Source: Amphiscolops sp. MND2022 (lineage: Eukaryota). Taken from it: DNA of 64,000 nt. The notes below the pieces were generated by a model. It was given only the letters and a program-made list of their open reading frames with translations. It had not been told where the DNA came from and did no database searches. Numbering within the stretch: position 1 is the first letter of the stretch; each line of letters opens with the position of its first letter. This document shows, in pieces, positions 1-64,000 of the stretch. The stretch covers positions 72,294,001 to 72,358,000 of the forward strand of contig OZ076409.1 of assembly GCA_964187785.1 (NCBI GenBank). Reading direction: 5' to 3'. The translations under genes were made by a program, and so were the position numbers.

Positions 1-789
1 GGTTCGAAATTACTATTAACAATGCTGACATTCGCTATAAATAAGATCGAGGTCAATTTACTAACACTTAGGTTATACATTTATATCTGAGAAACCATTC
101 TTTGTCAGGTCGCAATTTTAAATTTAGTTTGGGAAGCAATACTTTTCACTCTGAAGCAAACCGTTGGGCCCAAATTACTCAAAAACTACAAAAAGACTGT
201 CACCATATGCCCTAATAGCATATGAGATTCGACCGTATGTTTTTAACACAAAAACTCTCATCCGAAGTAAACATGTTGAAAGCCTTGAATCACCGTGAGA
301 AATGATTTCATCAAAAAATATTCCTTTTTCGTCAATCTTTATCTACACAGAACACGTTGTGTCATTTTCAGCCGTGAAATGAGCTTCTACCGTAATATGG
401 GTTGCTCAAGGTGTTGTATAAGACAAAAACTTCCTCTTTTCTACTATCTTCTTCAAATATTTCAACCCTTTGTCACAAGAAGTTAATATTCAAAATCTCT
501 TTGAAATGTTTCTTTAGGTTGGGGTGAAGTGTTAGAACAATAATTATGATCGAAGAATGATAGTATTGGTGTTTGGACCATGTCCGGATGAACAAATTGC
601 AAAATCATGAAAAATTTCTTACCATTTTTGGTCATTTTGTCAGTACTAAAAATGTTAGCTGAAAAAGAATTTTTTTGATGGCACCATTGGATTCCTCTCA
701 AAAAGTTAGCTATATGAGCTGTGTAATAACCCCGTATCTTTTCAATTTAAATAATTTTAAAAAGCAAACTTTTTTGACTAAAATCCTAA

Positions 790-2130
790 AAATCATACCA
801 TTTCCTAAAAAATTTCAAATGCCCCCCATTTGACGTATAAGAATAGCACAGAAAACTATCACATACCGATCGACTCTACTTCCATTGTAGATTACCAGAA
901 TTTTGTTTAGAACAATTTTTGACGGATGCAAAAAAAATTTAAACCCTCCAAAAAAGGGCCAAAATTACACGAAAAAATTGACCTTAAAATTTTAAAATGT
1001 CGAAAAATCATCAAAACCACAGCTTCTTGGGGTTCTATCAACTCCACGTGGTCCACAGAGTATGTTAAAACAAGTTTTACCCGTATTTGAGCAATATGTG
1101 AAAAAGCCGACTTTTTTGGGAATGAAAAACATACCATTTCCTAAAAAATTTCAAACGCACCCCATTTGACGTATAAGAATAGCACAGAAAACTATCACAT
1201 ACCGATCGACTCTACTTCCATTGTAGTTTACCAGAATCTTGTTTAGAACAATTGTTGACGGATGCAAAAAAAAATTAAACCCTCCAAAAATGGGCCAAAA
1301 TTACACGAAAAAATTGACCTTAAATTCTTAAAATGTCAAAAAATCATCAAAACCACAGCTTCTTGGGGTTCTATCAAATCCACGTGGTCCACAGAGTATG
1401 CTAAAACAGGTTTTACCTGTTTCTGAGCTATATATGAAAAAACCGACATTTTGGGGAAGAAAAACATACCATTTCCTAAAAAATTTCAAATGCACGCCAT
1501 TTGCCGTATGAGAATAGCACAGAAAACTATCACATACCGATCAACTCTACTTCTATTGTAGATTATCAGATTTTTGTTTAGAACAAATTTTTATGGATAT
1601 AAAAAATTTTTAAACCCTCCAAAAATGAGCCAAAATAACACGAAAAAATGGACCCTAAATTTTTAAAATGTCAAAAAATTATCCAAACCACAGCTTCTTG
1701 GGGTTCTATCAGCTCCACGTGGTCCACAGAGTATGCTAAAACAGGTTTTGCCCGTTTTTGAGCAATATATGAAAAAGCCGACATTTTTGGGGAAGAAAAA
1801 CATACCATTTCCTAAATAATTTCAAATGCAGGCAATTTGCCGTATGAGAGTAGCACAGAAAACTATCACACACCGATCAACTCTACTTCTTTTGTAGATT
1901 ATCAGAATTATGTTTAGAGTAAAGTTTTATGGATATGAAAAATTTTTATACCCTCCAAAAATGGGCCAAAATGACACGAAAAAATTGACCTCAAATTTTT
2001 AAAATGTCAAAAAATTATCCAAACCACAGCGTCTTGGCGTTCTATCAACTCCAAATGACCTTCAGAGTATACCAAACCAGGTATTGCCAATCTTTTGAGC
2101 AATATTTAAAAACACCGACTATTTGGCAAG
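790..2130. repeat. Internal tandem repeat, ~4 x 336 bp
   Basis: GARTAGCACAGAAAACTATCAC recurs at 841, 1177, 1512 and 1848. Confidence 0.9.
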
Positions 2131-2354
2131 AACACCATAATATGTTCCATATAAGAAGTGAATCATTCCACATATATACCCGGTCTAATATTTCCAACTT
2201 AGCGATAACATTTATACATGATGGTTTTTGAAAGTGAGCTTCATAAGAGGTTGAGATGTAATAATACGTAAATGGACCCTAAGTTTCATTGAAATCTCAA
2301 TGGAATACGTCCAATCAACTTCAATCCTAACTATTATATAACAATAAACACTTG

Positions 2355-2395
2355 AGTACATTCCATCTCCCCATCGGGGGAGATGAGAATGTACT
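2355..2395. other. Long imperfect inverted repeat; type example of the GTACATT internal hairpin
   Basis: AGTACATTC-CATCTCCCC-ATCG-GGGGAGATG-A-GAATGTACT. Homologues at 16388, 19076, 28359, 32450, 37220, 47954 and 52725. Confidence 0.9.
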
Positions 2396-3243
2396 TTTCA
2401 AAAGCCAAAAACTTCGAATTTTAAATCTTTTGTAACATTGTATGTAACTGTTGAAACGATGAACGAATAAAAATGCTTCTAGTACCTTCATCAATTTTTG
2501 CTTCAGCTCCTATTTCTGCAGAACAAAACCAAAAGACACACTTACAGCAGTTAAGTTCGATTGTATAACTCAGTGATATAAAGGTATGACTGAGGAAGTT
2601 CACAAGTTGTTTCAAAAGTTTCCGGCCTTCCAAAATCATGAAACGTCCACACAACCAAGATAGCAAGTGAAAGAATGCTGAATGAACCTTATTAGATGAG
2701 ATAAATAATGTGTGGAACTTGCCATTATCTCAAGATGACGTTGATTTATGATCTTTTAAGGATAGTTCGATATGTGACCACAATAGTGGAAAACTTATTA
2801 CTATTTGAAGAACACCGTGGAAAGCGTTCAGAAAGGACAGTATATTTGTTTCGAGCATGCATGCGTGTGTTCCTTTGGTGACGTTAGCTTAGTGTACATG
2901 ACGGAGGTATTCGAGAGATTATGATAGAGTTTACTCACAAGTCTTTGTTTTTTAAACTTTCTATGCCGTTGAGTACATTCGTAAGGTACATCCATCCCCT
3001 TCTCTGGGAATGTACGTTTGCCAAATGACTGTCATCCAAAATTCGTAATCCGGACGAGTTTAACTACATAAACATGTGATGAGCGTTTTCAATTCACAAC
3101 CGAATAACATTTTTTTCTCGAAAATGATGATGGTTTTGATTTTGATGTCTTCTACTTTTATCATCATGCAAACGACCTTACCATGTCTCTCTTCTGTCGT
3201 CATTTGTACAACGCCACATAGCGTTCCGACGCCCACCGTCTGT

Positions 3244-3263
3244 GGGCATGCCGAGGCATGCCC
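3244..3263. promoter_or_regulatory. Subterminal 20-bp palindrome GGGCATGCCGAGGCATGCCC (p53-response-element-like); 17 copies in the window
   Basis: Copies start at 3244, 4636, 18023, 19318, 28591, 33347, 38110, 40098, 42083, 44090, 48851, 53615, 55607, 57610, 59602, 61587 and 63574. It matches RRRCWWGYYY x2 with no spacer at 19 of 20 positions. The motif is seen directly; its function is inferred. Confidence 0.5.
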
Positions 3264-3320
3264 TTCGACGACGTATGCCAAATGAGCCATACCCGCACTC
3301 TGGAGTGCGGTAGCGGCTAG

Positions 3321-4707
3321 GTGGTTGGGGCGGTCCCCAGAACGCACAAGGAGGCGCGGGGAGGGTCCTGCGCCGACGTAGAATAATTTCATATAATACT
3401 AGTATCCTACATGGGTGTTTTAGAAGCGATTTTGGAATCTAACCGTAGGATTTGGATAATTTTTTGCATGCGGCCATAACTCGAAATTCTAAGAACTTTT
3501 TCCTACTGTCATTTTCACCGCAAATTGTTTTTTGTTGACTTATGGCCAAAAAACCGGAAATAACGTCCTTTTTAGACGTTATATCCGAAGTGTCGTCATA
3601 ACTTTTTTCCAGGGCATGCTAGCGTTCTCGTTCACTTTTACACTTAATTGCAGCATCTCAAAATACAACTGGTGGAAAATTTTGGTTGCATTCGGATCAC
3701 CCCCCACCGAGATAGAAGGGTTCCCCCCTCCAGTTTTACCCCCCAAATTTGCCAAAAAGCCAATTTTGAGCATGAAGCCGAGGGTTTAGCGTACCCGCAC
3801 CCTGTTGATGTTTTGTTGTACGTTTTGAGGTCAATCTGACGACATGTGAGGTTTTCACCCCCAACCCCCCCTGGGACCGGAAATGACACTTTTTTGTGTT
3901 TTTCGGCAGAATTTAGCCTGTTTCATTATTAGGCAGTCGTTTTAGGGACTCGTAGCAGGATATCGAAAGTGAAATACAACCTTATCACAACCCAGTGACA
4001 ACATGTTGGCCACTTGGAGGTATCATCATGACCGGAAGTGGGGTCAACCCCCCTTTTTGTGACCGCTTTTTGACCTTGTGCACCAAAATGCCAACAACTT
4101 GAGGCCTAATGACGCATTCAAATCTGTACAAAGATAGAATGTTAGACAACCGAAGTCCCGGAAGATCTTTAGCATATACCGGAAGTTACCCCCCATGACC
4201 GGAAGTTACCCAATGTGACCGGAAATGGTCCAAAAATTAATGTAAAGTTAATTTTTTCACCATTTCAAGACCACTTCGTTGAACATTTTCATTCCCAAAA
4301 CTAGCGTACTGGCTTGTTTTGCTGAAATTATGGAAATTGATGAGCTCTATCACCCCCGATAGCCTTCGAAGTTGACCTTGCGTCAACTTTGGAGGCTATC
4401 GATTCTGAAAATGAACAACAGAGTTCATTGTTGCTCTCGTTTTTTTCCGTTGTTTTTCCTCAAACATTCTTGAGACATAAAAATGGCCGTTAGTTGAAAT
4501 CAATATTTAGCCCATGTTATAGCTGGAGCAGCGAAGCGTTACACAGACTAGTGTGGTTTTGAAATTACATTATTTGAATTAACAACTGACCGTCTTAGTC
4601 AACTCCACACATTCATACCAACGCCCACCGTCTGTGGGCATGCCGAGGCATGCCCTTCGACGACGTATGACGAATCCACTCCAACGACACCCGCAGTCCT
4701 CAGCTAG
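3321..4707 (+). mobile_element. U2: 1387-bp unit, family C (related to U7)
   Basis: GTGG head with hairpins, CCGGAA cluster, GATAGCC-type hairpin at 4357-4401, palindrome at 4636-4655, CTAG end. Confidence 0.6.
4158..4226 (+). promoter_or_regulatory. Phased CCGGAA(G/A) motif cluster (ETS-like or iteron-like)
   Basis: CCGGAA at 4158, 4179, 4199 and 4219 (20-21-bp spacing). Spacing is retained in U7 at 17564, 17584 and 17604. Function is inferred only. Confidence 0.4.
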
Positions 4708-5783
4708 GTGGTTGGGGCGTTATTCCCCACGAAGTTCGCGGCCGCGGGAGACGGGACCCGCGGACCGCCCATCCAATGCAAAAATATACACTCTAAACAG
4801 CACCATTATAAACACGATCTCGAAAATGAACCGTAGGATTGTCTTGAAATTTTGCATACAGATAGAAGAGAAAATTCTAAGAACTTTTTCCTGCTGGCAC
4901 TTTTCCGAAAAAAATGTCCTTCATGGGTTTTTTCGGGTTTTTTTGGTTTTTTCTCATCTTTCTCATCTTTGATTAATCAATCACCGAATCAAAGGCCATT
5001 TTCAGCATGAAGGAATGCCCGTAGCAGCAAAGTGCACTTTTACAAAAATCATCAACGGTCAACGGTCTTTCGAACGGTCCAAAAAAATTTCCCCCCGGGG
5101 GCATCCAAAGTGCCGAAAAGTGCCAAAATATTTTTTTGGTCTGAATCATTCTGAAGAAATTGTTGATTTGAGCAGCAGGAACGGTCCGCACGGTCTCAAA
5201 TTGTAAGGGCAAAAATTGTCAGCGTTCAATGGCGGTTCCAAAAATATAAGTCAGTCACCTGTAGGAGTTGTAACAAAAAATCGATTTTTGGGTAATATGG
5301 CATGTTGAGTGGTTGGATGAGAAATACCCGTAACATGTTGAGTTTGATTTGATGCAGCAGTGGTTGCAGCTGCAGCAAACGTGAAAATGATAAAAGGGCT
5401 GGGATATATCACATGCACAAAGCAATGTTGCCATGGGGCTTTCCTTGTGCCGCAAAATGCCTCAATGCGATCATTATGTTTTTCCAAATGGGGTCGCAAA
5501 ACTAATTGTCACCGGTGTTCCTAGCGTTGCGCAGCAACTCGCAGGAACAACGGGGCTCTCCGAACGCAAAACGCAAGGCGCCCTTTCGTTGATTTGACGG
5601 CAGTCGCAGTTGATATTTTTTTGAATAAGTGATGAAATGTATCGTTGAATCCCAGAACATGTAACAAAAAAAAGGAAGGTGGAATTTCAACACATTGGTT
5701 TGTTGCTGATTTCACGTAAGCAGCAAACTTAATCAGCAACTCCTCAACTCCTCTCTCGTGGTTTGTTTAGCCTCCAGCGCTAG
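4708..5783 (+). mobile_element. U3: 1076-bp unit, family A short form
   Basis: Apparently identical to U11 (offset 16807). Shares its head and its last ~30 bp with long unit U5. Hairpin at 5512-5553. Confidence 0.65.
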
Positions 5784-6259
5784 GTGGTCAGGGGTGTTAC
5801 CCGTCAAAAATACTGCGAGGCCGGGGAGGGACCCGGGACCGAGCATATTATATAAGGATCAAATTCTACCTCTCCGACACTCGGTCATCTGGAGACGATC
5901 TCGAAAATGAACCGATAGGATTGGCTGAAAATTTGCACACAGATAGAAGAGCCAATTCTAAGAACTTTTTCCTGCTGACGTTTTGCCGGTTTATAAACAT
6001 CTTCATGGTTTTTTTTGGGTTTTTTTGGTTTTTTTAACCTTTTTTATCATTGATTAATCAATCACCGAATCAAAGGCCATTTTCACCATGAAGCAACGCC
6101 GATAGAGGCAAAGTGCATCTCTATGAAAATCATCAACGGTCAACGGTCTTTTGAACGGTCCAAAAAAATTGCCCCCTGGGGGCATCCAAAGTGCCGAAAA
6201 GTGCCAAAATAATTTTTTTGACTGAATCACTTGCATCAAATTGGTGATTTGAGCAGCCG

Positions 6260-7800
6260 GAACGGTCCGCACGGTCTCGGACCATAAGGGTAAAAAGTGT
6301 CAGCATTCAATGATGGTTTCAAAAATACAACTCATTCACCTGTAGGGGTCCTAATAAAAAAGTCGATTTTTTGGGGTGTATCGCTTGATGAGCAATGATG
6401 ACATTTTTTATACAGTACTTTTCATTCAATTACTCAACACGCAGCACCAGTAGCAGCGGAAGTCATATTTATGAAAAAGATTAGGGGGCTAGGGTCTATC
6501 CACGGTACTACCGCAAAGTAGGCCTGGGGCAATGATTGTGCCAAAAAATGCCTTATAGTGAAGAATGATTTTTTGCAAATCAGCTCATTTTTACAAACAT
6601 GTAAATTCCTCGTCAACAACGGTCCGCACGGTCTCCGACAATAAATTCAAAAAATGTCAGTGAGCTATGGTGACATGGAAAATGACATTGGATAAGCTCT
6701 GGGGGTCCTCTGAAAAAATTTGAATTTTTTGAGTCACGGTCCGAGTTCATCTCATACTTTGTATGAACTATTCATAATCATGTTACTCATAACTGAGTAC
6801 AGATAGCACCGTGGGTCATCTTTATGAAAATGAACATTGGCCAGTGGTCTAGCGATTGAGTGCAGAAAATATACCTTAGTGGCCATAGTGAAAGAAAAAA
6901 ATTCCAAGAAGTGGTATTTTCAATTTTTCAAGTCGACTCGGAGTCACAAAATAGTGATTTTCTCTTCAGGAACGGTCCGAACGGTCTCGGACCATAAAGT
7001 CAAATTTCGTCAGTGTATCATGGTGGCGTCCAAAAACCCATCAGAACAAGTGTAGGTAGCTCCTGAACGAATTTCGAATTTTTACGTGGGTCAGAGAGTT
7101 ATGGTGTCACATTGTAACAACATTTCGGGTATGCATATCTCCTGCCAGAGTACAGATAGCATCATGGGTCATCTTTTTGAAAATGAACGTGGGCCACTGG
7201 TCTATCGAATGGTTTTAAAAAATTTTCAATAAGTGCTGCATGGCGTGAATAAAATGCCAAAATGTTGTATTTAGCATTTTTTTGCACGACTCGGACCTAC
7301 AAAAAGCCCATATCTGCTCCACCAACGGTCCGTACGGTCTTCGACCATAAGCTCAAAAAGTGTCAGTGTGCTATGGTGACGCCCAAAAACCCATCAGTAC
7401 ACTGGTAGAGTGCTTCTGAAAAATTTTGGTGTTTTCACGTGAGTCCGAGAGTTATTGAGAGTTTTGTTGTCACATCGTAACTACATTTCGGTTACGTATA
7501 TCTCCTGACAGAGTACAGATAACAACATGGGTCATCTTTTGGAAAGTGAACGTGGGCCACTGGCCTACCGAATGGTGATAAAAAGTTTTCACCAGTTGCT
7601 ATACGGAGTGATGAAAGTGCTTACATGTGTTACATTGCATTTTTTCGAGCGACTCGGACTTACAAAAACCTCATTTGCCCGCCAACAACGGTCTGCACGG
7701 TCTCCGACCATAAGGTCAAAAACTTTTCGTGAGCTATGGTGACGCCCAAAAACCCATCAGTTTAGCTGTAGCATGCTTCTGTAAAAATTTGGACTTTTCG
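6260..7800. repeat. Internal diverged tandem repeat, period 353-363 bp
   Basis: AACGGTCYGHACGGTCT at 6261, 6618, 6971, 7324 and 7687. Confidence 0.88.
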
Positions 7801-9642
7801 TGCTCACAAAGTGAGATTTCGAGTTTTGAAAAACAATTTTTCAACCAAAAAACATGTTTTTCAGTGCGCAAAACCAATTTTTATATCACAATAGTCACAT
7901 AAAATGTTGTTTTGCATAACATGGCACGTGAATAGCATGAGGAAAGTGCCCACTGTGATTTTGGAGTCATTTTCAAAAAATCAGCTGCCATTAGACGTTA
8001 CACAAGAGAAAATGATACTTTACATATCGATACTTTGGTTGAGTGGAAAATAGCTATAGTGCTTTTTCGGTCAATCAAGACTCTTTTTTGTTCACAACCA
8101 AGTGTACAGTTGACGTGAAACACATATTGACCTTCCACAATGGTTATATTGTGATTTTGATTGCCAAAAGCCCAGTTGACAAACAAAAATCCAACCAAAA
8201 ATTTGTTTCCAATTCAATTTTTGAAGTATAGGACCGCCAATTTTTGCCCACAAACATCAACTAACATATTTTCTTCGTCCAATGGCATCGAAAAAACGCA
8301 ACTGGGCATTGACATGACGCTGACACTATCATTCGAGTAGTCATGGGCAACAATATTTACTAATCGAAAGGAAAATTCGTCGAAAATTCATACAACATCA
8401 CTTTTTTGGCGGAGTCGAATTGACAAAATGAAGCTTCATCACCAACTATTGGCTTCTAATGCAACCCACTGGCACTCTAATTTAGGAAAATGATGTTTAC
8501 ATAACTTTCAAGGAAGTTTATCAGAATCTGAGGTACCTAAAAATATCATACTGAATAGACATAATACTTCAAAATTGGCATTTTTCAAGATGTGTCACCA
8601 CTTTTTCGGTATCGGCGGTCCTATTGACACTGGTTTTGGTCGAACACTAAACATGAGTATCAACCAAGGTGGATACCAGACTTGTGAAAACAATACAAGG
8701 ACTTTGGACATGTCAAAAGTAGTGATGAGAAGAGATATTATCCAAAACTTCTTGTTATATGTCATATTCCTTTCCACCATTCTAATCGATGCTTGTCGGT
8801 TAAGGTATTAACGCCCAACAACAAACTCAGTGACAGCAAACAAGTCGAGTACCGTTATAAAAAGTGTTTACAATACCTGTTTCCCCGTTCTTGACACATT
8901 TTCCACCGTGTTCGTTCTTAACATGTAAAAATTTATCGCCTAACACCCAATTTTTGACAGGTCGAAATTTCGATTTTCGTCTTTTGAACACCACTATTGT
9001 GTCTGACGTAACCTGTGGCCTCCAAAACACTCAAAGATAAATGTATGACTGGTATAAAAGGCTTCAGTGGCTTGTAAGCCCCGATAACATGTTTTGCAAA
9101 GAAATATTCAAGTACTAAGTGAAAATTTCGAAGTCACATTGGAACATTAAAAACAGAATACATGAAAAACTTACCTATTTTCCGTCAATTACTATTAATT
9201 TATTATCAGTGTTGCGAATATGAGGTCTATACAGGGGTCTATATGAAAACTGTGGTGCATAAAGCATTCTGTTACACAAAACTTACCATAGCACCAAAAA
9301 AACTTCACTTTATTTTTTCCATTTTATTTGAATAAGTTGATCAACTAAACATCAATCAGCAGTTGAATTAGTAGGGTTATACAATTGTGGATGTGTTTCA
9401 AAGTCTTTGACTTTCCCGTTGTTCCAAACTCCTTTGTTACTGCTGAAAAGAGTCATATGTTTTACAAGCAATGTTCTTTAAAAGACAATTAGCAAAGACC
9501 GAAGCAACTTTACAAAAGGTAAAAAATTCTCAATATGTCTTTCAGTACTCGAATTTGGGTGAATGTATAGATTGGATTTGCATTTTTATAAAGACATTAT
9601 AACTGAATCTAGCATTTTTATAAAGAGCTTAAAAAAAAATTC

Positions 9643-9689
9643 GTGATAGCCTTCCAAGTTGGCCTTCGGCCAACTTGGAAGGCTATCAC
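9643..9689. other. Perfect inverted repeat (22-bp stem, 3-nt loop); type example of the GATAGCC internal hairpin
   Basis: GTGATAGCCTTCCAAGTTGGCC-TTC-GGCCAACTTGGAAGGCTATCAC. Imperfect homologues at 4357, 14383, 17762, 26298, 39726, 41711, 43701, 55232, 57224, 59227, 61213 and 63201. Confidence 0.92.
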
Positions 9690-10675
9690 TACAAACATCA
9701 AAAAACAATAATCCCTCTTCTTCCTGATTAGTCGTGGACAGTATTGTTGAGTCTTCCACTGTGTCTGTATTTGATAACATGTAACAAGGTGACACTTTAA
9801 TTTCGCTAAAGCTTATCATCACTGAATTCAAACACAACATTTTTCTTGGTGTCTGTCAAAAATACCTAAACAAATCTAAACATTCAAACTCTATGAATGC
9901 TTTGTGGTATGTCCAGTCGTTTTACTATGTCCTCCGTTATTGGCTTGAGGAACCCCGCATCCCCTCCACCTGACAATACGTTACATCTTCTGTTGAAAGC
10001 TTTCATTAGTAGCGTCATATTGCCAACAACTTCTAATGGAGTGTCAGCATTCAAAATTATGTAAAGAAAGGTATTATTCATGGTAATCAGATTGTGAAAA
10101 AAAACTTACCAAAAACAAATGAAAAAAAGTTCTGCGGCATACATAACACAAAAAGTCTTTTGAAAAGTTTTACAATGCTACTTTTTTAAAGTTTCTCATC
10201 GTTTGTTGTTTAATTTCTGAAGGGTAAGTCAAAATTTCACCTCTTCTCGTATCTCATCCCATTAGAACGGGGTACTATGGGCTGTTTTTATTGAATACTA
10301 ACCAACTCAGTGGCCATCACTTTGTATCCTAACATTACCAAGGATTTGAAGAAATCGCTCTGCATTAGTGACAAATTCATTTGTAGGAAAGTTTCATCGT
10401 CACTGATGTTATAGCAGTGGTGTTTCGAGGTTTGCATCACCTTGCATGATCAACGGAGTCTGCTTCAACGGAAGGCTCAAAATACATTATCGTGGTTTCA
10501 ACGGCATTCATTGTTGTTAATTCTGTGGCATGCTGGTGATGAATTTTATAGTTGATTCCATGACAAATTCAACAAAAACAGGTAGCTGTTTTTTTGTGTC
10601 ATACTTCAAAAACAAACTTTCAACCGGTTTGTTTAGGCCTCTACCTAGCAGTGCTCTAAATTGCCCCATCGCTAG

Positions 10676-13600
10676 GTGGTTGGGGCGTTATTCCCCACGA
10701 AGTTCGCGGCCGCGGGAGACGGGACCCGCGGACCGCCCATCCAATGCAAAAATATACACTCTAAACAGCACCATTATAAACACGATCTCGAAAATGAACC
10801 GTAGGATTGTCTTGAAATTTTGCATACGGATAGAAGAGAAAATTCTAAGAACTTTTTCCTGCTGGCACTTTTCCGAAAAAAATGTCCTTCATGGGTTTTT
10901 TTGGGTTTTTTTGGTTTTTTCTCATCTTTCTCATCTTTGATTAATCAATCACTGAATCAAAGGCCATTTTCAGCATGAAGGAATGCCCGTAGCGGCAAAG
11001 TGCACTTTTACAAAAATCATCAACAGTCAACGGTCTTTCGAACGGTTCAAAAAATTTTCCCCCCGGGGGCATCCAAAGTGCCGAAAAGTGCCAAAATATT
11101 TTTTTGGTCTGAATCATTTTGATGAAATTGTTGATTTGAGCAGCAGGAACGGTCCGCACGGTCTCGGACCATAAGGTCAAAAATTGTCAGTGAGTTATGG
11201 TGACGACCAAAATGACATTGGTTGAGCTGTAGGAGGCCTCTGAAAAAATTTGAATTTTTTGAGTCTACAATCCGAGCTGAACTGTTACGTATTATGAACT
11301 TTTCAGTACTATGTTGCCAATGACCGAGTACAGATAGATGCATGGGTCAGCCTTATTGAAATGAACATTGGGCACTGGGCTACCGGTTGAGTGCAAAAAT
11401 TATAGCCTAGTTGCTGTAGTCGAAGAAAAAAATTCTCAGAAGTGTTACTTTCAATTTGTCATGTTGACTCGGAGTTACAAAAAGGTGATTTTGTCGCCAA
11501 CAACGGTCCGAACGGTCTTGGACCATAAAATCAAAAATTGTCAGTGTGCTATGGTGACGCCCAAAAACCCACCAGAACATGCGTAGGATGCTTCTGAAAA
11601 ATTTTCGAAATTTTACGTCGGCCCAAGAGTTATTGTGTTACATCGTAACAACTTTTCGTGTATGCATATCTCCTGACAGAGTACAGATAGCATCATAGGT
11701 CATCTTTTTGAAAGTGAACGTGGGCCACTGGTGTATTGCATGGTTATAAAAAATTTTGACTAAGTGCTGCATGGCGTGAATAATATGCCAAGATGTGGTA
11801 TTTACGATATTTTAGCACGACTCGCACTGACAAAAAGCCTATTTCTGCCCCAGCAACGGTTCGAACGGTCATCAAGTATAAGGTCAAAAAATGTCAGTGT
11901 GACATGATGGCGCCTAAAAACCCACCAGAACATTGGTAGGAAGCTTCTGGAAAAATTTCGATTTTTTACGTGGGCCCGAGAGTTATGATGTTACATCGTA
12001 GCAACATTTCGTGTATGCATATCTCCTGACAGAGTACAGATAGCATTATGGGTCACCTTTTTGAAAAAGAACGTGGACCACTGGTCTATCGATTGGTTGT
12101 AAAAAGTTTTCAATCACTGTTGCACGGCGTGAATAAAATGCCAATATGTGGTATTTAGCATTTTTTTGCACGACTCGGACCTACAAAAGTCCTATTTCTG
12201 CTCCACCAACGGTCCGTACGTTTTTCGACCATAAGGTCAAAAAGTGTCAGTGTGCTATGGTGACGCCCAAAAACCCATCATTACACTTGTAGAGTGCTTC
12301 CGAAAATTTTTGGAATTTTTAGGTGAGTCCGAGAGTTATAGAGAGTTATGTTGTCACATCGTAACTACATTTCGGGAATGTATATCTCCTGACACAGTAC
12401 AGATACCAACATGGGTCATCTTTTGGAAAGTGAACGTGGGCCACTGGCCTACCGAATGGTGATAAAAAGTTTTCACCAGTTGCTACAGGGAATGATAAAA
12501 GTGCTTACATGGGTTACATAGCATTTTTTCAGGCGACTCGGACTTACAAAAAGCTCATTTGCTCGCGAACAACGGTCTGTATGGTCTCCACTCATAGGGT
12601 CGAAAATTTTTCGTGGGCTATGGTGACGCTCAAAAACCCATCAGTTCACTTGTGGGATGATTCTGTAAAAATTTAGTGTTTTCGTGCAGACTATGTTACA
12701 TATTACATTGGGAACCGTGTTTTTTTCTCACCAAAATCATGTTTCTGAGTGCCCAAAAACAATTTTTAAAGCCCAGTAGCCACCTAAAATGTTCTTTTGC
12801 ATAACATGGGATGTGAATACCGTGAAGAAAGTGCTCACTGTGGATTTGGAGTTATCTCGACAAAATCAGCTGCCATTAGACGTTACATTACAGAAAATCG
12901 TACCTTACATATCGATTCATGGGTTGAGTAAAAAACAGCTAAAGTTCTTTTTCAGTCAATCAAGACTCTTTTTTGTTCACAACCAAGTGTACAGCTGACG
13001 TCGAACCCATTTTGACCTTCCACAATGGTTATAATGCGATTTTGAGGGACAAAAGCCTCGTTGACCAACAAAGTTCCAAGATGAAATTGCTTTCCAAATC
13101 ATTTTTTGAAGTATAGGAACGCCATTTTTTGCCGACAACCATCAAATATCCACTTCTCTTGGCCCAGTGGCTTGTGAAAAATACACCTGGGCATTGACAA
13201 GGCACATGGACTTTAATTCGAGTAGTCATGTGCCACAACATTTGCTAATCGATAGCAAATTTTGTTGAAAATTGATACAACATCACATTTTTGGTGGACT
13301 CGAAATGACAAAATGGAGCTTCAGCAGCAACTATTGGCTTTTAGTGCAACTCACTGGCACTGTAATGTAGGAAAAAACGGTTTACAGTAGTTTCATGCTA
13401 CTTTTTCAGAATCTGAGGTACATAAAGTATCATACTGAATAGACATATAACTTCAACATCGGAATTTTTCCGGATGTGTCACCACTTTTGTGGTATCAGC
13501 GGTCCTACCAACAGTGTTTTTGATCTAACACTAAACCCGAGGATCAACCAAGATGTATATCAGACTTGTAAAATCAATGCAAGGACTTTCGACATGTCAA

Positions 13601-15408
13601 AAGTACTGATAAGAAGAGAAACTTCTCAAAAATTCATGTTATGTGTCATATTCCATTCCACGTTTTTTAATCGGTGCTTGTCGGTTATAGTATTAACGCT
13701 CAACAACGAGCTTACTGACAAGAAACAACTTGTTAACAGTTATAAAATGTATTTATAATACCACCATGCTCGGTCTTGGCAGATTTTTCATCCCATTCGT
13801 TCTTTACGTGTAAACTTTACTTCCCAAAAACACTATTTTTGTCAGGTCGAAATTCGAATTTTCGTGTTTTGATCAAAATTATTGTGTCTGACGTAACCTG
13901 TGGCCTCCAAAATACTGAAAAACAATAGTATGACTGCTATCAAATGCTTCAGTGACATGTGGGGCACGTTAACACGTTTTGCTAAGAAAAATTCCACTTC
14001 GAAGTGAAAATTTGGAAGACACATAGTCACAATAAAAACTGAATAGATGAAAAACGTACCTATTGCCCGTCAACCACTAATGATATAGTATCAGTATTGC
14101 GAATTAGAGGTCTATAGAGTGGTGTATGGGAAAACTGTGGCGCATAAAGCGTTGTTCATAACAAAGTTCTTCCAATATCTACAATTGTGTTTTCAAAAGT
14201 TCCACTATATTTCACATATTCACAGAATGTGATTGATGCTACCTAGTAATGGAAAACCACTGTCGAATCTTCTTTAGTGGACTCAACAGTCCTGAAAATC
14301 ACAGACATACATCACGTTTCATAATTATACGCTCGAGGCTACACAATAATTTATTTCCGCTAGTTGCTGATAACTGAATTTCCTGATAGCCTTCCAAGTT
14401 GGCCTTGTGTCAACCTGGGAAGGCTATCAGTACAAAACACAAAGAACACAGCTTGTTGTTGCCTCTAATTTGCTGTTGTTTTCGTTAAGATTTTATGGTA
14501 CCGTTTCTTTATAACATGTGGTTAACATAAGACAATTTCTCTCTGTATGGAACGACATCCATTGATAAGAAAGATTACAGTTTTTTAGTTGAAAAAGACC
14601 TTGAAACTACTGCGCAATTCATGCAATTTATCCAAAACGTTCAATCATTTCAATAATTTGCGTCCCATTGAGCGTCACAAACCACTATACCTCCTTCAAC
14701 TGACAGTACAAAGACACATCATCCTTTGACCGTCCACAGAGCGAAGGCGTGGCGAGGCACGCCTTTCGAAGACCTTTGGCAAAACAGTACTAACGTCCGT
14801 TCGTGACGCATACGAAAAACTATTTTATTTTCAACAATCGTCATAAAGCATATTTGTTATATCGGCCTTTCGTTACATTTGTGCAATGATACCTTTATCA
14901 GTGAAATATTAAGTTATACATAGGTAACTGCAGTAACTTCGTGATTACCAAAGTGATATCAAAATGTTGTTACATAAATATTTCTGACACAGCGAAATTC
15001 CAAAGTGTCATTAGGCACTTTTTCAGTGCTCGTTAGGAAAGCGAGCACTTTTGCTTGGACCAAACATGCTCGTATCAGACTGGTCATGTGAAGGCAAGTA
15101 ACGGAATCGAAACAATGTTCCTCATCAACTTTTTGGTAGCGTCAGAAACACAATGTTTGCTTTTTAATGTCCCCCAATCGTTGTTAGCTTCTGTTCATAG
15201 AGAATTGTTTCTGCGCAGACCAAAATATGGCAAGTTATCCAATACGCCTGATAACGGTTTTGCCCCACACAGAACTATCACTTAACATTTTTGTATGTTG
15301 ATATCTTTTTACCCCGTTGTTCAACAACTCATGCACCTTCATTTCTTCTTCAACAACTAACTCGCCACCTCCTTGTCGTCTCGTGGTTTGTTTAGCCTCC
15401 AGCGCTAG
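10676..15408 (+). mobile_element. U5: 4733-bp unit, family A long form
   Basis: Head near-identical to U3/U11; body close to U12. Hairpin at 14383-14430; relic subterminal block at 14706-14783. Confidence 0.65.
11148..12690. repeat. Internal diverged tandem repeat, period 353-363 bp
   Basis: AACGGT anchor at 11148, 11502, 11855, 12208 and 12571. Confidence 0.88.
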
Positions 15409-16692
15409 GTGGTTAAGGGCGTCCCCTTACCTCTGTCGCCGGCGCGGGGAGGGTCCTGTGCCGGCGCCCCTTGTAGAAAATATACGTAAAGGATGGAAAA
15501 ATATAAATGCGATTTTTTAAACTAACCGTTGGATTCGGCTAATTTTTTGCATGCAGCCTCCTTGGACCAATATAAGAACAAACTCCTACTGGCGTTTTTC
15601 TGGGAAAATTTTTTTTGTTGACTTATAGACAATTTTAGGGTCAAAAAATGGCCTTTTTTTTCAATTTTTTGCATTTTTTCGCTTTTTTTCGCAAAAAAGT
15701 GTAACTTCGTCCACACAACTAGTATTGCAAGTGGCTGCATGCAGAGAGCTAATGAACAGACAAGAAAAATGAGCTATAGAACGCTTGTCTACGACAACCT
15801 GACGTTGACTTATGGTAATTTGAGTAACCGCATTTTTTTGTTTTTGCCTCGAATTTGGTACTTAGTGACCCATATCTCACTATACAGTTGTCTGAGCAAG
15901 ATCATTTATAATAACGTTTTTGTTGTCCATTAATAGTGCAACAACTGATCAGGGGTAAAGTTTTCTGTGAGACAACGTTGAAAAAAGATATTGGTGATTT
16001 TACACCCAGAAAAACGGTGTTTTGCGAACTTCAAAATTTTTTTTAACTTCAGGCCTTCCAAAGTTGAGAAACTTCCACACAACTAGTATTGCAAGTGAAT
16101 GCATGTGGAAAGTGCTTGAATAGACGAGAAAAATGAGCTATTATAAAGCTCTGTAGCTTAACCTGACGTTGACTTATGATAATTTTAGTTTCAGCTTGCT
16201 ATGTGTGAAAAAATTCAAAAATTGAAAATGGAAGCTAAGTCTCATCCAAAACTCATCGGAATACGTTCAATCCAAGCCAGAGCGATTTGTTCCCAGTTGT
16301 AGAGTGCAGCAACACCATTCAAGATTATTTGACCCATTTTAATAGGTTTTTGACTCTGTCTTATCCATCCGAAAGTTCGAAACAGTTGAGTACATTCCAT
16401 CTCCCCTCCGTGGGAGATGGCAATGTACTCGCAAAAAGCCAAGTACTATTCCCCTTTTTATACCTGCACTGGCCCTAGAAATACAGTAGCGTGAGCTCCA
16501 GGTGGTTTGCAGTAGTCTTAACGTGTGTTGTAACTTTGCTACAAATCTAACTATGTTACTAAACATGAAAAAATTGTTTCAATACAAATTTTTTTCCAAT
16601 CATTATATGTCATCAATATACATATATCCATCCATTTACTACTACCTACCCCATCACCCGCCCCTCGCATCCCTTCATGGTGCAGCCTCTGG
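15409..16692 (+). mobile_element. U6: 1284-bp unit, family D; ends CTGG
   Basis: GTGG head, hairpin at 15437-15466, internal 364-bp-period duplication (CCACACAACTAGTATTGCAAGTG at 15711 and 16075), GTACATT-type hairpin at 16388-16430. Confidence 0.55.
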
Positions 16693-18099
16693 GTGGTCGG
16701 GTATTTTTTTTTACTCGTATATGACGTTTGCGAGGCTTTGGGGAGGGCCCCGTGCCGAGCCTGTTATCCGAAATTCACCACTACCAGATCTGGTATAAAT
16801 AAGCGAGATCTCGAAAACTATCCATTAGAATTCCCTGAAATTTTGCATGTGGCTCCTAATCAAGGAGTAATGAAAAAGTGTAGGAGTGACAGTTGCTGAA
16901 AAAATTGTCATTGTTGCACTTTTTGCGCATTTTTTGTCGCATTGTTGCGTTTTTTATGTCATTTTCCACTTTGGAGGCAAAAAAGTCATATATGCTTTGT
17001 TCCTAGCGTATCAAGTGTGGAGCACGAAAAGTTGCAGCATCTTTGATTACGTATGCTGTGAAAATTTGGTTGCCCTCGGCTTACCCCCCACTGAGATAGA
17101 GGGGTGCTTCCGGTCTTTTTTGACCCCTAAAATTGGGAAATTGCTAATTTTCGTAATAAAGCCGTAGATTTAGCGTGTGCACACCCTGCTGAAGATTTGT
17201 TAGGCATTATGAGATAAATCCGATGACATGCGTTCAGTTCACCCCCATCACCCCCTGGACCGGAAATAAACTTTTTTGTGTCCTTTCAGACCGGAAGTCT
17301 CCATTTTCAACGGTAAGGAGTCCTTGTACGAGCAACTAGCAGGGCATCAAAATTGAAGTACAATGTGGGGTGAGCCTAGTTACCACGTGTTGACCAGTCA
17401 TGGGTACCGCCTTGACCGGAAATGGGGTCAAAACCCCCCTATTGGTCGATTTTTTATCAGTTTGACTAGTGTTTGGTCCACATACAAGTCGGGTAAGTCA
17501 ATTGAACCAGTGTGAGCATAAACTGCACGTTCACTGCGTAGCCGTAAATGACACTGACAGATTCCGGAAGTAACCCCCTGGGACCGGAAGTTGTCAATTT
17601 TGACCGGAAATGGTCCAAAAAACTGCGTGAAAGCAGTTTTTCATTAGTTTTAGAAGTCATTTTTTTACTTTTTCTACGCTGATTGCTTTTTTCTACTCAC
17701 AAAGGTAACATCGTGCCTCGTTTGGCTAAAGTTCTGAAAAATGATCACCTTTATCACCCCCGATAGCCTTTCAAGTTGACCTTGGGTCAATCTTGAAGGC
17801 TATCTGTTCTGAAAACGAAAAATAGGAAAATTTTGTTTTTTCTTATTTTCCTTGATAATTTCCCCTAATTAATTTTGTTAAGCAAACCCTTTTGTTGAAC
17901 TGAATGATCTGAAAAATGTTCAGAGGTGTCACCCTGGCAAGGATTATTTGACGTTGAAGTAAACTGAGAATGAGGGTAGTATTAGACAACATCACACACA
18001 CTTACCAACGCCGACCGTCTGTGGGCATGCCGAGGCATGCCCTTCGATGACGTATGCCAAATCTGCGCCACCCGCACTATTGAGTGCGGTAGCCGCTAG
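16693..18099 (+). mobile_element. U7: 1407-bp unit, family C
   Basis: Collinear diverged homologue of U2. Hairpin at 17762-17804, palindrome at 18023-18042, terminal hairpin CCGCACT-ATTG-AGTGCGG then CTAG. Confidence 0.6.
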
Positions 18100-19386
18100 G
18101 TGGCCGGAAATTTTTTTTTTCATCAAAATCTTTGCCATTGGGGGAGGGGCCCCGGATGGCCAGTAGTACGGCATAGCTCCCTACGGAATCCAGGCAGAAA
18201 AAACGTGATTTTGGAAACTAGCCGTCAGAATTTGCTCAAATTTTGCATACGGCTTCCTATAACAATCCTAAGAACTAATCCCTACTGGCATTTTGCCCAA
18301 AAAACGCAAAAAGTTGGTCAAAATCTTAGTTTTTTGGTCAAAAAATGGCAATTTTTCGAAAAAAAAATTTTTCAGAGACAATTACTCGTAACTGGTTCAC
18401 CCAGCGCAAAAACGCCTAGCTGATTTATTGTTGGGCACTTCATGAGGAGTGCGTATACAAATTTTTGTCCAGATCGGAAAAAAAATGACTAAGTATTAGC
18501 CGGAATTCGGACGCATTTTTTCGCAAATTTTTGAAAACCTAGTCTATCTCTGCCGTTTTTTGCCCAGATTTTTTTCCAGGTCCTCTCCTAAAGGCCTCCC
18601 CTGGCCGGTTTACTTCCCAGAAAAACCATTTGGCCCTAAATACGGAGTTTCAGCGTTCTAGCATTCCCGGGCGAAAAGATGTGGGACTTAGAAAAAATTC
18701 AAAATTTTTCAAAAAAATTTTTTTTCGTTTTCCGGCCCCCCAATGAAGGGGAACGACCCCCCAACGAGGATTATTGGTGAATTCACGTGGAAAGGCCTTG
18801 TTTTGTGGAGCAAATTGCCGTTTAGAGCGACTTTTTATCTTAACTTGACGTTGACCTCTGTCGTTTTGAATTTGATATTAGTATGCGTTGAGCATGTGAA
18901 AAGTTGATGATTTCAGTTGTTCTCTCGTGTTCAAGCCATTGAGATACAAGCGGTAGTGATCAAAATGTGATTTATCGCAATTTGATGGTGTTTTTGGTGT
19001 ATTTTGATTCTTTTAAATAAAAAGTTGTTCTTTATATATTTGGTGTATTGATTCAAATGAACAAGAAACAGTTGAGTACATTTCATCTCCCCCCTTGTGG
19101 GGGAGATGAGTATGTACCCGCTAAATGACACGCACAATGGCCCAATTTTACTTTTATGCGACGTTTACAAGGCTTTTGCGCAAGCCCACTAATATTTAGA
19201 CTGGTTTCCTTTTCTTTTACTCCAAAATTTTCCGTACTAACCACCTTACGCACCACCAGCTCATCGTAACATCTGTAACGCCAACGCCACATACTCTCAC
19301 TAACGCCCACCGTCTGTGGGCATGCCGAGGCATGCCCTTCGACGACGTATGCCAAATAGCGCCACTGGGCGCCCAATTTTGTCTAG
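18100..19386 (+). mobile_element. U8: 1287-bp unit, family D-like
   Basis: GTGG head with conserved box, GTACATT-type hairpin at 19076-19117, palindrome at 19318-19337, CTAG end. Confidence 0.55.
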
Positions 19387-20456
19387 GTGGTCAAGGGGGA
19401 TGCCCATCAGAAAATATTGCGAGGCCGGGGAGGGTCCCGAGAGCCGAGCACATTCTATCAATTCCTACCTTCAGGATTGCGAAGTATTTTAACCGATCTC
19501 GAAATTCACCCGTAGGATTTGTCTGAAACTTTGCATGTGGCTTTATCTCAAAAATTTAAGAACTTTTTTCTGCTGACGTTTTTCCAGGAAAATTCATTTT
19601 GTAGGGTTTTTTTGCGTTTTTTTGGTTTTTTTCATCTTTTTTCATCTTTGATTAATCAATGACCGAATCAAAGGCCATTTTCACCATGAAGGAAAGCCCG
19701 TAGCGGCAAAGTGCACTTTTATGAAAATCATCAACGGTCAACGGTCTTTCGAACGGTCCGAAAAAATTTCCCCCCGGGGGAAACCAAAGTGCCAAAAAGT
19801 GCCAAATATATTTTTTTGACTGAATCACTTTGATCAAATTGATGATTTGAGCAGCCGGAACGGTCCGCACGGTCTCGGACAATAAGGTCAAAAATTGTCA
19901 GCATCCAATGGGGGTTCCAAAAATGTAATTCGTTCATTTGTAGGAGACATCAGAAAAAAGTTGATTTTTTGGGGTATATGTCATTATGAGTGATTGGATG
20001 AGAAATAATTGTATCACTTTCAGTTGGATATGATGCAGCACAGGAAGCAGCTGCAGCAAACTTGAAACTGATTATGGGGCTGGGGTTTACCCTCTGTATT
20101 GAGCAAAATAGCCCTAGGGCATAAGTTGTGCCAAAAAATGCCTCGAAGTGATGATTTGGTTATTGCAAATCGATCAGCAAAATTTATTGTCACCGGTGTT
20201 CCGAGAGTTGCGCAGCATCTCGCAGGAACAACGGTGCTTGCTTAGAAAGCAAAAAACCACAAAATCCCTTGAGTTAAGTTGACGGCAGTCACCATAGACA
20301 TTCACTCGTCAGGGTGATGATATTTATCGTTCAATCCCAGAATAACTTACAAAAAATTGCTAGCCTCAATATTTCTTTTTCATACTCCATTAGCAAAGGT
20401 TGCGCTGTTAAGTTTAGGCCTTTTACTAGCAGTGCTCTAAATCGCTCCATCGCTAG
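19387..20456 (+). mobile_element. U9: 1070-bp unit, family A short form
   Basis: Body homologous to U3; both termini resemble those of U4. Hairpin at 20191-20236. Confidence 0.6.
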
Positions 20457-21514
20457 GTGGTCGGGTGTTTTACCTTTACAGAGTAGTGCGAGGCCGGGTA
20501 GGGTCCCGTGACGAGCTTGAAGAATAGCCTGCTAAAAATATACATGTTGGGGGGGGGTCTACGGAGACGATCTCGAAAATGAACCGTTAGAATTTATTCA
20601 AACTTTGCATGCGGACATAGAATCAAAATGTAAGAACTTTTTCCTACTGGCACTTTTCGCTCCATACCCTGTGACGGAAGTTATGAGCAAATGTATGTCG
20701 AAATCACCCATTTTTCGCATCTTTTCAGTCGCTGCTCCTCAGCCATTGGAGCCAATAGGCCGAAACTTTTTGTGTGAGGTACAAATGAAGTGGGCTACAA
20801 GATGGCCAAAAATTTTTGGCCAGGTCCTAATACATCGGGAAATATGATAGAAAATATACACCAAAAAAGGTGATTTTTTGACACTTTTTATCATGACTTC
20901 CGAAGTGCCCAATGGAATAGGTAGTGCCTATGGATAAAAATGAATGGTTTTATGTTTAATCGAAAGAGGAACAAATTTTGGTTTTTTTGGCCAAAAAAAA
21001 GTTCTACAAAAGTTCTACCAAAATTCGAAAAATTTAGAATTATTCCAAAAAAAAGGTTTTTTCGTCTTTTTTGATGTTTTTTCACATTTTGAGGTCAAAA
21101 ACGAGGTACCCGAGCACTTACACTGACTTTTTAGGGGAATTTGACACATTTAATTTTTATTTTTGGTTAATGATTACACTTTTAAAGTTTTAATCCCAAA
21201 TTACTGCAATCTTTTCTCAGTTGTTGGAATTCTATGTTTGTTGGTAAATGACATGTAGAAAGATCGCCGATGTTCCGGGAGAACGCGAAGCGTTTCGGAG
21301 GAAGATTGGCGACAAACGATAAAAGTCTGTGCAACTTATGTGCTTCCAATGAGGTGCTTGGTAGAATTATCAAGATGAAAAAATAACTTTTTTGAGGTAG
21401 TTTGTTGTGAAATGAAAACGATTAAAGTTTACAATTTTAAGTTGCACCAACTTCAGTTTCAATCAAGTATTGTCTGAATAGGCCTTACTGGTAGTTGGTA
21501 CCTGCCTCCACTGG
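20457..21514 (+). mobile_element. U10: 1058-bp unit with unique interior; ends CTGG
   Basis: U4-like head and conserved box; its own hairpin TCGCCGAT...ATTGGCGA at 21264-21312. Confidence 0.55.
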
Positions 21515-22590
21515 GTGGTTGGGGCGTTATTCCCCACGAAGTTCGCGGCCGCGGGAGACGGGACCCGCGGACCGCCCATCCAATGCAAAAATATACACTC
21601 TAAACAGCACCATTATAAACACGATCTCGAAAATGAACCGTAGGATTGTCTTGAAATTTTGCATACAGATAGAAGAGAAAATTCTAAGAACTTTTTCCTG
21701 CTGGCACTTTTCCGAAAAAAATGTCCTTCATGGGTTTTTTCGGGTTTTTTTGGTTTTTTCTCATCTTTCTCATCTTTGATTAATCAATCACCGAATCAAA
21801 GGCCATTTTCAGCATGAAGGAATGCCCGTAGCAGCAAAGTGCACTTTTACAAAAATCATCAACGGTCAACGGTCTTTCGAACGGTCCAAAAAAATTTCCC
21901 CCCGGGGGCATCCAAAGTGCCGAAAAGTGCCAAAATATTTTTTTGGTCTGAATCATTCTGAAGAAATTGTTGATTTGAGCAGCAGGAACGGTCCGCACGG
22001 TCTCAAATTGTAAGGGCAAAAATTGTCAGCGTTCAATGGCGGTTCCAAAAATATAAGTCAGTCACCTGTAGGAGTTGTAACAAAAAATCGATTTTTGGGT
22101 AATATGGCATGTTGAGTGGTTGGATGAGAAATACCCGTAACATGTTGAGTTTGATTTGATGCAGCAGTGGTTGCAGCTGCAGCAAACGTGAAAATGATAA
22201 AAGGGCTGGGATATATCACATGCACAAAGCAATGTTGCCATGGGGCTTTCCTTGTGCCGCAAAATGCCTCAATGCGATCATTATGTTTTTCCAAATGGGG
22301 TCGCAAAACTAATTGTCACCGGTGTTCCTAGCGTTGCGCAGCAACTCGCAGGAACAACGGGGCTCTCCGAACGCAAAACGCAAGGCGCCCTTTCGTTGAT
22401 TTGACGGCAGTCGCAGTTGATATTTTTTTGAATAAGTGATGAAATGTATCGTTGAATCCCAGAACATGTAACAAAAAAAAGGAAGGTGGAATTTCAACAC
22501 ATTGGTTTGTTGCTGATTTCACGTAAGCAGCAAACTTAATCAGCAACTCCTCAACTCCTCTCTCGTGGTTTGTTTAGCCTCCAGCGCTAG
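21515..22590 (+). mobile_element. U11: 1076-bp unit, copy of U3
   Basis: Same sequence and same internal ORF-track peptides as 4708-5783, with different neighbours on both sides. Confidence 0.65.
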
Positions 22591-25500
22591 GTGGTTGGGG
22601 CGTTATTCCCCACAGGGGTCGCGGCCGCGGGGAGGGCCCCGACTGGCCGCGCTTATGGTGCAAGATTTATACCTACCGCAAGTGCGCAAAAAAAGTACGA
22701 AATCGGAAATGAACCATAGGATTTCCTTGAAACTTTGCACACAGGTAAAAGAGAAAATTCTAAGAACTTTTTCCTACTGGCACTTTTCCGAAAAAAAAGT
22801 CCTTCATGGTTTCTTTGGGTTTTTTTGGTTTTTTCTCATCTTTCTCATCTTTGATTAATCAATCACCGAATCAAAGGCCATTTTCAGCATGAAGGAATGC
22901 CGGTAGCAGCAAAGTGCACTTTTACAAAAATCATCAACGGTCAACGGTCTTTCGAACGGTCCAAAAAAATTTCCCCCGGGGGGCATCCAAAATGCCGAAA
23001 AGTGCCAAAATATTTTTTTGGTCTGAATCATTTTGATGAAATTGTTGATTTGAGCAGCAGGAACGGTCCGCACGGTCTCGGACCATAAGGTCAAAAATTG
23101 TCAGTGAGTTATGGTGACGACCAAAATGACATTGGTTGAGCTGTAGGAGGCCACTGAAAAAATTTGAATTTTTTGAGTCTACAGTCCGAGCTGAACTGTT
23201 ACGTATTATGAACTTTTCAGTACTATGTTGCCAATGACCGAGTACAGATAGGTGCATGGGTCAGCCTTATTGAAATGAACACTGGGCACTGGGCTACCGA
23301 CTGAGTGCAAAAATTATAGCCTAGTTGCTGTAGTGGAAGAAAAAAATTCTCAGAAGTGTCACTTTCAATTTGTCATGTTGACTCGGAGTTACAAAAAGGT
23401 GATTTTCTCGCCAACAACGGTCCGAACGGTCTTGGACCATAAGATCAAAAATTGTCACTGTGATATGGTGACGCCCAAAAACCCATCGGAACGAGCGTAG
23501 GATGCTTCTGAAAAAATTTCGAATTTTTACGTGGGCCCAAGAGTTATTGTGTTACATCGTAACAACATTTCGTGTATGCATATCTCCTGACAGCGTACAG
23601 ATAGCATCATGGGTCACCTTTTTGAAAGTGAACGTGGGCCACTGGTGTACTGCATGGTTATAAAAAATTTAGACTAAGTGCTGCATGGCGTGAATAATAT
23701 GCCAAGATGTGGTATTTACGATATTTTAGCACGACTCGGACTGACAAAAAGCCTATTTCTGCCCCAGCAACGGTCCGAACGGTCATCAAGTATAAGGTCA
23801 AAAAATGTCAGTGTGACATGATGGCGCCTAAAAACCCACCAGAACATTCGTAAGAAGCTTCTGAAAAAATTTCGAATTTTTACGTGGGCCCGAGAGTTAT
23901 GATGTTGCATTGAAGCAACATTTCGTGTATGCATATCTCCTGACAGAGTACAGATAGCATCATGGGTCACCTTTTCCAAAATAAACGTGGGCCACTGTTT
24001 TATCGAATGGTTGTAAAAAGTTTTCAATAAGTGCTGCATGGCGTGAAAAATATGCCAAGATGTGGTATTTAGCATTTTTTTCCACGACTCGGACTTACAA
24101 AAAGCCAATTTCTGCTCCACCAACGATCCGTACGGTTTTCGACCATAAGGTCAAAAAGTGTCAGTGTGCTATGGTGACGCCCAAAAACCCATCATTACAC
24201 TTCTAGAGTGCTTCTGAAAAAAAGTGACATTTTTAGGTGAGTCTGAGAGTTATAGAGAGTTATGTTGTCACATCGTAACTACATTTCGGGTATGTATATC
24301 TCCTGACAGAGTACAGATAGCAACATGGGTCATATTTTAAAAAGTAAACGTTGGCCACTGGCCTACCAATTGATGATAAAAAGTTTCCACCAGTTGCTAC
24401 AGGGAGTGATAAAAGTGCTTACATGGGTTATATAACATTTTTTCAGGCGACTCGGACTTACAAAAAGCTCATTTGCTCGCGAACAACGGTCTGTACGGTC
24501 TCCACTCATAGGGTCGAAAATTTTTCGTGGGCTATGGTGACGCTCAAATTTCCATCAGTTTACTTGTGGGTTGATTCTGTGAAAATTTATTGTTTTCGTG
24601 CAGACTATGTTACATATTACATTGGGAACCGTGTTTTTTTCTCACCAAAATACTGTTTTTGAGTGCCCAAAAACAATTTTTAAAGCCCAGTAGTCACCTA
24701 AAATGTTCTTTTGCATAACATGGGATGTGAATAACGTGAAGAAAGTGCTCACTGTGGATTTGGAGTTATCTCGAGAAAATCAGCTGCCATTAGACGTTAC
24801 ATTACAGAAAATCGTACCTTACATATCGATTCATGGGTTGAGTCAAAAACAGCTAAAGTTCTTTTTCAGTCAATCAAGACTCTTTTTTGTTCACAACCAA
24901 GTGTACAGCTGACGTCGAACCTATTTTGACCTTCCACAATGGTTATAATGCGATTTTGAGGCACAAAAGCCTCGTTGACAAACAAAATTCCAAGATGAAA
25001 TTGTCTTCCAAATCATTTTTTGAAGTATAGGAACGCCAGTTTTTGCCGACAAACATCAAATACCCACTTCTCTTGGCCCAGTGGCTTGTGAAAAATACAA
25101 CTTGGTATTGACAGGCCACATGGACTGTAATTCGAGTAGTCATGTGCCGCAACATTTACTACACGGTAGCAAAATTCGTTGAAATATGATGCAACATCAC
25201 ATTTTTGGTGGACTCGAATTGTCAAAATGGAGCTTCAGTAGCAACTATTGGCTACTAGTGCAACTCACTGGCACTGTATGTTAGGAAAATGATGTTTACA
25301 GTAGTTTCATGCTATTTTTTTAGAGTCTGAGGTACCTAAAAATATCATACTGAATAGACATATGACTTCAACATCGGAATTTTTCAGGACGTGTCACCAC
25401 TTTTTTGGTATCAGCGGTCCTACTAACACTGTTTTTGCTCTAACACTAAACCCGAGGATCAACCAAAGTGTATACCAGACTTGGAAAATCAATGCAAGGA

Positions 25501-27304
25501 CTTTCGACATGTTAAAAGTACTGATGAGAAGAGATACTTCTCAAAAATTCATGTTATGTGTCATATTCCATTCCACATTTTTTAATCGGTGCTTGTCGGA
25601 TACAGTATTACCGCTTATCAACAAGCTTACTGACAAAAAAGAACTTGTTAACAGTTATTAAAAGTATTTATAATACCACCATGCTCGGTCTTGGCAGATT
25701 TTTCATCGCATTCGTTCTCAACGTGTAAATGTTATTTCGCAAAAACCCAATTTTTGTCAGGTCGAAAATCGAATTTTCGTGTTTTGATCAACATTATTGT
25801 GTCTGACGTAACCTCTGGCCTCCAAAATACTAAAAAACAAAAGTATGACTGGTATCAAATGCTTCAGTAACATGTGGGGCACGTTAACACGTTTTGCAAA
25901 GAAAAATTCAACTGTGAAGTGAAAATTTGGAAGACATATTGTGTCAATAAAAACTGAATACATGAAAAACGTACCTAATTCCCGTCAATTACTATTGATG
26001 TAGTAACTGTGTTTCGAATTTGAGGTTTATAGAGGGGTGTATGGGAAAACTGTGGCGCATAAAGCGTTGTCCATAACAAAGTTTTTCCTATAACTACTAT
26101 TGTGTTCTCAAAAGTTTCACTATATTTCACATATTTTCAGAATGTGAATGATGCTATCCAGTAATGGAAAACCTGTGTCGACTCCCCTTTAGTGGACTCA
26201 ACAGTCCTGAAAATCACAGACATACATCACGTTTCTTTATTATACGATCGAGGCTACAGAATAATTTATTTTCGCCATTGGCTGATGACTGAATTTTCTG
26301 ATAGCCTTCCAAGTTGGCCTTGTGTCAACCTGGGAAGGCTATCAGTACAAAAAACAAAGAGCACAGCTTGTTTTTGCTTCTAATTTACCTGTTATTTCCG
26401 TTAGGATTCTATGGTACCGTTTCATTATTGCATGTGGTCAACAGAAGACAATTACTGTCTTGACATGCATTGAGAAAAAAAGTTAGATTTTAGTTGAAAA
26501 GACCTTGAAACTACTGCGCAATTCATGCAATTCATCCAAACACTTCAATCATTTCATTAATTTGTGTCCCATTGAGCGTCACGAACCACTATACTCCCTT
26601 TAACTGACAGTACAAAGACACATCATCCTTTGACCGTCCACAGTCGGAAGGCGTGGCGAGGCACGCCTTTCGAAGACCTTTGGCAAAAAAGTACTAACGT
26701 CCGTTCGTGACGCATACAAAAAACTATTTTATTTTCAAATATCGTCAAAACGGCTTTTCGTAACATTAGTGCAATGATACCTTTATCAGTGAAATATTAA
26801 GTTATACATAGGTAACTGCAGTAACTTCGTGATTACCAAAGTGATATCAAAATGTTGTTACATAAATACTTCTGACACAGCGGAATTCCGAAGTGTCTTT
26901 AGGCACCTTTTCTGTGCTCGTTAGGAAAGCGAGCATTTTTGCTTGGACCAAACATGCTCGTATCAGACTTGCCGGTCATGTGAAGGCAAGTAACGGAATC
27001 GAAACAATGTTCCTCATCAACTTTTTGGTAGGGTCAGAAACACAATGTTTCCTTTTTAATGTCCCCCAATTGTTTGTTAGCTTCTGTTCCTAGGGAATTG
27101 TTTCTGCTCAGACCAAAATATAGCAAGTTATCCACTATGCCTGATATCGGTTTTGCCCCACACAGAACTATAACCTAACATTTTTGTATGTTGATATCTT
27201 TCTACCCCGTAGTTCAACAACTCATGCATCTTCATTTCTTCTTCAACAACTAACTCGCCACCTCCTTGTCGTCGTCTCGTGGTTTGTTTAGCCTCCAGCG
27301 CTAG
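22591..27304 (+). mobile_element. U12: 4714-bp unit, family A long form
   Basis: Diverged sister of U5 with a different first ~120 bp. Sub-repeats at ~23060-24600; hairpin at 26298-26345. Confidence 0.65.
23060..24600. repeat. Internal diverged tandem repeat, period ~355 bp
   Basis: Same AACGGTCCG-anchored sub-repeat as in U4 and U5. Confidence 0.85.
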
Positions 27305-27468
27305 GTGGTCGTTAGCATGGGATTTTCTTTATGAGCGTAGTCCACTTTTTTTAGGCCGGGGTAGGGTCCCGGGCCGTTACCAATTTGTGGTCGTTAGCAT
27401 GGGATTTTCTTTATGAGCGTAGTCCACTTTTTTTAGGCCGGGGTAGGGTCCCGGGCCGTTACCAATTT
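27305..27468 (+). repeat. Exact 82-bp tandem duplication of the unit head
   Basis: 27305-27386 equals 27387-27468; both copies begin GTGGTCGTTAGC. Confidence 0.92.
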
Positions 27469-28664
27469 CTTACGGAGGAAAAATGTGAAAATCTGCGAGT
27501 TTAAAAAATTGGCCCGTACGATTTGGCTGAAAATTGGCATACAGCATCGTCTTGGTAAACAAATGACTTTGTCCTAGTGACATTTTGCCCAGAAAATTCA
27601 AAAAGTTGGTCAAATTGAAAATTTTTTGACCGTCTAAGGCTAAAATTTGACTTTTTCGCTTTTTTTGGTCAATTTCCTCAGAACTGGTTGATTTTGGTGA
27701 AGTAAGTCATAAGAGGTTATAAGGTCTGCAAATAGCCATCAATTGGCTTGCATAATCAGATTTTGTCAAAAGTGTTTAGTTTTTTCAAAATTTCACACTT
27801 TTTTTTCATTTCAGTGTTTTTTGATACAATTTATTGAATTTTTACTAAGTTCCACTAAATATTTTTAAAATGTTTTTAAAAAACCTTTTTTTGCACGTTT
27901 TTGATGTTTTTTGCTCTCCCATATAGGTTTTCGCATACGGGGAACCTGAATCTGACAACGAAATAATTTTATTCCGCAGTTCAACTTACGCCATTTTTAA
28001 TAGTGAAAAATCACTCATTTTCAATCTAACGAGTGAAAATATCAGAATTTAAAAACCTAAAGTTGAGTTTAAGGCGACTTACAGGTAGAAACAAATGCTC
28101 AGAAACAAACTGATTTCTTGTATTAGCTAAAGAAAGCCTTTAAAATTCTTTTTACTTTCTTTAAATCAAAATTCGACACTTTTCATGAAAGTTGTCAGTG
28201 GAAAAAATTTATCATTTTTTAAATTAAAAACTTGCTTTGTTGGTCATTTCCGTTAGTCATTAGTAGCTGTGTAATGCTCCAAAGCCTTTCAAGTTCTTTT
28301 GACCCTATTTGAAAATTTTTGATACTGCATAATCAATCCGAGAGAACGAAACAGTTGTGTACATTCCATCTCCCTCTTGGGGGAGATGAGAATGTACTTC
28401 CTAAAGTCTAGGTACTACAGATCATATTTGGTTTTATGCGACGCCCTCTATGCTAGTGCATATAAATACAAGTTGTTTGGCTGGATTTTGCTTCTGACTT
28501 GACGTATACTGTACGTTTGGTACTGACAATACCCATCATTTACATAACAAACGTCAACGCCACATACCCTTACCAACGCCCATAGTCCGTAGGCATGCCG
28601 AGGCATGCCTTTCGACGACGCGCGCCAAACACAAGCGCGCCCGCACTTTTGCGGTAGCGGCTAG
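27305..28664 (+). mobile_element. U13: 1360-bp unit (1278 bp without the head duplication), family D-like
   Basis: Head duplicated; GTACATT-type hairpin at 28359-28397; palindrome variant AGGCATGCCGAGGCATGCCT at 28591-28610; CTAG end. Confidence 0.55.
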
Positions 28665-31600
28665 GTGGGCGGGGGTAATTCCCCAACAAAAAAATCGGCC
28701 GGCGGGTCGGGTCCTGCCGGCCGTCCAAAATCAAAATCCTCCTAGTAGAAAACGGCCGGTCAAACGAGCTATTTTTTTATTTAACCGTTAGAATTTGGGT
28801 TTAGATTGCATGCGGCCATGAAATGGCCATACGAATGGAAGTTCCTGCTGACGTTTTGCGATTGAAACACTTTATAAAAAGTTATGGCCAATTTGTCATT
28901 CACCTAGAAGGGCAAAATGAGGAAAATTTTAACAAAGTCACTGATAACTCAAAATGTAATAATTTTTGGACTTTGACAGTGGAACAAGCTTGGAACTGTC
29001 ATTTCGTGGCTGTGGCATTGCACTGAACACAAAAGATGTAAAGTATTCACATTTTTTGAAAATTCGACATTTTTGAATTTTTTTTCACTACTATCAGTAC
29101 ACTATATGTCAAAAACGCCTCTGAAAAAAATTTTTATTTGCTTAAAATTAGAAACCTTGGTATCCATGGTTTCCGTCAGTACCTACTCGCTGCCAAACGC
29201 TCAACAGTTTGCATCCAATGTGAAAATATAATTTTTTTCGAGGTCATAGGTGTTTCACAAGGATTTCTCAACTTAGTATCTATTTACAAATTGGTCATTT
29301 TGAACACATTATTTTCATCGAAGCGTGTCAGATACCACCCTAATGCTCACGAATGGGCCTACTGGCAACGTTGGAACCATTTTTAGTAATAGAAAGTATT
29401 AAAAAAATATTTTCACCCGGTCTTCAGTCATTTTTCAGACATTCGGTACTTAACTTAGAAAAATTTCGCATCAAAAACCCATATTTGGTAGGGTCGAAAT
29501 TTGAAATTCAGTTTTTTATGCAAAATTATTAACTCTGACGTAACCAGTGGAGCCCATGATACTCAAAAACACGATTGGGACTGGTATCAGTGGCTCCAAT
29601 AACATATGAGCCGCGATAAGACGTTATTCAGAGCAAACGCTCTAAATCGAAGTAAACATCTCTGAAGCCTGGGATCACAGTGAAATGTGATATCACAAAA
29701 AGTTTACTCTTTTTTGTCAATCACTATGTACACAGAGTGCGTAGGGTGAGTTTCAGGACTATAATGAGGTTTTTGAAGTAATCGCGCTGCTCAAGGGGTG
29801 GTATGAGACTATTTTTTCCCATATGCTACTACATTTCCATAAATTTGCAGTCCATTGTCTTGGAAAGATAACTTCACAAAAACAATTTTTCTACTCTATT
29901 CAGTTATTAGAATAAAGTTGAACACTGTGGTTGATCAGAAATGCTCAATTCTTTTGGTTTTTAAAAAAATTCCTTCGCATTCGTTACATTTGTGGAAGGA
30001 AGGTTATCAGTAGCTCCAAAAAAACGAAATTTAGCACGAACAGACATGCAACGATGCAAAGCAAAAACGTTTTTACAACTTCCGACGTCGTTATTTTACC
30101 CAAGAAGTTCGAAAATATCATTCGCAATGCTGTCATTCGCTATATATACGATCGCGGTCAATTTACAAACATTTAGATTTCATTGTTCTGCTTGAAAACC
30201 AATTTTTGTCAGGTCGAAATTTTAAATTTTGCCTGGGGAGCAATACCCTTCACGCTGAAGTAAACAGTGGGGCCCAAGTTACTCAAAAACAAGAAAGAGA
30301 CTGCTACAATATGTCCTAATAACATATGGACCACGATAGTACGTTTTTCACACAAAAAACTCTCATCCGAAGTAAATATGTTGAAAGCTTTTAATCACCG
30401 TGAGAAGTGATTTCATCAAAAAATAACTCTTTTTTGTCAATCACTATTTACACAGAACTTGTAAAGTTAGTTTGAGTCATGAAATGAGGCTTTACCGTAA
30501 TATGGGTTGCTCAAGGTGTTATATAAGACAAAAACTTCCTCTTTTCTACTAGCTTCTTCAAATATTTCAACCCTTTGTCACAATAAGTTAATATTCAAAA
30601 TCTCTTTGAAATGTATCTTTATGTTGGGGTGAAGTCTAAGAACAATAACTATGATCGAAGAATGCTAGTACTGGTGTTTGAACCATGTCCGGATGAACAA
30701 ATCACAAAATCATCAAAAAATTGTTCCCTTTTTTGGTTATTTTGGCAGTACTAAAAATGTTAGCCGATAAATAATTTTTTCGATGGCACCATTGGATTCC
30801 TCTCAAAAAGTTGATTATATGACCTGTGTAATAACCCCGTATCTTTTCAATTTAAATATATTTAAAAAGCCAACTATTTTGACCAAAATCCTAAAAATCA
30901 TACCATTTCCTAAAAATATTCAAATGCACCCCATTTGACGTATAAGATAAGCACAGAAAACTATCATATACCGATCAACTCTACTCCTATTGTAGATTGT
31001 TAGAATTTCGTTTAGATTGAATTTTGATGAATATTAAAAAAAATTTGAACCCTCCAAAAATGGGCCAAAATTACACGAAAAAATTGACCTTAAAATACCA
31101 AAATGTCAAAAAATCATCAAAACCCAGGCTTCTTGGGGTTCTATCAACTCCGCGTGGTCCACAGAGTATGCTAAAACAGGTTTTACCCGTTTTTGAGCAA
31201 TATGTGAAAAAACCGACATTTTTGGGAAAGAAAAACATACCATTTCCTAAAAAAATTCAAATGCACGTCATTTGCCGTATTAGAATAGCACAGAAAACTA
31301 TCACATACCAATCAACTCTACTTTCATTGCAGATTAACAGAATTTTGTTTAGAATAAATTTTACCGGATAATAAAAAAATTTGAATCATTCAAAAATGGG
31401 CCAAAAATACACGAAAAAATGGACCTTAAAAATTTAAAATGTCAAAAAATCATCAAAACAACAGCTTCTTGGGGTTCTATCAACTCCACGAGGTCCACAG
31501 AGTATGCTAAAACAGGTTTTACCCGTTTTTGAGCAATATGTGAAAAAGCCGACATTTTTGGGAAAGAAAAACATACCATTTCCTAAAAAAATTCAAATGC

Positions 31601-33424
31601 ACGCCATTTGCCGTATGAAAATAGCACAGAAAACTATCACATACCAATCAACTCTACTTTCATTGCAGATGAACAGAATTTTGTTTAGAATAAATTTTAC
31701 CGGATAATAAAAAAATTTGATTCCTTCTAAAATGGGCCAAAATTACACGAAAAATTGGACCTTAAAATTTTAAAATGTCAAAAAATCATCAAAACTACGG
31801 CTTCTTGGGGTTCTATCAACTCCACGTGGTCCACAGAGTATGCTTAACCCGGTTTTACCCATCTTTGAGCAAAATGTGAAAATACCGACATTTTTGGAAA
31901 AGAAAAACATGCCATTTTCTAATAAATTTCAAATGCACGCCATTTGCTGTATGAGAATAACACAGAAAGCTGTCACATACCGATCAACTCTACTTCCATT
32001 GTAGATTATCAGAAGTTTGTTTAGAATAAATTTTGAAGGATAATAAAAAAATTTGAATCCATCAAAAATGGGCCAAAATTACACGAAAAAATTGACCTTA
32101 AAATATCAAAATGTCAAAAAATCATCAAAACCACAATTTCTTGGCGTTCTATCAACTCCATGTGATACCAAACCAGGTACTGCCAATCGTTTGAGTTATA
32201 ATAAAAAAACGTCTTTTTTGGCAAGAATTCCATCCCATAAATAATAATCATGTTCCATATAAGAAGCGAATCATTTCAGATATATACCCTGTTCATTTTT
32301 TTAATATTACCGATTATTAATTTAATAGATGTTTTGAATGTGAGCTTCCTAAAAGGTTCAGGTGTGATGATACGTAAATAGAACCTTAGTTTCATCGAAA
32401 TCTCAATTGAATATGTCCAATCTTAACCATCAGATAACAAGAAACACTTAAGTACATTCCATCTCCCCATCGGGGGAGATGAGAATGTACTTTCGAGAAG
32501 CCAAATACGTCCAACATTCAAACTTTTGTAACTTTGTATGTAACTCCTGAAACGAAGAAGAAAAAAAATTGTTTCTGGTACATACATGAGTCTTTACTTC
32601 AGCTTCTATTTCTGCTGAACAAAACCATTCGACTCTTTTGCCGGAGTTAAGATCGATTGTTTTACCCAGTGAACAAAGGCATGACTGAAAACGTTTACTA
32701 CTTTGTTCATAATTTTCCGGCCTTCCGAAATGATGAAACGTCCACATAACTAAGATAGCAAGTGAATGACTGCGAAATGCACCTTATTAGATGAGGTAAA
32801 TAACGTGTAAAACTCTCCTTTATCCTAACATGAGGTTGAGTAATGATCATTTGAGAATAGTTTGATATGTGAATACAATAGTATAAAACAAGTACATTTT
32901 ATATGAATAACGCCGTGGAAACCGTTCAGAAAGGACAGTAGGCTTGTTTGGAACATGTATGTGTGGTGTCCCTTGGTGGCGTTCGCTTAGTGTATATGTC
33001 GAGGGGTTTTCGAGTTGTTATGATAGAATTTACACACAAGTCTTTTGTTTTTTGGTTTTTTTAAAATGTCGTTAAGTACCTGCATTCTATCCCCTTCTCA
33101 GAGATGACGTGAAGTTACGTTTGCTAAATAAATGTCATCGAAAGATCACACTCCCGACGAAATTAACTATCTTAACACGTGTTTAGAATTTTAAATAAAC
33201 AACTGTATAAGATTTTTATATGTCATTGAGTTTGATGAAGTCTTTTGTTCTTCTCACTACTATTTCAACCAATACACATATCCGTTACCATATCACATGT
33301 CTCCATTAGTACAACGCCACATAGCGTTCCGACGCCCACAGTCTGTGGGCATGCCGAGGCATGCCCTTCGACGACGTATGGCGAATGGAGCCATGCCCGC
33401 CGTCTTTACGGCGGTAGCGGCTAG
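28665..33424 (+). mobile_element. U14: 4760-bp unit, family B long form (variant 2)
   Basis: Body near-identical to U19. Hairpin at 32450-32492; terminal hairpin CCGCCGT-CTTT-ACGGCGG then CTAG. Confidence 0.65.
30895..32230. repeat. Internal tandem repeat, ~4 x 336 bp
   Basis: Same sub-repeat as 790-2130. Confidence 0.88.
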
Positions 33425-36400
33425 GTGGGCGGGGGTAATTCCCCAACAAAAAATTCGGCCGGCGGGTTGGGTCCTGCCGGCCGTCCAAAATCAAAAATAT
33501 ACTAGTAGAAAACGGCCGGTCAAACGAGCTATTTTTTTATTTAACCGTTAGAATTTGGGTTTAGATTGCATGCGGCCATGAAATGGCCATACGAATCGAA
33601 GTTCCTGCTGACGTTTTGCGATTGAAACACTTTATAAAAAGTTATGGCCAATTTGTCAGTCACCTAGAAGGGCAAAATGAGGAAAATTTTAACAAAGTCG
33701 CTGATAACTCAAAATGTGTTATTTTTTGGACTTTGACTGTGAAACAAGCTTGGAACCTTCATTTCGTGGCTGTGGCATTGCACTGAACGCAAAAGATGTA
33801 AAGTTTTTACATTTTTTGAAAATTTGACATTTTTGAAATTTTTTTCACTACTATCAGTACCATATATGTCAAAAACACCTCAGAAAAAAAATTTTATTTG
33901 CTTTAACTTGGAAACCTTGGTATCCATGGTTTCTGTCGGAACCTACTCGCAACCAAACGACCAACAGTTTGCATCCAATGTGAAAATAAAAAATTTTTCT
34001 GGGTCATAAGCGTTTCACAAGGATTTCTCAACTTAGTATTAATTTACAAAATGGTCATTTTGAACACAATATTTTCATCGAGGCTTGTCGGCTATAGCCT
34101 TAATGTTCTAGAACGGTCCCACTGGCAACGTAGGAACCATTTATAGTAATAGAAAGTTTAAAAAATATATTATCACCCTGTCTTCAGTCATTTTTCTGTC
34201 ATTCGGAACTTAACTTAGAAAAATTTCGTCCAAAATACCCATTTTTTGACAGATCGAAAATTCAAATTCAACTTTTTAAGCAAAATTGTTAACTCTGACG
34301 TAACCAGTGGGGCTCATGATACTCAAAAACACGATTGGGACTGGTACCAATGGCTCCAATATCATATGAGCCGCGATAAGACGTTATTTTGAGCAATACG
34401 TCTCAATTGAGGGAAACATCTCGCAAGCCTGGGATCACAGTTAAAAGTGATTTCGTCAAAAATTTACTCTTTTTCGTCAATCACTATGTACACAGAGTGC
34501 GTAGGGTGAGTTTCAGCACTATAATGCGGTTTTTGAAGGAATCGGTCTGCTCAAGGGGTGGTATGAGACATTTTTTTTCATGTAGTACTATATTTCTCAA
34601 AACTTTTAGCCCATTATCTCGAAAAGCTCACTTCGCAAATTACTTTCAGTTACTCTATTCGAAGCTTAGAATATATATGAACACTGTGGTTGATCAGAAA
34701 CTCTTGACTATTTTGTTTTTGGAAAAAAACTGCCTTGCATGTGTTACATTAGTGGCAGGAAAAATACCAGTAGCTCCAAAAATCACAATTTTGGACGGAC
34801 AGACCTGCAATGATGCAAAGCAAAAACGTTTCAACAACTTCTGGCGCCACTTTTTTTACCCAAGAGGTTCGAAATTACTATTAACAATGCTGACATTCGC
34901 TATAAATAAGATCGAGGTCAATTTACTAACACTTAGGTTATACATTTATATCTGAGAAACCATTCTTTGTCAGGTCGCAATTTTAAATTTAGTTTGGGAA
35001 ACAATACTTTTCACTCTGAAGCAAACCGTTGGGCCCAAATTACTCAAAAACTACAAAAAGACTGTCACCATATGCCCTAATAGCATATGAGATTCGACCG
35101 TTCGTTTTTAACACAAAAACTCTCATCCGAAGTAAACATGTTGAAAGCCTTGAATCACCGTGAGAAATGATTTCATCAAAAAATATTCCTTTTTCGTCAA
35201 TCTTTATCTACACAGAACACGTTGTGTCATTTTCAGCCGTGAAATGAGCTTCTACCGTAATATGGGTTGCTCAAGGTGTTGTATAAGACAAAAACTTCCT
35301 CTTTTCTACTATCTTCTTCAAATATTTCAACCCTTTGTCACAAGAAGTTAATATTCAAAATCTCTTTGAAATGTTTCTTTAGGTTGGGGTGAAGTGTTAG
35401 AACAATAATTATGATCGAAGAATGATAGTATTGGTGTTTGGACCATGTCCGGATGAACAAATTGCAAAATCATGAAAAATTTCTTACCATTTTTGGTCAT
35501 TTTGTCAGTACTAAAAATGTTAGCTGAAAAAGAATTTTTTTGATGGCACCATTGGATTCCTCTCAAAAAGTTAGCTATATGAACTGTGTAATAACCCCGT
35601 ATCTTTTCAATTTAAATAATTTTAAAAAGCAAACTTTTTTGACTAAAATCCTAAAAATCATACCATTTCCTAAAAAATTTCAAATGCCCCCCATTTGACG
35701 TATAAGAATAGCACAGAAAACTATCACATACCGATCGACTCTACTTCCATTGTAGATTACCAGAATTTTGTTTAGAACAATTTTTGACGGATGCAAAAAA
35801 AATTTAAACCCTCCAAAAAAGGGCCAAAATTACACGAAAAAATTGACCTTAAAATTTTAAAATGTCGAAAAATCATCAAAACCACAGCTTCTTGGGGTTC
35901 TATCAACTCCACGTGGTCCACAGAGTATGTTAAAACAAGTTTTACCCGTATTTGAGCAATATGTGAAAAAGCCGACTTTTTTGGGAATGAAAAACATACC
36001 ATTTCCTAAAAAATTTCAAACGCACCCCATTTGACGTATAAGAATAGCACAGAAAACTATCACATACCGATCGACTCTACTTCCATTGTAGGTTACCAGA
36101 ATCTTGTTTAGAACAATTGTTGACGGATGCAAAAAAAAATTAAACCCTCCAAAAATGGGCCAAAATTACACGAAAAAATTGACCTTAAATTTTTAAAATG
36201 TCAAAAAATCATCAAAACCACAGCTTCTTGGGGTTCTATCAACTCCACGTGGTCCACAGAGTATGCTAAAACAGGTTTTACCTGTTTCTGAGCTATATGT
36301 GAAAAAACCGACATTTTGGGGAAGAAAAACATACCATTTCTTAAAAAATTTCAAATGCACGCCATTTGCCGTATGAGAATAGCACAGAAAACTATCACAT

Positions 36401-38186
36401 ACCGATCAACTCTACTTCTATTGTAGATTATCAGATTTTTGTTTAGAACAAATTTTTATGGATATAAAAAATTTTTAAACCCTCCAAAAATGAGCCAAAA
36501 TAACACGAAAAAATGGACCCTAAATTTTTAAAATGTCAAAAAATTATCCAAACCACAGCTTCTTGGGGTTCTATCAGCTCCACGTGGTCCACAGAGTATG
36601 CTAAAACAGGTTTTGCCCGTTTTTGAGCAGTATATGAAAAAGCCGACATTTTTGGGGAAGAAAAACATACCATTTCCTAAATAATTTCAAATGCAGGCAA
36701 TTTGCCGTATGAGAGTAGCACAGAAAACTATCACACACCGATCAACTCTACTTCTTTTGTAGATTATCAGAATTATGTTTAGAGTAAAGTTTTATGGATA
36801 TGAAAAATTTTTATACCCTCCAAAAATGGGCCAAAATGACACAAAAAAATTGACCTCAAATTTTTAAAATGTCAAAAAATTATCCAAACCACAGCGTCTT
36901 GGCGTTCTATCAACTCCAAATGACCTTCAGAGTATACCAAACCAGGTATTGCCAATCTTTTGAGCAATATTTAAAAACACCGACTATTTGGCAAGAACAC
37001 GATAATATGTTCCATATAAGAAGTGAATCATTCCACATATATACCCGGTCTAATATTTCCAAATTAGCGATAACATTTATACATGATGGTTTTTGAAAGT
37101 GAGCTTCATAAGAGGTTGAGATGTAATAATACGTAAATGGACCCTAAGTTTCATTGAAATCTCAATGGAATACGTCCAATCATCTTCAATCCTAACTATT
37201 ATATAACAAAAAACACTTGAGTACATTCCATCTCCCCATCGGGGGAGATGAGAATGTACTTTTCAAAAGCCAAAAACTTCGAATTTTAAATCTTTTGTAA
37301 CATTGTATGTAACTGTTGAAACGATGAACGAATAAAAATGCTTCTAGTACCTTCATCAATTTTTGCTTCAGCTCCTATTTCTGCAGAACAAAACCAAAAG
37401 ACACACTTACAGCAGTTAAGTTCGATTGTATAACTCAGTGAATAAAGGTATGACTGAGGAAGTTCACAAGTTGTTTCAAAAGTTTCCGGCCTTCCAAAAT
37501 CATGAAACGTCCACACAACCAAGATAGCAAGTGAAAGAATGCTGAATGCACCTTATTAGATGAGATAAATAATGTGTGGAACTTGCCATTATCTCAAGAT
37601 GACGTTGATTTATGATCTTTTAAGGATAGTTCGATATGTGACCACAATAGTGGAAAACTTATTACTATTTGAAGAACACCGTGGAAAGCGTTCAGAAAGG
37701 ACAGTATATTTGTTTCGAGCATGCATGCGTGTGTTCCTTTGGTGACGTTAGCTTAGTGTACATGACGGAGGTATTCGAGAGATTATGATAGAGTTTACTC
37801 ACAAGTCTTTGTTTTTTTAAACTTTCTATGCCGTTGAGTACATTCGTAAGGTACATCCATCCCCTTCTCTGGGAATGTACGTTTGCCAAATGACTGTCAT
37901 CCAAAATTCGTAATCCGGACGAGTTTAACTACATAAACATGTGATGAGCGTTTTCAATTCACAACCGAATAACATTTTTTTTCTCGAAAATGATGATGGT
38001 TTTGATTTTGATGTCTTCTACTTTTATCATCATGCAAACGACCTTACCATGTCTCTCTTCTGTCGTCATTTGTACAACGCCACATAGCGTTCCGACGCCC
38101 ACCGTCTGTGGGCATGCCGAGGCATGCCCTTCGACGACGTATGCCAAATGAGCCATACCCGCACTCTGGAGTGCGGTAGCGGCTAG
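33425..38186 (+). mobile_element. U15: 4762-bp unit, family B long form (variant 1)
   Basis: Near-identical to U1 and U20. Hairpin at 37220-37260. Confidence 0.65.
35655..36995. repeat. Internal tandem repeat, ~4 x 336 bp
   Basis: Copy of 790-2130 at offset 34865. Confidence 0.88.
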
Positions 38187-40169
38187 GTGGGCGGGGGTAA
38201 TTCCCCAACAAAAAATTCGGCCGGCGGGTTGGGTCCTGCCGGACGTCAAATAGCAAAGAATATCTAGTAGGAAACGGCGACACAGAATCGCGATTTTTAA
38301 ATCTAACCACAATTTTTTGGACTTGGAGTGCATGCGGCCCTGAAATGCCCATACGAATCGAAGTTCCTGCTGACGTTAAGCGATTGAAATAATATATAAA
38401 AAGTTATGGCCCATTTTTCACTCACATAGAAGGGTAAAATGAGGAAATTTTTAACAAAGTCGCAGATAACTCAAAATGTGTTAATTTTTGGACATTGACT
38501 GTGAAACAAGCTTGGAACCTTCATTTCGTGGCCGTGGCATTGCACTAAACACAAAAGATGTAAAGTTTTTGCATTTTTTGAAAATTCGAAATTTTTGAAA
38601 TTTTTTTCACTACTATCAGTACCCAATATGTCAAAAACACCTCAGAAAAAAATTTTTATTGGCTTTAAATTGGAAACCTTGGTATCCATGGTTTCTGTCG
38701 GAACCTACTCGCTGCCAAACGCTCAACAGTTTGCATCCAATGTGAAAATATAATTTTTTTCGAGGTCATAGGTGTTTCACAAGGATTTCATAACTTAGTA
38801 TTAAACTACAAACTGGTCATTTTCAACATAATATCTTTGTCGAGGCATGTCGGATATAGTCCTATTGCTCACGAACGGTCCTACTGGCAACGTAATAACC
38901 ATTTATAGAAATGTAAAGTTATAAAAAAAATTTTTCACCCGGTCTTCAGTCATTTTTCAGTCATTCGGAACTTAACTTAGAAAAATTTCGACCAAAATAT
39001 CCATTTTTTGTCAGGTCGAAAAATCAAATTCAGATTTTTAAGCAAAATTATTAAATCTGACGTAACCCATGGGGCCCATGATACTCAAAACAACGATTGA
39101 CACTGGTATCAATGGCTCCAATAACATATGAGTCGCGATAAGACGTTATTTTGAGCATTACGTCTCAATTGAGGTAAAGATCTCGCAAGCCAGCGATCAC
39201 TGTGAAATGTGATTTCATCAAAAATTTACTCTTTTTTGTCAATCACTATGTGCACAGAATGCGTAGGGTGCGTTTCAGCACTATAATGAGGTTTTTGAAG
39301 GCATCGAGTTGCTCAAGGGGTGGTATGAGACATTTTTGTCCCATATACTACTGTATTTTCCAAAATTTTTAGCCCAATATCTGGAAATACAAACTTGACA
39401 AAATACTTTCAACTACTTTATTCAAAGGTTACAATATAGATGAACACTGTGGTTGATCAGAAACTTTCATCTCTTTCGTTTTCCGAAATATTTCCCTTCG
39501 CATGTGTTACATTTGTAGCAGAAAAAAAATCGAAACTGAAAAATACGCTGTTTTGCTAATATGGAATCGCAATGATTGTGCCTAAAAACTTTTTAAATAC
39601 TTCTAACGCAACTGTACAGACCCAAAATGATTGAAAATGCCATTCACAATGCTGACATGTGCTCTTTCTACGATCCTGACTGGACAAGTTTTGCATATTT
39701 TTCAAGTACCTGTTAACTGAATCTCGTGATAGCCTTTTAAGTTGGCCTTGTGTCAACTTGGGAAGGCTATCACATCAAAAAACTTTCAACAAAAATACTT
39801 TTTGTTTATTGGAAATGACAGTCGATATATTATTTCGTGATTCTATACTACCGTTGGTACCTTCCATTAAGTCAACTGACGATTGCATTCAGTCTTTGAT
39901 AAATACCTATGAACTCGAAGTCATATTTATAATTTTTGTGCTAAAAATAAACATCAAAATTATCCATTTTATTTAAAATTGAGTCTTTACCGTTTTTGTT
40001 TTTCTTTTTCTACTGTTATTAGGCCCATCAACTTCCTACAGCCACGCTCTCTGTCATTAGTACAACGCCACATAGTGTTGCGACGTTCACGGTCTGTGGG
40101 CATGCCGAGGCATGCCCTTCGACGACGTATGCCGAATACCGCGGGCCTACGCCCGCGCTCCCCGGCTAG
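38187..40169 (+). mobile_element. U16: 1983-bp unit, family B 2-kb form
   Basis: First ~1.3 kb homologous to the long B units. GATAGCC hairpin at 39726-39773; terminal hairpin CGCGGGC-CTAC-GCCCGCG then CTAG. Confidence 0.65.
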
Positions 40170-42160
40170 GTGGGCGGGGGTAATTCCCCAACAAAAATTA
40201 CGGCCGGCGGGTTGGGTCCTGCCGGACGTTCAAATAGCGCGAAGCATCTAGTAGAAAACAAGGAGTCCTGAAACAGCGATTTTAAAATTGAACCGTTAGA
40301 ATTTGGTTTTAGATTGCATGCGGCCCTAAAATCCCCATACGAATGGAAGTTCCTGCTGGCGTTAAGCGATTGAAATAATATATAAAAAGTTATGGCCCAT
40401 TTTTGGGTCACCGAGAAGGTCAAAATGAGGAAAATTTTAACTAAGTTGCTGATAACTCAAAATGTGTTAATTTTTGGACTTTGACTGTGAAACAAGCTCG
40501 GAACCTTCATTTCGTGGCTGTGGCATTGCACTGAACACAAAAGATATAAAGTTTTTACATTTTTTGAAAATTCGACATTTTTGAATTTTTTTTCACTAGT
40601 ATCAGTACCCCAAATGTCAAAAACGCCTCAGAAAATTTTTTTTATTTGCTTTAAATTGGAAACCTTGGTATCCATGGTTTCTGTCGGAACCTACTCGCAG
40701 CCAAACACCCAACAGTTTGCATCCAATGTGAAAATAAAAATTTTTTCTGGGTCATAAGCGTTTCACAAGGATTTCTCAACTTAGTATTAATTTACAAAAT
40801 GGTCATTTTGAACACAAAATTTTCATCGAGGCTTGTCGGCTATAGCCTTAATGTTCTAGAACGGTCCCACTGGCAACGTAGGAACCATTTATAGTAATAG
40901 AAAGTTTTAAAAAAATATTTTCACCCGGTCTTCAGTCATTTTTCAGTCATTCGGAACTTAACTTAGAAAAATTTCGACCAAATACCCATTTTTTGTCAGG
41001 TCGAAAATTCAAATTCAGATTTTTGAGCAAAATTATTAACTCTGACGTAACCCATGGGGCCCATGATACTCAAAACAACGTTTGACAATGGTATCAATGG
41101 CACCAATAACATATGAGTCGCGATAAGACGTGATTTTGAGCAATACGTCTCAATTGAGGTAAACATCTCGCAAGCCAGGGATCACTGTGAAATGTGATTT
41201 CATCAAAAATTTACTCATTTTCGTCAATCACTATGTGCACAGAATGCGTAGGGTGCGTTTCAGCACTATAATGAGGTTTTTGAAGGCGTCGGGTTGTTCA
41301 AGGGGTGGTATGAGACAATTATTTTTCCATATACTACTGTATTTTCCAAAACTTTTTGCCAATTTTCTGGAAAAACTAACTTGACAAAATACTTTCAATT
41401 ACTTTATTCAAAGGTTACAATATAGATGAACACTGTGGTTGATCAGAAACTTTCATCTCCTTCGTTTTCCGAAAAAATTCCCTTCGAATGTGTTACATTT
41501 GTAGCAGGAAAAAACCGAAACTAAAAAATACGCAATTTTGCTTAGATAGAATCGCAATGGTTACGCCTAAAATCATTTTAAAAACTTCTAACGCGACCTT
41601 ACGGACCCAAAAAGATTTAATATGTCATTCACAATGCTGACATGTGCTCTTTCTACGATCCTGACTGAACAATTTTCGCAAATTATTCAAGTACCTGTTA
41701 ACTGAATCTCGTGATAGCCTTTTAAGTTGGCCTTGTGTCAACTTGGGAAGGCTATCACATCAAAAAATTTTCAACAAAAATACTTTTTGTTTATTGGATA
41801 TGACAGTCGATATATAATTTCGTGATTCTATACTACCGTTAGTACCTTCCATTAAGTCACCTGACGATTGCATTCAGTCTTTGATAAATACCTATGAACT
41901 CGAAGTCATATTTATAAATTTTGTGCTAAAAATAAACATCAAAATTATCCAAATAATTTAAAATTGAGTCTTTACCGTTTTTGTTTTTCTTTTTCTACTG
42001 TTATTAGGCCCATCAACTTCCTACAGCCACGCTCTCTGTCATTAGTACAACGCCACATAGTGTTGCGACGTCCACCGTCTGTGGGCATGCCGAGGCATGC
42101 CCTTCGACGACGTATGCCAAAAATAGCGCCCTCCGCGGTCACTACCGCGGTAGCAGCTAG
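40170..42160 (+). mobile_element. U17: 1991-bp unit, family B 2-kb form
   Basis: Hairpin at 41711-41758; terminal hairpin CCGCGGT-CACT-ACCGCGG then CTAG. Confidence 0.65.
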
Positions 42161-44166
42161 GTGCGCGGGGTTATTCCCCCCGTTTGTCCCCGGCCGGCGG
42201 GTAGGGTCCTGACGGCCGTCCTTAATCATGAAGCTTGCTGTTTAGCGCAAAAAGCCCACAAAAACGCCGATTTTAAAAACTAACCATTAGAATTTGTTCG
42301 TAGATTGCATGCGGCCCTAAAATTTGCATACGAATGGAAGTTCCTGCTGACGTTAAGCGATAGAAACATTATAAAAAAAGTTATGGGCGTTTTTTGGTCG
42401 AAAAATTGAACATTTTCAAAAAAATTTTTAGAAATTGGCTAATATCTTAAAATGCAGTAATTTTTAGACATTGACTGTTTTACAAGCTCGGAACCTTCAT
42501 TTCGTGTCTATTGCATTGCACTGAACACAAAAGATGTAAAGTTTTTACATTTTTTGAAAATTCGAGATTTTTGAAATTTTTTTCACTACTATCAGTACCC
42601 CATATGTCAAAAACACATCAGAAAAAAGTTTTTATTTGCTTTAAATTGGAAACCTTGGTATCCATGGTTTCTGTCGGAATCTACTCGCTGCCAAACACCC
42701 AACAGTTTGCATCCAGTGTGAATTTAAAATTTTTTTCGAGGTCTTAGGTGTTTCACAAGGATTTCTCAACATGGTTTTAATTTACAAATTGGTCATTTTG
42801 AACACAATATTTTCATCGAGGCTTGTCGGCTATAGTCTTAATGTTATAGAACGGTCCCACTGGCAACGTAGGAACCATTTATAGTAATAGAAAGTTTTAA
42901 AAAATTTTTTTCACCCGGTCTTCAGTCATTTTTCAGTCATTCGGAACTTAACTTAGAAAATTTTCGTCTCGAATACCCATTTTTGGTGAAGTCGAAATTT
43001 GAATTTCAGCACTTGAAGCAAAATTTTTTACTCTGACGTAACCAGTGGGGCTCATGATACTCAACAACACCGTTGGGTTTGATACCAGTGGCTCCAATAA
43101 CATATGAGTCGGGATAAGACGTTATTCAGAGCAAAACCTCTAAATCGGAGTAAACATCTCGGAAGCCTGGGATCACAGTGAAATGTGAGATCACCAAAAG
43201 TTTACATATTTTTGTCAATTACTATGTACACAGAGTGCATAGGATGAGTTTCAGCACTATAATGAGGTTTTTGAAGTAATCGGCCTGCTCAAGGGGGTGT
43301 ATGAGACATTTTTTTCCCATATAGTACTGTATTTTCCAAAATTTTTAGCCCATTATCTCAAAAACCTAACTTCGCAAAATGCTTTCAATTACTTTATTCT
43401 AAGGTTAGAATATGAATGAACACTGTGGTTGATCAGAACCTCTCATTTTTTTGTTTTCCGAAATATTACCTTCGCATGGGTTACATTTATGGCAGAAAAG
43501 AAAGCAGAAGATAAAAAATACGCTATTTTGCTAAGATAGAAAAGCGATGATTGTGCCTAAATACCCTTTAAATACTTCTAACGCAACCTTATGGTTCGAA
43601 TAGGATTGGAAATACCGTTCACAGTCCTCACATGTACTCTTTCTACAATCCAGACTGCACTTTTTTTGAAAATTTTACATGTAGCTTTAAGCTGAATCTT
43701 GTGATAGCCTTTTAAGTTGGCCTTGTGTCAACTTGGGAAGGCTATCACCACAAAAAACTATAAACAAAATTACCATTTGTTAGTTTGATTTTGCTGTCGA
43801 TGCCTATTTTCGTAATTCGATCATATCGTTAGATCCTTCCATCAGGTCAGCTAACGATTGCTTCCAGTGTTTGATAAGAATGTATGAACTTGAAGAAAAT
43901 TCTTTTTTTTTTGTTTACAAAAAATAAAAACGAATAATTAAAAAAACCTAATTGGAATAATTAAAACCACTAGGAAGTATAACGTCTATCTTTTCGACCG
44001 TTATCATCCCCAGCCATCCCCAACGTCCTCGCAATGTATGTCCTTATTACAACGCCGCGTCACATAGCGTTCCGACGCCCATAGTCTGTGGGCATGCCGA
44101 GGCATGCCCTTCGACGACGTATGCCAAATGAGCCATACCCGCACTCTGGAGTGCGGTAGCGGCTAG
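42161..44166 (+). mobile_element. U18: 2006-bp unit, family B 2-kb form; starts GTGC
   Basis: Hairpin at 43701-43748; body related to U22. Confidence 0.65.
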
Positions 44167-47100
44167 GTGGGCGGGGGTAATTCCCCAACAAAAAAATCGG
44201 CCGGCGGGTCGGGTCCTGCCGGCCGTCCAAAATCAAAATCCTCCTAGTAGAAAACGGCATGTCAAACGAGCTATTTTTTTATTTAACCATACGAATTTCA
44301 CCATTTTTTGCATGCGGCCCTGAAATGGCCATACGAGACGAAGTTCCTGCTGACGTTTTGCGATGTAAATGTTTTATAAAAAGTTATGGCCGATTTGTCA
44401 TTCACCTAGAAGGGTAAAATGAGGAAAATTTTAACAAAGTCGCTGATAACTCAAAATGTGTTAATTTTTGGACTTTGACAGTGAAACAAGCTTGGAACTG
44501 TCATTTCGTGGCTGTGGCATTGCACTGAACACAAAAGATGTAAAGTTTTCACATTTTTTGATAATTCGACATTTTTGATTTTTTTTTCACTACTATCAGT
44601 ACACTATATGTCAAAAACGCCTCTGAAAAAAATTTTTATTTGCTTAAAATTAGAAACCTTGGTATCCATGGTTTCCGTCAGTACCTACTCGCTGCCAAAC
44701 GCTCAACAGTTTGCATCCAATGTGAAAATATAATTTTTTTCGAGGTCATAGGTGTTTCACAAGGATTTCTCAACTTAGTATCTATTTACAAATTGGTCAT
44801 TTTGAACCCATTATTTTCATCGAAGCGTGTCAGATACTACCCTAATGCTCACGAATGGGCCTACTGGCAACGTTGGAACCATTTTTAGTAATAGAAAGTA
44901 TTAAAAAAATATTTTCACCCGGTCTTCAGTCATTTTTCAGACATTCGGTACTTAACTTAGAAAAATTTCGCATCAAAAACCCATATTTGGTAGGGTCGAA
45001 ATTTGAAATTCAGTTTTTTATGCAAAATTATTAACTCTGACGTAACCAATGGAGCCCATGATACTCAAAAACACGATTGGGACTGGTATCAGTGGCTCCA
45101 ATAACATATGAGCCGCGATAAGACGTTATTCAGAGCAAACGCTCTAAATCGAAGTAAACATCTCTGAAGCCTGGGATCACAGTGAAATGTGATATCACCA
45201 AAAGTTTACTCTTTTTTGTCAATCACTATGTACACAGAGTGCGTAGGGTGAGTTTCAGGACTATAATGAGGTTTTTGAAGTAATCGCGCTGCTCAAGGGG
45301 TGGTATGAGACTATTTTTTCCCATATACTACTACATTTCCATAAATTTGCAGTCCATTGTCTTGGAAAGATAACTTCACAAAAACAATTTTTCTACTCTA
45401 TTCAGTTATTAGAATAAAGTTGAACACTGTGGGTGATCAGAAATGCTCAATTCTTTTGGTTTTTAAAAAAAGTCCTTCGCATTCGTTACATTTGTGGAAG
45501 GAAGGTTATCAGTAGCTCCAAAAAAAAACGAAATTTAGCACGAACAGACATGCAACGATGCAAAGCAAAAACGTTTTTACAACTTCCGACGTCATTATTT
45601 TACCCAAGAAGTTCGAAAATATCATTCGCAATGCTGTCATTCGCTATATATACGATCGCGGTCAATTTACAAACATTTAGATTTCATTGTTCTGCTTGAA
45701 AACCAATTTTTGTCAGGTCGAAATTTTAAATTTTACCTGGGGAGCAATACCCTTCACGCTGAAGTAAACAGTGGGGCCCAAGTTACTCAAAAACAAGAAA
45801 GAGACTGCTACAATATGTCCTAATAACATATGGACCACGATAGTACGTTTTTCACACAAAAAACTCTCATCCGAAGTAAATATGTTGAAAGCTTTTAATC
45901 ACCGTGAGAAGTGATTTCATCAAAAAATAACTCTTTTTTGTCAATCACTATTTACACAGAATTTGTAAAGTTAGTTTGAGTCATGAAATGAGGCTTTACC
46001 GTAATATGGGTTGCTCAAGGTGTTATATAAGACAAAAACTTCCTCTTTTCTACTAGCTTCTTCAAATATTTCAACCCTTTGTCACAATAAGTTAATATTC
46101 AAAATCTCTTTGAAATGTATCTTTATGTTGGGGTGAAGTCTAAGAACAATAACTATGATCGAAGAATGCTAGTACTGGTGTTTGAACCATGTCCGGATGA
46201 ACAAATCACAAAATCATCAAAAAATTGTTCCCTTTTTTGGTTATTTTGGCAGTACTAAAAATGTTAGCCGATAAATAATTTTTTCGATGGCACCATTGGA
46301 TTCCTCTCAAAAAGTTGGTTATATGACCTGTGTAATAACCCCGTATCTTTTCAATTTAAATATATTTAAAAAGCCAACTATTTTGACCAAAATCCTAAAA
46401 ATCATACCATTTCCTAAAAATTTTCAAATGCACCCCATTTGACGTATAAGATAAGCACAGAAAACTATCATATACCGATCAACTCTACTCCTATTGTAGA
46501 TTATTAGAATTTTGTTTAGAATGAATTTTGATGAATAATAAAAAAATTTTGAACCCTCCAAAAATGGGCCAAAATTACACGAAAAAATTGACCTTAAAAT
46601 ACCAAAATGTCAAAAAATCATCAAAACCCAGGCTTCTTGGGGTTCTATCAACTCCGCGTGGTCCACAGAGTATGCTAAAACAGGTTTTACCCGTTTTTGA
46701 GCAATATGTGAAAAAGCCGACATTTTTGGGAAAGAAAAACATACCATTTCCTAAAAAAATTCAAATGCACGTCATTTGCCGTATTAGAATAGCACAGAAA
46801 ACTATCACATACCTATCAACTCTACTTTCATTGCAGATGAACAGAATTTTGTTTAGAATAAATTTTACCGGATAATAAAAAAATTTGAATCCTTCAAAAA
46901 TGGGCCAAAAATGCACGAAAAAATGGACCTTAAAAATTTAAAATGTCAAAAAATCATCAAAACAACAGCTTCTTGGGGTTCTATCAACTCCACGAGGTCC
47001 ACAGAGTATGCTAAAACAGGTTTTACCCGTTTTTGAGCAATATGTGAAAAAGCCGACATTTTTGGGAAAGAAAAACATACCATTTCCTAAAAAAATTCAA

Positions 47101-48928
47101 ATGCACGCCATTTGCCGTATGAAAATAGCACAGAAAACTATCACATACCAATCAACTCTACTTTCATTGCAGATGAACAGAATTTTGTTTAGAATAAACT
47201 TTACCGGATAATACAAAAATTTGATTCCTTCTAAAATGGGCCAAAATTACACGAAAAAATGGACCTTAAAATTTTAAAATGTCAAAAAATCATCAAAACC
47301 ACGGCTTCTTGGGGTTCTATCAACTCCACGTGGTCCACAGAGTATGCTTAACCCGGTTTTACCCATCTTTGAGCAAAATGTGAAAATACCGACATTTTTG
47401 GAAAAGAAAAACATGCCATTTTCTAATAAATTTCAAATGCACGCCATTTGCTGTATGAGAATAACACAGAAAGCTGTCACATACCGATCAACTCTACTTC
47501 CATTGTAGATTATCAGAAGTTTGTTCAGAATAAATTTTGAAGGATAATAAAAAAATTTGAATCCATCAAAAATTGGCCAAAATTACACGAAAAAATTGAC
47601 CTTAAAATATCAAAATGTCAAAAAATCATCAAAACCACAATTTCTTGGCGTTCTATCAACTCCATATGATACCAAACCAAGTACTGCCAATCGTTTGAGT
47701 TATAATAAAAAAACGTCTTTTTTGGCAAGAATTCCATACCATAAATAATAATCATGTTCCATATAAGAAGCGAATCATTTCAGATATATACCCTGTTCAT
47801 TTTTTTAATATTACCGATTATTAATTTATTAGATGTTTTGAATGTGAGCTTCCTAAAAGGTTCAGGTGTGATGATACGTAAATAGAACCTTAGTTTCATC
47901 GAAATCTCAATTGAATATGTCCAATCTTAACCATCAGATAACAAGAAACACTTAAGTACATTCCATCTCCCCATCGGGGGAGATGAGAATGTACTTTCGA
48001 GAAGCCAAATACGTCCAACATTCAAACTTTTGTAACTTTGTATGTAACTCCTGAAACGAAGAAGGAATAAAATTGTTTCTGGTACATACATGAGTCTTTA
48101 CTTCAGCTTCTATTTCTGCTGAACAAAACCATTCGACTCTTTTGCCGGAGTTAAGATCGATTGTATTACCCAGTGAACAAAGGCATGACTGAAAACGTTT
48201 ACTACTTTGTTCATAATTTTCCGGCCTTCCGAAATGATGAAACGTCCACATAACTAAGATAGCAAGTGAATGACTGCGAAATGCACCTTATTAGATGAGG
48301 TAAATAACGTGTAAAACTCTCCTTTATCCTAACATGAGGTTGAGTAATGATCATTTGAGAATAGTTTGATATGTGAATACAATAGTATAAAACAAGTACA
48401 TTTTATATGAATAACGCCGTGGAAAGCGTTCAGAAAGGACAGTAGGCTTGTTTGGAACATGTATGTGTGGTGTCCCTTGGTGGCGTTCGCTTAGTGTATA
48501 TGTCGAGGGGTATTCGAGTTGTTATGATAGAATTTACACACAAGTCTTTTGTTTTTTGGTTTTTTTAAAATGTCGTTAAGTACCTGCATTCTATCCCCTT
48601 CTCAGAGATGACGTGAAGTTACGTTTGCTAAATAAATGTCATCGAAAGATCACACTCCCGACGAAATTAACTATCTTAACACGTGTTTAGAATTTTAAAT
48701 AAACAACCGTATAAGATTTTTATATTTCATTGAGTTTGATGAAGTCTTTTGTTCTTCTCACTACTATTTCAACCAATACACATATCCGTTACCATATCAC
48801 ATGTCTCCATTAGTACAACGCCACATAGCGTTCCGACGCCCACAGTCTGTGGGCATGCCAAGGCATGCCCTTCGACGACGTATGGCAAATGGAGCCATGC
48901 CCGCCGTCTTTACGGCGGTAGCGGCTAG
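44167..48928 (+). mobile_element. U19: 4762-bp unit, family B long form (variant 2)
   Basis: Body matches U14 (offset ~15503). Hairpin at 47954-47996. Confidence 0.65.
46400..47735. repeat. Internal tandem repeat, ~4 x 336 bp
   Basis: Copy of 30895-32230. Confidence 0.88.
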
Positions 48929-51900
48929 GTGGGCGGGGGTAATTCCCCAACAAAAAAATCGGCCGGCGGGTCGGGTCCTGCCGGCCGTCCAAAATCAAAA
49001 TCCTCCTAGTAGAAAACGGCATGTCAAACGAGCTATTTTTTTATTTAACCATTAGAATTTCACCATTTTTTGCATGCGGCCCTGAAATGGCCATACGAGA
49101 CGAAGTTCCTGCTGACGTTTTGCGATGTAAATGTTTTATAAAAAGTTATGGCCGATTTGTCATTCACCTAGAAGGGTAAAATGAGGAAAATTTTAACAAA
49201 GTCGCTGATAACTCAAAATGTGTTAATTTTTGGACTTTGACTGTGAAACAAGCTTGGAACCTTCATTTCGTGGCTGTGGCATTGCACTGAACGCAAAAGA
49301 TGTAAAGTTTTTACATTTTTTGAAAATTTGACATTTTTGAAATTTCTTTCACTACTATCAGTATCATATATGTCAAAAACACCTCAGAAAAAAAATTTTA
49401 TTTGCTTTAACTTGGAAACCTTGGTATCCATGGTTTCTGTCGGAACCTACTCGCAACCAAACAACCAACAGTTTGCATCCAATGTGAAAATAAAAACTTT
49501 TTCTGGGTCATAAGCGTTTCACAAGGATTTCTCAACTTAGTATTAATTTACAAAATGGTCATTTTGAACACAATATTTTCATCGAGGCTTGTCGGCTATA
49601 GCCTTAATGTTCTAGAACGGTCCCACTGGCAACGTAGGAACCATTTATAGTAATAGAAAGTTTAAAAAAATATATTTTCACCCTGTCTTCAGTCATTTTT
49701 CAGTCATTCGGAACTTAACTTAGAAAAATTTCGACCAAAATACCCATTTTTTGACAGATCGAAAATTCAAATTCAACTTTTTAAGCAAAATTATTAACTC
49801 TGACGTAACCAGTGGGGCTCATGATACTCAAAAACACGATTGGGACTGGTACCAATGGCTCCAATATCATATGAGCCGCGATAAGACGTTATTTTGAGCA
49901 ATACGTCTCAATTGAGGGAAACATCTCGCAAGCCTGGGATCACAGTTAAAAGTGATTTCGTCAAAAATTTACTCTTTTTCGTCTATCACTATGTACACAG
50001 AGTGCGTAGGGTGAGTTTCAGCACTATAATGCGGTTTTTGAAGGAATCGGTCTGCTCAAGGGGTGGTATGAGACATTTTTTTTTGCATGTAGTACTATAT
50101 TTCCTAAAACTTTTAGCCCATTATCTCGAAAAGCTCACTTCGCAAATTACTTTCAGTTACTCTATTCGAAGCTTAGAATATATATGAACACTGTGGTTGA
50201 TCAGAAACTCTTGACTATTTTGTTTTTGGAAAAAAACTGCCTTGCATGTGTTACATTAGTGGCAGGAAAAATACCAGTAGCTCCAAAAATCACAATTTTG
50301 GACGGACAGACCTGCAATGATGCAAAGCAAAAACGTTTCAACAACTTCTGGCGCCACTTTTTTTACCCAAGAGGTTCGAAATTACTATTAACAATGCTGA
50401 CATTCGCTATATATAAGATCGAGGACAATTTACTAACACTTAGGTTATACATTTATATCTGAGAAACCATTCTTTGTCAGGTCGCAATTTTAAATTTAGT
50501 TTGGGAAGCAATACTTTTCACTCTGAAGCAAACCGTTGGGCCCAAATTACTCAAAAACTACAAAAAGACTGTCACCAAATGCCCTAATAGCATATGAGAT
50601 TCGACCGTATGTTTTTAACACAAAAACTCTCATCCGAAGTAAACATGTTGAAAGCCTTGAATCACCGTGAGAAATGATTTCATCAAAAATATCCCTTTTT
50701 CGTCAATCTTTATCTACACAGAACACGTTGTGTCATTTTCAGCCGTGAAATGAGCTTCTACCGTAATATGGGTTGCTCAAGGTGTTGTATAAGACAAAAA
50801 CTTCCTCTTTTCTACTATCTTCTTCAAATATTTCAACCCTTTGTCACAAGAAGTTAATATTCAAAATCTCTTTGAAATGTTTCTTTAGGTTGGTGTGAAG
50901 TGTTAGAACAATAATTAAGATCGAAGAATGATAGTATTGGTGTTTGGACCATGTCCGGATGAACAAATTGCAAAATCATGAAAAATTTCTTACCATTTTT
51001 GGTCATTTTGTCAGTACTAAAAATGTTAGCTGAAAAAGAATTTTTTTGATGGCACCATTGGATTCCTCTCAAAAGGTTAGCTATATGAACTGTGTAATAA
51101 CCCCGTATCTTTTCAATTTAAATAATTTTAAAAAGCAAACTTTTTTGACTAAAATCCTAAAAATCATACCATTTCCTAAAAAATTTCAAATGCCCCCCAT
51201 TCGACGTATAAGAATAGCACAGAAAACTATCACATACCGATCGACTCTACTTCCATTGTAGATTACCAGAATTTTGTTTAGAACAATTTTTGACGGATGC
51301 AAAAAAATTTAAACCCTCCAAAAAAGGGCCAAAATTACACGAAAAAATTGACCTTAAAATTTTAAAATGTCGAAAAATCATCAAAACCACAGCTTCTTGG
51401 GGTTCTATCAACTCCACGTGGTCCACAGAGTATGTTAAAACAAGTTTTACCCGTATTTGAGCAATATGTGAAAAAGCCGACTTTTTTGGGAATGAAAAAC
51501 ATACCATTTCCTAAAAAATTTCAAACGCACCCCATTTGACGTATAAGAATAGCACAGAAAACTATCACATACCGATCGACTCTACTTCCATTGTAGGTTA
51601 CCAGAATCTTGTTTAGAACATTTGTTGACGGATGCAAAAAAAAATAAAACCCTCCAAAAATGGGCCAAAATTACACGAAAAAATTGACCTTAAATTTTTA
51701 AAATGTCAAAAAATCATCAAAACCACAGCTTCTTGGGGTTCTATCAACTCCACGTGGTCCACAGAGTATGCTAAAACAGGTTTTACCTGTTTCTGAGCTA
51801 TATGTGAAAAAACCGACATTTTGGGGAAGAAAAACATACCATTTCCTAAAAAATTTCAAATGCACGCCATTTGCCGTATGAGAATAGCACAGAAAACTAT

Positions 51901-53691
51901 CACATACCGATCAACTCTACTTCTATTGTAGATTATCAGATTTTTGTTTAGAACAAATTTTTATGGATATAAAAAATTTTTAAACCCTCCAAAAATGAGC
52001 CAAAATAACACGAAAAAATGGACCCTAAATTTTTAAAATGTCAAAAAATTATCCAAACCACAGCTTCTTGGGGTTCTATCAGCTCCACGTGGTCCACAGA
52101 GTATGCTAAAACAGGTTTTGCCCGTTTTTGAGCAGTATATGAAAAAGCCGACATTTTTGGGGAAGAAAAACATACCATTTCCTAAATAATTTCAAATGCA
52201 GGCAATTTGCCGTATGAGAGTAGCACAGAAAACTATCACACACCGATCAACTCTACTTCTTTTGTAGATTATCAGAATTATGTTTAGAGTAAAGTTTTAT
52301 GGATATGAAAAATTTTTATACCCTCCAAAAATGGGCCAAAATGACACGAAAAAATTGACCTCAAATTTTTAAAATGTCAAAAAATTATCCAAACCACAGC
52401 GTCTTGGCGTTCTATCAACTCCAAATGACCTTCAGAGTATACCAAACCAGGTATTGCCAATCTTTTGAGCAATATTTAAAAACACCGACTATTTGGCAAG
52501 AACACCATAATATGTTCCATATAAGAAGTGAATCATTCCACATATATACCCGGTCTAATATTTTCAAATTAGCGATAACATTAATACATGATGTTTTTTG
52601 AAAGTGAGCTTCATAAGAGGTTGAGATGTAATAATACGTAAATGGACCCTAAGTTTCATTGAAATCTCAATGGAATACGTCCAATCAACTTCAATCCTAA
52701 CTATTATATAACAAGAAACACTTGAGTACATTCCATCTCCCCATCGGGGGAGATGAGAATGTACTTTTCAAAAGCCAAAATTTTCGAATTTTAAATCTTT
52801 TGTAACATTGTATGTAACTGTTGAAACGATGAACGAATAAAAATGCTTCTAGTACCTTCATCAATTTTTGCTTCAGCTCCTATTTCTGCAGAACAAAACC
52901 AAAAGACACACTTACAGCAGTTAAGTTCGATTGTATAACTCAGTGAATAAAGGTATGACTGAGGAAGTTCACAAGTTGTTTCAAAAGTTTCCGGCCTTCC
53001 AAAATCATGAAACGTCCACACAACCAAGATAGCAAGTGAAAGAATGCTGAATGCACCTTATTAGATGAGATAAATAACGTGTGGAACTTGCCATTATCTT
53101 AAGATGACGTTGATTTATGATCTTTTAAGGATAGTTCGATATGTGACCACAATAGTGGAAAACTTATTACTATTTGAAGAACACCGTGGAAAGCGTTCAG
53201 AAAGGACAGTATATTTGTTTCGAGCATGCATGCGTGTGTTCCTTTGGTGACGTTAGCTTAGTGTACATGACGGAGGTATTCGAGAGATTATGATAGAGTT
53301 TACTCACAAGTCTTTGTTTTTTAAAACTTTCTATGCCGTTGAGTACATTCGTAAGGTACATCCATCCCCTTCTCTGGGAATGTACGTTTGCCAAATGACT
53401 GTCATCCAAAATTCGTAATCCGGACGAGTTTAACTACATAAACATGTGATGAGCGTTTTCTATTCAAAACCGAATAACTTTTTTTTTCTCGAAAATGATG
53501 ATGGTTTTGATTTTGATGTCTTCTACTTTTATCATCATGCAAACGACCTTACCATGTCTCTCTTCTGTCGTCATTTGTACAACGCCACATAGCGTTCCGA
53601 CGCCCACCGTCTGTGGGCATGCCGAGGCATGCCCTTCGACGACGTATGCCAAATGAGCCATACCCGCACTCTGGAGTGCGGTAGCGGCTAG
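48929..53691 (+). mobile_element. U20: 4763-bp unit, family B long form (variant 1)
   Basis: Body matches U15 (offset ~15505). Hairpin at 52725-52765. Confidence 0.65.
51160..52500. repeat. Internal tandem repeat, ~4 x 336 bp
   Basis: Copy of 35655-36995. Confidence 0.88.
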
Positions 53692-55678
53692 GTGGGCGGG
53701 GGTAATTCCCCAACAAAAAAATCGGCCGGCGGGTCGGGTCCTGCCGGCCGTCCAAAATCAAAATCCTCCTAGTAGAAAACGGCATGTCAAACGAGCTATT
53801 TTTTTATTTAACCATACGAATTTCACCATTTTTTGCATGCGGCCCTGAAATGGCCATACGAGACGAAGTTCCTGCTGACGTTTTGCGATGTAAATGTTTT
53901 ATAAAAAGTTATGGCCGATTTGTCATTCACCTAGAAGGGTAAAATGAGGAAAATTTTAACAAAGTCGCTGATAACTCAAAATGTGGTAATTTTTGGACTT
54001 TGACTGTGAAACAAGCTTGGAACCTTCATTTCGTGGCTGGGGCATTGGACTGAACACAAAAGATGTAAAGTTTTTACGTTTTTTGAAAATTCGACATTTT
54101 TGAAATTTTTTTCACTACTATCAGTACCCCATATGTCAAAAACACCTCAGAAAAATATTTTTATTTGCTTTAAATTGGAAACCTTGGTATCCATGGTTTC
54201 TGTCGGAACCTACTCGCAGCCAAACACCCAACAGTTTGCATCCAATGTGAAAATAAAAATTTTTTCGGGGTCATAAGCGTTTCACAAGGATTTCTCAACT
54301 TAGTATTAATTTACAAAATGGTCATTTTGAACATAATATTTTCATCGAGGCTTGTCGGCTATAGCCTTAATGTTCTAGAACGGTCCCACTGGCAACGTAG
54401 CAACCATTTATAGTAATATAAAAGGTTAAAAAATTTTTTTCACCCGGTCTTCAGTCATTTTTCAGACATTCGGAACATAACTTAGAAAATTTTCGACCCA
54501 AATACCCATTTTTTGTCAGGTCGAAAATTAAAATTCAGCTATTAAAGCAAAATTATTTACTCTGACGTAACCAGTGGGGCCCATGATACTCAAAAACACC
54601 ATTGGCACTGGTACCAATGGCTCCAATAACATATGAGTCGCGATAAGACGTTATTTTGAGCAATACGTCTCAATTGAGGTAAAGATCTCGCAAGCCAGCG
54701 ATCACTGTGAAATGTAAATTCATTAAAAATTTACTCATTTTCGTCAATCACCATGTGCACAGAGTGCGTAGGGTGAGTTCCAGCACTCTAATGAGGTTTT
54801 TGAAGGCATCGGGTTGCTCAAGGGGTGGTATGAGACATTTTTTTCCTATATACTACTGTATTTTCCAATATTTTTAGCCCAATATCTGGAAATACAAACT
54901 TGACAAAATACTTTCAACTACTTTATTCAAAGGTTACAATATAGATGAACACTGTGGTTGATCAGAAACTTTCATCTCTTTCGTTTTCCGAAATATTTCC
55001 CTTCACATGTGTTATATTTTTAGCAGAATAAAAAATCGAAACTGAAATATACGCTATTTTGCTAATATAGAATCGCAATGATTGTGCCTAAAAACTCTTT
55101 AAACACTTCTAACGCAACCTTACGCACCCGAAATGATCGAAAATGCTATTCACAATTGTGACATGTGCTCTTTCTACGATCCTGGCTGGACAAGGTTTGC
55201 ATATTTTTCAAGTACCTGTCTGCTGAATCTTGTGATAGCCTTTTAAGTTGGCCTTGTGTCAACTTGGGAAGGCTATCACTTCAAACAACCATCAACAAAA
55301 ATAATTTTTGTTTATTGGATATTACAGTTGATTCCTTTTTTCGTGATTCTATATTACCGTTAGTATATTCCATGAGGTCACCTTACGATTGCATTGAGAC
55401 TTTGATAAAAACCTATGAACTCAAAGTCACATTTATATATTTTTTTGCCCAAAAAAATCATCAAAAACATCTATAATATATAAAATAGAGTCTTTAACAT
55501 TTTTACGTTTCAAGTTTCTGCCGTTATTAAGCCAATCAACTTCCTACAGCCACGCTCTCTGTCATTCTGTACAACGCCACATAGTGTTGCGACGTGCACG
55601 GTCTGTGGGCATGCCGAGGCATGCCCTTCGACGACGTATGCCGAATACCGCGGGCCTACGCCCGCGCTCCCCGGCTAG
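53692..55678 (+). mobile_element. U21: 1987-bp unit, family B 2-kb form
   Basis: Near-identical to U23 (offset 3995). Hairpin at 55232-55279. Confidence 0.65.
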
Positions 55679-57686
55679 GTGGGCGGGGAAATTTCACCCC
55701 GTTTGTATTCGGCCGACGGGTAGGGTCCTGGCGGCCGACGATCCGCCTTAAGCTAGCGGTATGTAGCAGAAATTGCAAAAAAAAGACCTAAAATTTAATC
55801 TAACCATTAGAATTTGCTCAAAATTTGCATGCGGCCCTCAAATCCTATTGCAAGACGAAGTTCCTGCTGACGCTAAGCGTTCTATAAACTTTATAAAAAG
55901 TTATGGCCAATTTTTTGTTCAAAATTTCAACATTTTTGGGAAATTTCTAATTTTTCACTTAATATCTCAAAATGTGTTAATTTTTGAACTTTGACTGTGA
56001 AACAAGCTTGGAACCTTCATTTCGTGGCTGTGGCATTGCACTGAACACAAAAGATGTAAAGTTTTTACATTTTTCGAAAATTCGAGATTTTTGAAATTTT
56101 TTTCACTACTATCAGTACCCCATATGTCAAAAACACATCAGAAAAAAATTTTTATTTGCTTTAAATTGGAAACCTTGGTATCCATGGTTACTGTCGGAAC
56201 CTACTCGCAGCCAAACACCCAACAGTTTGCATCCAATGTGAAAATAAAAATTTTTTTCTGGGTCATAAGCGTTTCACATGGATTTTACAACTTAGTTTTA
56301 ATTTACAAGTTGGTCATTTTGAACACAATATTTTCATCGAGGCTTGTCGGCTATAGCCTTAATGTTCTAGAACGGTCCTACTGGCAACGTAGGAACCATT
56401 TATAGCAATAGAAAGTTTTAAAAAAATATTTTCACCTAGTCTTCAGTCATTTTTCAGTCATTCGGAACTTAACTTAGAAAAATTTCGACCAAAATACCCA
56501 TTTTTTGTCAGGTCGAAAAATGAAATTAAGATTTTCAAGCAAAATTATTAACTCTGACGTAACCCATGGGGCCTATGATACTCAAAACAACGATTGACAC
56601 TGGTATCAATGGCTCCAATAACATATGAGTCGCGATAAGACGTTATTTTGAGCAATACGTCTCAATTGAGGTAAAGATCTCGCAAGCCAGCGATCACTGT
56701 GAAATGTGATTTCATCAAAAATTTACTCATTTTTGTCAATCACTATGTGCACAGAGTGCGTAGGATGAGTTTCAGCACTATAATGAGGTTTTTGATGTAA
56801 TCGGCCTGCTCAAGGTTGTGTATGAGACATTTTTTTCCCATATAGTACTATATTTTCCAAAATTTTTAGCCCATTATCTCAAAAACCTAACTTCGCAAAA
56901 TGCTTTCAACTACTTTATTCTAAGGTTAGAATATGAATGAACACTGTGGTTGATCAGAACCTCTCAATTTTTTTTGTTTTCCGAAAAAATACCTTCGCAT
57001 GGGTTACATTTATGGCAGAAGAGAAAGCAGAAGATAAAAAATACGCTATTTTGCTAAGATAGAAACGCGATGATTGTGCCTAAATACCCTTTAAATACTT
57101 CTAACGCAACCTTATGGACCCAATATGATTGGAAATACCGTTCACAGTCCTCACATGTACTCTTTCTACAATCCAGACTGCACATTTTTTGAAAATTTTA
57201 CATGTAGCTTTAAACTGATACTTGTGATAGCCTTTTAAGTTGACCTTGTGTCAACTTGGGAAGGCTATCACCACCAAAAACTATAAACAAAACTACCATT
57301 TGTTAATCGGATTTTGCTGTCGATGCCTATTTTCGTGATTGTATACTACCGTTAGTATCTTCCATCATGTCAGCTGACGATAGCATGCAGAGTTTGAAAA
57401 AATACCTATGAACTCGAAGACATTTTTGTTCATTATTTGGTAAATAATTTTATTTCTAAATAATAAATAACAACTTCTAACCTTTGAATACTATCACATT
57501 TGTTTTCTCTTCCGTTATCAGTCTTCCGTCACCCATGATCTGAGCCTATGTCATGACCCTGTGATTTGTATAACAACGCCACATACCAACATCAACGCCC
57601 ACCGTCTGTGGGCATGCCGAGGCATGCCCTTCGACGACGTATGCCAAATAAGCCTTACCCGCACTCTGGAGTGCGGTAGCAGCTAG
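55679..57686 (+). mobile_element. U22: 2008-bp unit, family B 2-kb form
   Basis: Hairpin at 57224-57271; body related to U18. Confidence 0.65.
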
Positions 57687-59673
57687 GTGGGCGGGGGTAA
57701 TTCCCCAACAAAAAAATCGGCCGGCGGGTCGGGTCCTGCCGGCCGTCCAAAATCAAAATCCTCCTAGTAGAAAACGGCATGTCAAACGAGCTATTTTTTT
57801 ATTTAACCATACGAATTTCACCATTTTTTGCATGCGGCCCTGAAATGGCCATACGAGACGAAGTTCCTGCTGACGTTTTGCGATGTAAATGTTTTATAAA
57901 AAGTTATGGCCGATTTGTCATTCACCTAGAAGGGTAAAATGAGGAAAATTTTAACAAAGTCGCTGATAACTCAAAATGTGGTAATTTTTGGACTTTGACT
58001 GTGAAACAAGCTTGGAACCTTCATTTCGTGGCTGGGGCATTGGACTGAACACAAAAGATGTAAAGTTTTTACGTTTTTTGAAAATTCGACATTTTTGAAA
58101 TTTTTTTCACTACTATCAGTACCCCATATGTCAAAAACACCTCAGAAAAATATTTTTATTTGCTTTAAATTGGAAACCTTGGTATCCATGGTTTCTGTCG
58201 GAACCTACTCGCAGCCAAACACCCAACAGTTTGCATCCAATGTGAAAATAAAAATTTTTTCGGGGTCATAAGCGTTTCACAAGGATTTCTCAACTTAGTA
58301 TTAATTTACAAAATGGTCATTTTGAACATAATATTTTCATCGAGGCTTGTCGGCTATAGCCTTAATGTTCTAGAACGGTCCCACTGGCAACGTAGCAACC
58401 ATTTATAGTAATATAAAAGGTTAAAAAATTTTTTTCACCCGGTCTTCAGTCATTTTTCAGACATTCGGAACATAACTTAGAAAATTTTCGACCCAAATAC
58501 CCATTTTTTGTCAGGTCGAAAATTAAAATTCAGCTATTAAAGCAAAATTATTTACTCTGACGTAACCAGTGGGGCCCATGATACTCAAAAACACCATTGG
58601 CACTGGTACCAATGGCTCCAATAACATATGAGTCGCGATAAGACGTTATTTTGAGCAATACGTCTCAATTGAGGTAAAGATCTCGCAAGCCAGCGATCAC
58701 TGTGAAATGTAAATTCATTAAAAATTTACTCATTTTCGTCAATCACCATGTGCACAGAGTGCGTAGGGTGAGTTCCAGCACTATAATGAGGTTTTTGAAG
58801 GCATCGGGTTGCTCAAGGGGTGGTATGAGACATTTTTTTCCTATATACTACTGTATTTTCCAATATTTTTAGCCCAATATCTGGAAATACAAACTTGACA
58901 AAATACTTTCAACTACTTTATTCAAAGGTTACAATATAGATGAACACTGTGGTTGATCAGAAACTTTCATCTCTTTCGTTTTCCGAAATATTTCCCTTCA
59001 CATGTGTTATATTTTTAGCAGAATAAAAAATCGAAACTGAAATATACGCTATTTTGCTAATATAGAATCGCAATGATTGTGCCTAAAAACTCTTTAAACA
59101 CTTCTAACGCAACCTTACGCACCCGAAATGATCGAAAATGCTATTCACAATTGTGACATGTGCTCTTTCTACGATCCTGGCTGGACAAGGTTTGCATATT
59201 TTTCAAGTACCTGTCTGCTGAATCTTGTGATAGCCTTTTAAGTTGGCCTTGTGTCAACTTGGGAAGGCTATCACTTCAAACAACCATCAACAAAAATAAT
59301 TTTTGTTTATTGGATATTACAGTTGATTCCTTTTTTCGTGATTCTATATTACCGTTAGTATATTCCATGAGGTCACCTTACGATTGCATTGAGACTTTGA
59401 TAAAAACCTATGAACTCAAAGTCACATTTATATATTTTTTTGCCCAAAAAAATCATCAAAAACATCTATAATATATAAAATAGAGTCTTTAACATTTTTA
59501 CGTTTCAAGTTTCTGCCGTTATTAAGCCAATCAACTTCCTACAGCCACGCTCTCTGTCATTCTGTACAACGCCACATAGTGTTGCGACGTGCACGGTCTG
59601 TGGGCATGCCGAGGCATGCCCTTCGACGACGTATGCCGAATACCGCGGGCCTACGCCCGCGCTCCCCGGCTAG
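57687..59673 (+). mobile_element. U23: 1987-bp unit, family B 2-kb form
   Basis: Copy of U21. Hairpin at 59227-59274. Confidence 0.65.
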
Positions 59674-61658
59674 GTGGGCGGGGGTAATTCCCCAACAAAA
59701 ATTACGGCCGGCGGGTTGGGTCCTGCCGGACGTCAAATAGCAAAGAATATCTAGTAGGAAACGGCGACACAGAATCGCGATTTTTAAATCTAACCACAAT
59801 TTTTTGGACTTGGAGTGCATGCGGCCCTGAAATGCCCATACGAATCGAAGTTCCTGCTGACATTAAGCGATTGAAATAATATATAAAAAGTTATGGCCCA
59901 TTTTTCACTCACAAAGAAGGGTAAAATGAGGAAATTTTTAACAAAGTCGCTGATAACTCAAAATGTGATAATTTTTGGACATTGACTGTGAAACAAGCTC
60001 GGAACCTTCATTTCGTGGCTGTGGCATTGCACTGAACACAAAAGATGTAAAGTTTTTACATTTTTTCAAAATTCGAAATTTTTGAAATTTTTTTCACTAC
60101 TATCAGTACCCCATATGTCAAAAACGCCTCAGAAAAAATTTTTTATTTGCTTTAAATTGGAAACCTTGGTATCCATGGTTTCTGTCGGATCCTACTCGCA
60201 GTCAAACACCCAACAGTTTGCATCCAATGTGGAAATAAAAATTTTTTCGGGGTCATAAGCGTTTCACAAGGATTTCTCAACTTAGTTTCAATTTACAAAT
60301 TGGTCACATTGAACACATTATTTTCATCGAAGCGCGTCAGATACCGCCCTAAAGCTCACGAACGGTCCTACTGGCAACGTAGCAACCATTTATAGTAATA
60401 TAAAAGATTAAAAAAATTTTTTCACCCGGTCTTCAGTCATTTTTCAGTCATTCGGAACTTAACTTAGAAAAATTTCGACCAAAATACCCATTTTTTGTCA
60501 GGTCGAAAAATCGAATTCAGATTTTTAAGCAAAATTATTAACTCTGACGTAACTCATGGGGCCCATGATACTCAAAACAACGATTGACACTGGTATCAAT
60601 GGCTCCAATAACATATGAGTCGCGATCGGACGTTATTTTGAGCAATACGTCTCAATTGAGGTAAAGATCTCGCAAGCCAGCGATCACTGTCAAATGTGAT
60701 TTCATCAAAAATTTACTCATTTTTGTCAATCATTATGTGCACAGAATGCGTAGGGTGCGTTTCAGCACTATAATGAGATTTTTGAATGCATCGAGTTGCT
60801 CAAGGGGTGGTACGAGACATTTTTGTCCCATATACTACTGTATTTTCCAAAATTTTTAGCCCAATATCTGGAAATACAAACTTGACAAAATACTTTCAAC
60901 TACTTTATTCAAAGATTACGATATAGATGAACACTGTGGTTGATCAGAAACTTTCATCTCTTTCGTTTTCCGAAATATTTTCCTTCGCATGTGTTATATT
61001 TGTATCAGAAAAAAAATCGAAACTGAAAAATACGCTATTTTGCTAATATAGAATCGCAATGATTGTGCCTAAAAACTCTTTAAACACTTCTTACGCGACC
61101 TTACGCACCCAAAATGATCGAAAATGCTATTCACAATGATGACATGTGCTCTTTCAACGATCCTGGCTGGACAAGGTTTGCATATTTTTCAAGTACCTGT
61201 CAGCTGAATCTTGTGATAGCCTTTTAAGTTGGCCTTGTGTCAACTTGGGAAGGCTATCACATCAAACAACCATCAACAAAAATAATTTTTGTTTATTGGA
61301 TATTACAGTTTATACCTTATTTCGTGATTCTATACTACCGTTAGTATATTCCATGAGGTCACCTTACGATTGCATTCAGACTTTGATGAAAACCTATGAA
61401 CTCAAAGTCACATTTATATATTTTTTGCCCAAAAAAATCATCAAATACATCTAATATATATAAAATTGAGTCTTTAACTTTTTTACGTTTCAAGTTTCTG
61501 CCGTTATTAGGCCAATCAACTTCCTACAGCCACGCTCTCTGTCATACTGTACAACGCCACATAGTGTTGCGACGTGCACAGTCTGTGGGCATGCCGAGGC
61601 ATGCCCTTCGACGACGTATGCCGAATACCGCGGGCCTACGCCCGCGCTCCCCGGCTAG
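59674..61658 (+). mobile_element. U24: 1985-bp unit, family B 2-kb form
   Basis: Head as U16. Hairpin at 61213-61260. Confidence 0.65.
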
Positions 61659-63645
61659 GTGGGCGGGGGTAATTCCCCAACAAAAATTACGGCCGGCGGG
61701 TTGGGTCCTGCCGGACGTTCAAATAGCGCGAAGCATCTAGTAGAAAACAAGGAGTCCTGAAACAGCGATTTTAAAATTGAACCGTTAGAATTTGGTTTTA
61801 GATTGCATGCGGCCCTAAAATCCCCATACGAATGGAAGTTCCTGCTAGCGTTAAGCGATTGAAATAATATATAAAAAGTTATGGCCTATTTTTGGGTCAC
61901 CGAGAAGGTCAAAATGAAGAAAATTTTAACTAAGTTGCTGATAACTCAAAATGTGTTAATTTTTGGACTTTGACTGTGAAACAAGCTTAGAACCTTCATT
62001 TCGTGGCTGTGGCATTGCACTGAACACAATAGATGTAGAGTTTTTACATTTTTTGAAAATTCGACATTTTTGATTTTTTTTCACTACTATCAGTACACTA
62101 TATGTCAAAAACACCTCTGAAAAAAATTATTATTTGCTTAAAATTGGAAACCTTGGTATCCATGGTTTCTGTCGGAACCTACTCGCTGCCAAACACCCAA
62201 CAGTTTGCATCCAATGTGAATTTAAAATTTTTTTCGAGGTCATAAGGGTTTCACAAGGTTTTCATAACCTAGTATTAAACTACAAACTGGTCATTTTCAA
62301 CATAATATCTTTGTCGAGGCATGTCGGATATAGTCCTATTGCTCACGAACGGTCCTACTGGCAACGTAATAACCATTTATAGAAATGTAAAGTTATAAAA
62401 AAATTTTTTCACCCGGTCTTCAGTCATTTTTCAGTCATTCGGAACTTAACTTAGAAAAATTTCGACCAAAATATCCATTTTTTGTCAGGTCGAAAAATCA
62501 AATTAGGAATTTTAAGCAAAATTATTAACTCTGACGTAACCCATGGGGCCCATGATACTCAAAACAACGATTGACACTGGTATCAATGGCTCCAATAACA
62601 TATGAGTCGCGATAAGACGTTATTTTGAACATTACGTCTCAATTGAGGTAAAGATCTCGCAAGCCAGCGATCACTGTGAAATGTGATTTCATCAAAAATT
62701 TACTCCTTTTTGTCAATCACTATGTGCACAGAATGCGTAGGGTGCGTTTCAGCACTATAATGAGGTTTTTGAAGGCATCGAGTTGCTCAAAGGATGGTAT
62801 GAGACATTTTTGTCCCATATACTACTGTATTTTCCAAAATTTTTAGCCCAATATCTGGAAATACAAACTTAACAAAATACTTTCAACTACTTTATTCAGA
62901 GGTTACAATATAGATGAACACTGTGGTTGATCAGAAACTTTCATCTCTTTCGTTTTCCGAAATATTTCCCTTCGCATGTGTTACATTCGTAGCAGAAAAA
63001 AAAATCGAAACTGAAAAATACGCAATTTTGCTAATATAGAATCGCACTGATTGTGCCTAAAAACTCTTTAAACACTTCTAACGCAACCTTAGGCACCGAA
63101 AATGATCGAAAATGCTATTCACAATGGTGACATGTGCTCTTTCTACGATCCTGGCTGGACAAGGTTTGCATATTTTTCAAGTACCTGTCAGCTAAATCTT
63201 GTGATAGCCTTTTCAGTTGGCCTTGTGTCAACTTGGGAAGGCTATCACATCAAAAAACCATCAACAAAAATAATTTTTGTTTATTGGATCTTACAGTCGA
63301 TACTTTTTTTCGTGATTCTATACTACCGTTAGTATATTTCATCAGGTCACCTTACGATTGCATTCAGTCTTTGATAAAAACCTATGAACTCAAAGTCACA
63401 TTTATATATTTTTTGGCCAAAAAAACATCAAAAATATCTAAAATATATAAAATAGAGTCTTTAACATTTTTACGTTTCAAGTTTTTGCCGTTATTAAGCC
63501 AATCAACTTCCTACAGCCACGCTCTCTGTCATACTGTACAACGCCACATAGTGTTGCGACGTGCACAGTCTGTGGGCATGCCGAGGCATGCCCTTCGACG
63601 ACGTATGCCGAATACCGCGGGCCTACGCCCGCGCTCCCCGGCTAG
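61659..63645 (+). mobile_element. U25: 1987-bp unit, family B 2-kb form
   Basis: Head as U17. Hairpin at 63201-63248. Confidence 0.65.
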
Positions 63646-64000
63646 GTGGGCGGGGGTAATTCCCCAACAAAAATTACGGCCGGCGGGTTGGGTCCTGCCG
63701 GACGTTCAAATAGCGCGAAGCATCTAGTAGAAAACAAGGAGTCCTGAAACAGCGATTTTAAAATTGAACCGTTAGAATTTGGTTTTAGATTGCAAGCGGC
63801 CCTAAAATCCCCATACGAATGGAAGTTCCTGCTGGCGTTAAGCGATTGAAATAATATATAAAAAGTTATGGCCCATTTTTGGGTCACCGAGAAGGTCAAA
63901 ATGAAGAAAATTTTAACTAAGTTGCTGATAACTCAAAATGTGTTAATTTTTGGACTTTGACTGTGAAACAAGCTTGGAACCTTCATTTCGTGGCTGTGGC
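63646..64000 (+). mobile_element. U26: family B unit, truncated by the window end
   Basis: Head matches U17 and U25. Confidence 0.6.

Follow-up and report, generated by a model that had tools for sequence, protein, structure and literature searches.

Helitron-like elements that probably target their own tail-head junction form long oriented arrays

We describe long arrays of Helitron-like elements that, on the best reading we can offer and in our judgment a probable one, target the junction between the tail of one element and the head of the next. The window, by which we mean the whole 64-kb stretch of DNA that was analysed, is a section of a head-to-tail array of about 6.03 Mb (G000:C1:70,454,838-76,487,313, or about 70.45-76.49 Mb), and smaller arrays of the same kind are present on other contigs of the genome. 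The window units would be non-autonomous members of a divergent Helitron-like lineage, mobilised in trans by autonomous elements of 12-14 kb.

Results

The window is a run of abutting, oriented, non-coding units

An initial annotation of the window had described 25 junctions reading CTRG|GTGG in the same orientation. All 25 are on the same strand, and one of them, at 42160, is the variant CTAG|GTGC. The motif CTRGGTGG has 24 exact matches in the window, all 24 on the + strand and none on the - strand, against a chance expectation of 1.50 +/- 1.27 (maximum 6); none of 100 shuffles reached 24. As had been claimed, there is no spacer: the 24 complete units, of 1,058-4,892 bp each, abut directly. 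Grouped at 75% identity over their whole length, the units make up 12 families, more than the "at least four or five" first proposed. The features are as follows.

1..64000, + strand: the window, part of a ~6.03-Mb array of Helitron-like elements
1..3320, + strand: U1, 3' portion of a 4.76-kb non-autonomous unit, resembling U15/U20
3244..3263, + strand: subterminal tail palindrome (example), common to many families and several autonomous elements
3293..3310, + strand: last hairpin ahead of the 3' CTRG (example)
3317..3324, + strand: junction 1, CTAG|GTGG
after 4707, 5783, 10675, 15408, 16692, 18099, 19386, 20456, + strand: cuts 2-9
after 21514, 22590, 27304, 28664, 33424, 38186, 40169, 42160, + strand: cuts 10-17
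after 44166, 48928, 53691, 55678, 57686, 59673, 61658, 63645, + strand: cuts 18-25
3321..4707, + strand: U2, non-autonomous, 1,387 bp
3353..3374, + strand: second head hairpin (example), conserved core GGG-N(1-4)-GGG-N-CC, arms covarying between families
4708..5783, + strand: U3, 1,076 bp, identical to U11
5784..10675, + strand: U4, 4,892 bp, internal repeat of ~363 bp
10676..15408, + strand: U5, 4,733 bp, 92% to U12, internal repeat of 353 bp
15409..21514, + strand: U6-U10, five families, 1,284, 1,407, 1,287, 1,070 and 1,058 bp
21515..22590, + strand: U11, the identical twin of U3, with different neighbours
22591..27304, + strand: U12, 4,714 bp, U5 family
27305..28664, + strand: U13, 1,360 bp, own head duplicated exactly (82 bp)
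28665..38186, + strand: U14 and U15, 4.76 kb each, internal repeats of 336 bp
38187..44166, + strand: U16-U18, 2.0-kb family, mutually 80-91%; U18 begins GTGC
44167..53691, + strand: U19 and U20, 4.76 kb, ~98.5% to U14 and U15 respectively
53692..64000, + strand: U21-U25 (2.0-kb family) and the head of U26

Just two related families, of 4.76 kb and 2.0 kb, fill positions 28,665-64,000. The report of identical units with different neighbours held: U3 and U11 agree at 1,076 of 1,076 positions. U1 matches the end of U15 at 3,302 of 3,318 positions, U21 and U23 differ once in 1,987, and the U14-U15 pair is seen again, at about 98.5%, as U19-U20, which may be a two-unit block copy. The 3' end of U6 and U10 is CTGG, and the last ~30 bases of U3 match the tail of an autonomous element on contig C3.

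The units were also correctly called non-coding. The longest stop-free frame in the window is 198 aa; 73 short frames from U2, U4-U8, U14 and U16 gave no Pfam match above cut-off and two weak sub-threshold ones; unit variation has no codon periodicity; and the window units matched neither a known RNA family in Rfam nor, by tblastn, the transposase ORFs. Cargo genes in the 4.7-4.9-kb units, hinted at by splice-like motifs and long ungapped blocks, were rejected: there is no codon phase, and stops occur in every frame.

Longer units that share these ends code for a Helitron-type transposase

A search for longer units with the same termini and a RepHel or HUH enzyme had been suggested, and such units, of 12-14 kb, were found within the same arrays. 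They encode a protein of 2,200-2,600 aa that combines an HUH Rep, a Pif1 helicase and a GIY-YIG domain, together with a separate OB-fold protein. In a 13,675-bp unit with both ends present, the 2,373-aa Rep-helicase protein has matches to Helitron_like_N, PIF1 and GIY-YIG, PF14214 and PF05970 being above cut-off. Ten of ten further Rep loci end CTRG|GTGS adjoining short units, and among their Rep proteins the HUH motif is present in 10/10, YxxxY in 9/10 and a GIY-YIG-like domain in 10/10. When the modelled Rep was compared with the PDB, the single significant match was Helraiser (7LCC, E 4e-8). These units support the rolling-circle (HUH) option of the initial annotation; its recombinase-driven option is not needed. 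A Crypton/tyrosine-recombinase idea was abandoned on finding the Rep ORF.

Non-autonomous and autonomous copies share their termini (head core and tails). Between the window units and 11 autonomous elements the shared stretches are short, 47-680 bp, and terminal or subterminal. Transposases only 31-42% identical co-occur in the same arrays. The big array holds 35 Rep matches free of internal stops, which fits ongoing transposition; stops are frequent in Rep copies outside arrays and mostly absent inside.

The elements insert at CTDG^DT and end in a piece of their own target

The structure of an element is 5'-GTGS...CTRG-3'. All of 221 units begin GTGG or GTGC and none begins TC or TT; their 3' ends are CTAG (200), CTGG (20) and CTTG (1), and no head lies on the opposite strand. 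Tail hairpins are strong in some families and weak in others, and the arms of the head hairpin covary (-6.0 versus -3.7 +/- 0.33 kcal/mol; equalled by none of 2,000 shuffles).

Where host DNA precedes a head, the flank ends CTDG in six of six cases. On the 3' side of one tail type, the first host base is A in 27 copies, T in 10 and C in none, and the second is T in 34/37; in 25 more host cases the tail is followed by GT and a base other than G. At two loci, comparison with empty sites shows that the elements insert at 5'-CTDG^DT-3' and that the target is not duplicated. Six of six uninterrupted Gypsy copies read CTTG|GTCC at the position matching that of a 1,256-bp solo element, and three of four copies of another repeat read CTRG|TTGG where a 16-kb array is found. 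A second Gypsy locus, L021, was too diverged to serve as an empty-site source. A two-unit array has CTGG on its left and CTAG on its right.

Because the 3' 4-mer is uniform in 28 of 29 families, and the 4-mer upstream of heads is mixed in 9 of 23 head families, we assign it to the element's 3' end. A 4-base target duplication is ruled out, since the 3' 4-mer tracks the family of the element; so is a boundary ahead of CTRG, since tails retain CTRG next to host DNA and empty sites hold CTRG once. Dispersed copies, whose boundaries the initial annotation had proposed to check, have the same boundaries as copies in arrays.

The lineage stands apart from sampled Helitrons

With an HUH Rep followed by a Pif1-like helicase in one ORF and no target duplication, the elements belong to the Helitron-like superfamily. 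Judged from two quick trees built without bootstrap, the second of which omitted 10 of 42 rows (two long branches and eight near-duplicates or close kin), the Rep appears to group apart from the sampled HLE1 and HLE2 Helitrons, on its own long branch. It lies on a separate side of a branch from HLE1 (SH-aLRT 100) in an unrooted tree whose only two HLE1 rows, both from this genome, were labelled by Pfam score and motif, and the seven HLE2-like rows form their own side (support 96). DUF6570 was found in 0/20 proteins of the clade, versus 6/7 HLE2-like references. Among 163 head/tail pairs, one reaches a subterminal inverted repeat of 11 bp (with one mismatch), the same as for shuffled partners.

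Relatives of the lineage occur in aquatic metagenomes, in hagfish and in a tunicate. One distant relative, from a metagenome, is found with two different 5' flanks, which end in CTGG and in CTAG ahead of GT; to judge from these flanks it obeys the same target rule. No tandem neighbour lies in either flank, so the arrays may be peculiar to this host. Viral contigs yielded no relative with either alignment, and a profile search of a 5.8-billion protein set recovered nothing beyond its own first row. The literature searched, which did not extend to Repbase, Dfam or most subscription journals, holds no account of such a junction, of a Helitron clade with GIY-YIG, or of mixed arrays built by junction targeting. 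HELIANO, in the part available, mentions unclassified Helitron-like clusters, which might include the present lineage.

Junctions are strongly favoured, and near-identical units rarely share neighbours

Of one tail type, 1,998 of 2,086 copies (96%) abut another head. The 6-base consensus is matched by about 5 million sites in host DNA (~4.9 million, extrapolated from 80 kb), and a further 1,125 fitting sites lie within the 221 units (5.1 per unit, both strands), none of which was seen used. The claim that the target is the elements' own end-to-end junction needs rewording: junctions are strongly preferred to other sites that fit, CTDG^DT is all that a target minimally requires, and insertions into host DNA occur at low frequency.

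The 221 units represent 47 families. Adjacent twins (at least 97% identical) were found at 9 of 183 junctions, and near-identical copies share their next unit in 9/133 cases and their previous unit in 9/125; since they so rarely share neighbours, the order is not accounted for by plain concatemers or by duplication of blocks. Different families meet at 103 of the 183 junctions, all cut at exactly the same base. Same-family neighbours are in excess (80/183, against 50.4 in within-array shuffles, maximum 60), and a few two-unit blocks recur, with an excess of 4 versus 1.2, a value reached in 53 of 2,000 shuffles. Both head similarity and tail similarity are raised between neighbours, and neither regression nor permutation separated head from tail recognition. 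Across the junction, pairs of near-identical tails have the same head next to them in 6 of 80 cases; at internal offsets the fraction is 0.22-0.66 at nine and 0.09 (27/296) at one. As evidence for junction-based reshuffling, this linkage test is not clean.

Of 43 pairs in the largest family whose 5' thirds are at least 98% identical, 11 have 3' thirds below 90%. Because units are mosaic within families, homologous exchange also reshuffles the arrays. Reshuffling is therefore not confined to the junction.

Discussion

How the arrays may grow

The 3' CTRG of one element and the GT of the next head rebuild the target, so that each junction is itself a target; it follows from the sequence that every insertion makes two junctions from one, with orientation fixed. 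We propose that the HUH Rep makes a nick in the + strand at CTRG^GTG and stays linked to the 5' G through a tyrosine, that the Pif1-like helicase strips the strand away, and that a second nick past the tail hairpin yields a circle closed at CTRG|GTG. A chromosomal junction equals the circle origin in sequence and hairpins, and the transposase would bind it, nick it and join the incoming copy there far more commonly than at a bare 6-base host site. To guess from domain type, the probable task of GIY-YIG is to cleave a flap or the second strand, and that of the OB-fold protein to cover the single strand. A new array would be seeded by a rare insertion into host DNA. If each transposase prefers junctions formed by its own relatives, the outcome would be runs that are rich in one family yet made up of non-identical copies, to which recombination between related units would add mosaicism.

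Other explanations of the arrays

We consider it unlikely that the arrays are ordinary rolling-circle concatemers, in which read-through of the tail gives tandems that integrate together and are later mixed by recombination and turnover. Rolling-circle replication has been invoked, in the portions of the reports available (PMC5876387, PMC5148889, PMC11934779, 10.1101/2021.06.02.446622), for the tandem arrays and head-to-tail junctions of Helitrons in plants, bats and Drosophila, and the enrichment of same-family neighbours and the recurrence of U14-U15 as U19-U20 would fit. Concatemers should place identical units side by side, yet these are few, both among the 183 junctions and in a first sample (4/140 versus 2.3 shuffled, not significant); nor do they predict the 103 junctions that unite different families at one exact base, or transposases as little as 31-42% identical in the same arrays. 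Satellite-like evolution, in which a few seed tandems grew and were reshuffled through unequal crossing-over, gene conversion and duplication of blocks, with little transposition, could draw on the mosaic units, the few repeated two-unit blocks and a family bias that varies regionally along the 6-Mb array. Exchange within homologous units preserves tail-head pairs, however, and the same head follows in only 6/80. Moreover, near-identical units are found in arrays on different contigs, the 16-kb array and the two-unit array each occupy a single host target site, and the stop-free Rep matches of the big array fit continuing transposition. We rate this explanation as quite unlikely.

That only the 6-base consensus is recognised, and that arrays arise by local re-insertion near the donor or by selection against insertions elsewhere, is already disfavoured, and we hold it to be highly improbable. 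Host sites are indeed used, and the distribution of stops in Rep copies inside and outside arrays would agree with this reading; but local hopping would hit the fitting sites within units, on both strands, and 0/1,125 were seen used, and selection would have to purge roughly 99.99% of host insertions (rough odds) in a genome that retains many dispersed young repeats. An assembly artefact in array order or length, for which one inverted sample and two 200-N gaps in or beside arrays might be cited, has a very slight probability: units are either unrelated or 1-25% different, junctions are exact to the base, ORFs of 7 kb are uninterrupted, and the host flanks of small arrays join up with natural empty sites. 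Least probable of all is a recombinase-driven, integron-like cassette store that serves the host. Its geometry of uniform orientation, exact joints and hairpin ends, as in cassette arrays, is what stands of the "integron-like" label given earlier. Neither cargo genes nor known RNA families were found in the window units, a recombinase ORF is absent from all 11 autonomous units examined, each of which carries Rep/helicase, and solo copies insert in host repeats as transposons do.

The junction-targeting reading can be carried further, to a self-targeting, site-specific integration system in which many deeply diverged transposases share one self-rebuilt attachment core and arrays grow by themselves into megabase domains with a chromosomal role in this host (centromere-like, heterochromatin or germline compartment). 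As a whole this is unlikely; its self-targeting part, taken alone, is likely.

Comparison with known systems

Like HLE1/Helraiser (7LCC), the elements have an HUH Rep fused to a Pif1-like helicase, with a Rep model that matches 7LCC, a hairpin and CTRR-type 3' end, an ORF that points from head to tail, no target duplication and an RPA-like gene downstream of RepHel (for HLE1, from the available part of HELIANO). They differ from HLE1 in their GTGG/GTGC start (versus TC), their target CTDG^DT (versus A^T), the C-terminal GIY-YIG, the separate long branch of the Rep, and the joining of 96% of one tail type to another element. With HLE2 (Helentron/Helitron2/proto-Helentron) they share hairpins at both ends and an additional endonuclease in the transposase, and some of their Rep motif features presumably resemble HLE2. 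Unlike HLE2, they have no subterminal inverted repeats of 11-18 bp, no DUF6570, no AP endonuclease and no T^T target, and their Rep lies on a separate branch. The accessible text of PMC11417382 reports one HLE2 family, in Sphagnum, that has captured a GIY-YIG.

The third Helitron clade, "HLE Paramecium", which we liken by description, is also outside HLE1 and HLE2, target-specific and strand-biased; according to the accessible text, its 3' end, CCAA, is similar to the repeat that it targets, a likeness that CTRG shows here as well, and autonomous and non-autonomous copies make up whole chromosome compartments (PMC13085455). It differs in targeting host telomere repeats, which flank each copy, and in its ORFs of 9-10 kb (same source); the present elements end in CTRG, and their flanks are ordinary host DNA or further elements. 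Inspected by eye, the ORF of Hel01 in that clade (supplement 3) ends soon past the last helicase motif, with no space for GIY-YIG, and "GIY" has no match in the accessible text and supplements of PMC13085455. The IS91 family likewise has an HUH enzyme, no target duplication, a 4-base target, a terminal cleavage 4-mer similar to the target and subterminal palindromes at both ends (PMC13181058, in part). It is bacterial, small and without a helicase (PMC5876387, in part), in contrast to the 2,373-aa Rep-helicase fusion here, and the accessible part of PMC13181058 does not describe long mixed arrays.

Tandem Helitrons and Helitron-derived satellites of plants, bats and Drosophila share the head-to-tail junctions and clustered copies; in those arrays, as far as the available portions of the reports go, one element or internal piece is repeated, whereas here 221 units represent 47 families and twins are rarely adjacent. 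The present elements resemble integron arrays in having oriented units, one joining site and folded ends. They differ in that the window units have no cargo genes and the enzyme is carried by the units themselves; the one autonomous unit scanned gave no Pfam match to a tyrosine recombinase. Integron arrays consist of oriented cassettes with folded ends that are joined at one site by a tyrosine recombinase and carry cargo genes.

Significance

Helitrons are known to insert nearly unselectively, at A^T or T^T. The divergent branch described here has a defined target of 6 bases, rebuilt by its own ends, and its families pile up by the dozen in shared oriented arrays of up to 6 Mb. The ends of this lineage would escape tools that seek TC...CTRR or short inverted repeats. 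Genome engineers would be interested in a large-cargo inserter able to find a planted junction. If junction targeting is right, it would give a handle on integration, the least understood step of Helitron transposition, which is testable here because the target is defined and intact natural transposases are many. It would likewise represent a harmless-site strategy that needs no host gene, and a new way for transposons to give rise to megabase repeat domains.

Units and junctions of the window

The initial annotation described the window as an array of non-coding units meeting, in one orientation and without spacer, at 25 shared CTRG/GTGG junctions (the slash marks the joint between the tail, or 3' end, of one unit and the head, or 5' end, of the next). 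The orientation and the abutment stood, and the motif itself required a small correction: exact CTRGGTGG occurs 24 times, always on the + strand (1.50 ± 1.27 times in shuffled sequence), and the 25th junction, at 42160, is the variant CTAG/GTGC. The 24 complete units (1,058-4,892 bp) lie end to end without spacer. They fall into 12 families at 75% identity, more than the four or five estimated earlier as a minimum. As had also been recognized, identical units can have different neighbours: U3 (4708-5783) and U11 (21515-22590) are the same sequence between different flanking units. Four coding tests were negative for the window units and none matched an Rfam family, in agreement with their non-coding description. 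One unit, U13, carries an exact 82-bp head duplication (27305-27468), and the long units contain internal tandem repeats of 336-363 bp in 2-4 copies that are 78-90% alike.

Internal tandem repeats of long units (window coordinates)
789-2139, internal tandem repeat
7094-7790, internal tandem repeat
11466-12674, internal tandem repeat
23380-24548, internal tandem repeat
30894-32164, internal tandem repeat
35654-36997, internal tandem repeat
46398-47664, internal tandem repeat
51160-52509, internal tandem repeat

Unit heads have two hairpins each, the second with a conserved G-rich core; its arms vary among families, yet pair better with their own partner than with shuffled partners (-6.0 versus -3.7 ± 0.33 kcal/mol; 22 arm pairs, 0 of 2,000 shuffles). 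Tails terminate in CTRG, preceded in many units by a palindrome and a final hairpin. A family of about 2.2 kb (loci L131, L141 and L143) starts with GTGGA and is without the hairpin core that heads usually have, yet its units join at the same base. Among 221 units sampled from the genome, we observed tight length classes common to unrelated families: about 1.0-1.1 kb (21 units), 1.3 kb (98), 1.4 kb (9), 2.0 kb (59) and 4.7-4.9 kb (15). Related units in this sample share long stretches that align without gaps at 65-75% identity and show no coding signal. The mobile form of the units may be under a size constraint.

Arrays across the genome

The initial annotation had proposed a genome search with the unit ends. 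In the 1.07-Gb eukaryotic assembly, where the window spans C1:72,294,001-72,358,000, there are 2,651 matches to a 23-base tail motif and none to a control, and the 100 matches listed lie mostly in same-orientation clusters. The window's own array borders host DNA on its left at C1:70,454,838 (C1 is the contig holding the window) and extends to about 76,487,313. When its interior was sampled as 18 pieces of 8 kb, 17 proved to be + strand element DNA over 92-100% of their length and one was inverted. Four tails in this array, at C1:70,687,483, 74,376,703, 76,005,424 and 76,236,350, are followed by non-head DNA, which represents host remnants, foreign insertions or deletions.

Other arrays
C1, 3.5 Mb
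C1, 24.0 Mb
C1, 29.5 Mb
C1, 38.1 Mb
Further contigs

Inverted segments in or beside arrays, leaving arrays that face each other
C1:76,050,001-76,058,000 (locus L148)
C1:23.97-23.98 Mb (locus L014)
C2:102.0-102.6 Mb
C1041

The C1:23.97-24.03 Mb region contains a 200-N gap, and some of the inverted segments may be scaffolding effects. An array rich in intact transposases (G000:C2:102.0-103.9 Mb) reaches to about 30 kb from the end of its 103.9-Mb contig, and further arrays lie 2-4 Mb from the starts of contigs C1, C3 and C9.

The target site

At the six host-to-head boundaries that we examined, the host flank ends in CTTG, CTGG or CTAG, two of each. Among the host flanks listed downstream of one tail type, the first base is A in 27 cases, T in 10 and C in 0, and the second is T in 34 of these 37; a further 25 read GT then non-G. 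The search covered first bases A, T and C and starts in GT, and its last-base filter hid some cases. Two insertions could be compared with host copies lacking them. In one Gypsy element, a solo copy of 1,256 bp lies between CTTG and GTCC; 6 of 6 other copies of that element are uninterrupted there, with one CTTG. The 16-kb array at C1:29.53 Mb lies between CTAG and TTGGATTTT, as judged from three of four natural copies of the host repeat. The 3' 4-mer is a property of the element, being uniform in 28 of 29 families. From these host flanks, the empty sites and the element's ownership of its 3' 4-mer, the target is CTDG^DT (^, insertion point) without duplicated bases, and tail plus head (CTRG^GT) rebuild it.

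A distant element from estuary metagenomes, found in two copies that are 99.8% identical, starts with GT in both and is preceded by unlike 5' flanks, one ending in CTGG and the other in CTAG; another contig reads CTGG/GT and then a hairpin. On these three junctions, the target rule extends beyond this host.

Solo copies and array starts lie in or next to retrotransposons that, by their motifs, are BEL-like and Gypsy-like, or a further ORF of transposase-like character (L013, C1:38,180,722-38,183,032; L021; L023; L025). The Gypsy family comprises at least 40 copies that are 99-100% identical over 200 bp.

Transposase and companion proteins

A longer unit with the same termini and a RepHel or HUH enzyme, which the initial annotation had proposed to look for, is present in the C1:24.0 Mb array. 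It measures 13,675 bp and encodes a 2,373-aa ORF and two smaller ORFs; Helitron_like_N and PIF1 score above the Pfam cut-off and GIY-YIG slightly below. A 300-aa piece of its Rep has at least 135 genome matches (31-100% identity), 35 of them in the big C1 array, where every match is on the + strand and free of internal stops. Ten Rep loci chosen to cover this identity range all finish in CTRG/GTGS against short units; the HUH motif is present in 10/10, both tyrosines in 9/10, and a GIY-YIG-like domain in 10/10 (profile made from relatives, E 5e-32 to 4e-5). The four autonomous units seen whole span 12,049-13,675 bp. For the modelled Rep region (mean pLDDT 77), the Helraiser transposase 7LCC is the single PDB structure matched significantly (E 4e-8); in sequence, the array transposase matches it in the helicase part only. 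The ORF downstream of the transposase is conserved, metagenome relatives included, and its predicted structure looks like an RPA/CST-type OB-fold protein, with TM-scores low enough to indicate fold class only. Similarity of the third ORF to SGNH/GDSL hydrolases is a lead. Several autonomous elements have an ORF of about 200-275 aa before or after the transposase (L016:7359-8027, - strand; L040; L050; L046), and the one tested is SGNH/GDSL hydrolase-like. Transposase copies are mostly intact in arrays, and many scattered ones (C13, C12, C7, C5) have stops; the arrays may be where active copies are sheltered or renewed.

Searching 1.84 billion representatives returned 474 protein relatives at E ≤ 0.001, the named source organisms being Myxine glutinosa and Styela clava. 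The closest of the others are probably from the same species as the arrays; one of these lies at zero tree distance to an array protein. GIY-YIG was found in 12 of 19 scanned relatives and DUF6570 in 0 of 19; two relatives (P0035, P0018) have an OTU-like protease domain within the transposase ORF. The same genome also carries dispersed ordinary Helitrons (L052-L097), canonical (HLE1) and of several diverse HLE2-like (Helentron/Helitron2) families, with long intact ORFs. These served as tree references (HLE1, 2 rows; HLE2-like, 7 rows, 6 with DUF6570). In quick, unrooted Rep-core trees with these few references, a long branch (SH-aLRT 100) separated array proteins and database relatives, together on one side, from the HLE1 and HLE2-like rows. 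By these sequence comparisons the array lineage forms a distinct branch, on whose age the trees are silent. The array units are almost certainly Helitron-like elements.

Why arrays form

The 6-base consensus alone cannot explain the arrays: extrapolation from 368 matches in 80 kb gives about 4.9 million fitting sites in host DNA, yet 1,998 of 2,086 copies of one tail type have GTGS next. Inside the 221 sampled units (447 kb, 47 families), 1,125 sites fit, and we found no opposite-strand head or unit truncated at such a site; apparent exceptions proved to be three overlooked junctions whose head is a variant, one 78-bp remnant and one deletion. The order is reshuffled unit by unit: 9 of 183 adjacent pairs are twins (copies ≥97% identical), and 9 of 133 twin pairs share the same next unit. 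Same-family neighbours are nevertheless enriched (80 versus 50.4 expected, maximum 60 in 1,000 within-array shuffles) and, in this sample, no nearer in sequence than shuffled ones. Shuffled order, kin-enriched neighbours and the lack of extra closeness within families together fit independent insertions with a family-tuned junction preference. Against a pure junction-insertion model, families are mosaic internally, one internal offset has linkage as low as at the junction, and a few two-unit blocks recur. On balance, we consider junction-targeted insertion the likely main builder of the arrays.

Beyond the observed boundaries, target consensus, lack of duplication, enzyme type, junction excess and shuffled order, we propose the following model. 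HUH chemistry, as described in passages of PMC5876387, involves a nick, a 5'-phosphotyrosine, peeling and circles with joined ends. A chromosomal junction would be identical to the origin of such a circle, and because of this identity the transposase would load and nick there. The freed 3' end would take up an incoming copy, every insertion would yield one more target, strand polarity would set the orientation of inserted units, and occasional insertions into host DNA would seed new arrays. Any roles given to the GIY-YIG domain and to the OB-fold and SGNH-like proteins are guesswork.

Comparison with known systems

The mode of working and the superfamily membership are those of Helitron. By the criteria in sections of PMC11417382 and PMC4067079, array units differ from HLE1 in lacking a TC start and an A^T site, and from HLE2 in lacking subterminal inverted repeats, a T^T site and DUF6570. 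The target logic is the same as that of IS91, as outlined in part of PMC13181058. The nearest eukaryotic parallel, as described in PMC13085455, is a Paramecium clade with telomere repeats as its insertion sites and a 3' end similar to its own target. Tandem Helitrons are described in PMC5876387, PMC5148889, PMC11934779 and 10.1101/2021.06.02.446622 as repeats of one element; literature searches (outside Repbase and Dfam) found no published account of the present system. The feature is real: a divergent Helitron-like lineage whose insertions recreate their own target and form mixed, oriented arrays of up to 6 Mb.

Follow-up and report, generated by a model that had tools for sequence, protein, structure and literature searches.

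A length-proportional internal hairpin in Helitron-like units of Amphiscolops

Introduction

Why should units of very different length, joined in one array, each carry a strong internal hairpin at nearly the same fraction of their length? The question is raised by a 64,000-nucleotide stretch of DNA from Amphiscolops sp. MND2022 (contig OZ076409.1, positions 72,294,001 to 72,358,000), hereafter called the window. A preliminary description had placed one hairpin per unit at 0.20-0.24 of unit length from the 3' end, and had proposed that the two arms are held at about 4:1 by a nick origin at the unit junction and a second-strand origin or terminator at the hairpin. How Helitrons make their second strand is a related problem: the Helraiser study, which reports transposition of the plus strand, leaves lagging-strand synthesis and a circovirus-like primer undecided (PMC5876387). 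Here we analyze the layout of the units, the position, strand preference and conservation of their hairpins, and the proteins of related autonomous units, and propose a model for the role of the hairpin.

Results

Layout of the array

Unit limits were set by the junction CTRG|GTG[GC], found 25 times in the window; this pattern doubled as the criterion for selecting units, and one variant junction turned up later. The principal features, in window positions, are:

1..64000, +, array of different non-autonomous Helitron-like units in head-to-tail order, 24 of them complete (1,058-4,892 bp) and two partial
Unit starts, first half: 3321, 4708, 5784, 10676, 15409, 16693, 18100, 19387, 20457, 21515, 22591, 27305, 28665
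Unit starts, second half: 33425, 38187, 40170, 42161, 44167, 48929, 53692, 55679, 57687, 59674, 61659, 63646
3317..3324, +, example junction CTRG|GTG[GC], where the 3' end of the upstream unit meets the 5' start of its neighbour
3321..3376, +, example of the paired hairpins at the 5' terminus, carrying the motif GGG-N-AGGG-N-CC
3230..3320, +, example 3'-subterminal hairpins, terminating in CTRG
789..2139, +, 336-bp repeat in 3.8-4.0 tandem copies, internal, located in the 5' arm in the 4.76-kb family
30894-32164, 35654-36997, 46398-47664 and 51160-52509, the 336-bp repeat in other copies of this family
11466..12674, +, 353-bp internal tandem repeat, 5' arm of U5, with related arrays in U4 and U12

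The junction is presumably where units are nicked and joined. Every unit examined lies head to tail. Units begin with GTG[GC], a start confirmed by partner switches at junctions, and their 3' ends read CTAG in 31 of 44 representatives and CTGG in 13. Array starts are preceded by CTAG, CTGG or CTTG, and the 5' flank is CTDG at all four array or insert edges. Most window units have 3'-subterminal hairpins; the terminal hairpins at both unit ends, a separate feature, often equal the internal hairpin in strength. A 36-nt motif of the 3'-subterminal region has 1,952 exact matches genome-wide versus none for a reversed control, and the copies of the clade described below number about 2,000 or more, with units on several chromosomes. 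The longest stop-to-stop frame in the window spans 198 aa, and Rfam returned no matches. Readings of the array as a satellite, viroid-like rod, protelomerase site or proviral segment were abandoned when the RepHel protein was discovered.

Autonomous units and their proteins

That protein is a 2,377-aa ORF in a unit with the same junctions, which matches the Pfam families Helitron_like_N (E 5e-10) and PIF1 (E 6e-11) as well as the Helraiser chain (E 7e-20). Across the clade, RepHel has 2,300-2,850 aa and consists of HUH-Pif1 followed by a C-terminal GIY-YIG domain. The nearest solved relative of this domain is SLX1 (E 5e-12), a structure-specific nuclease. A second gene, ORF2, occurs in 17 of the 18 large representatives and in 8 of 72 metagenomic loci. 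Its structure model (pLDDT 80.7) has an OB fold and matches RPA, CST, RADX and Mcm10-ID (Z 9.2, rmsd 3.8, 118 aligned) in a wide fold search that barely covered the C-terminal half; ORF2 is predicted to be an OB-fold ssDNA-binding gene of the RPA/CST/Mcm10 kind. A shared OB fold alone demonstrates no function. Pfam gave no convincing match for 34 accessory ORFs.

By sequence, the window units are non-autonomous members of this Helitron-like RepHel clade. In a tree of Rep plus helicase, the clade and HLE1 split at 100/100 and lie about 3 changes per site apart, HLE1 being a single row with a long-branch warning, and four HLE2 rows group apart from every clade row. HLE2 elements have asymmetric terminal inverted repeats of 8-17 bp; in the clade, exact matches of at least 6 nt were absent from 41 of 44 representatives and 6 nt long in three, below the cross-pair null. 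Neither DUF6570 nor an APE domain occurs in the five clade proteins scanned; DUF6570 was found in both HLE2 controls. Judged from trees, termini and domains, the clade is neither HLE1 nor HLE2, and it seems to be unclassified, the Paramecium third clade having been compared by description only.

Internal hairpins of the window

The interior of each unit, without its first 150 and last 130 nt, was scanned for folds, and the strongest single stem-loop was taken; f denotes its distance from the unit 3' end divided by unit length. This unbiased scan placed the strongest interior hairpin at f 0.199-0.237 in 24 of 24 complete units, which bears out the single strong hairpin first described, and the distances and lengths given for it agree with ours within 1-3 nt (U10 227/1058, U2 329/1387, U16 421/1983, U14 954/4760, U4 1010/4892). 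The best hairpins have -13.2 to -26.5 kcal/mol, as against -6.5 to -12.4 kcal/mol for the runners-up. For six hairpin windows, plus-strand folding yielded z values between -3.3 and -11.3, and none of 200 shuffles was equally stable. The hairpins (types T1, GATAGCC; T2, GTACATT; and T3) are:

2355..2395, +, T2, U1 (partial), 946 nt from the unit's 3' end
4357..4401, +, T1, U2, f=0.237
5510..5555, +, T3, U3, f=0.234
9643..9689, +, T1, U4, f=0.206, perfect stem, -26.5 kcal/mol
14383..14430, +, T1, U5, f=0.212
16388..16430, +, T2, U6, f=0.222
17762..17804, +, T1, U7, f=0.225
19076..19117, +, T2, U8, f=0.226
20191..20236, +, T3, U9, f=0.228
21264..21312, +, T3, U10, f=0.215, plus-strand z -3.3, no minus-strand fold (z -1.2)
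22317..22362, +, T3, U11, f=0.234
26294..26352, +, T1, U12, f=0.209
28359..28397, +, T2, U13, f=0.211
32450..32492, +, T2, U14, f=0.201
37220..37260, +, T2, U15, f=0.199
39726..39773, +, T1, U16, f=0.212
41711..41758, +, T1, U17, f=0.214
43701..43748, +, T1, U18, f=0.221
47954..47996, +, T2, U19, f=0.200
52715..52769, +, T2, U20, f=0.199
55224..55283, +, T1, U21, f=0.213
57224..57271, +, T1, U22, f=0.219
59219..59278, +, T1, U23, f=0.213
61212..61261, +, T1, U24, f=0.213
63200..63249, +, T1, U25, f=0.212

One hairpin per unit is an accurate count of the intact hairpins, but long units also hold decayed relics of a second:

2972..3015, +, T2 hairpin in decay, -6.7 kcal/mol, about 327 nt before the 3' end, repeated at 37837-37880 and 53342-53385
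33065-33125 and 48570-48630, further decayed copies of the T2 relic
About 10410-10460, decayed second-hairpin relic
10375..10675, +, final 300 bp of U4, a homologue of the 3' end (20154-20456) of U9, a 1.07-kb unit

The 3' ends of U4 and U9 align with a score of 250 (shuffled maximum 137), and the T3 hairpin within the U4 end has decayed (fold z -0.05). Displaced hairpins mostly decay: downstream of the regular position, three are decayed and one, in E4, is near intact; upstream, one is half lost (E10).

Positional rule across the genome

The genome sample comprised 295 units in 46 clusters of 1.0-34.1 kb, a 33-fold range of lengths. The top hairpin fell inside the band of f 0.199-0.237 in 40 of 46 clusters, versus 2.6 expected, and hairpins ranked second to fourth did so only 6 times in 138. 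The arms fit the relation 3' arm = 32 (25-41) + 5' arm/3.97 (3.90-4.05), with intervals that treat related families as independent and a symmetric scatter of 3.9%. The ratio was first described as constant. The band held, but within it the ratio falls with length L as 0.2017 + 25.6/L, from about 0.223 in units below 1.5 kb to about 0.204 above 10 kb. The top-ranked hairpins comprise 14 mutually unrelated, non-homologous sequence types, which argues for recognition by structure. When positions were predicted before the unit ends had been retrieved, six of seven were correct, the seventh being an exception, and the rule located the ends of 23-34 kb elements before those ends were seen. Across 33-fold lengths, 14 hairpin types and prospective tests, the 4:1 arm constraint is thus strongly supported, as originally suggested. 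It does not extend to Helitrons in general: the top eight hairpins of one canonical HLE1 from the same genome include no internal hairpin at that ratio. A literature search found no length-proportional hairpin rule.

Could the arrangement be functionless, a product of common descent, chance or an error of assembly? Kinship does exist among many of the small units, and the bootstrap intervals ignore it. What related units have in common with their autonomous parents is, however, limited to the beginning of the 5' arm and the final ~100 bp, and their hairpins differ, while an identical hairpin type occurs at very different distances from the end (T2 at 273-954 nt, T1 at 304-1,021 nt). The prospective tests and the spread over several chromosomes likewise make this explanation barely credible. 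It is also quite improbable that the hairpin makes the unwinding fork pause, or acts at the RNA level as a terminator or processing site, its position being secondary. Such a role would suit a hairpin that lies outside the ORFs and folds on the sense strand, as it does wherever it was located in autonomous units, but its distance should then be absolute and not proportional; in addition, the hairpin is upstream of ORF2 in nine autonomous units and downstream in five, and gene-less 1-kb units follow the same arm ratio.

The rule has exceptions. In the multi-copy D2/D9 family, the candidates at 0.19 and 0.22 are surpassed in strength by hairpins further upstream (f 0.24-0.27), and one 20.2-kb unit has only weak hairpins near f 0.2. 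The hairpin of E6b lies at f=0.162. This unit had been counted as a fit (19,845 bp, 0.206), which was withdrawn because a variant junction lies inside it; the RepHel unit is 18,814 bp. E6b contains a 3.2-kb segment without a second full copy, and, on the basis of this single copy, rescue by read-through is possible. Eight apparent outliers were accounted for on recheck by missed junctions, a 77-bp insert, a hairpin type underscored by the scanner, one hairpin deletion and an autonomous unit.

Strand preference and mutation pattern

The hairpins prefer the plus strand. Among distinct contexts in their stems, G.T appositions number 25 and A.C appositions 6 (p=0.0009), a bias towards the plus strand, which is also the better fold in 26 of 42 hairpins versus 8 for the minus strand. 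They are under purifying selection, with 1.4 private mutations per kb within hairpins versus 2.9-5.9 per kb in the arms. Among eight T1 hairpins, changes are mostly one-sided and of the G.T type, and 3 of 20 pairs are altered on both sides.

The preliminary description had suggested checking the hairpin for a switch in strand or mutational skew; we looked for one and found none. Skew along the normalised arms has no clear step there and drops weakly for GC in the 3' arm only; private and low-frequency substitutions per arm have neither strand asymmetry nor gradient, a signal that post-insertion mutation would dilute. Long single-strand exposure might leave a strand-asymmetric mutation gradient, and none is seen in the arms, which counts against the second-strand model discussed below.

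These data bear on a further explanation, in which the hairpin extrudes as a cruciform origin for bidirectional replication of double-stranded circles and unequal forks meet at the junction, as a 4:1 replichore balance. The scheme is scale-invariant, and several stems are perfect and fold equally on either strand. We nevertheless consider it improbable, given the G.T bias and bulges that favour a single strand, the missing skew switch and the unidirectional nature of HUH chemistry.

Metagenomic relatives

Two near-complete metagenomic relatives obey the hairpin rule; one prediction failed, the expected 5' end being missing in L150, where f is at most 0.191. A GGG-N-AGGG-N-CC-like motif lies upstream of RepHel in metagenomic relatives. 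In metagenomes the motif alone does not discriminate (13 matches versus 9 for the reversed control), only its setting does. Distant relatives seem to begin with T after CTRG. A join of L168 and L143 was invalid, and two scans of viral contigs gave no relative.

Discussion

Our results lead us to favour, as somewhat probable, a model in which the hairpin is a structure-defined priming site for the second strand on the peeled plus strand, placed so as to balance two syntheses. By analogy with Helitron biochemistry, RepHel would nick CTRG|GTG, remain on the 5' end and peel the plus strand 5'->3' while a host polymerase refills the donor. The hairpin would surface on the peeled strand when about 80% of the unit is unwound, be bound by the OB-fold protein and/or the GIY-YIG domain acting as a structure sensor, and prime the minus strand. 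On the open template, the minus-strand polymerase would return to the 5' end at about fourfold the speed of the fork as it unwinds the remaining 20%, so that both syntheses would finish together, at circle closure or strand transfer. Priming too early would let the copy stall at or melt the 5' hairpins before end joining, and priming too late would lengthen the cycle; total time would be minimal when the 5' arm and 3' arm stand in the ratio of the two speeds, independent of length. The 32-nt offset may be the length required to expose the entire hairpin. Insertion 3' of CTDG would regenerate the target, so that mixed arrays could grow. Of the two origins originally proposed, the one at the junction, for nicking, agrees with the HUH RepHel of autonomous units that have these termini; for the hairpin, an origin fits better than a terminator because units end at CTRG instead of at the hairpin, the plus strand is preferred and the clade has an RPA/CST/Mcm10-like gene.

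Two other mechanisms would also put the hairpin to use. In the first, the plus strand is already a closed circle; a polymerase starts leftward at the hairpin, RepHel, a 5'->3' helicase, loads rightward, and their 4:1 meeting at the junction licenses the next nick. The ratio and strand that it predicts are those of our model and its positive offset is similar, with polarities that agree with Pif1. It leaves unexplained why the downstream hairpin of E4 is near intact and the upstream relic of E10 half lost, few as such cases are, and transfected single-stranded Helraiser circles, from a different clade, are reported as inactive (PMC5876387), so we regard it as unlikely. In the second, which strikes us as distinctly unlikely, the SLX1-like GIY-YIG domain cuts beside the hairpin and the end snaps back to prime itself, as in rolling-hairpin replication, the 5' end being reached only after junction closure. 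The kinship of the domain to SLX1 and the unrelated hairpin sequences of different families are in its favour. On the other hand, it breaks the plus strand and demands an additional rejoining step, and the catalytic motif looks degenerate, in an alignment judged by eye, in D7, D3 and E7, whose hairpins are well placed; there, trans-complementation is possible.

Under any mechanism, a cis-element that scales with length over a 33-fold range, and whose sequence has been replaced at least 14 times, is unusual. If the priming model is true, the clade would provide the first mapped second-strand origin of any eukaryotic transposon. For the conversion of the peeled strand in Helitrons, the units offer one candidate site; as its position is predictable to ~4%, the question can be tested by moving a 45-nt hairpin. 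The rule restricts DNA capture or deletion by such elements and serves as an annotation tool. More tentatively, the clade may be an undescribed third lineage of rolling-circle transposons, present also in unrelated metagenomic hosts, equipped with a single-strand origin system of its own (a hairpin of no fixed sequence, a putative CST/RPA-like priming factor and an SLX1-like sensor), and the ratio of 3.97:1 may be a kinetic ruler of the in-vivo speeds of gap filling and strand displacement, constant between 1 and 34 kb and from host to host. CTDG targeting and mixed, presumably self-growing arrays are further traits of the clade.

Bacterial replichore balance and mitochondrial OH/OL have a cis-site at a replicon fraction set by the timing of two syntheses, as proposed here for the hairpin, whereas the clade is a transposon, its ratio is 4:1, and its hairpin sequences are freely exchanged over 33-fold lengths. 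We know of no single-strand origin (sso) with a length-proportional position. IS91/ISCR, rolling-circle plasmids (dso/sso) and phiX174 ssi are reported to have an HUH nick origin, a tetranucleotide target without duplication and a separate hairpin origin for the second strand (PMC5714925), to which the junction, CTDG target and internal hairpin of the clade would correspond, but they are bacterial and have no fused helicase.

The clade shares with HLE1, including Helraiser, an HUH-Y2 Rep fused to Pif1, a 3' subterminal hairpin, a CTRR-type end and, apparently, plus-strand polarity and a target that is not duplicated; plant members of HLE1 are reported to carry RPA (PMC11417382). It differs in beginning with GTG instead of TC, inserting after CTDG instead of at A|T, and having two 5' hairpins, a C-terminal GIY-YIG domain and a proportional internal hairpin. 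HLE2 (Helentron, Helitron2, DINE-1, HINE, proto-Helentron) is similar in that its RepHel is large, both ends form hairpins, non-autonomous forms contain internal tandem repeats, and OTU and OB-fold genes are optional, and a captured GIY-YIG is described for one moss family (PMC11417382); the clade, however, lacks asymmetric terminal inverted repeats, DUF6570, APE and T|T insertion, and forms a separate clade.

The Paramecium third-clade Helitrons, compared by description only, are reported to fall outside HLE1 and HLE2 and to have very large RepHel ORFs, an ORF that is sometimes inverted, internal satellites and oriented insertion at specific targets, but their ends are CCAA and their targets telomeric repeats; as far as the main text describes them, it mentions no GIY-YIG and no internal hairpin rule (PMC13085455). 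Replitrons, finally, resemble the clade as HUH transposons of eukaryotes that have short terminal motifs and insert in one orientation, as the head-to-tail units of the clade seem to do, but are described as Y1 and helicase-less (PMC10288648), whereas the clade has Pif1 fused into its RepHel of 2,300-2,850 aa.

A stem-loop at a fixed fraction of each unit

The window consists of units joined head-to-tail at CTRG|GTG[GC] junctions, and no long ORF is found in the units anywhere in its 64 kb. When every unit interior was folded with DNA parameters, the strongest stem-loop fell at f = 0.199–0.237 (f being the distance from hairpin to 3' end divided by unit length) in 24/24 complete units (r = 0.9988). 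This bears out the fixed fraction of ~0.20–0.24 proposed in the preliminary description, whose hairpin coordinates agree with our independent scan to within a few bases. Six window hairpin sequences have plus-strand fold z values of −3.3 to −11.3.

The loops GCGAAGC, GCGCAGC, and C-GCA-G recur in hairpins of sequence type T3 (for example, window 21264–21312) and in clusters D1 and D3 and element E7 outside the window; GNA triloops form unusually stable single-stranded DNA mini-hairpins. Unit U13 opens with an exact 82-bp duplication of the 5' terminal hairpin region (window 27305–27468), and an internal 336-bp repeat (window 789–2139 and copies) is kept at 3.8–4.0 copies across all five window members. 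Most families vary in unit length by no more than a few percent, which is what a constraint on length would require. A conserved block ~100–200 nt past each junction, after the 5' hairpins (for example, window 4815–4900), is common to otherwise unrelated families and is a candidate binding site for RepHel, the HUH Rep plus Pif1 helicase protein.

The rule beyond the window

Stretches of contigs C1, C2, C3, C5, and C10, together with the window, gave 295 units in 46 clusters, with one representative scanned per cluster; three stretches with Helentron-type ORFs, which had no junctions, were omitted. The top interior hairpin lies in the band around f = 0.2 in 40/46 clusters, compared to 2.6 expected by chance (41 initially, at 0.194–0.237, before element E6b was withdrawn), while hairpins ranked 2–4 are in the band just 6/138 times. 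A known hairpin motif occurs in 261/273 small units (12 escaped the motif patterns), and where it is single (n = 258) the hairpin sits at 0.200–0.238. By sequence, the picked hairpins fall into 15 groups unrelated to one another, of which 14 are top-ranked.

There are six exceptions: D1, where the hairpin at 0.206 ranks second; the multi-copy family D2/D9, with its strongest hairpin at 0.27 inside a tandem repeat and others at 0.19 and 0.22; a single-copy 4,380-bp case whose hairpin was lost by deletion; two units that a 77-bp insert has split; a frameshifted 20.2-kb unit with just weak hairpins at 0.19–0.20; and E6b, at 0.162.

Hairpins were also located in seven partly seen autonomous elements and predictions recorded before the ends were retrieved; the predictions held in 6/7.

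Autonomous elements in which the recorded prediction held
E3, 23,130 bp, f = 0.206
E2, 25,747 bp, f = 0.212
E5, 22,723 bp, f = 0.206
E8, 23,047 bp, f = 0.205
E10, 27,044 bp, f = 0.194
E4, 34,134 bp, f = 0.211

We consider the position rule virtually certain to be real, and the hairpin is functional and position-dependent.

E6b (L088/L071, C1 ~3.59–3.61 Mb) is the one clear off-ratio autonomous unit. It matched its prediction only via a mutated, single-copy 3' junction and was scored as a miss; if read-through extended it to the next junction, f would be 0.206, possibly a coincidence in a single copy. It also has a 3.2-kb segment holding an ORF that looks OTU-like on inspection, which a Pfam scan did not bear out.

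Geometry, strand, and selection

A weighted fit to 41 representatives (minus E6b and four unscorable clusters, with D1 taken by its second hairpin) gave 3' arm = 32 (25–41) + 5' arm/3.97 (3.90–4.05) with a symmetric scatter of 3.9%, the intervals being too narrow because the families are related. Owing to the 32-nt offset, f is 0.22 in small units and 0.20 in large ones. The plus strand folds better in 26/42 hairpins and the minus strand in 8/42, and non-Watson–Crick appositions comprise 25 distinct G.T contexts versus 6 for A.C (p = 0.0009). Private mutations number 11 in 7,791 hairpin sites (1.4/kb), compared to 2.9–5.9/kb in the arms. The suggested switch in strand or mutational skew at the hairpin was not seen: neither base skew nor private mutations showed a clear step there, a signal that mutation after insertion would dilute.

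Hairpin replacement

Between small derivatives and their autonomous parents, only the 5'-most part of the 5' arm and the final ~100 bp are shared; the middle, including the hairpin, is unrelated. Inheritance was rejected as the cause of the ratio, since derivatives' hairpins are unrelated to those of their parents and one hairpin type occurs at very different absolute distances from the 3' end, as first described: 304–1,021 nt for T1 (GATAGCC) and 273–954 nt for T2 (GTACATT). Long units retain fossils of a replacement process. In U4, a 1.07-kb unit's 3' arm with a decayed hairpin forms the 3' end, and a different, intact hairpin lies at 1,010 nt. In the 4.76-kb family a T2 ~330 nt from the 3' end has decayed, as has a T1 at 834 nt in E2. 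The T1 at ~1,050 nt in E4 is nearly intact, and in E10 half of a T2 is left upstream (f = 0.757).

Proteins, targets, and arrays

The window occupies C1 72,294,001–72,358,000 of a 1.07-Gb genome, in which a 36-nt motif from the subterminal region is matched exactly at 1,952 places versus 0 for the reversed control. Searching the genome with Helitron_like_N revealed many intact frames of 2,300–2,600 aa, several of them no more than a few Mb away and on the same strand as the array. One ORF of RepHel size, with Rep, PIF1, and GIY-YIG domains, sits within a 13,675-bp unit having window-type junctions at both ends. The closest solved structure to the GIY-YIG domain is SLX1 (E 5e-12), a structure-specific nuclease. 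A second gene, ORF2, belongs to a conserved Cys-cluster family present in 17/18 large representatives; its predicted structure (pLDDT 80.7) is similar to RPA, CST, and RADX and aligns with the Mcm10 internal domain (Z 9.2, rmsd 3.8, 118 aligned), and its Atlas look-alikes are POT1, CTC1, and MEIOB, at a recognition score under the tool's threshold. CST, RPA, and Mcm10 recruit Pol alpha-primase. Some RepHels of this clade (P0015, P0017, P0018, and P0024) have an OTU protease domain, which lies at the N terminus in the single protein scanned.

The last four bases of non-element DNA ahead of an array or an insert are CTAG, CTGG, or CTTG, and every unit 3' end therefore regenerates the target; that of IS91 is CTTG. 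Because same-cluster neighbours account for 117/274 adjacent pairs, the arrays are mixed rather than simple amplifications. Over roughly 6 Mb around the window (C1 ~70.4–76.5 Mb), one strand carries array motifs together with many intact RepHel ORFs, possibly a megabase-scale centromeric or heterochromatic block; smaller arrays lie at C1 3.5, 24.0, 29.5, and 38.1 Mb and near the ends of C2 and C3.

Distant relatives in metagenomes

A protein search returned 83 proteins, including RepHel+GIY-YIG at 24–30% identity on short contigs, and reached Helentron at only E 5e-4. The best 80 of 154 metagenome matches represent 72 loci, every element being incomplete; among these, a 5'-like GC-rich stem with the clade motif lies upstream of RepHel at seven loci and downstream at one. 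The bare 5' motif pattern is unspecific (13 matches versus 9 for the control). Two overlap joins include a 5' end; in these, the 3' end predicted from the top interior hairpin falls 43 and 32 nt short of the contig edge, giving f of at least 0.2045 and at least 0.2055, post hoc and with 3' ends beyond the contigs. For a third relative the prediction, recorded beforehand, failed (f at most 0.191, hairpin weak).

In L100/L101, the 5' terminal hairpins are apparently on the opposite strand to RepHel, with a strong hairpin ~18.7 kb off, and the predicted end lies past the edge of the contig. L142, L157, L162, and L105 carry 3–5 extra ORFs on both strands without a Pfam family, a richer gene content than that of the Amphiscolops elements.

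A model for second-strand synthesis

The termini, proteins, position rule, selection, and strand bias are established. As to mechanism, work on Helraiser describes plus-strand transposition via double-stranded circles and leaves minus-strand priming undecided (PMC5876387), and rolling-circle plasmids use a separate hairpin origin for the second strand (PMC5714925). A polymerase primed at the plus-strand hairpin would head for the 5' end during completion of the 3' arm by the fork. With respective speeds v2 and v1, the cycle would be shortest with the hairpin at v2/(v1+v2), whatever the length, and a hairpin at 0.8 implies a 4:1 speed ratio. If the clock starts at full hairpin exposure, the result would be a positive offset of about half the stem length plus a footprint.

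An alternative, in which the GIY-YIG domain cuts beside the hairpin and the hairpin then self-primes, is weakened by the apparently degenerate GIY-YIG motifs of D7, D3, and E7. Of the earlier proposal of a second-strand origin or terminator, priming of the second strand at the hairpin, in a race with the fork, is the best reading, which we favor by slightly better than even chances; against it stand the absent skew or mutation step and the D2/D9 and E6b exceptions.

Comparison with known rolling-circle elements

The literature searched, which covered few subscription papers, yielded no report of this clade or of a proportional internal hairpin, consistent with the initial remark that no such rule was known for Helitrons. 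A GIY-YIG-bearing moss family (PMC11417382) and the Paramecium Helitron sequences (PMC13085455) may be relevant to the identity of the clade. In a canonical HLE1 family of the same genome (~9.9 kb, the one family inspected), no hairpin near 0.2 is among the eight strongest; upstream of the ORF, this family (L172/L175, L176) contains a palindromic minisatellite of ~3 kb. Rep+helicase trees set the clade apart from HLE1 and HLE2 by ~3 changes/site with 100/100 support, HLE1 being a single row and long branches calling for caution. The elements work like a Helitron, yet have neither the 5' TC and A|T target of HLE1 nor the ATIRs, DUF6570, and T|T target of HLE2.

What the first reader, a model, noticed from the sequence alone, without database searches (positions are those of the whole stretch)
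3321..63645. Unit lengths are quantised even among units with different interiors
Seen: 1058/1070/1076/1076; 1278 (U13 minus its duplication)/1284/1287; 1387/1407; 1983-2008 (8 units); 4714/4733/4892 (family A) and 4760-4763 (family B). Families A and B reach ~4.7-4.9 kb by different routes: ~355-bp repeats in A, versus a 720-bp duplication plus 336-bp repeats in B. U10 matches U3 and U9 in size with a different interior. Inference: selection on total length (circle size, packaging by a helper, or nucleosome multiples), with sub-repeats serving as stuffer DNA.
Basis: partly seen in the sequence, partly recalled or inferred. Interest (0 to 1): 0.72.

Follow-up and report, generated by a model that had tools for sequence, protein, structure and literature searches.

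The report
Gene-less mobile units with proportional hairpin
This is a head-to-tail stack of gene-less, rolling-circle-type mobile DNA units from 1 to 5 kb long, and every unit carries one long hairpin about four-fifths of the way along whatever its size, which points to an untested geometric rule of how they are copied rather than to a fixed set of allowed sizes.

Summary
The lengths are exactly as reported: 24 complete non-coding units joined at CTRG|GTG junctions. Most same-size units are relatives, so a universal size quantum is not shown. With homologues collapsed, the leftover coincidences (U10 with U3/U9, A with B) give p = 0.02-0.48, and no nucleosome ladder fits. Same size with unalignable interiors is real for U10 and for U8 versus U13. 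A stronger rule sits underneath. In 24 of 24 units the most stable internal hairpin lies at 0.764-0.801 of unit length, across 1.06-4.9 kb and three unrelated hairpin sequences (3' arm = 46 + 0.243 x 5' arm, r = 0.998). Families A and B enlarged both arms by different routes, and a hairpin copy displaced to 0.95 has decayed. Ends are Helitron-like at 3' (CTAG) but start GTGG, not TC; units reshuffle exactly at the junction. Best reading: non-autonomous rolling-circle elements that insert at each other's ends, with the hairpin as second-strand start placed so that two syntheses finish together. That step is inferred. No partner enzyme or host genome was available.

The parts
1..3320 (+). U1, 3' part of a family B unit cut by the window edge
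   Evidence: 3303 of 3320 bases match U15
3321..4707 (+). U2, 1387 bp, class V, hairpin type I at 0.764 (4357-4401)
4708..5783 (+). U3, 1076 bp, class S, hairpin type III at 0.768 (centre ~5533)
5784..10675 (+). U4, 4892 bp, family A; ~355-bp repeats; perfect 22-bp-stem hairpin type I at 0.794 (9643-9689)
10413..10465 (+). Decayed copy of hairpin type III at 0.95 of U4 (-4.1 kcal/mol against -13.8 to -16.2 in U3, U9, U10)
10676..15408 (+). U5, 4733 bp, family A, hairpin type I at 0.788 (14383-14430)
15409..16692 (+). U6, 1284 bp, class T, hairpin type II at 0.779; own 3' end, CTGG
16693..18099 (+). U7, 1407 bp, class V, hairpin type I at 0.775
18100..19386 (+). U8, 1287 bp, class T, hairpin type II at 0.775
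19387..20456 (+). U9, 1070 bp, class S, hairpin type III at 0.774
20457..21514 (+). U10, 1058 bp, class S by 5' module and hairpin type III at 0.787; interior unalignable to U3/U9; ends CTGG
21515..22590 (+). U11, 1076 bp, identical to U3 but with different neighbours on both sides
22591..27304 (+). U12, 4714 bp, family A, hairpin type I at 0.792 (26298-26345)
27305..28664 (+). U13, 1360 bp (1278 plus an exact 82-bp duplication of its first bases, 27305-27468), class T, hairpin type II at 0.776 (0.789 with the duplication)
28665..38186 (+). U14 and U15, family B, 4760 and 4762 bp; 2-kb-type first 1.49 kb, ~720-bp duplication, four 336-bp repeats, hairpin type II at 0.800 and 0.801
38187..44166 (+). 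U16-U18, 2-kb class K (1983, 1991, 2006), hairpin type I at 0.780-0.788
44167..53691 (+). U19 and U20, family B, 98.6-98.7% copies of U14 and U15 (duplicated block)
53692..63645 (+). U21-U25, class K (1987, 2008, 1987, 1985, 1987), hairpin type I at 0.782-0.788; U21 and U23 differ by one base
3317..3324 (+). Example junction CTAG|GTGG (one of 25); cut placed before GTGG
   Evidence: the 82-bp duplication of U13 begins exactly at GTGG; identity between copies breaks at the junction
3321..3520 (+). Example 5' module shared by all classes: two short hairpins, then motifs at nearly fixed offsets (about +39, +120, +180) with variable spacers of near-constant length
3205..3320 (+). Example of the commonest 3' module: GGCATGCC palindrome 67-76 bases from the end, short terminal hairpin, CTAG

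Best explanation
The units are non-autonomous rolling-circle (HUH/Helitron-type) elements. Shown: they are non-coding, share a 5' module, end in CTRG, lie head to tail and are exchanged as whole units at the junction; each has exactly one intact 40-50-nt hairpin at 0.76-0.80 of its length. Inferred: a partner enzyme encoded elsewhere nicks before GTGG, peels off the + strand and closes it at CTAG; because every resident unit starts with GTGG, new copies land at existing junctions and build a mixed array. Inferred, weaker: the hairpin, once single-stranded, starts second-strand synthesis back toward the 5' end while displacement still has the last fifth to go; a ~4:1 speed ratio makes both finish together. 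A large change in one arm is then tolerated only with a matching change in the other, which freezes each lineage's length while its interior drifts, and in-register recombination among copies keeps it frozen. The size classes are lineages held by this ratio, not quanta. My odds: proportional placement is real and selected 0.85; rolling-circle self-targeting elements 0.65; second-strand timing as the cause 0.35.
For: Best hairpin at 0.755-0.81 in 24 of 24 units with 64-nt windows, 20 of 20 tested with 56-nt windows; motif centres 0.764-0.801, 3' arm = 46 + 0.243 x 5' arm, r = 0.998 for 24 units and for 6 class means. Three unrelated hairpin sequences obey it, and types I and II each occur in small and large units. 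Six class means span 0.031: P = 5e-7 under a uniform null, 0.005 if only 3 are independent. Growth from 2 kb to 4.76 kb in 2-10 random insertions keeps the fraction in 1-8% of runs; A and B both did it by different routes. Hairpin III displaced to 0.95 in U4 has decayed; B leaves the 2-kb sequence at 1489, just before hairpin I, and carries hairpin II at 0.80. Identity between U3 and U11 stops within 1-5 bases of both junctions. 5' hairpins: 4 of 8 consensus pairs show compensatory change in 14 sequences. Helraiser model: 5' end essential, 3' end bypassable, circles with exact junctions, lagging-strand synthesis on the displaced strand, double-stranded circles required (PMC4778049, PMC5876387, passages).
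Against: No transposase in the window (42 ORFs, longest 198 aa; 16 of 42 scanned in Pfam, none above cut-off), no genome to look in, no solo insertion or empty site, no circle observed. The 5' end is not TC. A terminal hairpin folds near the 3' end in only 9 of 17 units examined. Helraiser donors described in the passages read carry laboratory cassettes and no such internal site is mentioned. With 44-nt windows the rule holds as top hit in 20 of 24 (second-best in the other 4). The ratio drifts from 3.2 to 4.0 and allows about 100 bp of slack, so it does not alone explain the 9-bp spread of the 1.28-kb trio (drift alone: p 0.03-0.11). The rule was found post hoc in one window, the classes share modules, and the fit leans on A and B. 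The strand preference of the hairpin is weak (+ more stable in 11 of 17) and confounded by G-richness. No skew or k-mer polarity switch at the hairpin.
Confidence: 0.45

Rival explanations
1. Descent plus concerted evolution only. Each size class is one lineage with a low indel rate and in-register gene conversion; cross-class size matches and the hairpin fraction are inherited layout and chance.
For: Most same-size units are collinear. Only about 0.06 indels per substitution in 7 close pairs picked from the 41, giving expected length drift of 20-36 bp at saturation, so U10 versus U3/U9 is unsurprising (P 0.3-0.55). 2-kb units are mosaics of one another. Net indels are no smaller than random signs give in 37 of 41 pairs. 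Coincidence test p up to 0.48.
Against: Cannot explain one fraction across a 4.6-fold size range reached by a few large events, with three unrelated hairpins, nor the decay of the displaced hairpin.
Confidence: 0.15
2. Integrated arrays of circular satellites of a helper virus. Total length is selected for packaging (classes of about 1.07, 1.3-1.4, 2.0 and 4.7-4.9 kb), and the hairpin is the complementary-strand origin, as the second conserved region is in CRESS viruses.
For: A and B converge on 4.7-4.9 kb by different routes; trio and U10 keep size with weak or no interior homology (p 0.0002-0.11 if the trio is independent). Non-coding satellites with a second stem-loop and size set by encapsidation exist in begomoviruses (PMC4756297, passages); primers at a second conserved region in gemini- and nanoviruses (PMC10653810, passages).
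Against: No half/quarter ladder. The junction does not sit in the loop of a conserved stem. Packaging constrains total length, not an internal ratio. 0 hits in 4 of 4 scans of viral contigs.
Confidence: 0.15
3. Site-specific recombinase cassettes. A tyrosine or serine recombinase excises and inserts double-stranded circles at the 8-bp junction; the internal palindrome is a protein-bound terminus or resolution site where two motors starting at the junction at unequal speeds meet.
For: Asymmetric 8-bp core, one orientation, exact unit-wise exchange. Hairpin I keeps its sequence on both arms with no compensatory change in 9 aligned copies, as a protein-binding palindrome would. A constant ratio fits any two-motor race.
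Against: No conserved inverted binding sites flank the core. The 3' hairpin plus CTRG and the variable 3' ends fit a rolling-circle terminator better. No polarised motifs on the two arms.
Confidence: 0.17
4. Nucleosome multiples set the allowed lengths.
For: Sub-repeats of 336 and ~353 bp are about two nucleosome repeats (repeat length from general knowledge); class S is 3.0 x 355.
Against: Period scan 150-220 bp: p = 0.13-0.58; at 178 bp the classes are 5.99, 7.21, 7.85, 11.2, 26.8.
Confidence: 0.04

Closest known systems
Non-autonomous Helitrons (HLE1) and their head-to-tail arrays (PMC11417382, PMC4778049, PMC5876387, PMC12001565; passages read)
   Same: No coding capacity, 3' CTRR often after a short hairpin, no inverted ends, exact head-to-tail junctions, variable 3' ends as expected from end bypass.
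   Different: 5' end GTGG rather than TC; base after CTAG is G rather than T; array mixes six or more unit types rather than one; internal hairpin at a fixed fraction of length, not found in the passages read.
Helentron-associated elements (HINE, DINE-1, Cg_HINE; PMC7492417 passages, PMC4067079 search listing)
   Same: Conserved end modules around unrelated interiors; central arrays of tandem repeats; whole elements can lie in tandem.
   Different: No 11-12-bp subterminal inverted repeats (best anchored match 7 nt in 3 of 17 units), no microsatellite, no TT ends; ends in CTAG.
Begomovirus delta-, beta- and alphasatellites (PMC4756297 passages; PMC10653810 passages)
   Same: Non-coding circles in principle, helper-dependent, with a second stem-loop; size classes and proposed stuffer DNA.
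   Different: No nonanucleotide stem-loop at the junction, no half/quarter size ladder, chromosomal tandem array, internal ratio rather than total size conserved.
Replitrons and IS91-family elements (PMC10288648 passages)
   Same: HUH transposons with oriented, target-specific insertion and end hairpins.
   Different: The junction could be read as a short direct repeat, but no solo copy is available to test it; Replitrons are reported from plants, algae and protists, and no transposase is present here.
Target-specific Paramecium Helitrons (PMC13085455 passages)
   Same: Precedent for Helitrons with their own target sequence and absolute orientation bias.
   Different: Those target telomeric repeats and encode the transposase; here the apparent target is the elements' own junction.

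Membership tests
Helitron HLE1 | 3' end CTRR | tested here: met
   23 CTAG and 2 CTGG of 25 junctions
Helitron HLE1 | Short hairpin just before the 3' end | tested here: inconclusive
   Folds in 9 of 17 units examined; absent or weak in S, A, U2, U6
Helitron HLE1 | 5' end TC | tested here: not met
   GTGG in 24 of 25, GTGC in 1
Helitron HLE1 | Insertion between A and T, no target duplication | not testable with these tools
   No solo copy or flank in the window; no genome held. Within the array CTAG is followed by G
Helitron HLE1 | RepHel transposase in an autonomous partner sharing the ends | not testable with these tools
   None in the window; no related locus found
HLE2 / Helentron (HINE) | Short asymmetric terminal inverted repeats of 11-17 nt | tested here: not met
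   Best anchored complement 7 nt in 3 of 17 units, at most 5 in the rest
HLE2 / Helentron (HINE) | TT ends and microsatellite in the left module | tested here: not met
   Ends are GTGG and CTRG; no microsatellite array among the 13 rows
HLE2 / Helentron (HINE) | Central tandem repeats | tested here: met
   Only in A and B
CRESS-virus satellites | Nick site in the loop of a conserved stem-loop | tested here: not met
   No conserved stem encloses the junction
CRESS-virus satellites | Sizes at one half or one quarter of the helper genome | tested here: inconclusive
   Not met against the largest units (0.22, 0.27, 0.29, 0.42); helper size unknown
Replitrons | Short direct terminal repeats and Y1 Rep transposase | not testable with these tools
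   Needs a solo copy with flanks and the partner gene
Retrozymes / ribozyme arrays | Self-cleaving ribozyme in each monomer | tested here: not met
   Rfam: 0 at gathering score in the window; 4 chance-level matches in 3000-29000, none a ribozyme

The most novel reading that the evidence does not exclude
A previously undescribed class of eukaryotic rolling-circle replicon: gene-less cassettes that insert at each other's CTAG|GTGG ends and carry a dedicated second-strand origin whose position scales with element length (about 4:1) to synchronise strand displacement with second-strand synthesis, so that sub-repeats and captured tails act as balancing stuffer. The three hairpin types would mark three partner enzymes, and 4.7-4.9 kb might be a packaging ceiling of a helper.
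Probability: 0.25. Interest if true: 0.88.

Novelty: new variant of a known kind. Interest (0 to 1): 0.7.

Why it matters
How the peeled-off single strand of a Helitron-type element becomes the double-stranded circle needed for insertion is modelled but not tied to any sequence in the papers read (PMC5876387, passages). A site whose position scales with element length in natural elements of five sizes gives a direct, cheap test: move the hairpin and count circles. A scale-invariant internal landmark is also a rare fingerprint of a kinetic race between two DNA machines, readable from sequence alone. Self-targeting would explain how mixed arrays of large units grow without a host target gene.

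Tried and rejected
Nucleosome ladder: rejected. Half/quarter ladder: not seen. Compensating small indels: P at or below 0.05 in 4 of 41 non-independent pairs (two in B, two in K), not taken as support. Rod-like fold with the hairpin as tip: z -1.6 to 1.8 in 10 of 10 units. Skew or k-mer polarity switch at the hairpin, or a second landmark at fixed fraction: nothing convincing. Terminal inverted repeats: not general. RNA families, tRNA, Pfam: none. Collection scans for end and hairpin motifs: viral 0 in 4 scans; metagenomes 0 and 16 half-site matches that lack the second arm and any further similarity; prokaryote genomes 0 and 1 match in a Rhizobium plasmid, not examined further and taken as chance. 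Sequencing runs: 3 small-share holders, no RNA holder listed; their contigs are short and low in depth and showed no solo insertion flank in the rows printed, so they say nothing on habitat, circles or copy number. An ungapped U1/U15 comparison (0.45) was an offset artefact, corrected. Ten paper searches listed nothing on a GTGG-starting self-targeting array or a length-proportional hairpin; subscription papers, Repbase and supplements were not seen, so this does not show absence from print.
Full report
Observation. The window is one continuous head-to-tail array. An exact search finds 22 copies of the 8-base junction, and allowing one mismatch together with the downstream 5' motif adds 3 more; all 25 are on the + strand. 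The cut lies between CTRG and GTG: an exact 82-bp duplication in U13 starts at GTGG, and identity between the identical units U3 and U11 stops 1 base left of the first cut and 5 bases right of the second, where their neighbours differ. There is no gene: 42 stop-to-stop frames of 100 aa or more, longest 198; 16 of these scanned in Pfam gave nothing above cut-off; no Rfam family or tRNA.

Is it more than descent and chance? Mostly the size classes are lineages. U3/U11 are identical, U3/U9 73%, U2/U7 61%, and the four 2-kb pairs tested 78-90% in global alignments. Removing shared motifs, U10's arms show no homology to U3 or U9 (z -1.2 to 1.0), U8 versus U13 none in the 5' arm (z 1.4), U6-U8 clear (8.5) and U6-U13 marginal (4.3; cross-class pairs reach 3.8) among 28 pairs. 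A, B and the 2-kb class share a 62% segment. With homologues collapsed to 7 lineages the two remaining near-coincidences have p = 0.02-0.48; with the 1.28-kb trio counted as independent p = 0.0002-0.11. Using the indel rate of 7 close pairs that I picked from the 41, drift alone gives U10's 12-18-bp difference with P 0.3-0.55 and the trio's 9-bp spread with P 0.03-0.11. No period of 150-220 bp fits the classes (p 0.13-0.58), and they are not halves or quarters of the largest. So a universal quantum is not shown, though the trio and the A/B match leave room for some constraint on total length.

What is really conserved. Mapping motifs showed long internal palindromes of two types; a third, in the 1.06-1.08-kb units including U10, appeared on reading the sequence and in the alignment. 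An unguided folding scan then put the single most stable internal hairpin at 0.76-0.80 of unit length in 20 of 20 units tested with 56-nt windows, 24 of 24 with 64-nt windows, and 20 of 24 with 44-nt windows, where it was second-best in the other 4. Motif centres fall at 0.764-0.801; the 3' arm equals 46 + 0.243 times the 5' arm, r = 0.998. Type III occurs in class S; type II in T (1.28 kb) and B (4.76 kb); type I in V (1.4 kb), K (2.0 kb) and A (4.7-4.9 kb). The large units got there by a few big events in both arms: B keeps the first 1489 bases of the 2-kb layout, stops just short of where hairpin I lies in K, adds a ~720-bp duplication and four 336-bp repeats, and has hairpin II with a 950-bp tail; A has an S-type start, ~355-bp repeats, a K-like block with hairpin I and a 1-kb tail that is unalignable between U4 and U5 (47-54%) yet 1009 and 1002 bases long. 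In a simple random-insertion model, growth from 2 to 4.76 kb in 2-10 events keeps the fraction in range in 1-8% of runs. U4 still carries the S-type end with hairpin III at 0.95, decayed to -4.1 kcal/mol against -13.8 to -16.2 where it sits at 0.77-0.79. Caveats: the rule was found after the fact in one window; the classes share modules; the ratio runs from 3.2 to 4.0.

What the units are. All share a 5' module: two short hairpins with compensatory changes in 4 of 8 consensus pairs and motifs at nearly fixed offsets. The 3' ends come in several types, all closing in CTRG, 9 of 17 examined with a hairpin close to the end. This works like a non-autonomous Helitron: in Helraiser the 5' end is essential, the 3' hairpin is a terminator that can be bypassed, and circles with exact junctions form (PMC4778049, passages); the plus strand is displaced, lagging-strand synthesis is proposed on it, and circles must be double-stranded to insert (PMC5876387, passages). 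Head-to-tail arrays are known (PMC5876387, PMC12001565, passages). It fails membership of HLE1 on the 5' TC and of HLE2 on inverted repeats and TT ends (PMC11417382, PMC7492417, passages). If the nick always falls before GTGG, as it always falls before T in Helitrons, then each resident unit's start is a target, which would build a one-way mixed array. That is inference; no solo copy or enzyme was available.

Mechanism of the ratio. A constant difference between arms would indicate a fixed delay; a constant ratio with a small intercept indicates two processes of different speed that start or finish together. The simplest fit to rolling-circle chemistry is that the hairpin starts second-strand synthesis when it is exposed, with four-fifths of the unit to copy while displacement has one-fifth left. 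CRESS viruses prime the complementary strand at a second conserved region near a potential stem-loop (PMC10653810, passages), which is a precedent for the site but not for scaling. Against it: strand preference is weak and confounded by base composition; hairpin I conserves sequence rather than only pairing, which also suits a double-stranded protein site; nothing changes polarity at the hairpin. I put this step at 0.35. The rule would make lengths sticky, since a large indel in one arm needs a matching one in the other, and the mosaic identity among 2-kb units shows in-register exchange that further holds length. It allows about 100 bp of slack, so the tighter matches rest on descent, or on an added limit such as packaging (PMC4756297, passages, for the plant-virus precedent).

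Outside evidence was thin. Motif scans of viral, metagenome and prokaryote collections found no relative. Three runs hold short, low-depth contigs of the 2-kb family, one crossing the same junction. Earlier notes of this scan held nothing on this genome or sequence; a word search returned unverified notes on other head-to-tail rolling-circle arrays, which I did not test. Ten paper searches listed no description of this junction or of a length-proportional hairpin; I read passages only, of PMC10288648, PMC12001565, PMC13085455, PMC5876387, PMC11417382, PMC10653810, PMC7492417, PMC4778049 and PMC4756297, and no supplements or repeat databases, where such families may be recorded.

Verdict. The stated lengths are right; quantisation as a general law is not established and nucleosome multiples are rejected; the underlying constraint is a hairpin fixed at about four-fifths of each unit. 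Novelty: new variant of a known kind (rolling-circle non-autonomous elements), with a one-in-four chance of a new class. Interest 0.70.

Noticed in passing
window 27305-27468: Exact 82-bp duplication that begins at the first base of U13; fixes the cut before GTGG and looks like an aborted 5' fragment.
   Followed up: partly
window 28558-45495 and 44058-61003: Higher-order duplication of about 15.5 kb (92% overall; U14/U19 and U15/U20 about 98.6%), so B and K counts are partly pseudo-replicates.
   Followed up: yes
window 14744-14765 (U5), same in U12: The 3'-type palindrome sits 630-640 bases from the end in family A, with matched changes on both arms that keep it perfect; the unit continues past it, as after end bypass.
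   Followed up: partly
5' 200 bases of every unit, e.g. window 3321-3520: Spacers between the 5' motifs differ completely in sequence yet keep length within a few bases; contigs of two other runs have 69 other letters in place of a 72-base spacer.
   Followed up: partly
window 16498-16505: A junction-like CCAG|GTGG inside U6, 191 bases before its end, without the 5' module behind it.
   Followed up: no
window 4030-4230 and 17260-17620: Class V interiors carry several copies of a CCGGAAG motif; resemblance to ETS-factor sites is recalled, not tested.
   Followed up: no
hairpin types I and II: Most copies keep a one-base asymmetry between the arms (bulge), which may be what a protein recognises; U4 alone is a perfect 22-bp stem.
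   Followed up: partly
whole window: CpG observed/expected 0.94 at 38% GC: no sign of methylation-driven CpG loss.
   Followed up: no
run X3, record 13: A low-depth contig joins a 2-kb-type 3' end to a 2-kb-type 5' end through the same junction; tandem copy or circle cannot be told apart.
   Followed up: no

Follow-up and report, generated by a model that had tools for sequence, protein, structure and literature searches.

What sets the place of a single hairpin that recurs in every unit of a long tandem array, when the units themselves differ several-fold in length? The locus raising this question is a stretch of 64,000 nucleotides (the window, always meant here at its full length) that forms a head-to-tail array of 26 segments, 24 of them complete and two cut (U1 at the 5' edge and U26 at the 3' edge). 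The original prediction, made from the letters alone, had described mutually exclusive hairpins filling one slot; what it missed is the main feature, namely that the hairpin lies at a fixed fraction of the unit.

Organization of the array

The array segments are precise-ended, gene-less units. All 25 unit-to-unit junctions in the window join CTRG to GTG(G/C), with CTRR followed by GTGG at 24 of them and CTAG followed by GTGC at the remaining one (42160/42161); unit starts are GTG(G/C) in 25/25, and 3' ends are CTAG (23/25) or CTGG (2/25). The unit numbering and hairpin type assignments proposed earlier were reproduced exactly from these junctions. An exact 82-nt duplication starts at the first base of U13, which supports GTGG as the 5' end; its internal copy is preceded by TT and not by RG. 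Every junction is unit-to-unit, with no unique flank or empty site within the window. No coding signal was detected in the window, its ORFs gave no match above cut-off, and neither a transposase nor an autonomous partner was seen in it.

Complete units span 1058-4892 nt, a 4.6-fold size range. Unrelated long units are similar in size (4.71-4.89 kb), short units fall into tight size classes sorted by hairpin type, and tandem arrays of 336 and 353 nt lie inside long units. Many units are recent duplicates, the array containing a 15.5-kb higher-order repeat, and U3 and U11 are identical over all 1076 sites although their neighbours differ on both sides.

Units share a head of ~200 nt, in which the second hairpin has an invariant GGG loop with two conserved boxes downstream; the + strand folds better in 15 of 18 heads. 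The 3' ends are the least conserved region. A conserved tail motif stands 50-59 nt from the 3' end in all 17 units having it and is absent from 6 of the 25, and a clear terminal hairpin (-6.7 to -13.4 kcal/mol) was found in 8 of 16 representatives, being weak or absent in the other 8. Exact inverted matches between the first 250 and last 450 nt of 16 units, the only kind compared, reached 8-12 nt at most, were mostly AT-rich and shared no place. Neither poly(A) tails nor 5'-truncated copies were found among the units. An independent metagenome contig (L001) also carries a T2 hairpin, the tail and a mixed junction; its left end is placed after RG, as in the window, and its 3' end is CGAG, outside CTRR. 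The 25 hairpin copies of the window and that of L001 all have one orientation, among few independent placements.

Table 1. Positions of hairpins, unit boundaries and other features in the window.
Feature	Position	Strand	Remark
Unit array	1..64000	+	26 non-coding segments, head-to-tail
Unit starts, first third	3321, 4708, 5784, 10676, 15409, 16693, 18100, 19387	+	
Unit starts, second third	20457, 21515, 22591, 27305, 28665, 33425, 38187, 40170	+	
Unit starts, last third	42161, 44167, 48929, 53692, 55679, 57687, 59674, 61659, 63646	+	
U1 T2 hairpin, intact	2356..2394	+	926 nt from 3' end; unit 5'-cut
U2 T1 hairpin	4358..4400	+	centre fraction 0.763
U3 T3 hairpin	5510..5555	+	centre fraction 0.767
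U4 T1 hairpin	9645..9687	+	centre fraction 0.794; perfect stem
U5 T1 hairpin	14385..14428	+	centre fraction 0.788
U6 T2 hairpin	16390..16428	+	centre fraction 0.779
U7 T1 hairpin	17762..17804	+	centre fraction 0.775
U8 T2 hairpin	19076..19117	+	centre fraction 0.775
U9 T3 hairpin	20191..20236	+	centre fraction 0.773
U10 hairpin, distant T3	21265..21311	+	centre fraction 0.786
U11 T3 hairpin	22317..22362	+	centre fraction 0.767; U11 identical to U3
U12 T1 hairpin	26300..26343	+	centre fraction 0.791
U13 T2 hairpin	28359..28397	+	centre fraction 0.776 (0.789 counting the 82-nt duplicate)
U14 T2 hairpin	32452..32490	+	centre fraction 0.800
U15 T2 hairpin	37221..37259	+	centre fraction 0.801
U16 T1 hairpin	39728..39771	+	centre fraction 0.788
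U17 T1 hairpin	41713..41756	+	centre fraction 0.786
U18 T1 hairpin	43703..43746	+	centre fraction 0.780
U19 T2 hairpin	47956..47994	+	centre fraction 0.800
U20 T2 hairpin	52726..52764	+	centre fraction 0.801
U21 T1 hairpin	55234..55277	+	centre fraction 0.787
U22 T1 hairpin	57226..57269	+	centre fraction 0.781
U23 T1 hairpin	59229..59272	+	centre fraction 0.787
U24 T1 hairpin	61215..61258	+	centre fraction 0.787
U25 T1 hairpin	63203..63246	+	centre fraction 0.788
U1 second T2 copy, decayed	2968..3018	+	
U4 T3 copy, decayed	10415..10458	+	at 0.95, within U9-homologous 3' end
U15 second T2 copy, decayed	37833..37883	+	at 0.93
U20 second T2 copy, decayed	53338..53388	+	at 0.93
U5 tail motif, decayed	14731..14782	+	marks inferred old, read-through 3' end at ~14810-14823
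Shared ~200-nt head (example U14)	28665..28870	+	5' GTG, two hairpins, two conserved boxes
3' end (example U15)	38093..38186	+	tail motif, short terminal hairpin, CTAG
82-nt exact duplication	27305..27468	+	begins at U13 first base

Three hairpin families and their decayed copies

Three unrelated hairpin families are present, with one intact copy per unit: T1 (GATAGCC type) in 13 units, T2 (GTACATT type) in eight and T3 (CCGGTGTTCC type) in three, with the TCGCCGAT type in U10 alone. The last had been counted as a fourth type and is instead a distant T3, since it is identical to the U9 hairpin at 34 of 55 positions (z 6.5, matched by 0 of 1000 shuffles), whereas six cross-type pairs gave z -1.1 to 0.4; against a leave-out T3 model it reaches only E 0.23. 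As predicted, no complete unit lacks a hairpin, U1-U25 each holding one high-scoring copy (25/25) by models that were built from window copies and whose leave-out versions recover all T1 and T2 copies. The companion claim that no unit has two holds for intact copies and fails for decayed second copies, which occur in six units. Hairpin type does not track head family, as comparison of the units bore out.

The decayed T2 copies of U1, U15 and U20 score 11 bits versus 60-73 for intact ones, the remnant in U14 and U19 is visible in the alignment with no model match, and the decayed T3 of U4 was recovered at E 0.001 with a leave-out model. Folding is lost in both decayed copies that were folded (z -1.24 and -0.10), and decayed T2 varies at 16 of 46 sites versus 0 of 40 for intact T2 (background 24%). 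Similarly, T1 varies at 2 of 44 sites among eight 2-kb copies (background 35%). Hairpins are alike between units with unlike flanks in 4 of the 5 pairs tested, and their conservation ends at the stem edges. The interchange of three unrelated families, these islands of constraint and the decay of redundant copies support the proposal of an exchangeable functional module.

Fold and sequence of the hairpins

The hairpin comprises ~45 bases (40-47 nt) with a stem of ~18-22 bp, a loop of 3-9 nt and unpaired flanks. All 11 intact copies folded (+ strand) did better than shuffles (z -2.65 to -11.1), and of 20 distinct hairpins 14 fold better as the + strand and 5 worse, a preference that rests on related copies. 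T2 keeps a one-base bulge of variable identity on one side and its loop varies, also in length, while the distant U10 copy folds and the closer U4 copy does not; both observations favour a real fold.

The pairing-preserving change TTGGCC/GGCCAA versus TTGACC/GGTCAA on which the original prediction relied does exist (U4 versus U7), but covariation is weak. In the covariation check 14 of 19 T2 pairs are invariant, and 194 of 500 shuffles scored at least as high. Among the seven distinct T1 versions both partners differ in one inner and two flanking pairs, and T3 has 3 such pairs of 18 (three sequences). The hairpin is therefore structure-defined only in part: signs of a real fold are present, but conservation of the arms extends to the individual letters and the covariation falls short of significance, which argues that the sequence is read as well. 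A base-skew step at the hairpin, a possible trace of long single-strandedness, was not found (Wilcoxon p about 1), and no substitution strand bias was significant.

Position of the hairpin scales with unit length

The "same slot" is a constant fraction of unit length, while the distances to both ends vary. The hairpin centre lies at 0.763-0.801 of the unit in all 24 complete units (1058-4892 nt), and the CV of this fraction is 1.4% versus 60% and 55% for the distances to the two ends. The line obtained from seven short groups (down = 0.206 L + 0.5) predicted 1008, 974 and 982 nt for the three long groups, for which 988, 970 and 930 nt were observed. Permutation of upstream versus downstream lengths gave equal tightness in 3 of 5040 cases with seven classes and 1 of 120 with five, and none of 2,000,000 uniform draws was as tight. 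As a control, the tail motif keeps a fixed distance from the 3' end, unlike the hairpin. The rule was found post hoc in ~7 lineages of one array, L001 being too short for a fraction.

The three long lineages seem to have arrived at ~0.79 along separate routes, each read in the direction suggested by which hairpin copy decayed. U4 would be a short unit like U9 that gained ~3.8 kb ahead of its T3; this T3, at 0.95, decayed, and a T1 stands at 0.794. The long B units probably have a U6/U8-like 3' part, whose T2 at 0.93 decayed, and another T2 at 0.80. U5 and U12 seem to extend ~0.6 kb beyond an old end, and the fraction would otherwise be 0.90.

A proposed mechanism and its alternatives

A constant fraction reveals two processes in a set ratio and is silent on which end of them the hairpin marks. 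Our leading reading, held tentatively and rated just short of an even chance, is that the units are non-autonomous Helitron-like rolling-circle elements in which the hairpin is the second-strand origin, placed by a ~4:1 speed ratio. We infer mobility, rolling-circle chemistry, priming and the speed ratio, and the displaced strand from the polarity of the unit ends. The cycle would begin with a transposase supplied in trans that nicks the + strand at its fixed 5' GTG terminus, and a slow fork would then peel this strand off. Once the fork had passed, the hairpin would fold and be recognized by sequence plus fold, and minus-strand synthesis primed there would return to the 5' end at about four times the speed. 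A hairpin at ~0.79 would let both syntheses finish together and the double-stranded circle close at the CTAG end, whereas synthesis from an earlier hairpin would overrun the still-open end and a later hairpin would make the cycle slower. Re-entry of circles at existing CTRG-GTG junctions would yield the mixed array.

Rolling-circle transfer is favoured by the 3' CTRG (25/25), the fixed 5' end and the variable, read-through 3' ends, the last two being known from Helraiser (PMC4778049, excerpts), and a repeated 5' terminus of 73/85 nt is known from FoHeli (PMC5148889, excerpts). For Helraiser, lagging-strand synthesis on the peeled-off strand has been proposed, circles integrate only when double-stranded, and naked, unprimed single-stranded circles are not converted (PMC5876387, excerpts). 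The position of sso has been linked to the timing of circle closure (PMC4595007, excerpts), and the hairpin of mtDNA OL becomes exposed once two-thirds of the circle has been passed (PMC6056714, excerpts). Counting against our reading, Helraiser mobilizes foreign cassettes set between its ends (PMC5876387, excerpts), so that a canonical Helitron needs no internal origin. Also against it stand the lack of a transposase in the window, the GTG 5' end, the non-significant covariation, the absent base-skew step and substitution strand bias, and loops shorter than those of OL.

The same mobile units and ~4:1 timing could instead make the hairpin a meeting, stop or resolution point of two forks of unequal speed, either launched at the joined ends or moving apart from the hairpin. 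This would explain equally well why the fraction is constant and why misplaced copies decayed, and the invariant arms suit a bound protein; we nonetheless consider it unlikely, because it requires a second initiation at the poorly conserved 3' end, where six units lack the tail motif, and excerpts of the Helraiser and Helitron literature describe no two-ended mode (PMC4778049, PMC5876387). Units that are integrated satellites of an ssDNA virus or plasmid-like helper, with the hairpin as a packaging or helper-protein loading signal, would explain a single polar bulged hairpin per unit, the convergence of unrelated long units on one size and the tight short size classes by hairpin type. A packaging limit, however, sets total size and not a fraction over a 4.6-fold range, and the search returned 0 loci in viral contigs and none in phage or plasmid records (collections that hold few eukaryotic entries), which leaves this explanation quite improbable. 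Action in RNA, where the hairpin would serve to prime, process or package a unit-length transcript or would be a small-RNA precursor, has an equally small probability. Under RNA energies G-T pairs favour the + strand more (15 of 20 hairpins), bulged two-part stems are frequent RNA shapes for protein binding, and the lentiviral central polypurine tract offers a precedent for an additional site of plus-strand priming at a defined fraction. On the other side, bases 1-44500 gave no Rfam match at gathering level and no tRNA was found, and the precise 5' and variable 3' ends, the lack of poly(A) and 5' truncation and the 336/353-nt arrays suit DNA elements. The small-RNA precursor that the original prediction had offered as an option fares no better: miRNA-type precursors have a long stem that continues at its base, stronger conservation of one arm and a known family, whereas these stems are too short for Drosha/Dicer, their flanks unpaired and their arms equally conserved, and a precursor gives no reason for scaling with unit length.

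Selection by the host on a double-stranded or cruciform binding site, e.g., for a centromeric or chromatin function of the array, would fit two invariant arms and has a precedent in transposon-built tandem arrays that may be centromeric (bioRxiv 10.64898/2026.09.17.752431, excerpts). It is very unlikely given that it leaves the one-per-unit rule, the decay of spare copies and the per-unit fraction without reason, that hairpins are spaced ~1.1 to 4.8 kb apart along the array, and that T2 varies in loop length and keeps a one-sided bulge. The hairpins might also be neutral passengers whose similarity is maintained by gene conversion and arm-to-arm correction, with a fraction inherited or due to chance. 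The abundance of recent duplicates and the few independent lineages speak for this, and template-switch correction could yield the perfect U4 stem. We regard it as highly improbable: conservation stops at the stem edges, spare same-sequence copies within one unit decay and are not homogenized, three different rearrangements arrive at one fraction, and no uniform draw was as tight.

Second-strand formation on eukaryotic rolling-circle transposons is the question that this candidate 45-nt site addresses, and its three interchangeable versions and sharp positional rule make priming directly testable. Whatever its function, it is unusual for the position of a cis-element to scale with the length of its unit across a 4.6-fold range, and the rule offers a simple signature by which other genomes could be searched for the family and for the transposase not seen here. 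If the second-strand-origin reading is true, internal satellites and read-through tails of non-autonomous elements could be under selection as spacers that set length and would not be junk, and DNA sequence itself would record the in-vivo rate ratio of two polymerase machines.

Relation to known elements

It is possible, if somewhat doubtful, that the units represent an undescribed eukaryotic rolling-circle class with GTG...CTAG ends that targets its own junctions and has a swappable second-strand origin tuned to ~4/5 of its length by how fast two polymerase machines run relative to each other. Like Helitron1/HLE1 (Helraiser), the units have a 3' CTRR, a fixed 5' end, read-through to new 3' ends and precise head-to-tail junctions (PMC11417382, PMC4778049, excerpts). 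The short hairpin that Helitron1 has about 10-12 nt before its 3' end is clear in half of the representatives here. Helitron1 inserts between A and T with no target duplication, and its autonomous RepHel partner shares the ends. Membership was rejected on the 5' end, which is TC there and GTG in 25/25 units; moreover, array junctions lie between A and T there and between RG and GTG here, and the units mix families within one long array. Excerpts on Helraiser describe no internal hairpin that looks obligatory and keeps to a constant fraction (PMC4778049, PMC5876387).

With Helitron2/Helentron/HINE the units share the lack of genes, conserved end modules, a 5' hairpin and internal satellite-like arrays (PMC7492417, PMC4067079), and with FoHeli short duplicated 5' termini (PMC5148889, excerpts). 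The (sub)terminal inverted repeats of 11-18 nt typical of Helitron2 were not found by exact matching, its T-rich ends and TT target differ from the GTG and CTRG ends here, and the units have the internal scaled hairpin; Helitron2 membership was rejected on the repeats and the ends. Replitrons, reported from plants, algae and protists, resemble the units in a left end directly after RG (25/25 junctions and L001) and in a precise left and looser right end (PMC10288648), but a terminal direct repeat is not demonstrable at abutting unit ends, the heads have two hairpins and no transposase is seen, the Replitron enzyme being a Y1 Rep without helicase.

The sso of rolling-circle plasmids and ICEBs1, which promotes second-strand synthesis in one orientation, would be similar in being an interchangeable polar stem-loop that acts on the displaced strand, late in that strand, and is redundant when doubled, but it covers ~200 nt with several stems as against one 40-47-nt hairpin in a eukaryote-type context, and excerpts on sso report no length-scaled position (PMC4595007, PMC5714925). 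The mtDNA OL is one hairpin that is exposed by strand displacement and primes the other strand, as the hairpin of the units would, but requires a loop of at least 10 nt (PMC6056714, excerpts) where the units have 3-9 nt, three sequence families and a fraction of ~0.79 across a 4.6-fold length range.

Organization of the Array

The 64-kb window consists of 26 successive segments, or units (U1-U26), separated by 25 junctions, 24 of which read CTRR|GTGG and one CTAG|GTGC. The junction motif was picked by eye; it is backed by the head, a ~200-nt 5' part that can be aligned right behind the motif in 14 of 14 representative units and in an independent metagenome contig (OBOP01004400.1, L001), and by an exact 82-nt duplication of the 5' terminus that starts from the first G of U13. 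The window cuts off the 5' end of U1 and the 3' end of U26; the 24 complete units are 1058-4892 nt long. The short ones cluster closely in size according to hairpin type (1058-1076, 1278-1287, 1387-1407, and 1983-2008 nt), and U4, U5, U12, U14, U15, U19, and U20, which differ in make-up and are padded with unrelated 353-nt or 336-nt arrays, all measure 4.71-4.89 kb; a size limit may also act on the units.

A higher-order duplication with an offset of ~15.5 kb (92% identity) indicates that the array grew in part through larger-scale copying. Additionally, U3 and U11 show 0 differences in 1076 positions amid neighbors that differ on both sides, and U21 and U23 show 1 in 1987. Precise-ended movement of one unit at a time thus seems to occur besides the larger duplications, the U3/U11 pair suggesting a recent unit-precise movement.

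No gene was found in the window, where seven of the nine stop-to-stop frames of at least 120 aa were scanned and none reached the Pfam cut-off. Substitutions and gaps in four unit pairs showed no clear codon periodicity, with gap length a multiple of 3 in 21 of 115 cases, and on these grounds a coding origin of the units was rejected. Gene absence and repeat structure point to a eukaryotic host. ARAGORN returned 0 genes, and Rfam, for bases 1-44500, a single chance match below the gathering score.

Positions of features in the array (window-relative) and in L001
Feature	Unit or contig	Position
CTAG|GTGC junction		42160/42161
CGAG|GTGC junction	L001	883/884
Duplicated 5' terminus	U13	27305-27468
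Higher-order duplication, first copy		28558-45495
Higher-order duplication, second copy		44058-61003
Identical unit	U3	4708-5783
Identical unit	U11	21515-22590
Perfect GATAGCC-type stem	U4	9643-9689
Twin small hairpins	U5	~14997-15050
Twin small hairpins	U12	~26880-26940
AAACA motif (example)		16379-16389
AAACA motif	L001	553-563
Head hairpins (example)		28665-28730
Head hairpins	L001	884-945
Tail motif (example)		38093-38147
Decayed tail		14731-14782
Decayed tail		26635-26686

A Single Intact Hairpin in Each Unit

The original prediction placed one of four mutually exclusive hairpins in the same slot of each unit. Its unit numbering and type assignments were reproduced, and an unbiased fold scan ranked the hairpin among the top windows in each unit listed. 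Profile searches detected exactly one high-scoring copy in 25 of 25 units; because the first profiles were built from the searched copies, the search was redone with lineages left out, and all copies of the GATAGCC type (T1) and the GTACATT type (T2) were recovered. What did not stand was strict exclusivity, as decayed second copies exist: a second T2 in U1, U15, and U20 scores 11 bits in the profile search versus 60-73, U14 and U19 hold a T2 remnant visible only in alignment, and the decayed second hairpin of U4, next to its intact T1, is of the third type (T3). When folded against shuffles, 11 of 11 intact hairpins were better (z -2.65 to -11.1) and the two decayed copies folded failed (z -1.24 and -0.10). 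Furthermore, the four types reduce to three families, since the hairpin of U10 is a relative of T3 (z 6.5 and 4.8, each reached by 0 of 1000 shuffles; cross-type comparisons, six in all, gave z -1.1 to 0.4), a relationship that is weak with a leave-out model (E 0.23).

The T1 of U4 is a perfect 22-bp stem and the remaining T1 versions are imperfect, which may reflect arm-to-arm correction. The read-through extension of U5 and U12 also holds a pair of small hairpins ~400 nt before the 3' end, possibly a decaying fourth family.

In eight 2-kb units that share 77-100% identity, variable sites make up 35% overall but 2 of 44 within T1, with 0.6% of same-size windows equally quiet. Over the last 1200 nt of the five long B units (~4.76 kb, head family B; two lineages, 78% identical), 0 of 40 sites vary in the intact T2 and 16 of 46 in the decayed T2, the background being 24%. 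U5 and U12, a comparison of little power at 93% identity, have 0 of 44 variable sites in T1, with 10.6% of windows equally quiet. Hairpins are alike (z 6.5-11) and both flanks unlike (z -0.5 to 1.5) in 4 of 5 unit pairs, the flanks being related as well in the fifth (U6/U13). Taken together, the quiet hairpin sites and the decayed spares indicate that the hairpin is under selection and that one copy is sufficient; it is very likely a selected cis-element required once per unit. The pattern of the original prediction holds, in a form stronger and stranger than first described.

Both the sequence and the structure of the hairpin count. Covariation, the check proposed for a structure-defined module, was not borne out, the T2 score being matched by 194 of 500 shuffles and 14 of 19 T2 pairs being invariant in six distinct versions. 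The pairing-preserving change reported for T1 was confirmed, with one inner pair occurring as A-T, G-C, or G-T; two flanking pairs of T1 are altered on both sides, and 3 of 18 pairs are so changed in T3 (three sequences). The following favor a real fold: T2 keeps one base of its 3' arm unpaired although the identity of that base changes, and its loop region can be longer; the U10 copy, more diverged from T3 than the decayed copy in U4, still folds; and the + strand is the better-folding one in 14 of 20 distinct versions and the worse in 5, a count inflated by related copies. Strand bias of substitutions among the 2-kb copies was not significant. An AAACA motif lies 10-12 nt upstream of T2 in 6 of 6 distinct versions and the 3' flank is variable, hinting at polarity.

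A tail-motif scan of metagenomes recovered one locus, L001 (1172 nt), which shares 60% identity with U8 in an alignment of ~870 columns. Its T2 has G-C and not A-T as the outermost pair and ends 278 nt from the junction, near the 264-269 nt of U6, U8, and U13; the tail is present. The L001 junction leads to a U2-like head and reads CGAG|GTGC, so that the 26 junctions seen have no more than RG|GTG in common. Exact-pattern scans gave 0 loci in viral contigs (three scans) and in prokaryote genomes (two scans), and blastn with U8 against phages and plasmids gave no match.

Position of the Hairpin Scales with Unit Length

The hairpin center lies at 0.763-0.801 of unit length from the 5' end in 24 of 24 complete units, the 82-nt duplicate of U13 being left out of its length (with the duplicate, 0.789); L001, without a 5' end, has no bearing on this fraction. 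The coefficient of variation of the fraction is 1.4%, versus 60% for the distance to the 5' end and 55% for that to the 3' end, by which a slot at fixed distance from a unit end was rejected. Across seven short groups (1.06-2.0 kb) the downstream length follows 0.206 L + 0.5 (r 0.99), and this line forecasts 1008, 974, and 982 nt for three long groups in which 988, 970, and 930 nt were observed. Uniform draws for six classes, a generous null, were equally tight in 0 of 2,000,000 cases, and permuting upstream versus downstream lengths gave 3 of 5040 (seven classes) or 1 of 120 (long classes pooled). The tail, the other conserved motif, keeps a distance of 50-59 nt to the 3' end in 17 of 17 units where it is intact, and length scaling is therefore a property of the hairpin alone.

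The long units appear to have reached the shared fraction by three separate routes, the order of events being read from which copy decayed. U4 aligns with the short U9 in the first ~800 nt and the last ~270 nt of its length (3' part z 17.4), the two being separated by ~3.8 kb; its T3 at 0.95 is decayed and its T1 stands at 0.794. The 3' part of the long B units is U6/U8-like (z 10.0 and 17.1), its T2 at 0.93 being decayed and the other T2 lying at 0.80. U5 and U12 have the T1-to-tail module in common with the 2-kb units (z 9.6), extended by ~0.6 kb beyond the inferred old end; measured to that old end, the fraction would come to 0.90. For a rule noticed post hoc in about seven lineages of one array, selection on the fractional position is highly likely.

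Nature of the Units and Role of the Hairpin

The units are like rolling-circle elements in their fixed 5' end, CTRG 3' ends, terminal hairpin (8 of 16 representatives), and read-through to new ends, marks described in PMC4778049, and in their repeated 5' terminus, the 82-nt duplication of U13 resembling the 73- and 85-nt repeated termini of FoHeli in PMC5148889. Under the Helitron1 (HLE1) and Helitron2 (HLE2) definitions in PMC11417382, PMC4067079, and PMC13085455, the units start with GTG, unlike the TC of HLE1, and differ from HLE2 in that no subterminal inverted repeats were found in them; they are therefore filed as neither. Their left end follows directly after RG, which recalls Replitrons (PMC10288648).

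Several other candidates were dropped by inspection: an integron attC-like site (the hairpin is internal, away from the junction), a telomere-resolvase site (the arms are asymmetric and a loop is present), a self-cleaving ribozyme in the head, the ends of a group II intron or an introner (most units read GT...AG, but 2 end in TGG), and a minus-strand retro-element (the + strand folds better). In full-text literature with few subscription journals, no account was found of an internal hairpin that scales with length, whether for Helitron-like elements or for other eukaryotic ones; repeat libraries such as Repbase or Dfam may already list the elements as unclassified. The units are probably a rolling-circle-type element with an unexplained positional law.

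A fixed fraction at any length would most simply arise from two processes of constant speed ratio obliged to end together. In a rolling-circle cycle the obvious pair would be a fork displacing the + strand and minus-strand synthesis on the displaced strand, primed once the fork exposes the hairpin; the minus strand would then span the upstream part and the fork the downstream part, for which the fitted speed ratio is 4.0 (intercept -89 +/- 42 nt). A hairpin placed earlier would let the protein-bound 5' end be reached ahead of circle closure, and one placed later would lengthen the cycle. By analogy, the hairpin is plausibly, if tentatively, a second-strand (minus-strand) origin: PMC5876387 proposes lagging-strand synthesis on the displaced strand for Helraiser, with unprimed single-stranded circles inactive, PMC4595007 attributes the position of single-strand origins in plasmids and ICEBs1 to the timing of exposure and closure, and PMC6056714 describes the mtDNA light-strand origin (OL) as a hairpin exposed two-thirds of the way round. 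Against an origin count the foreign cassettes that Helraiser carries without such an internal site, the lack of a base-skew step at the hairpin in these units, and hairpin loops below the OL loop requirement.

A terminus or resolution site would be expected to give the identical fraction, and is an unlikely reading next to the second-strand origin. It is quite improbable that the hairpin is a packaging signal, and just as improbable that its role lies in RNA; a host binding site is slightly more doubtful than either, and a neutral hairpin is the hardest to credit.

Heads and Tails

Folding across junctions gave no hairpin specific to a unit's own ends (mean -3.24 versus -3.35 kcal/mol for other pairings). 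The tail motif, ~55 nt long and palindromic at its core, survives intact in 17 of 25 units as well as L001, and its constraint equals that of T1 (2 of 44 variable); it is missing from all T3-ended units and from U6, and two decayed tails were located. The first ~75 nt of every unit form two hairpins, with stems that vary freely from one family to another. In the second, the loop GGG is invariant, and the sole departure from Watson-Crick pairing in the 4-bp core is G-T on the + strand; the head looks more like a structure-defined element than the internal hairpin does.
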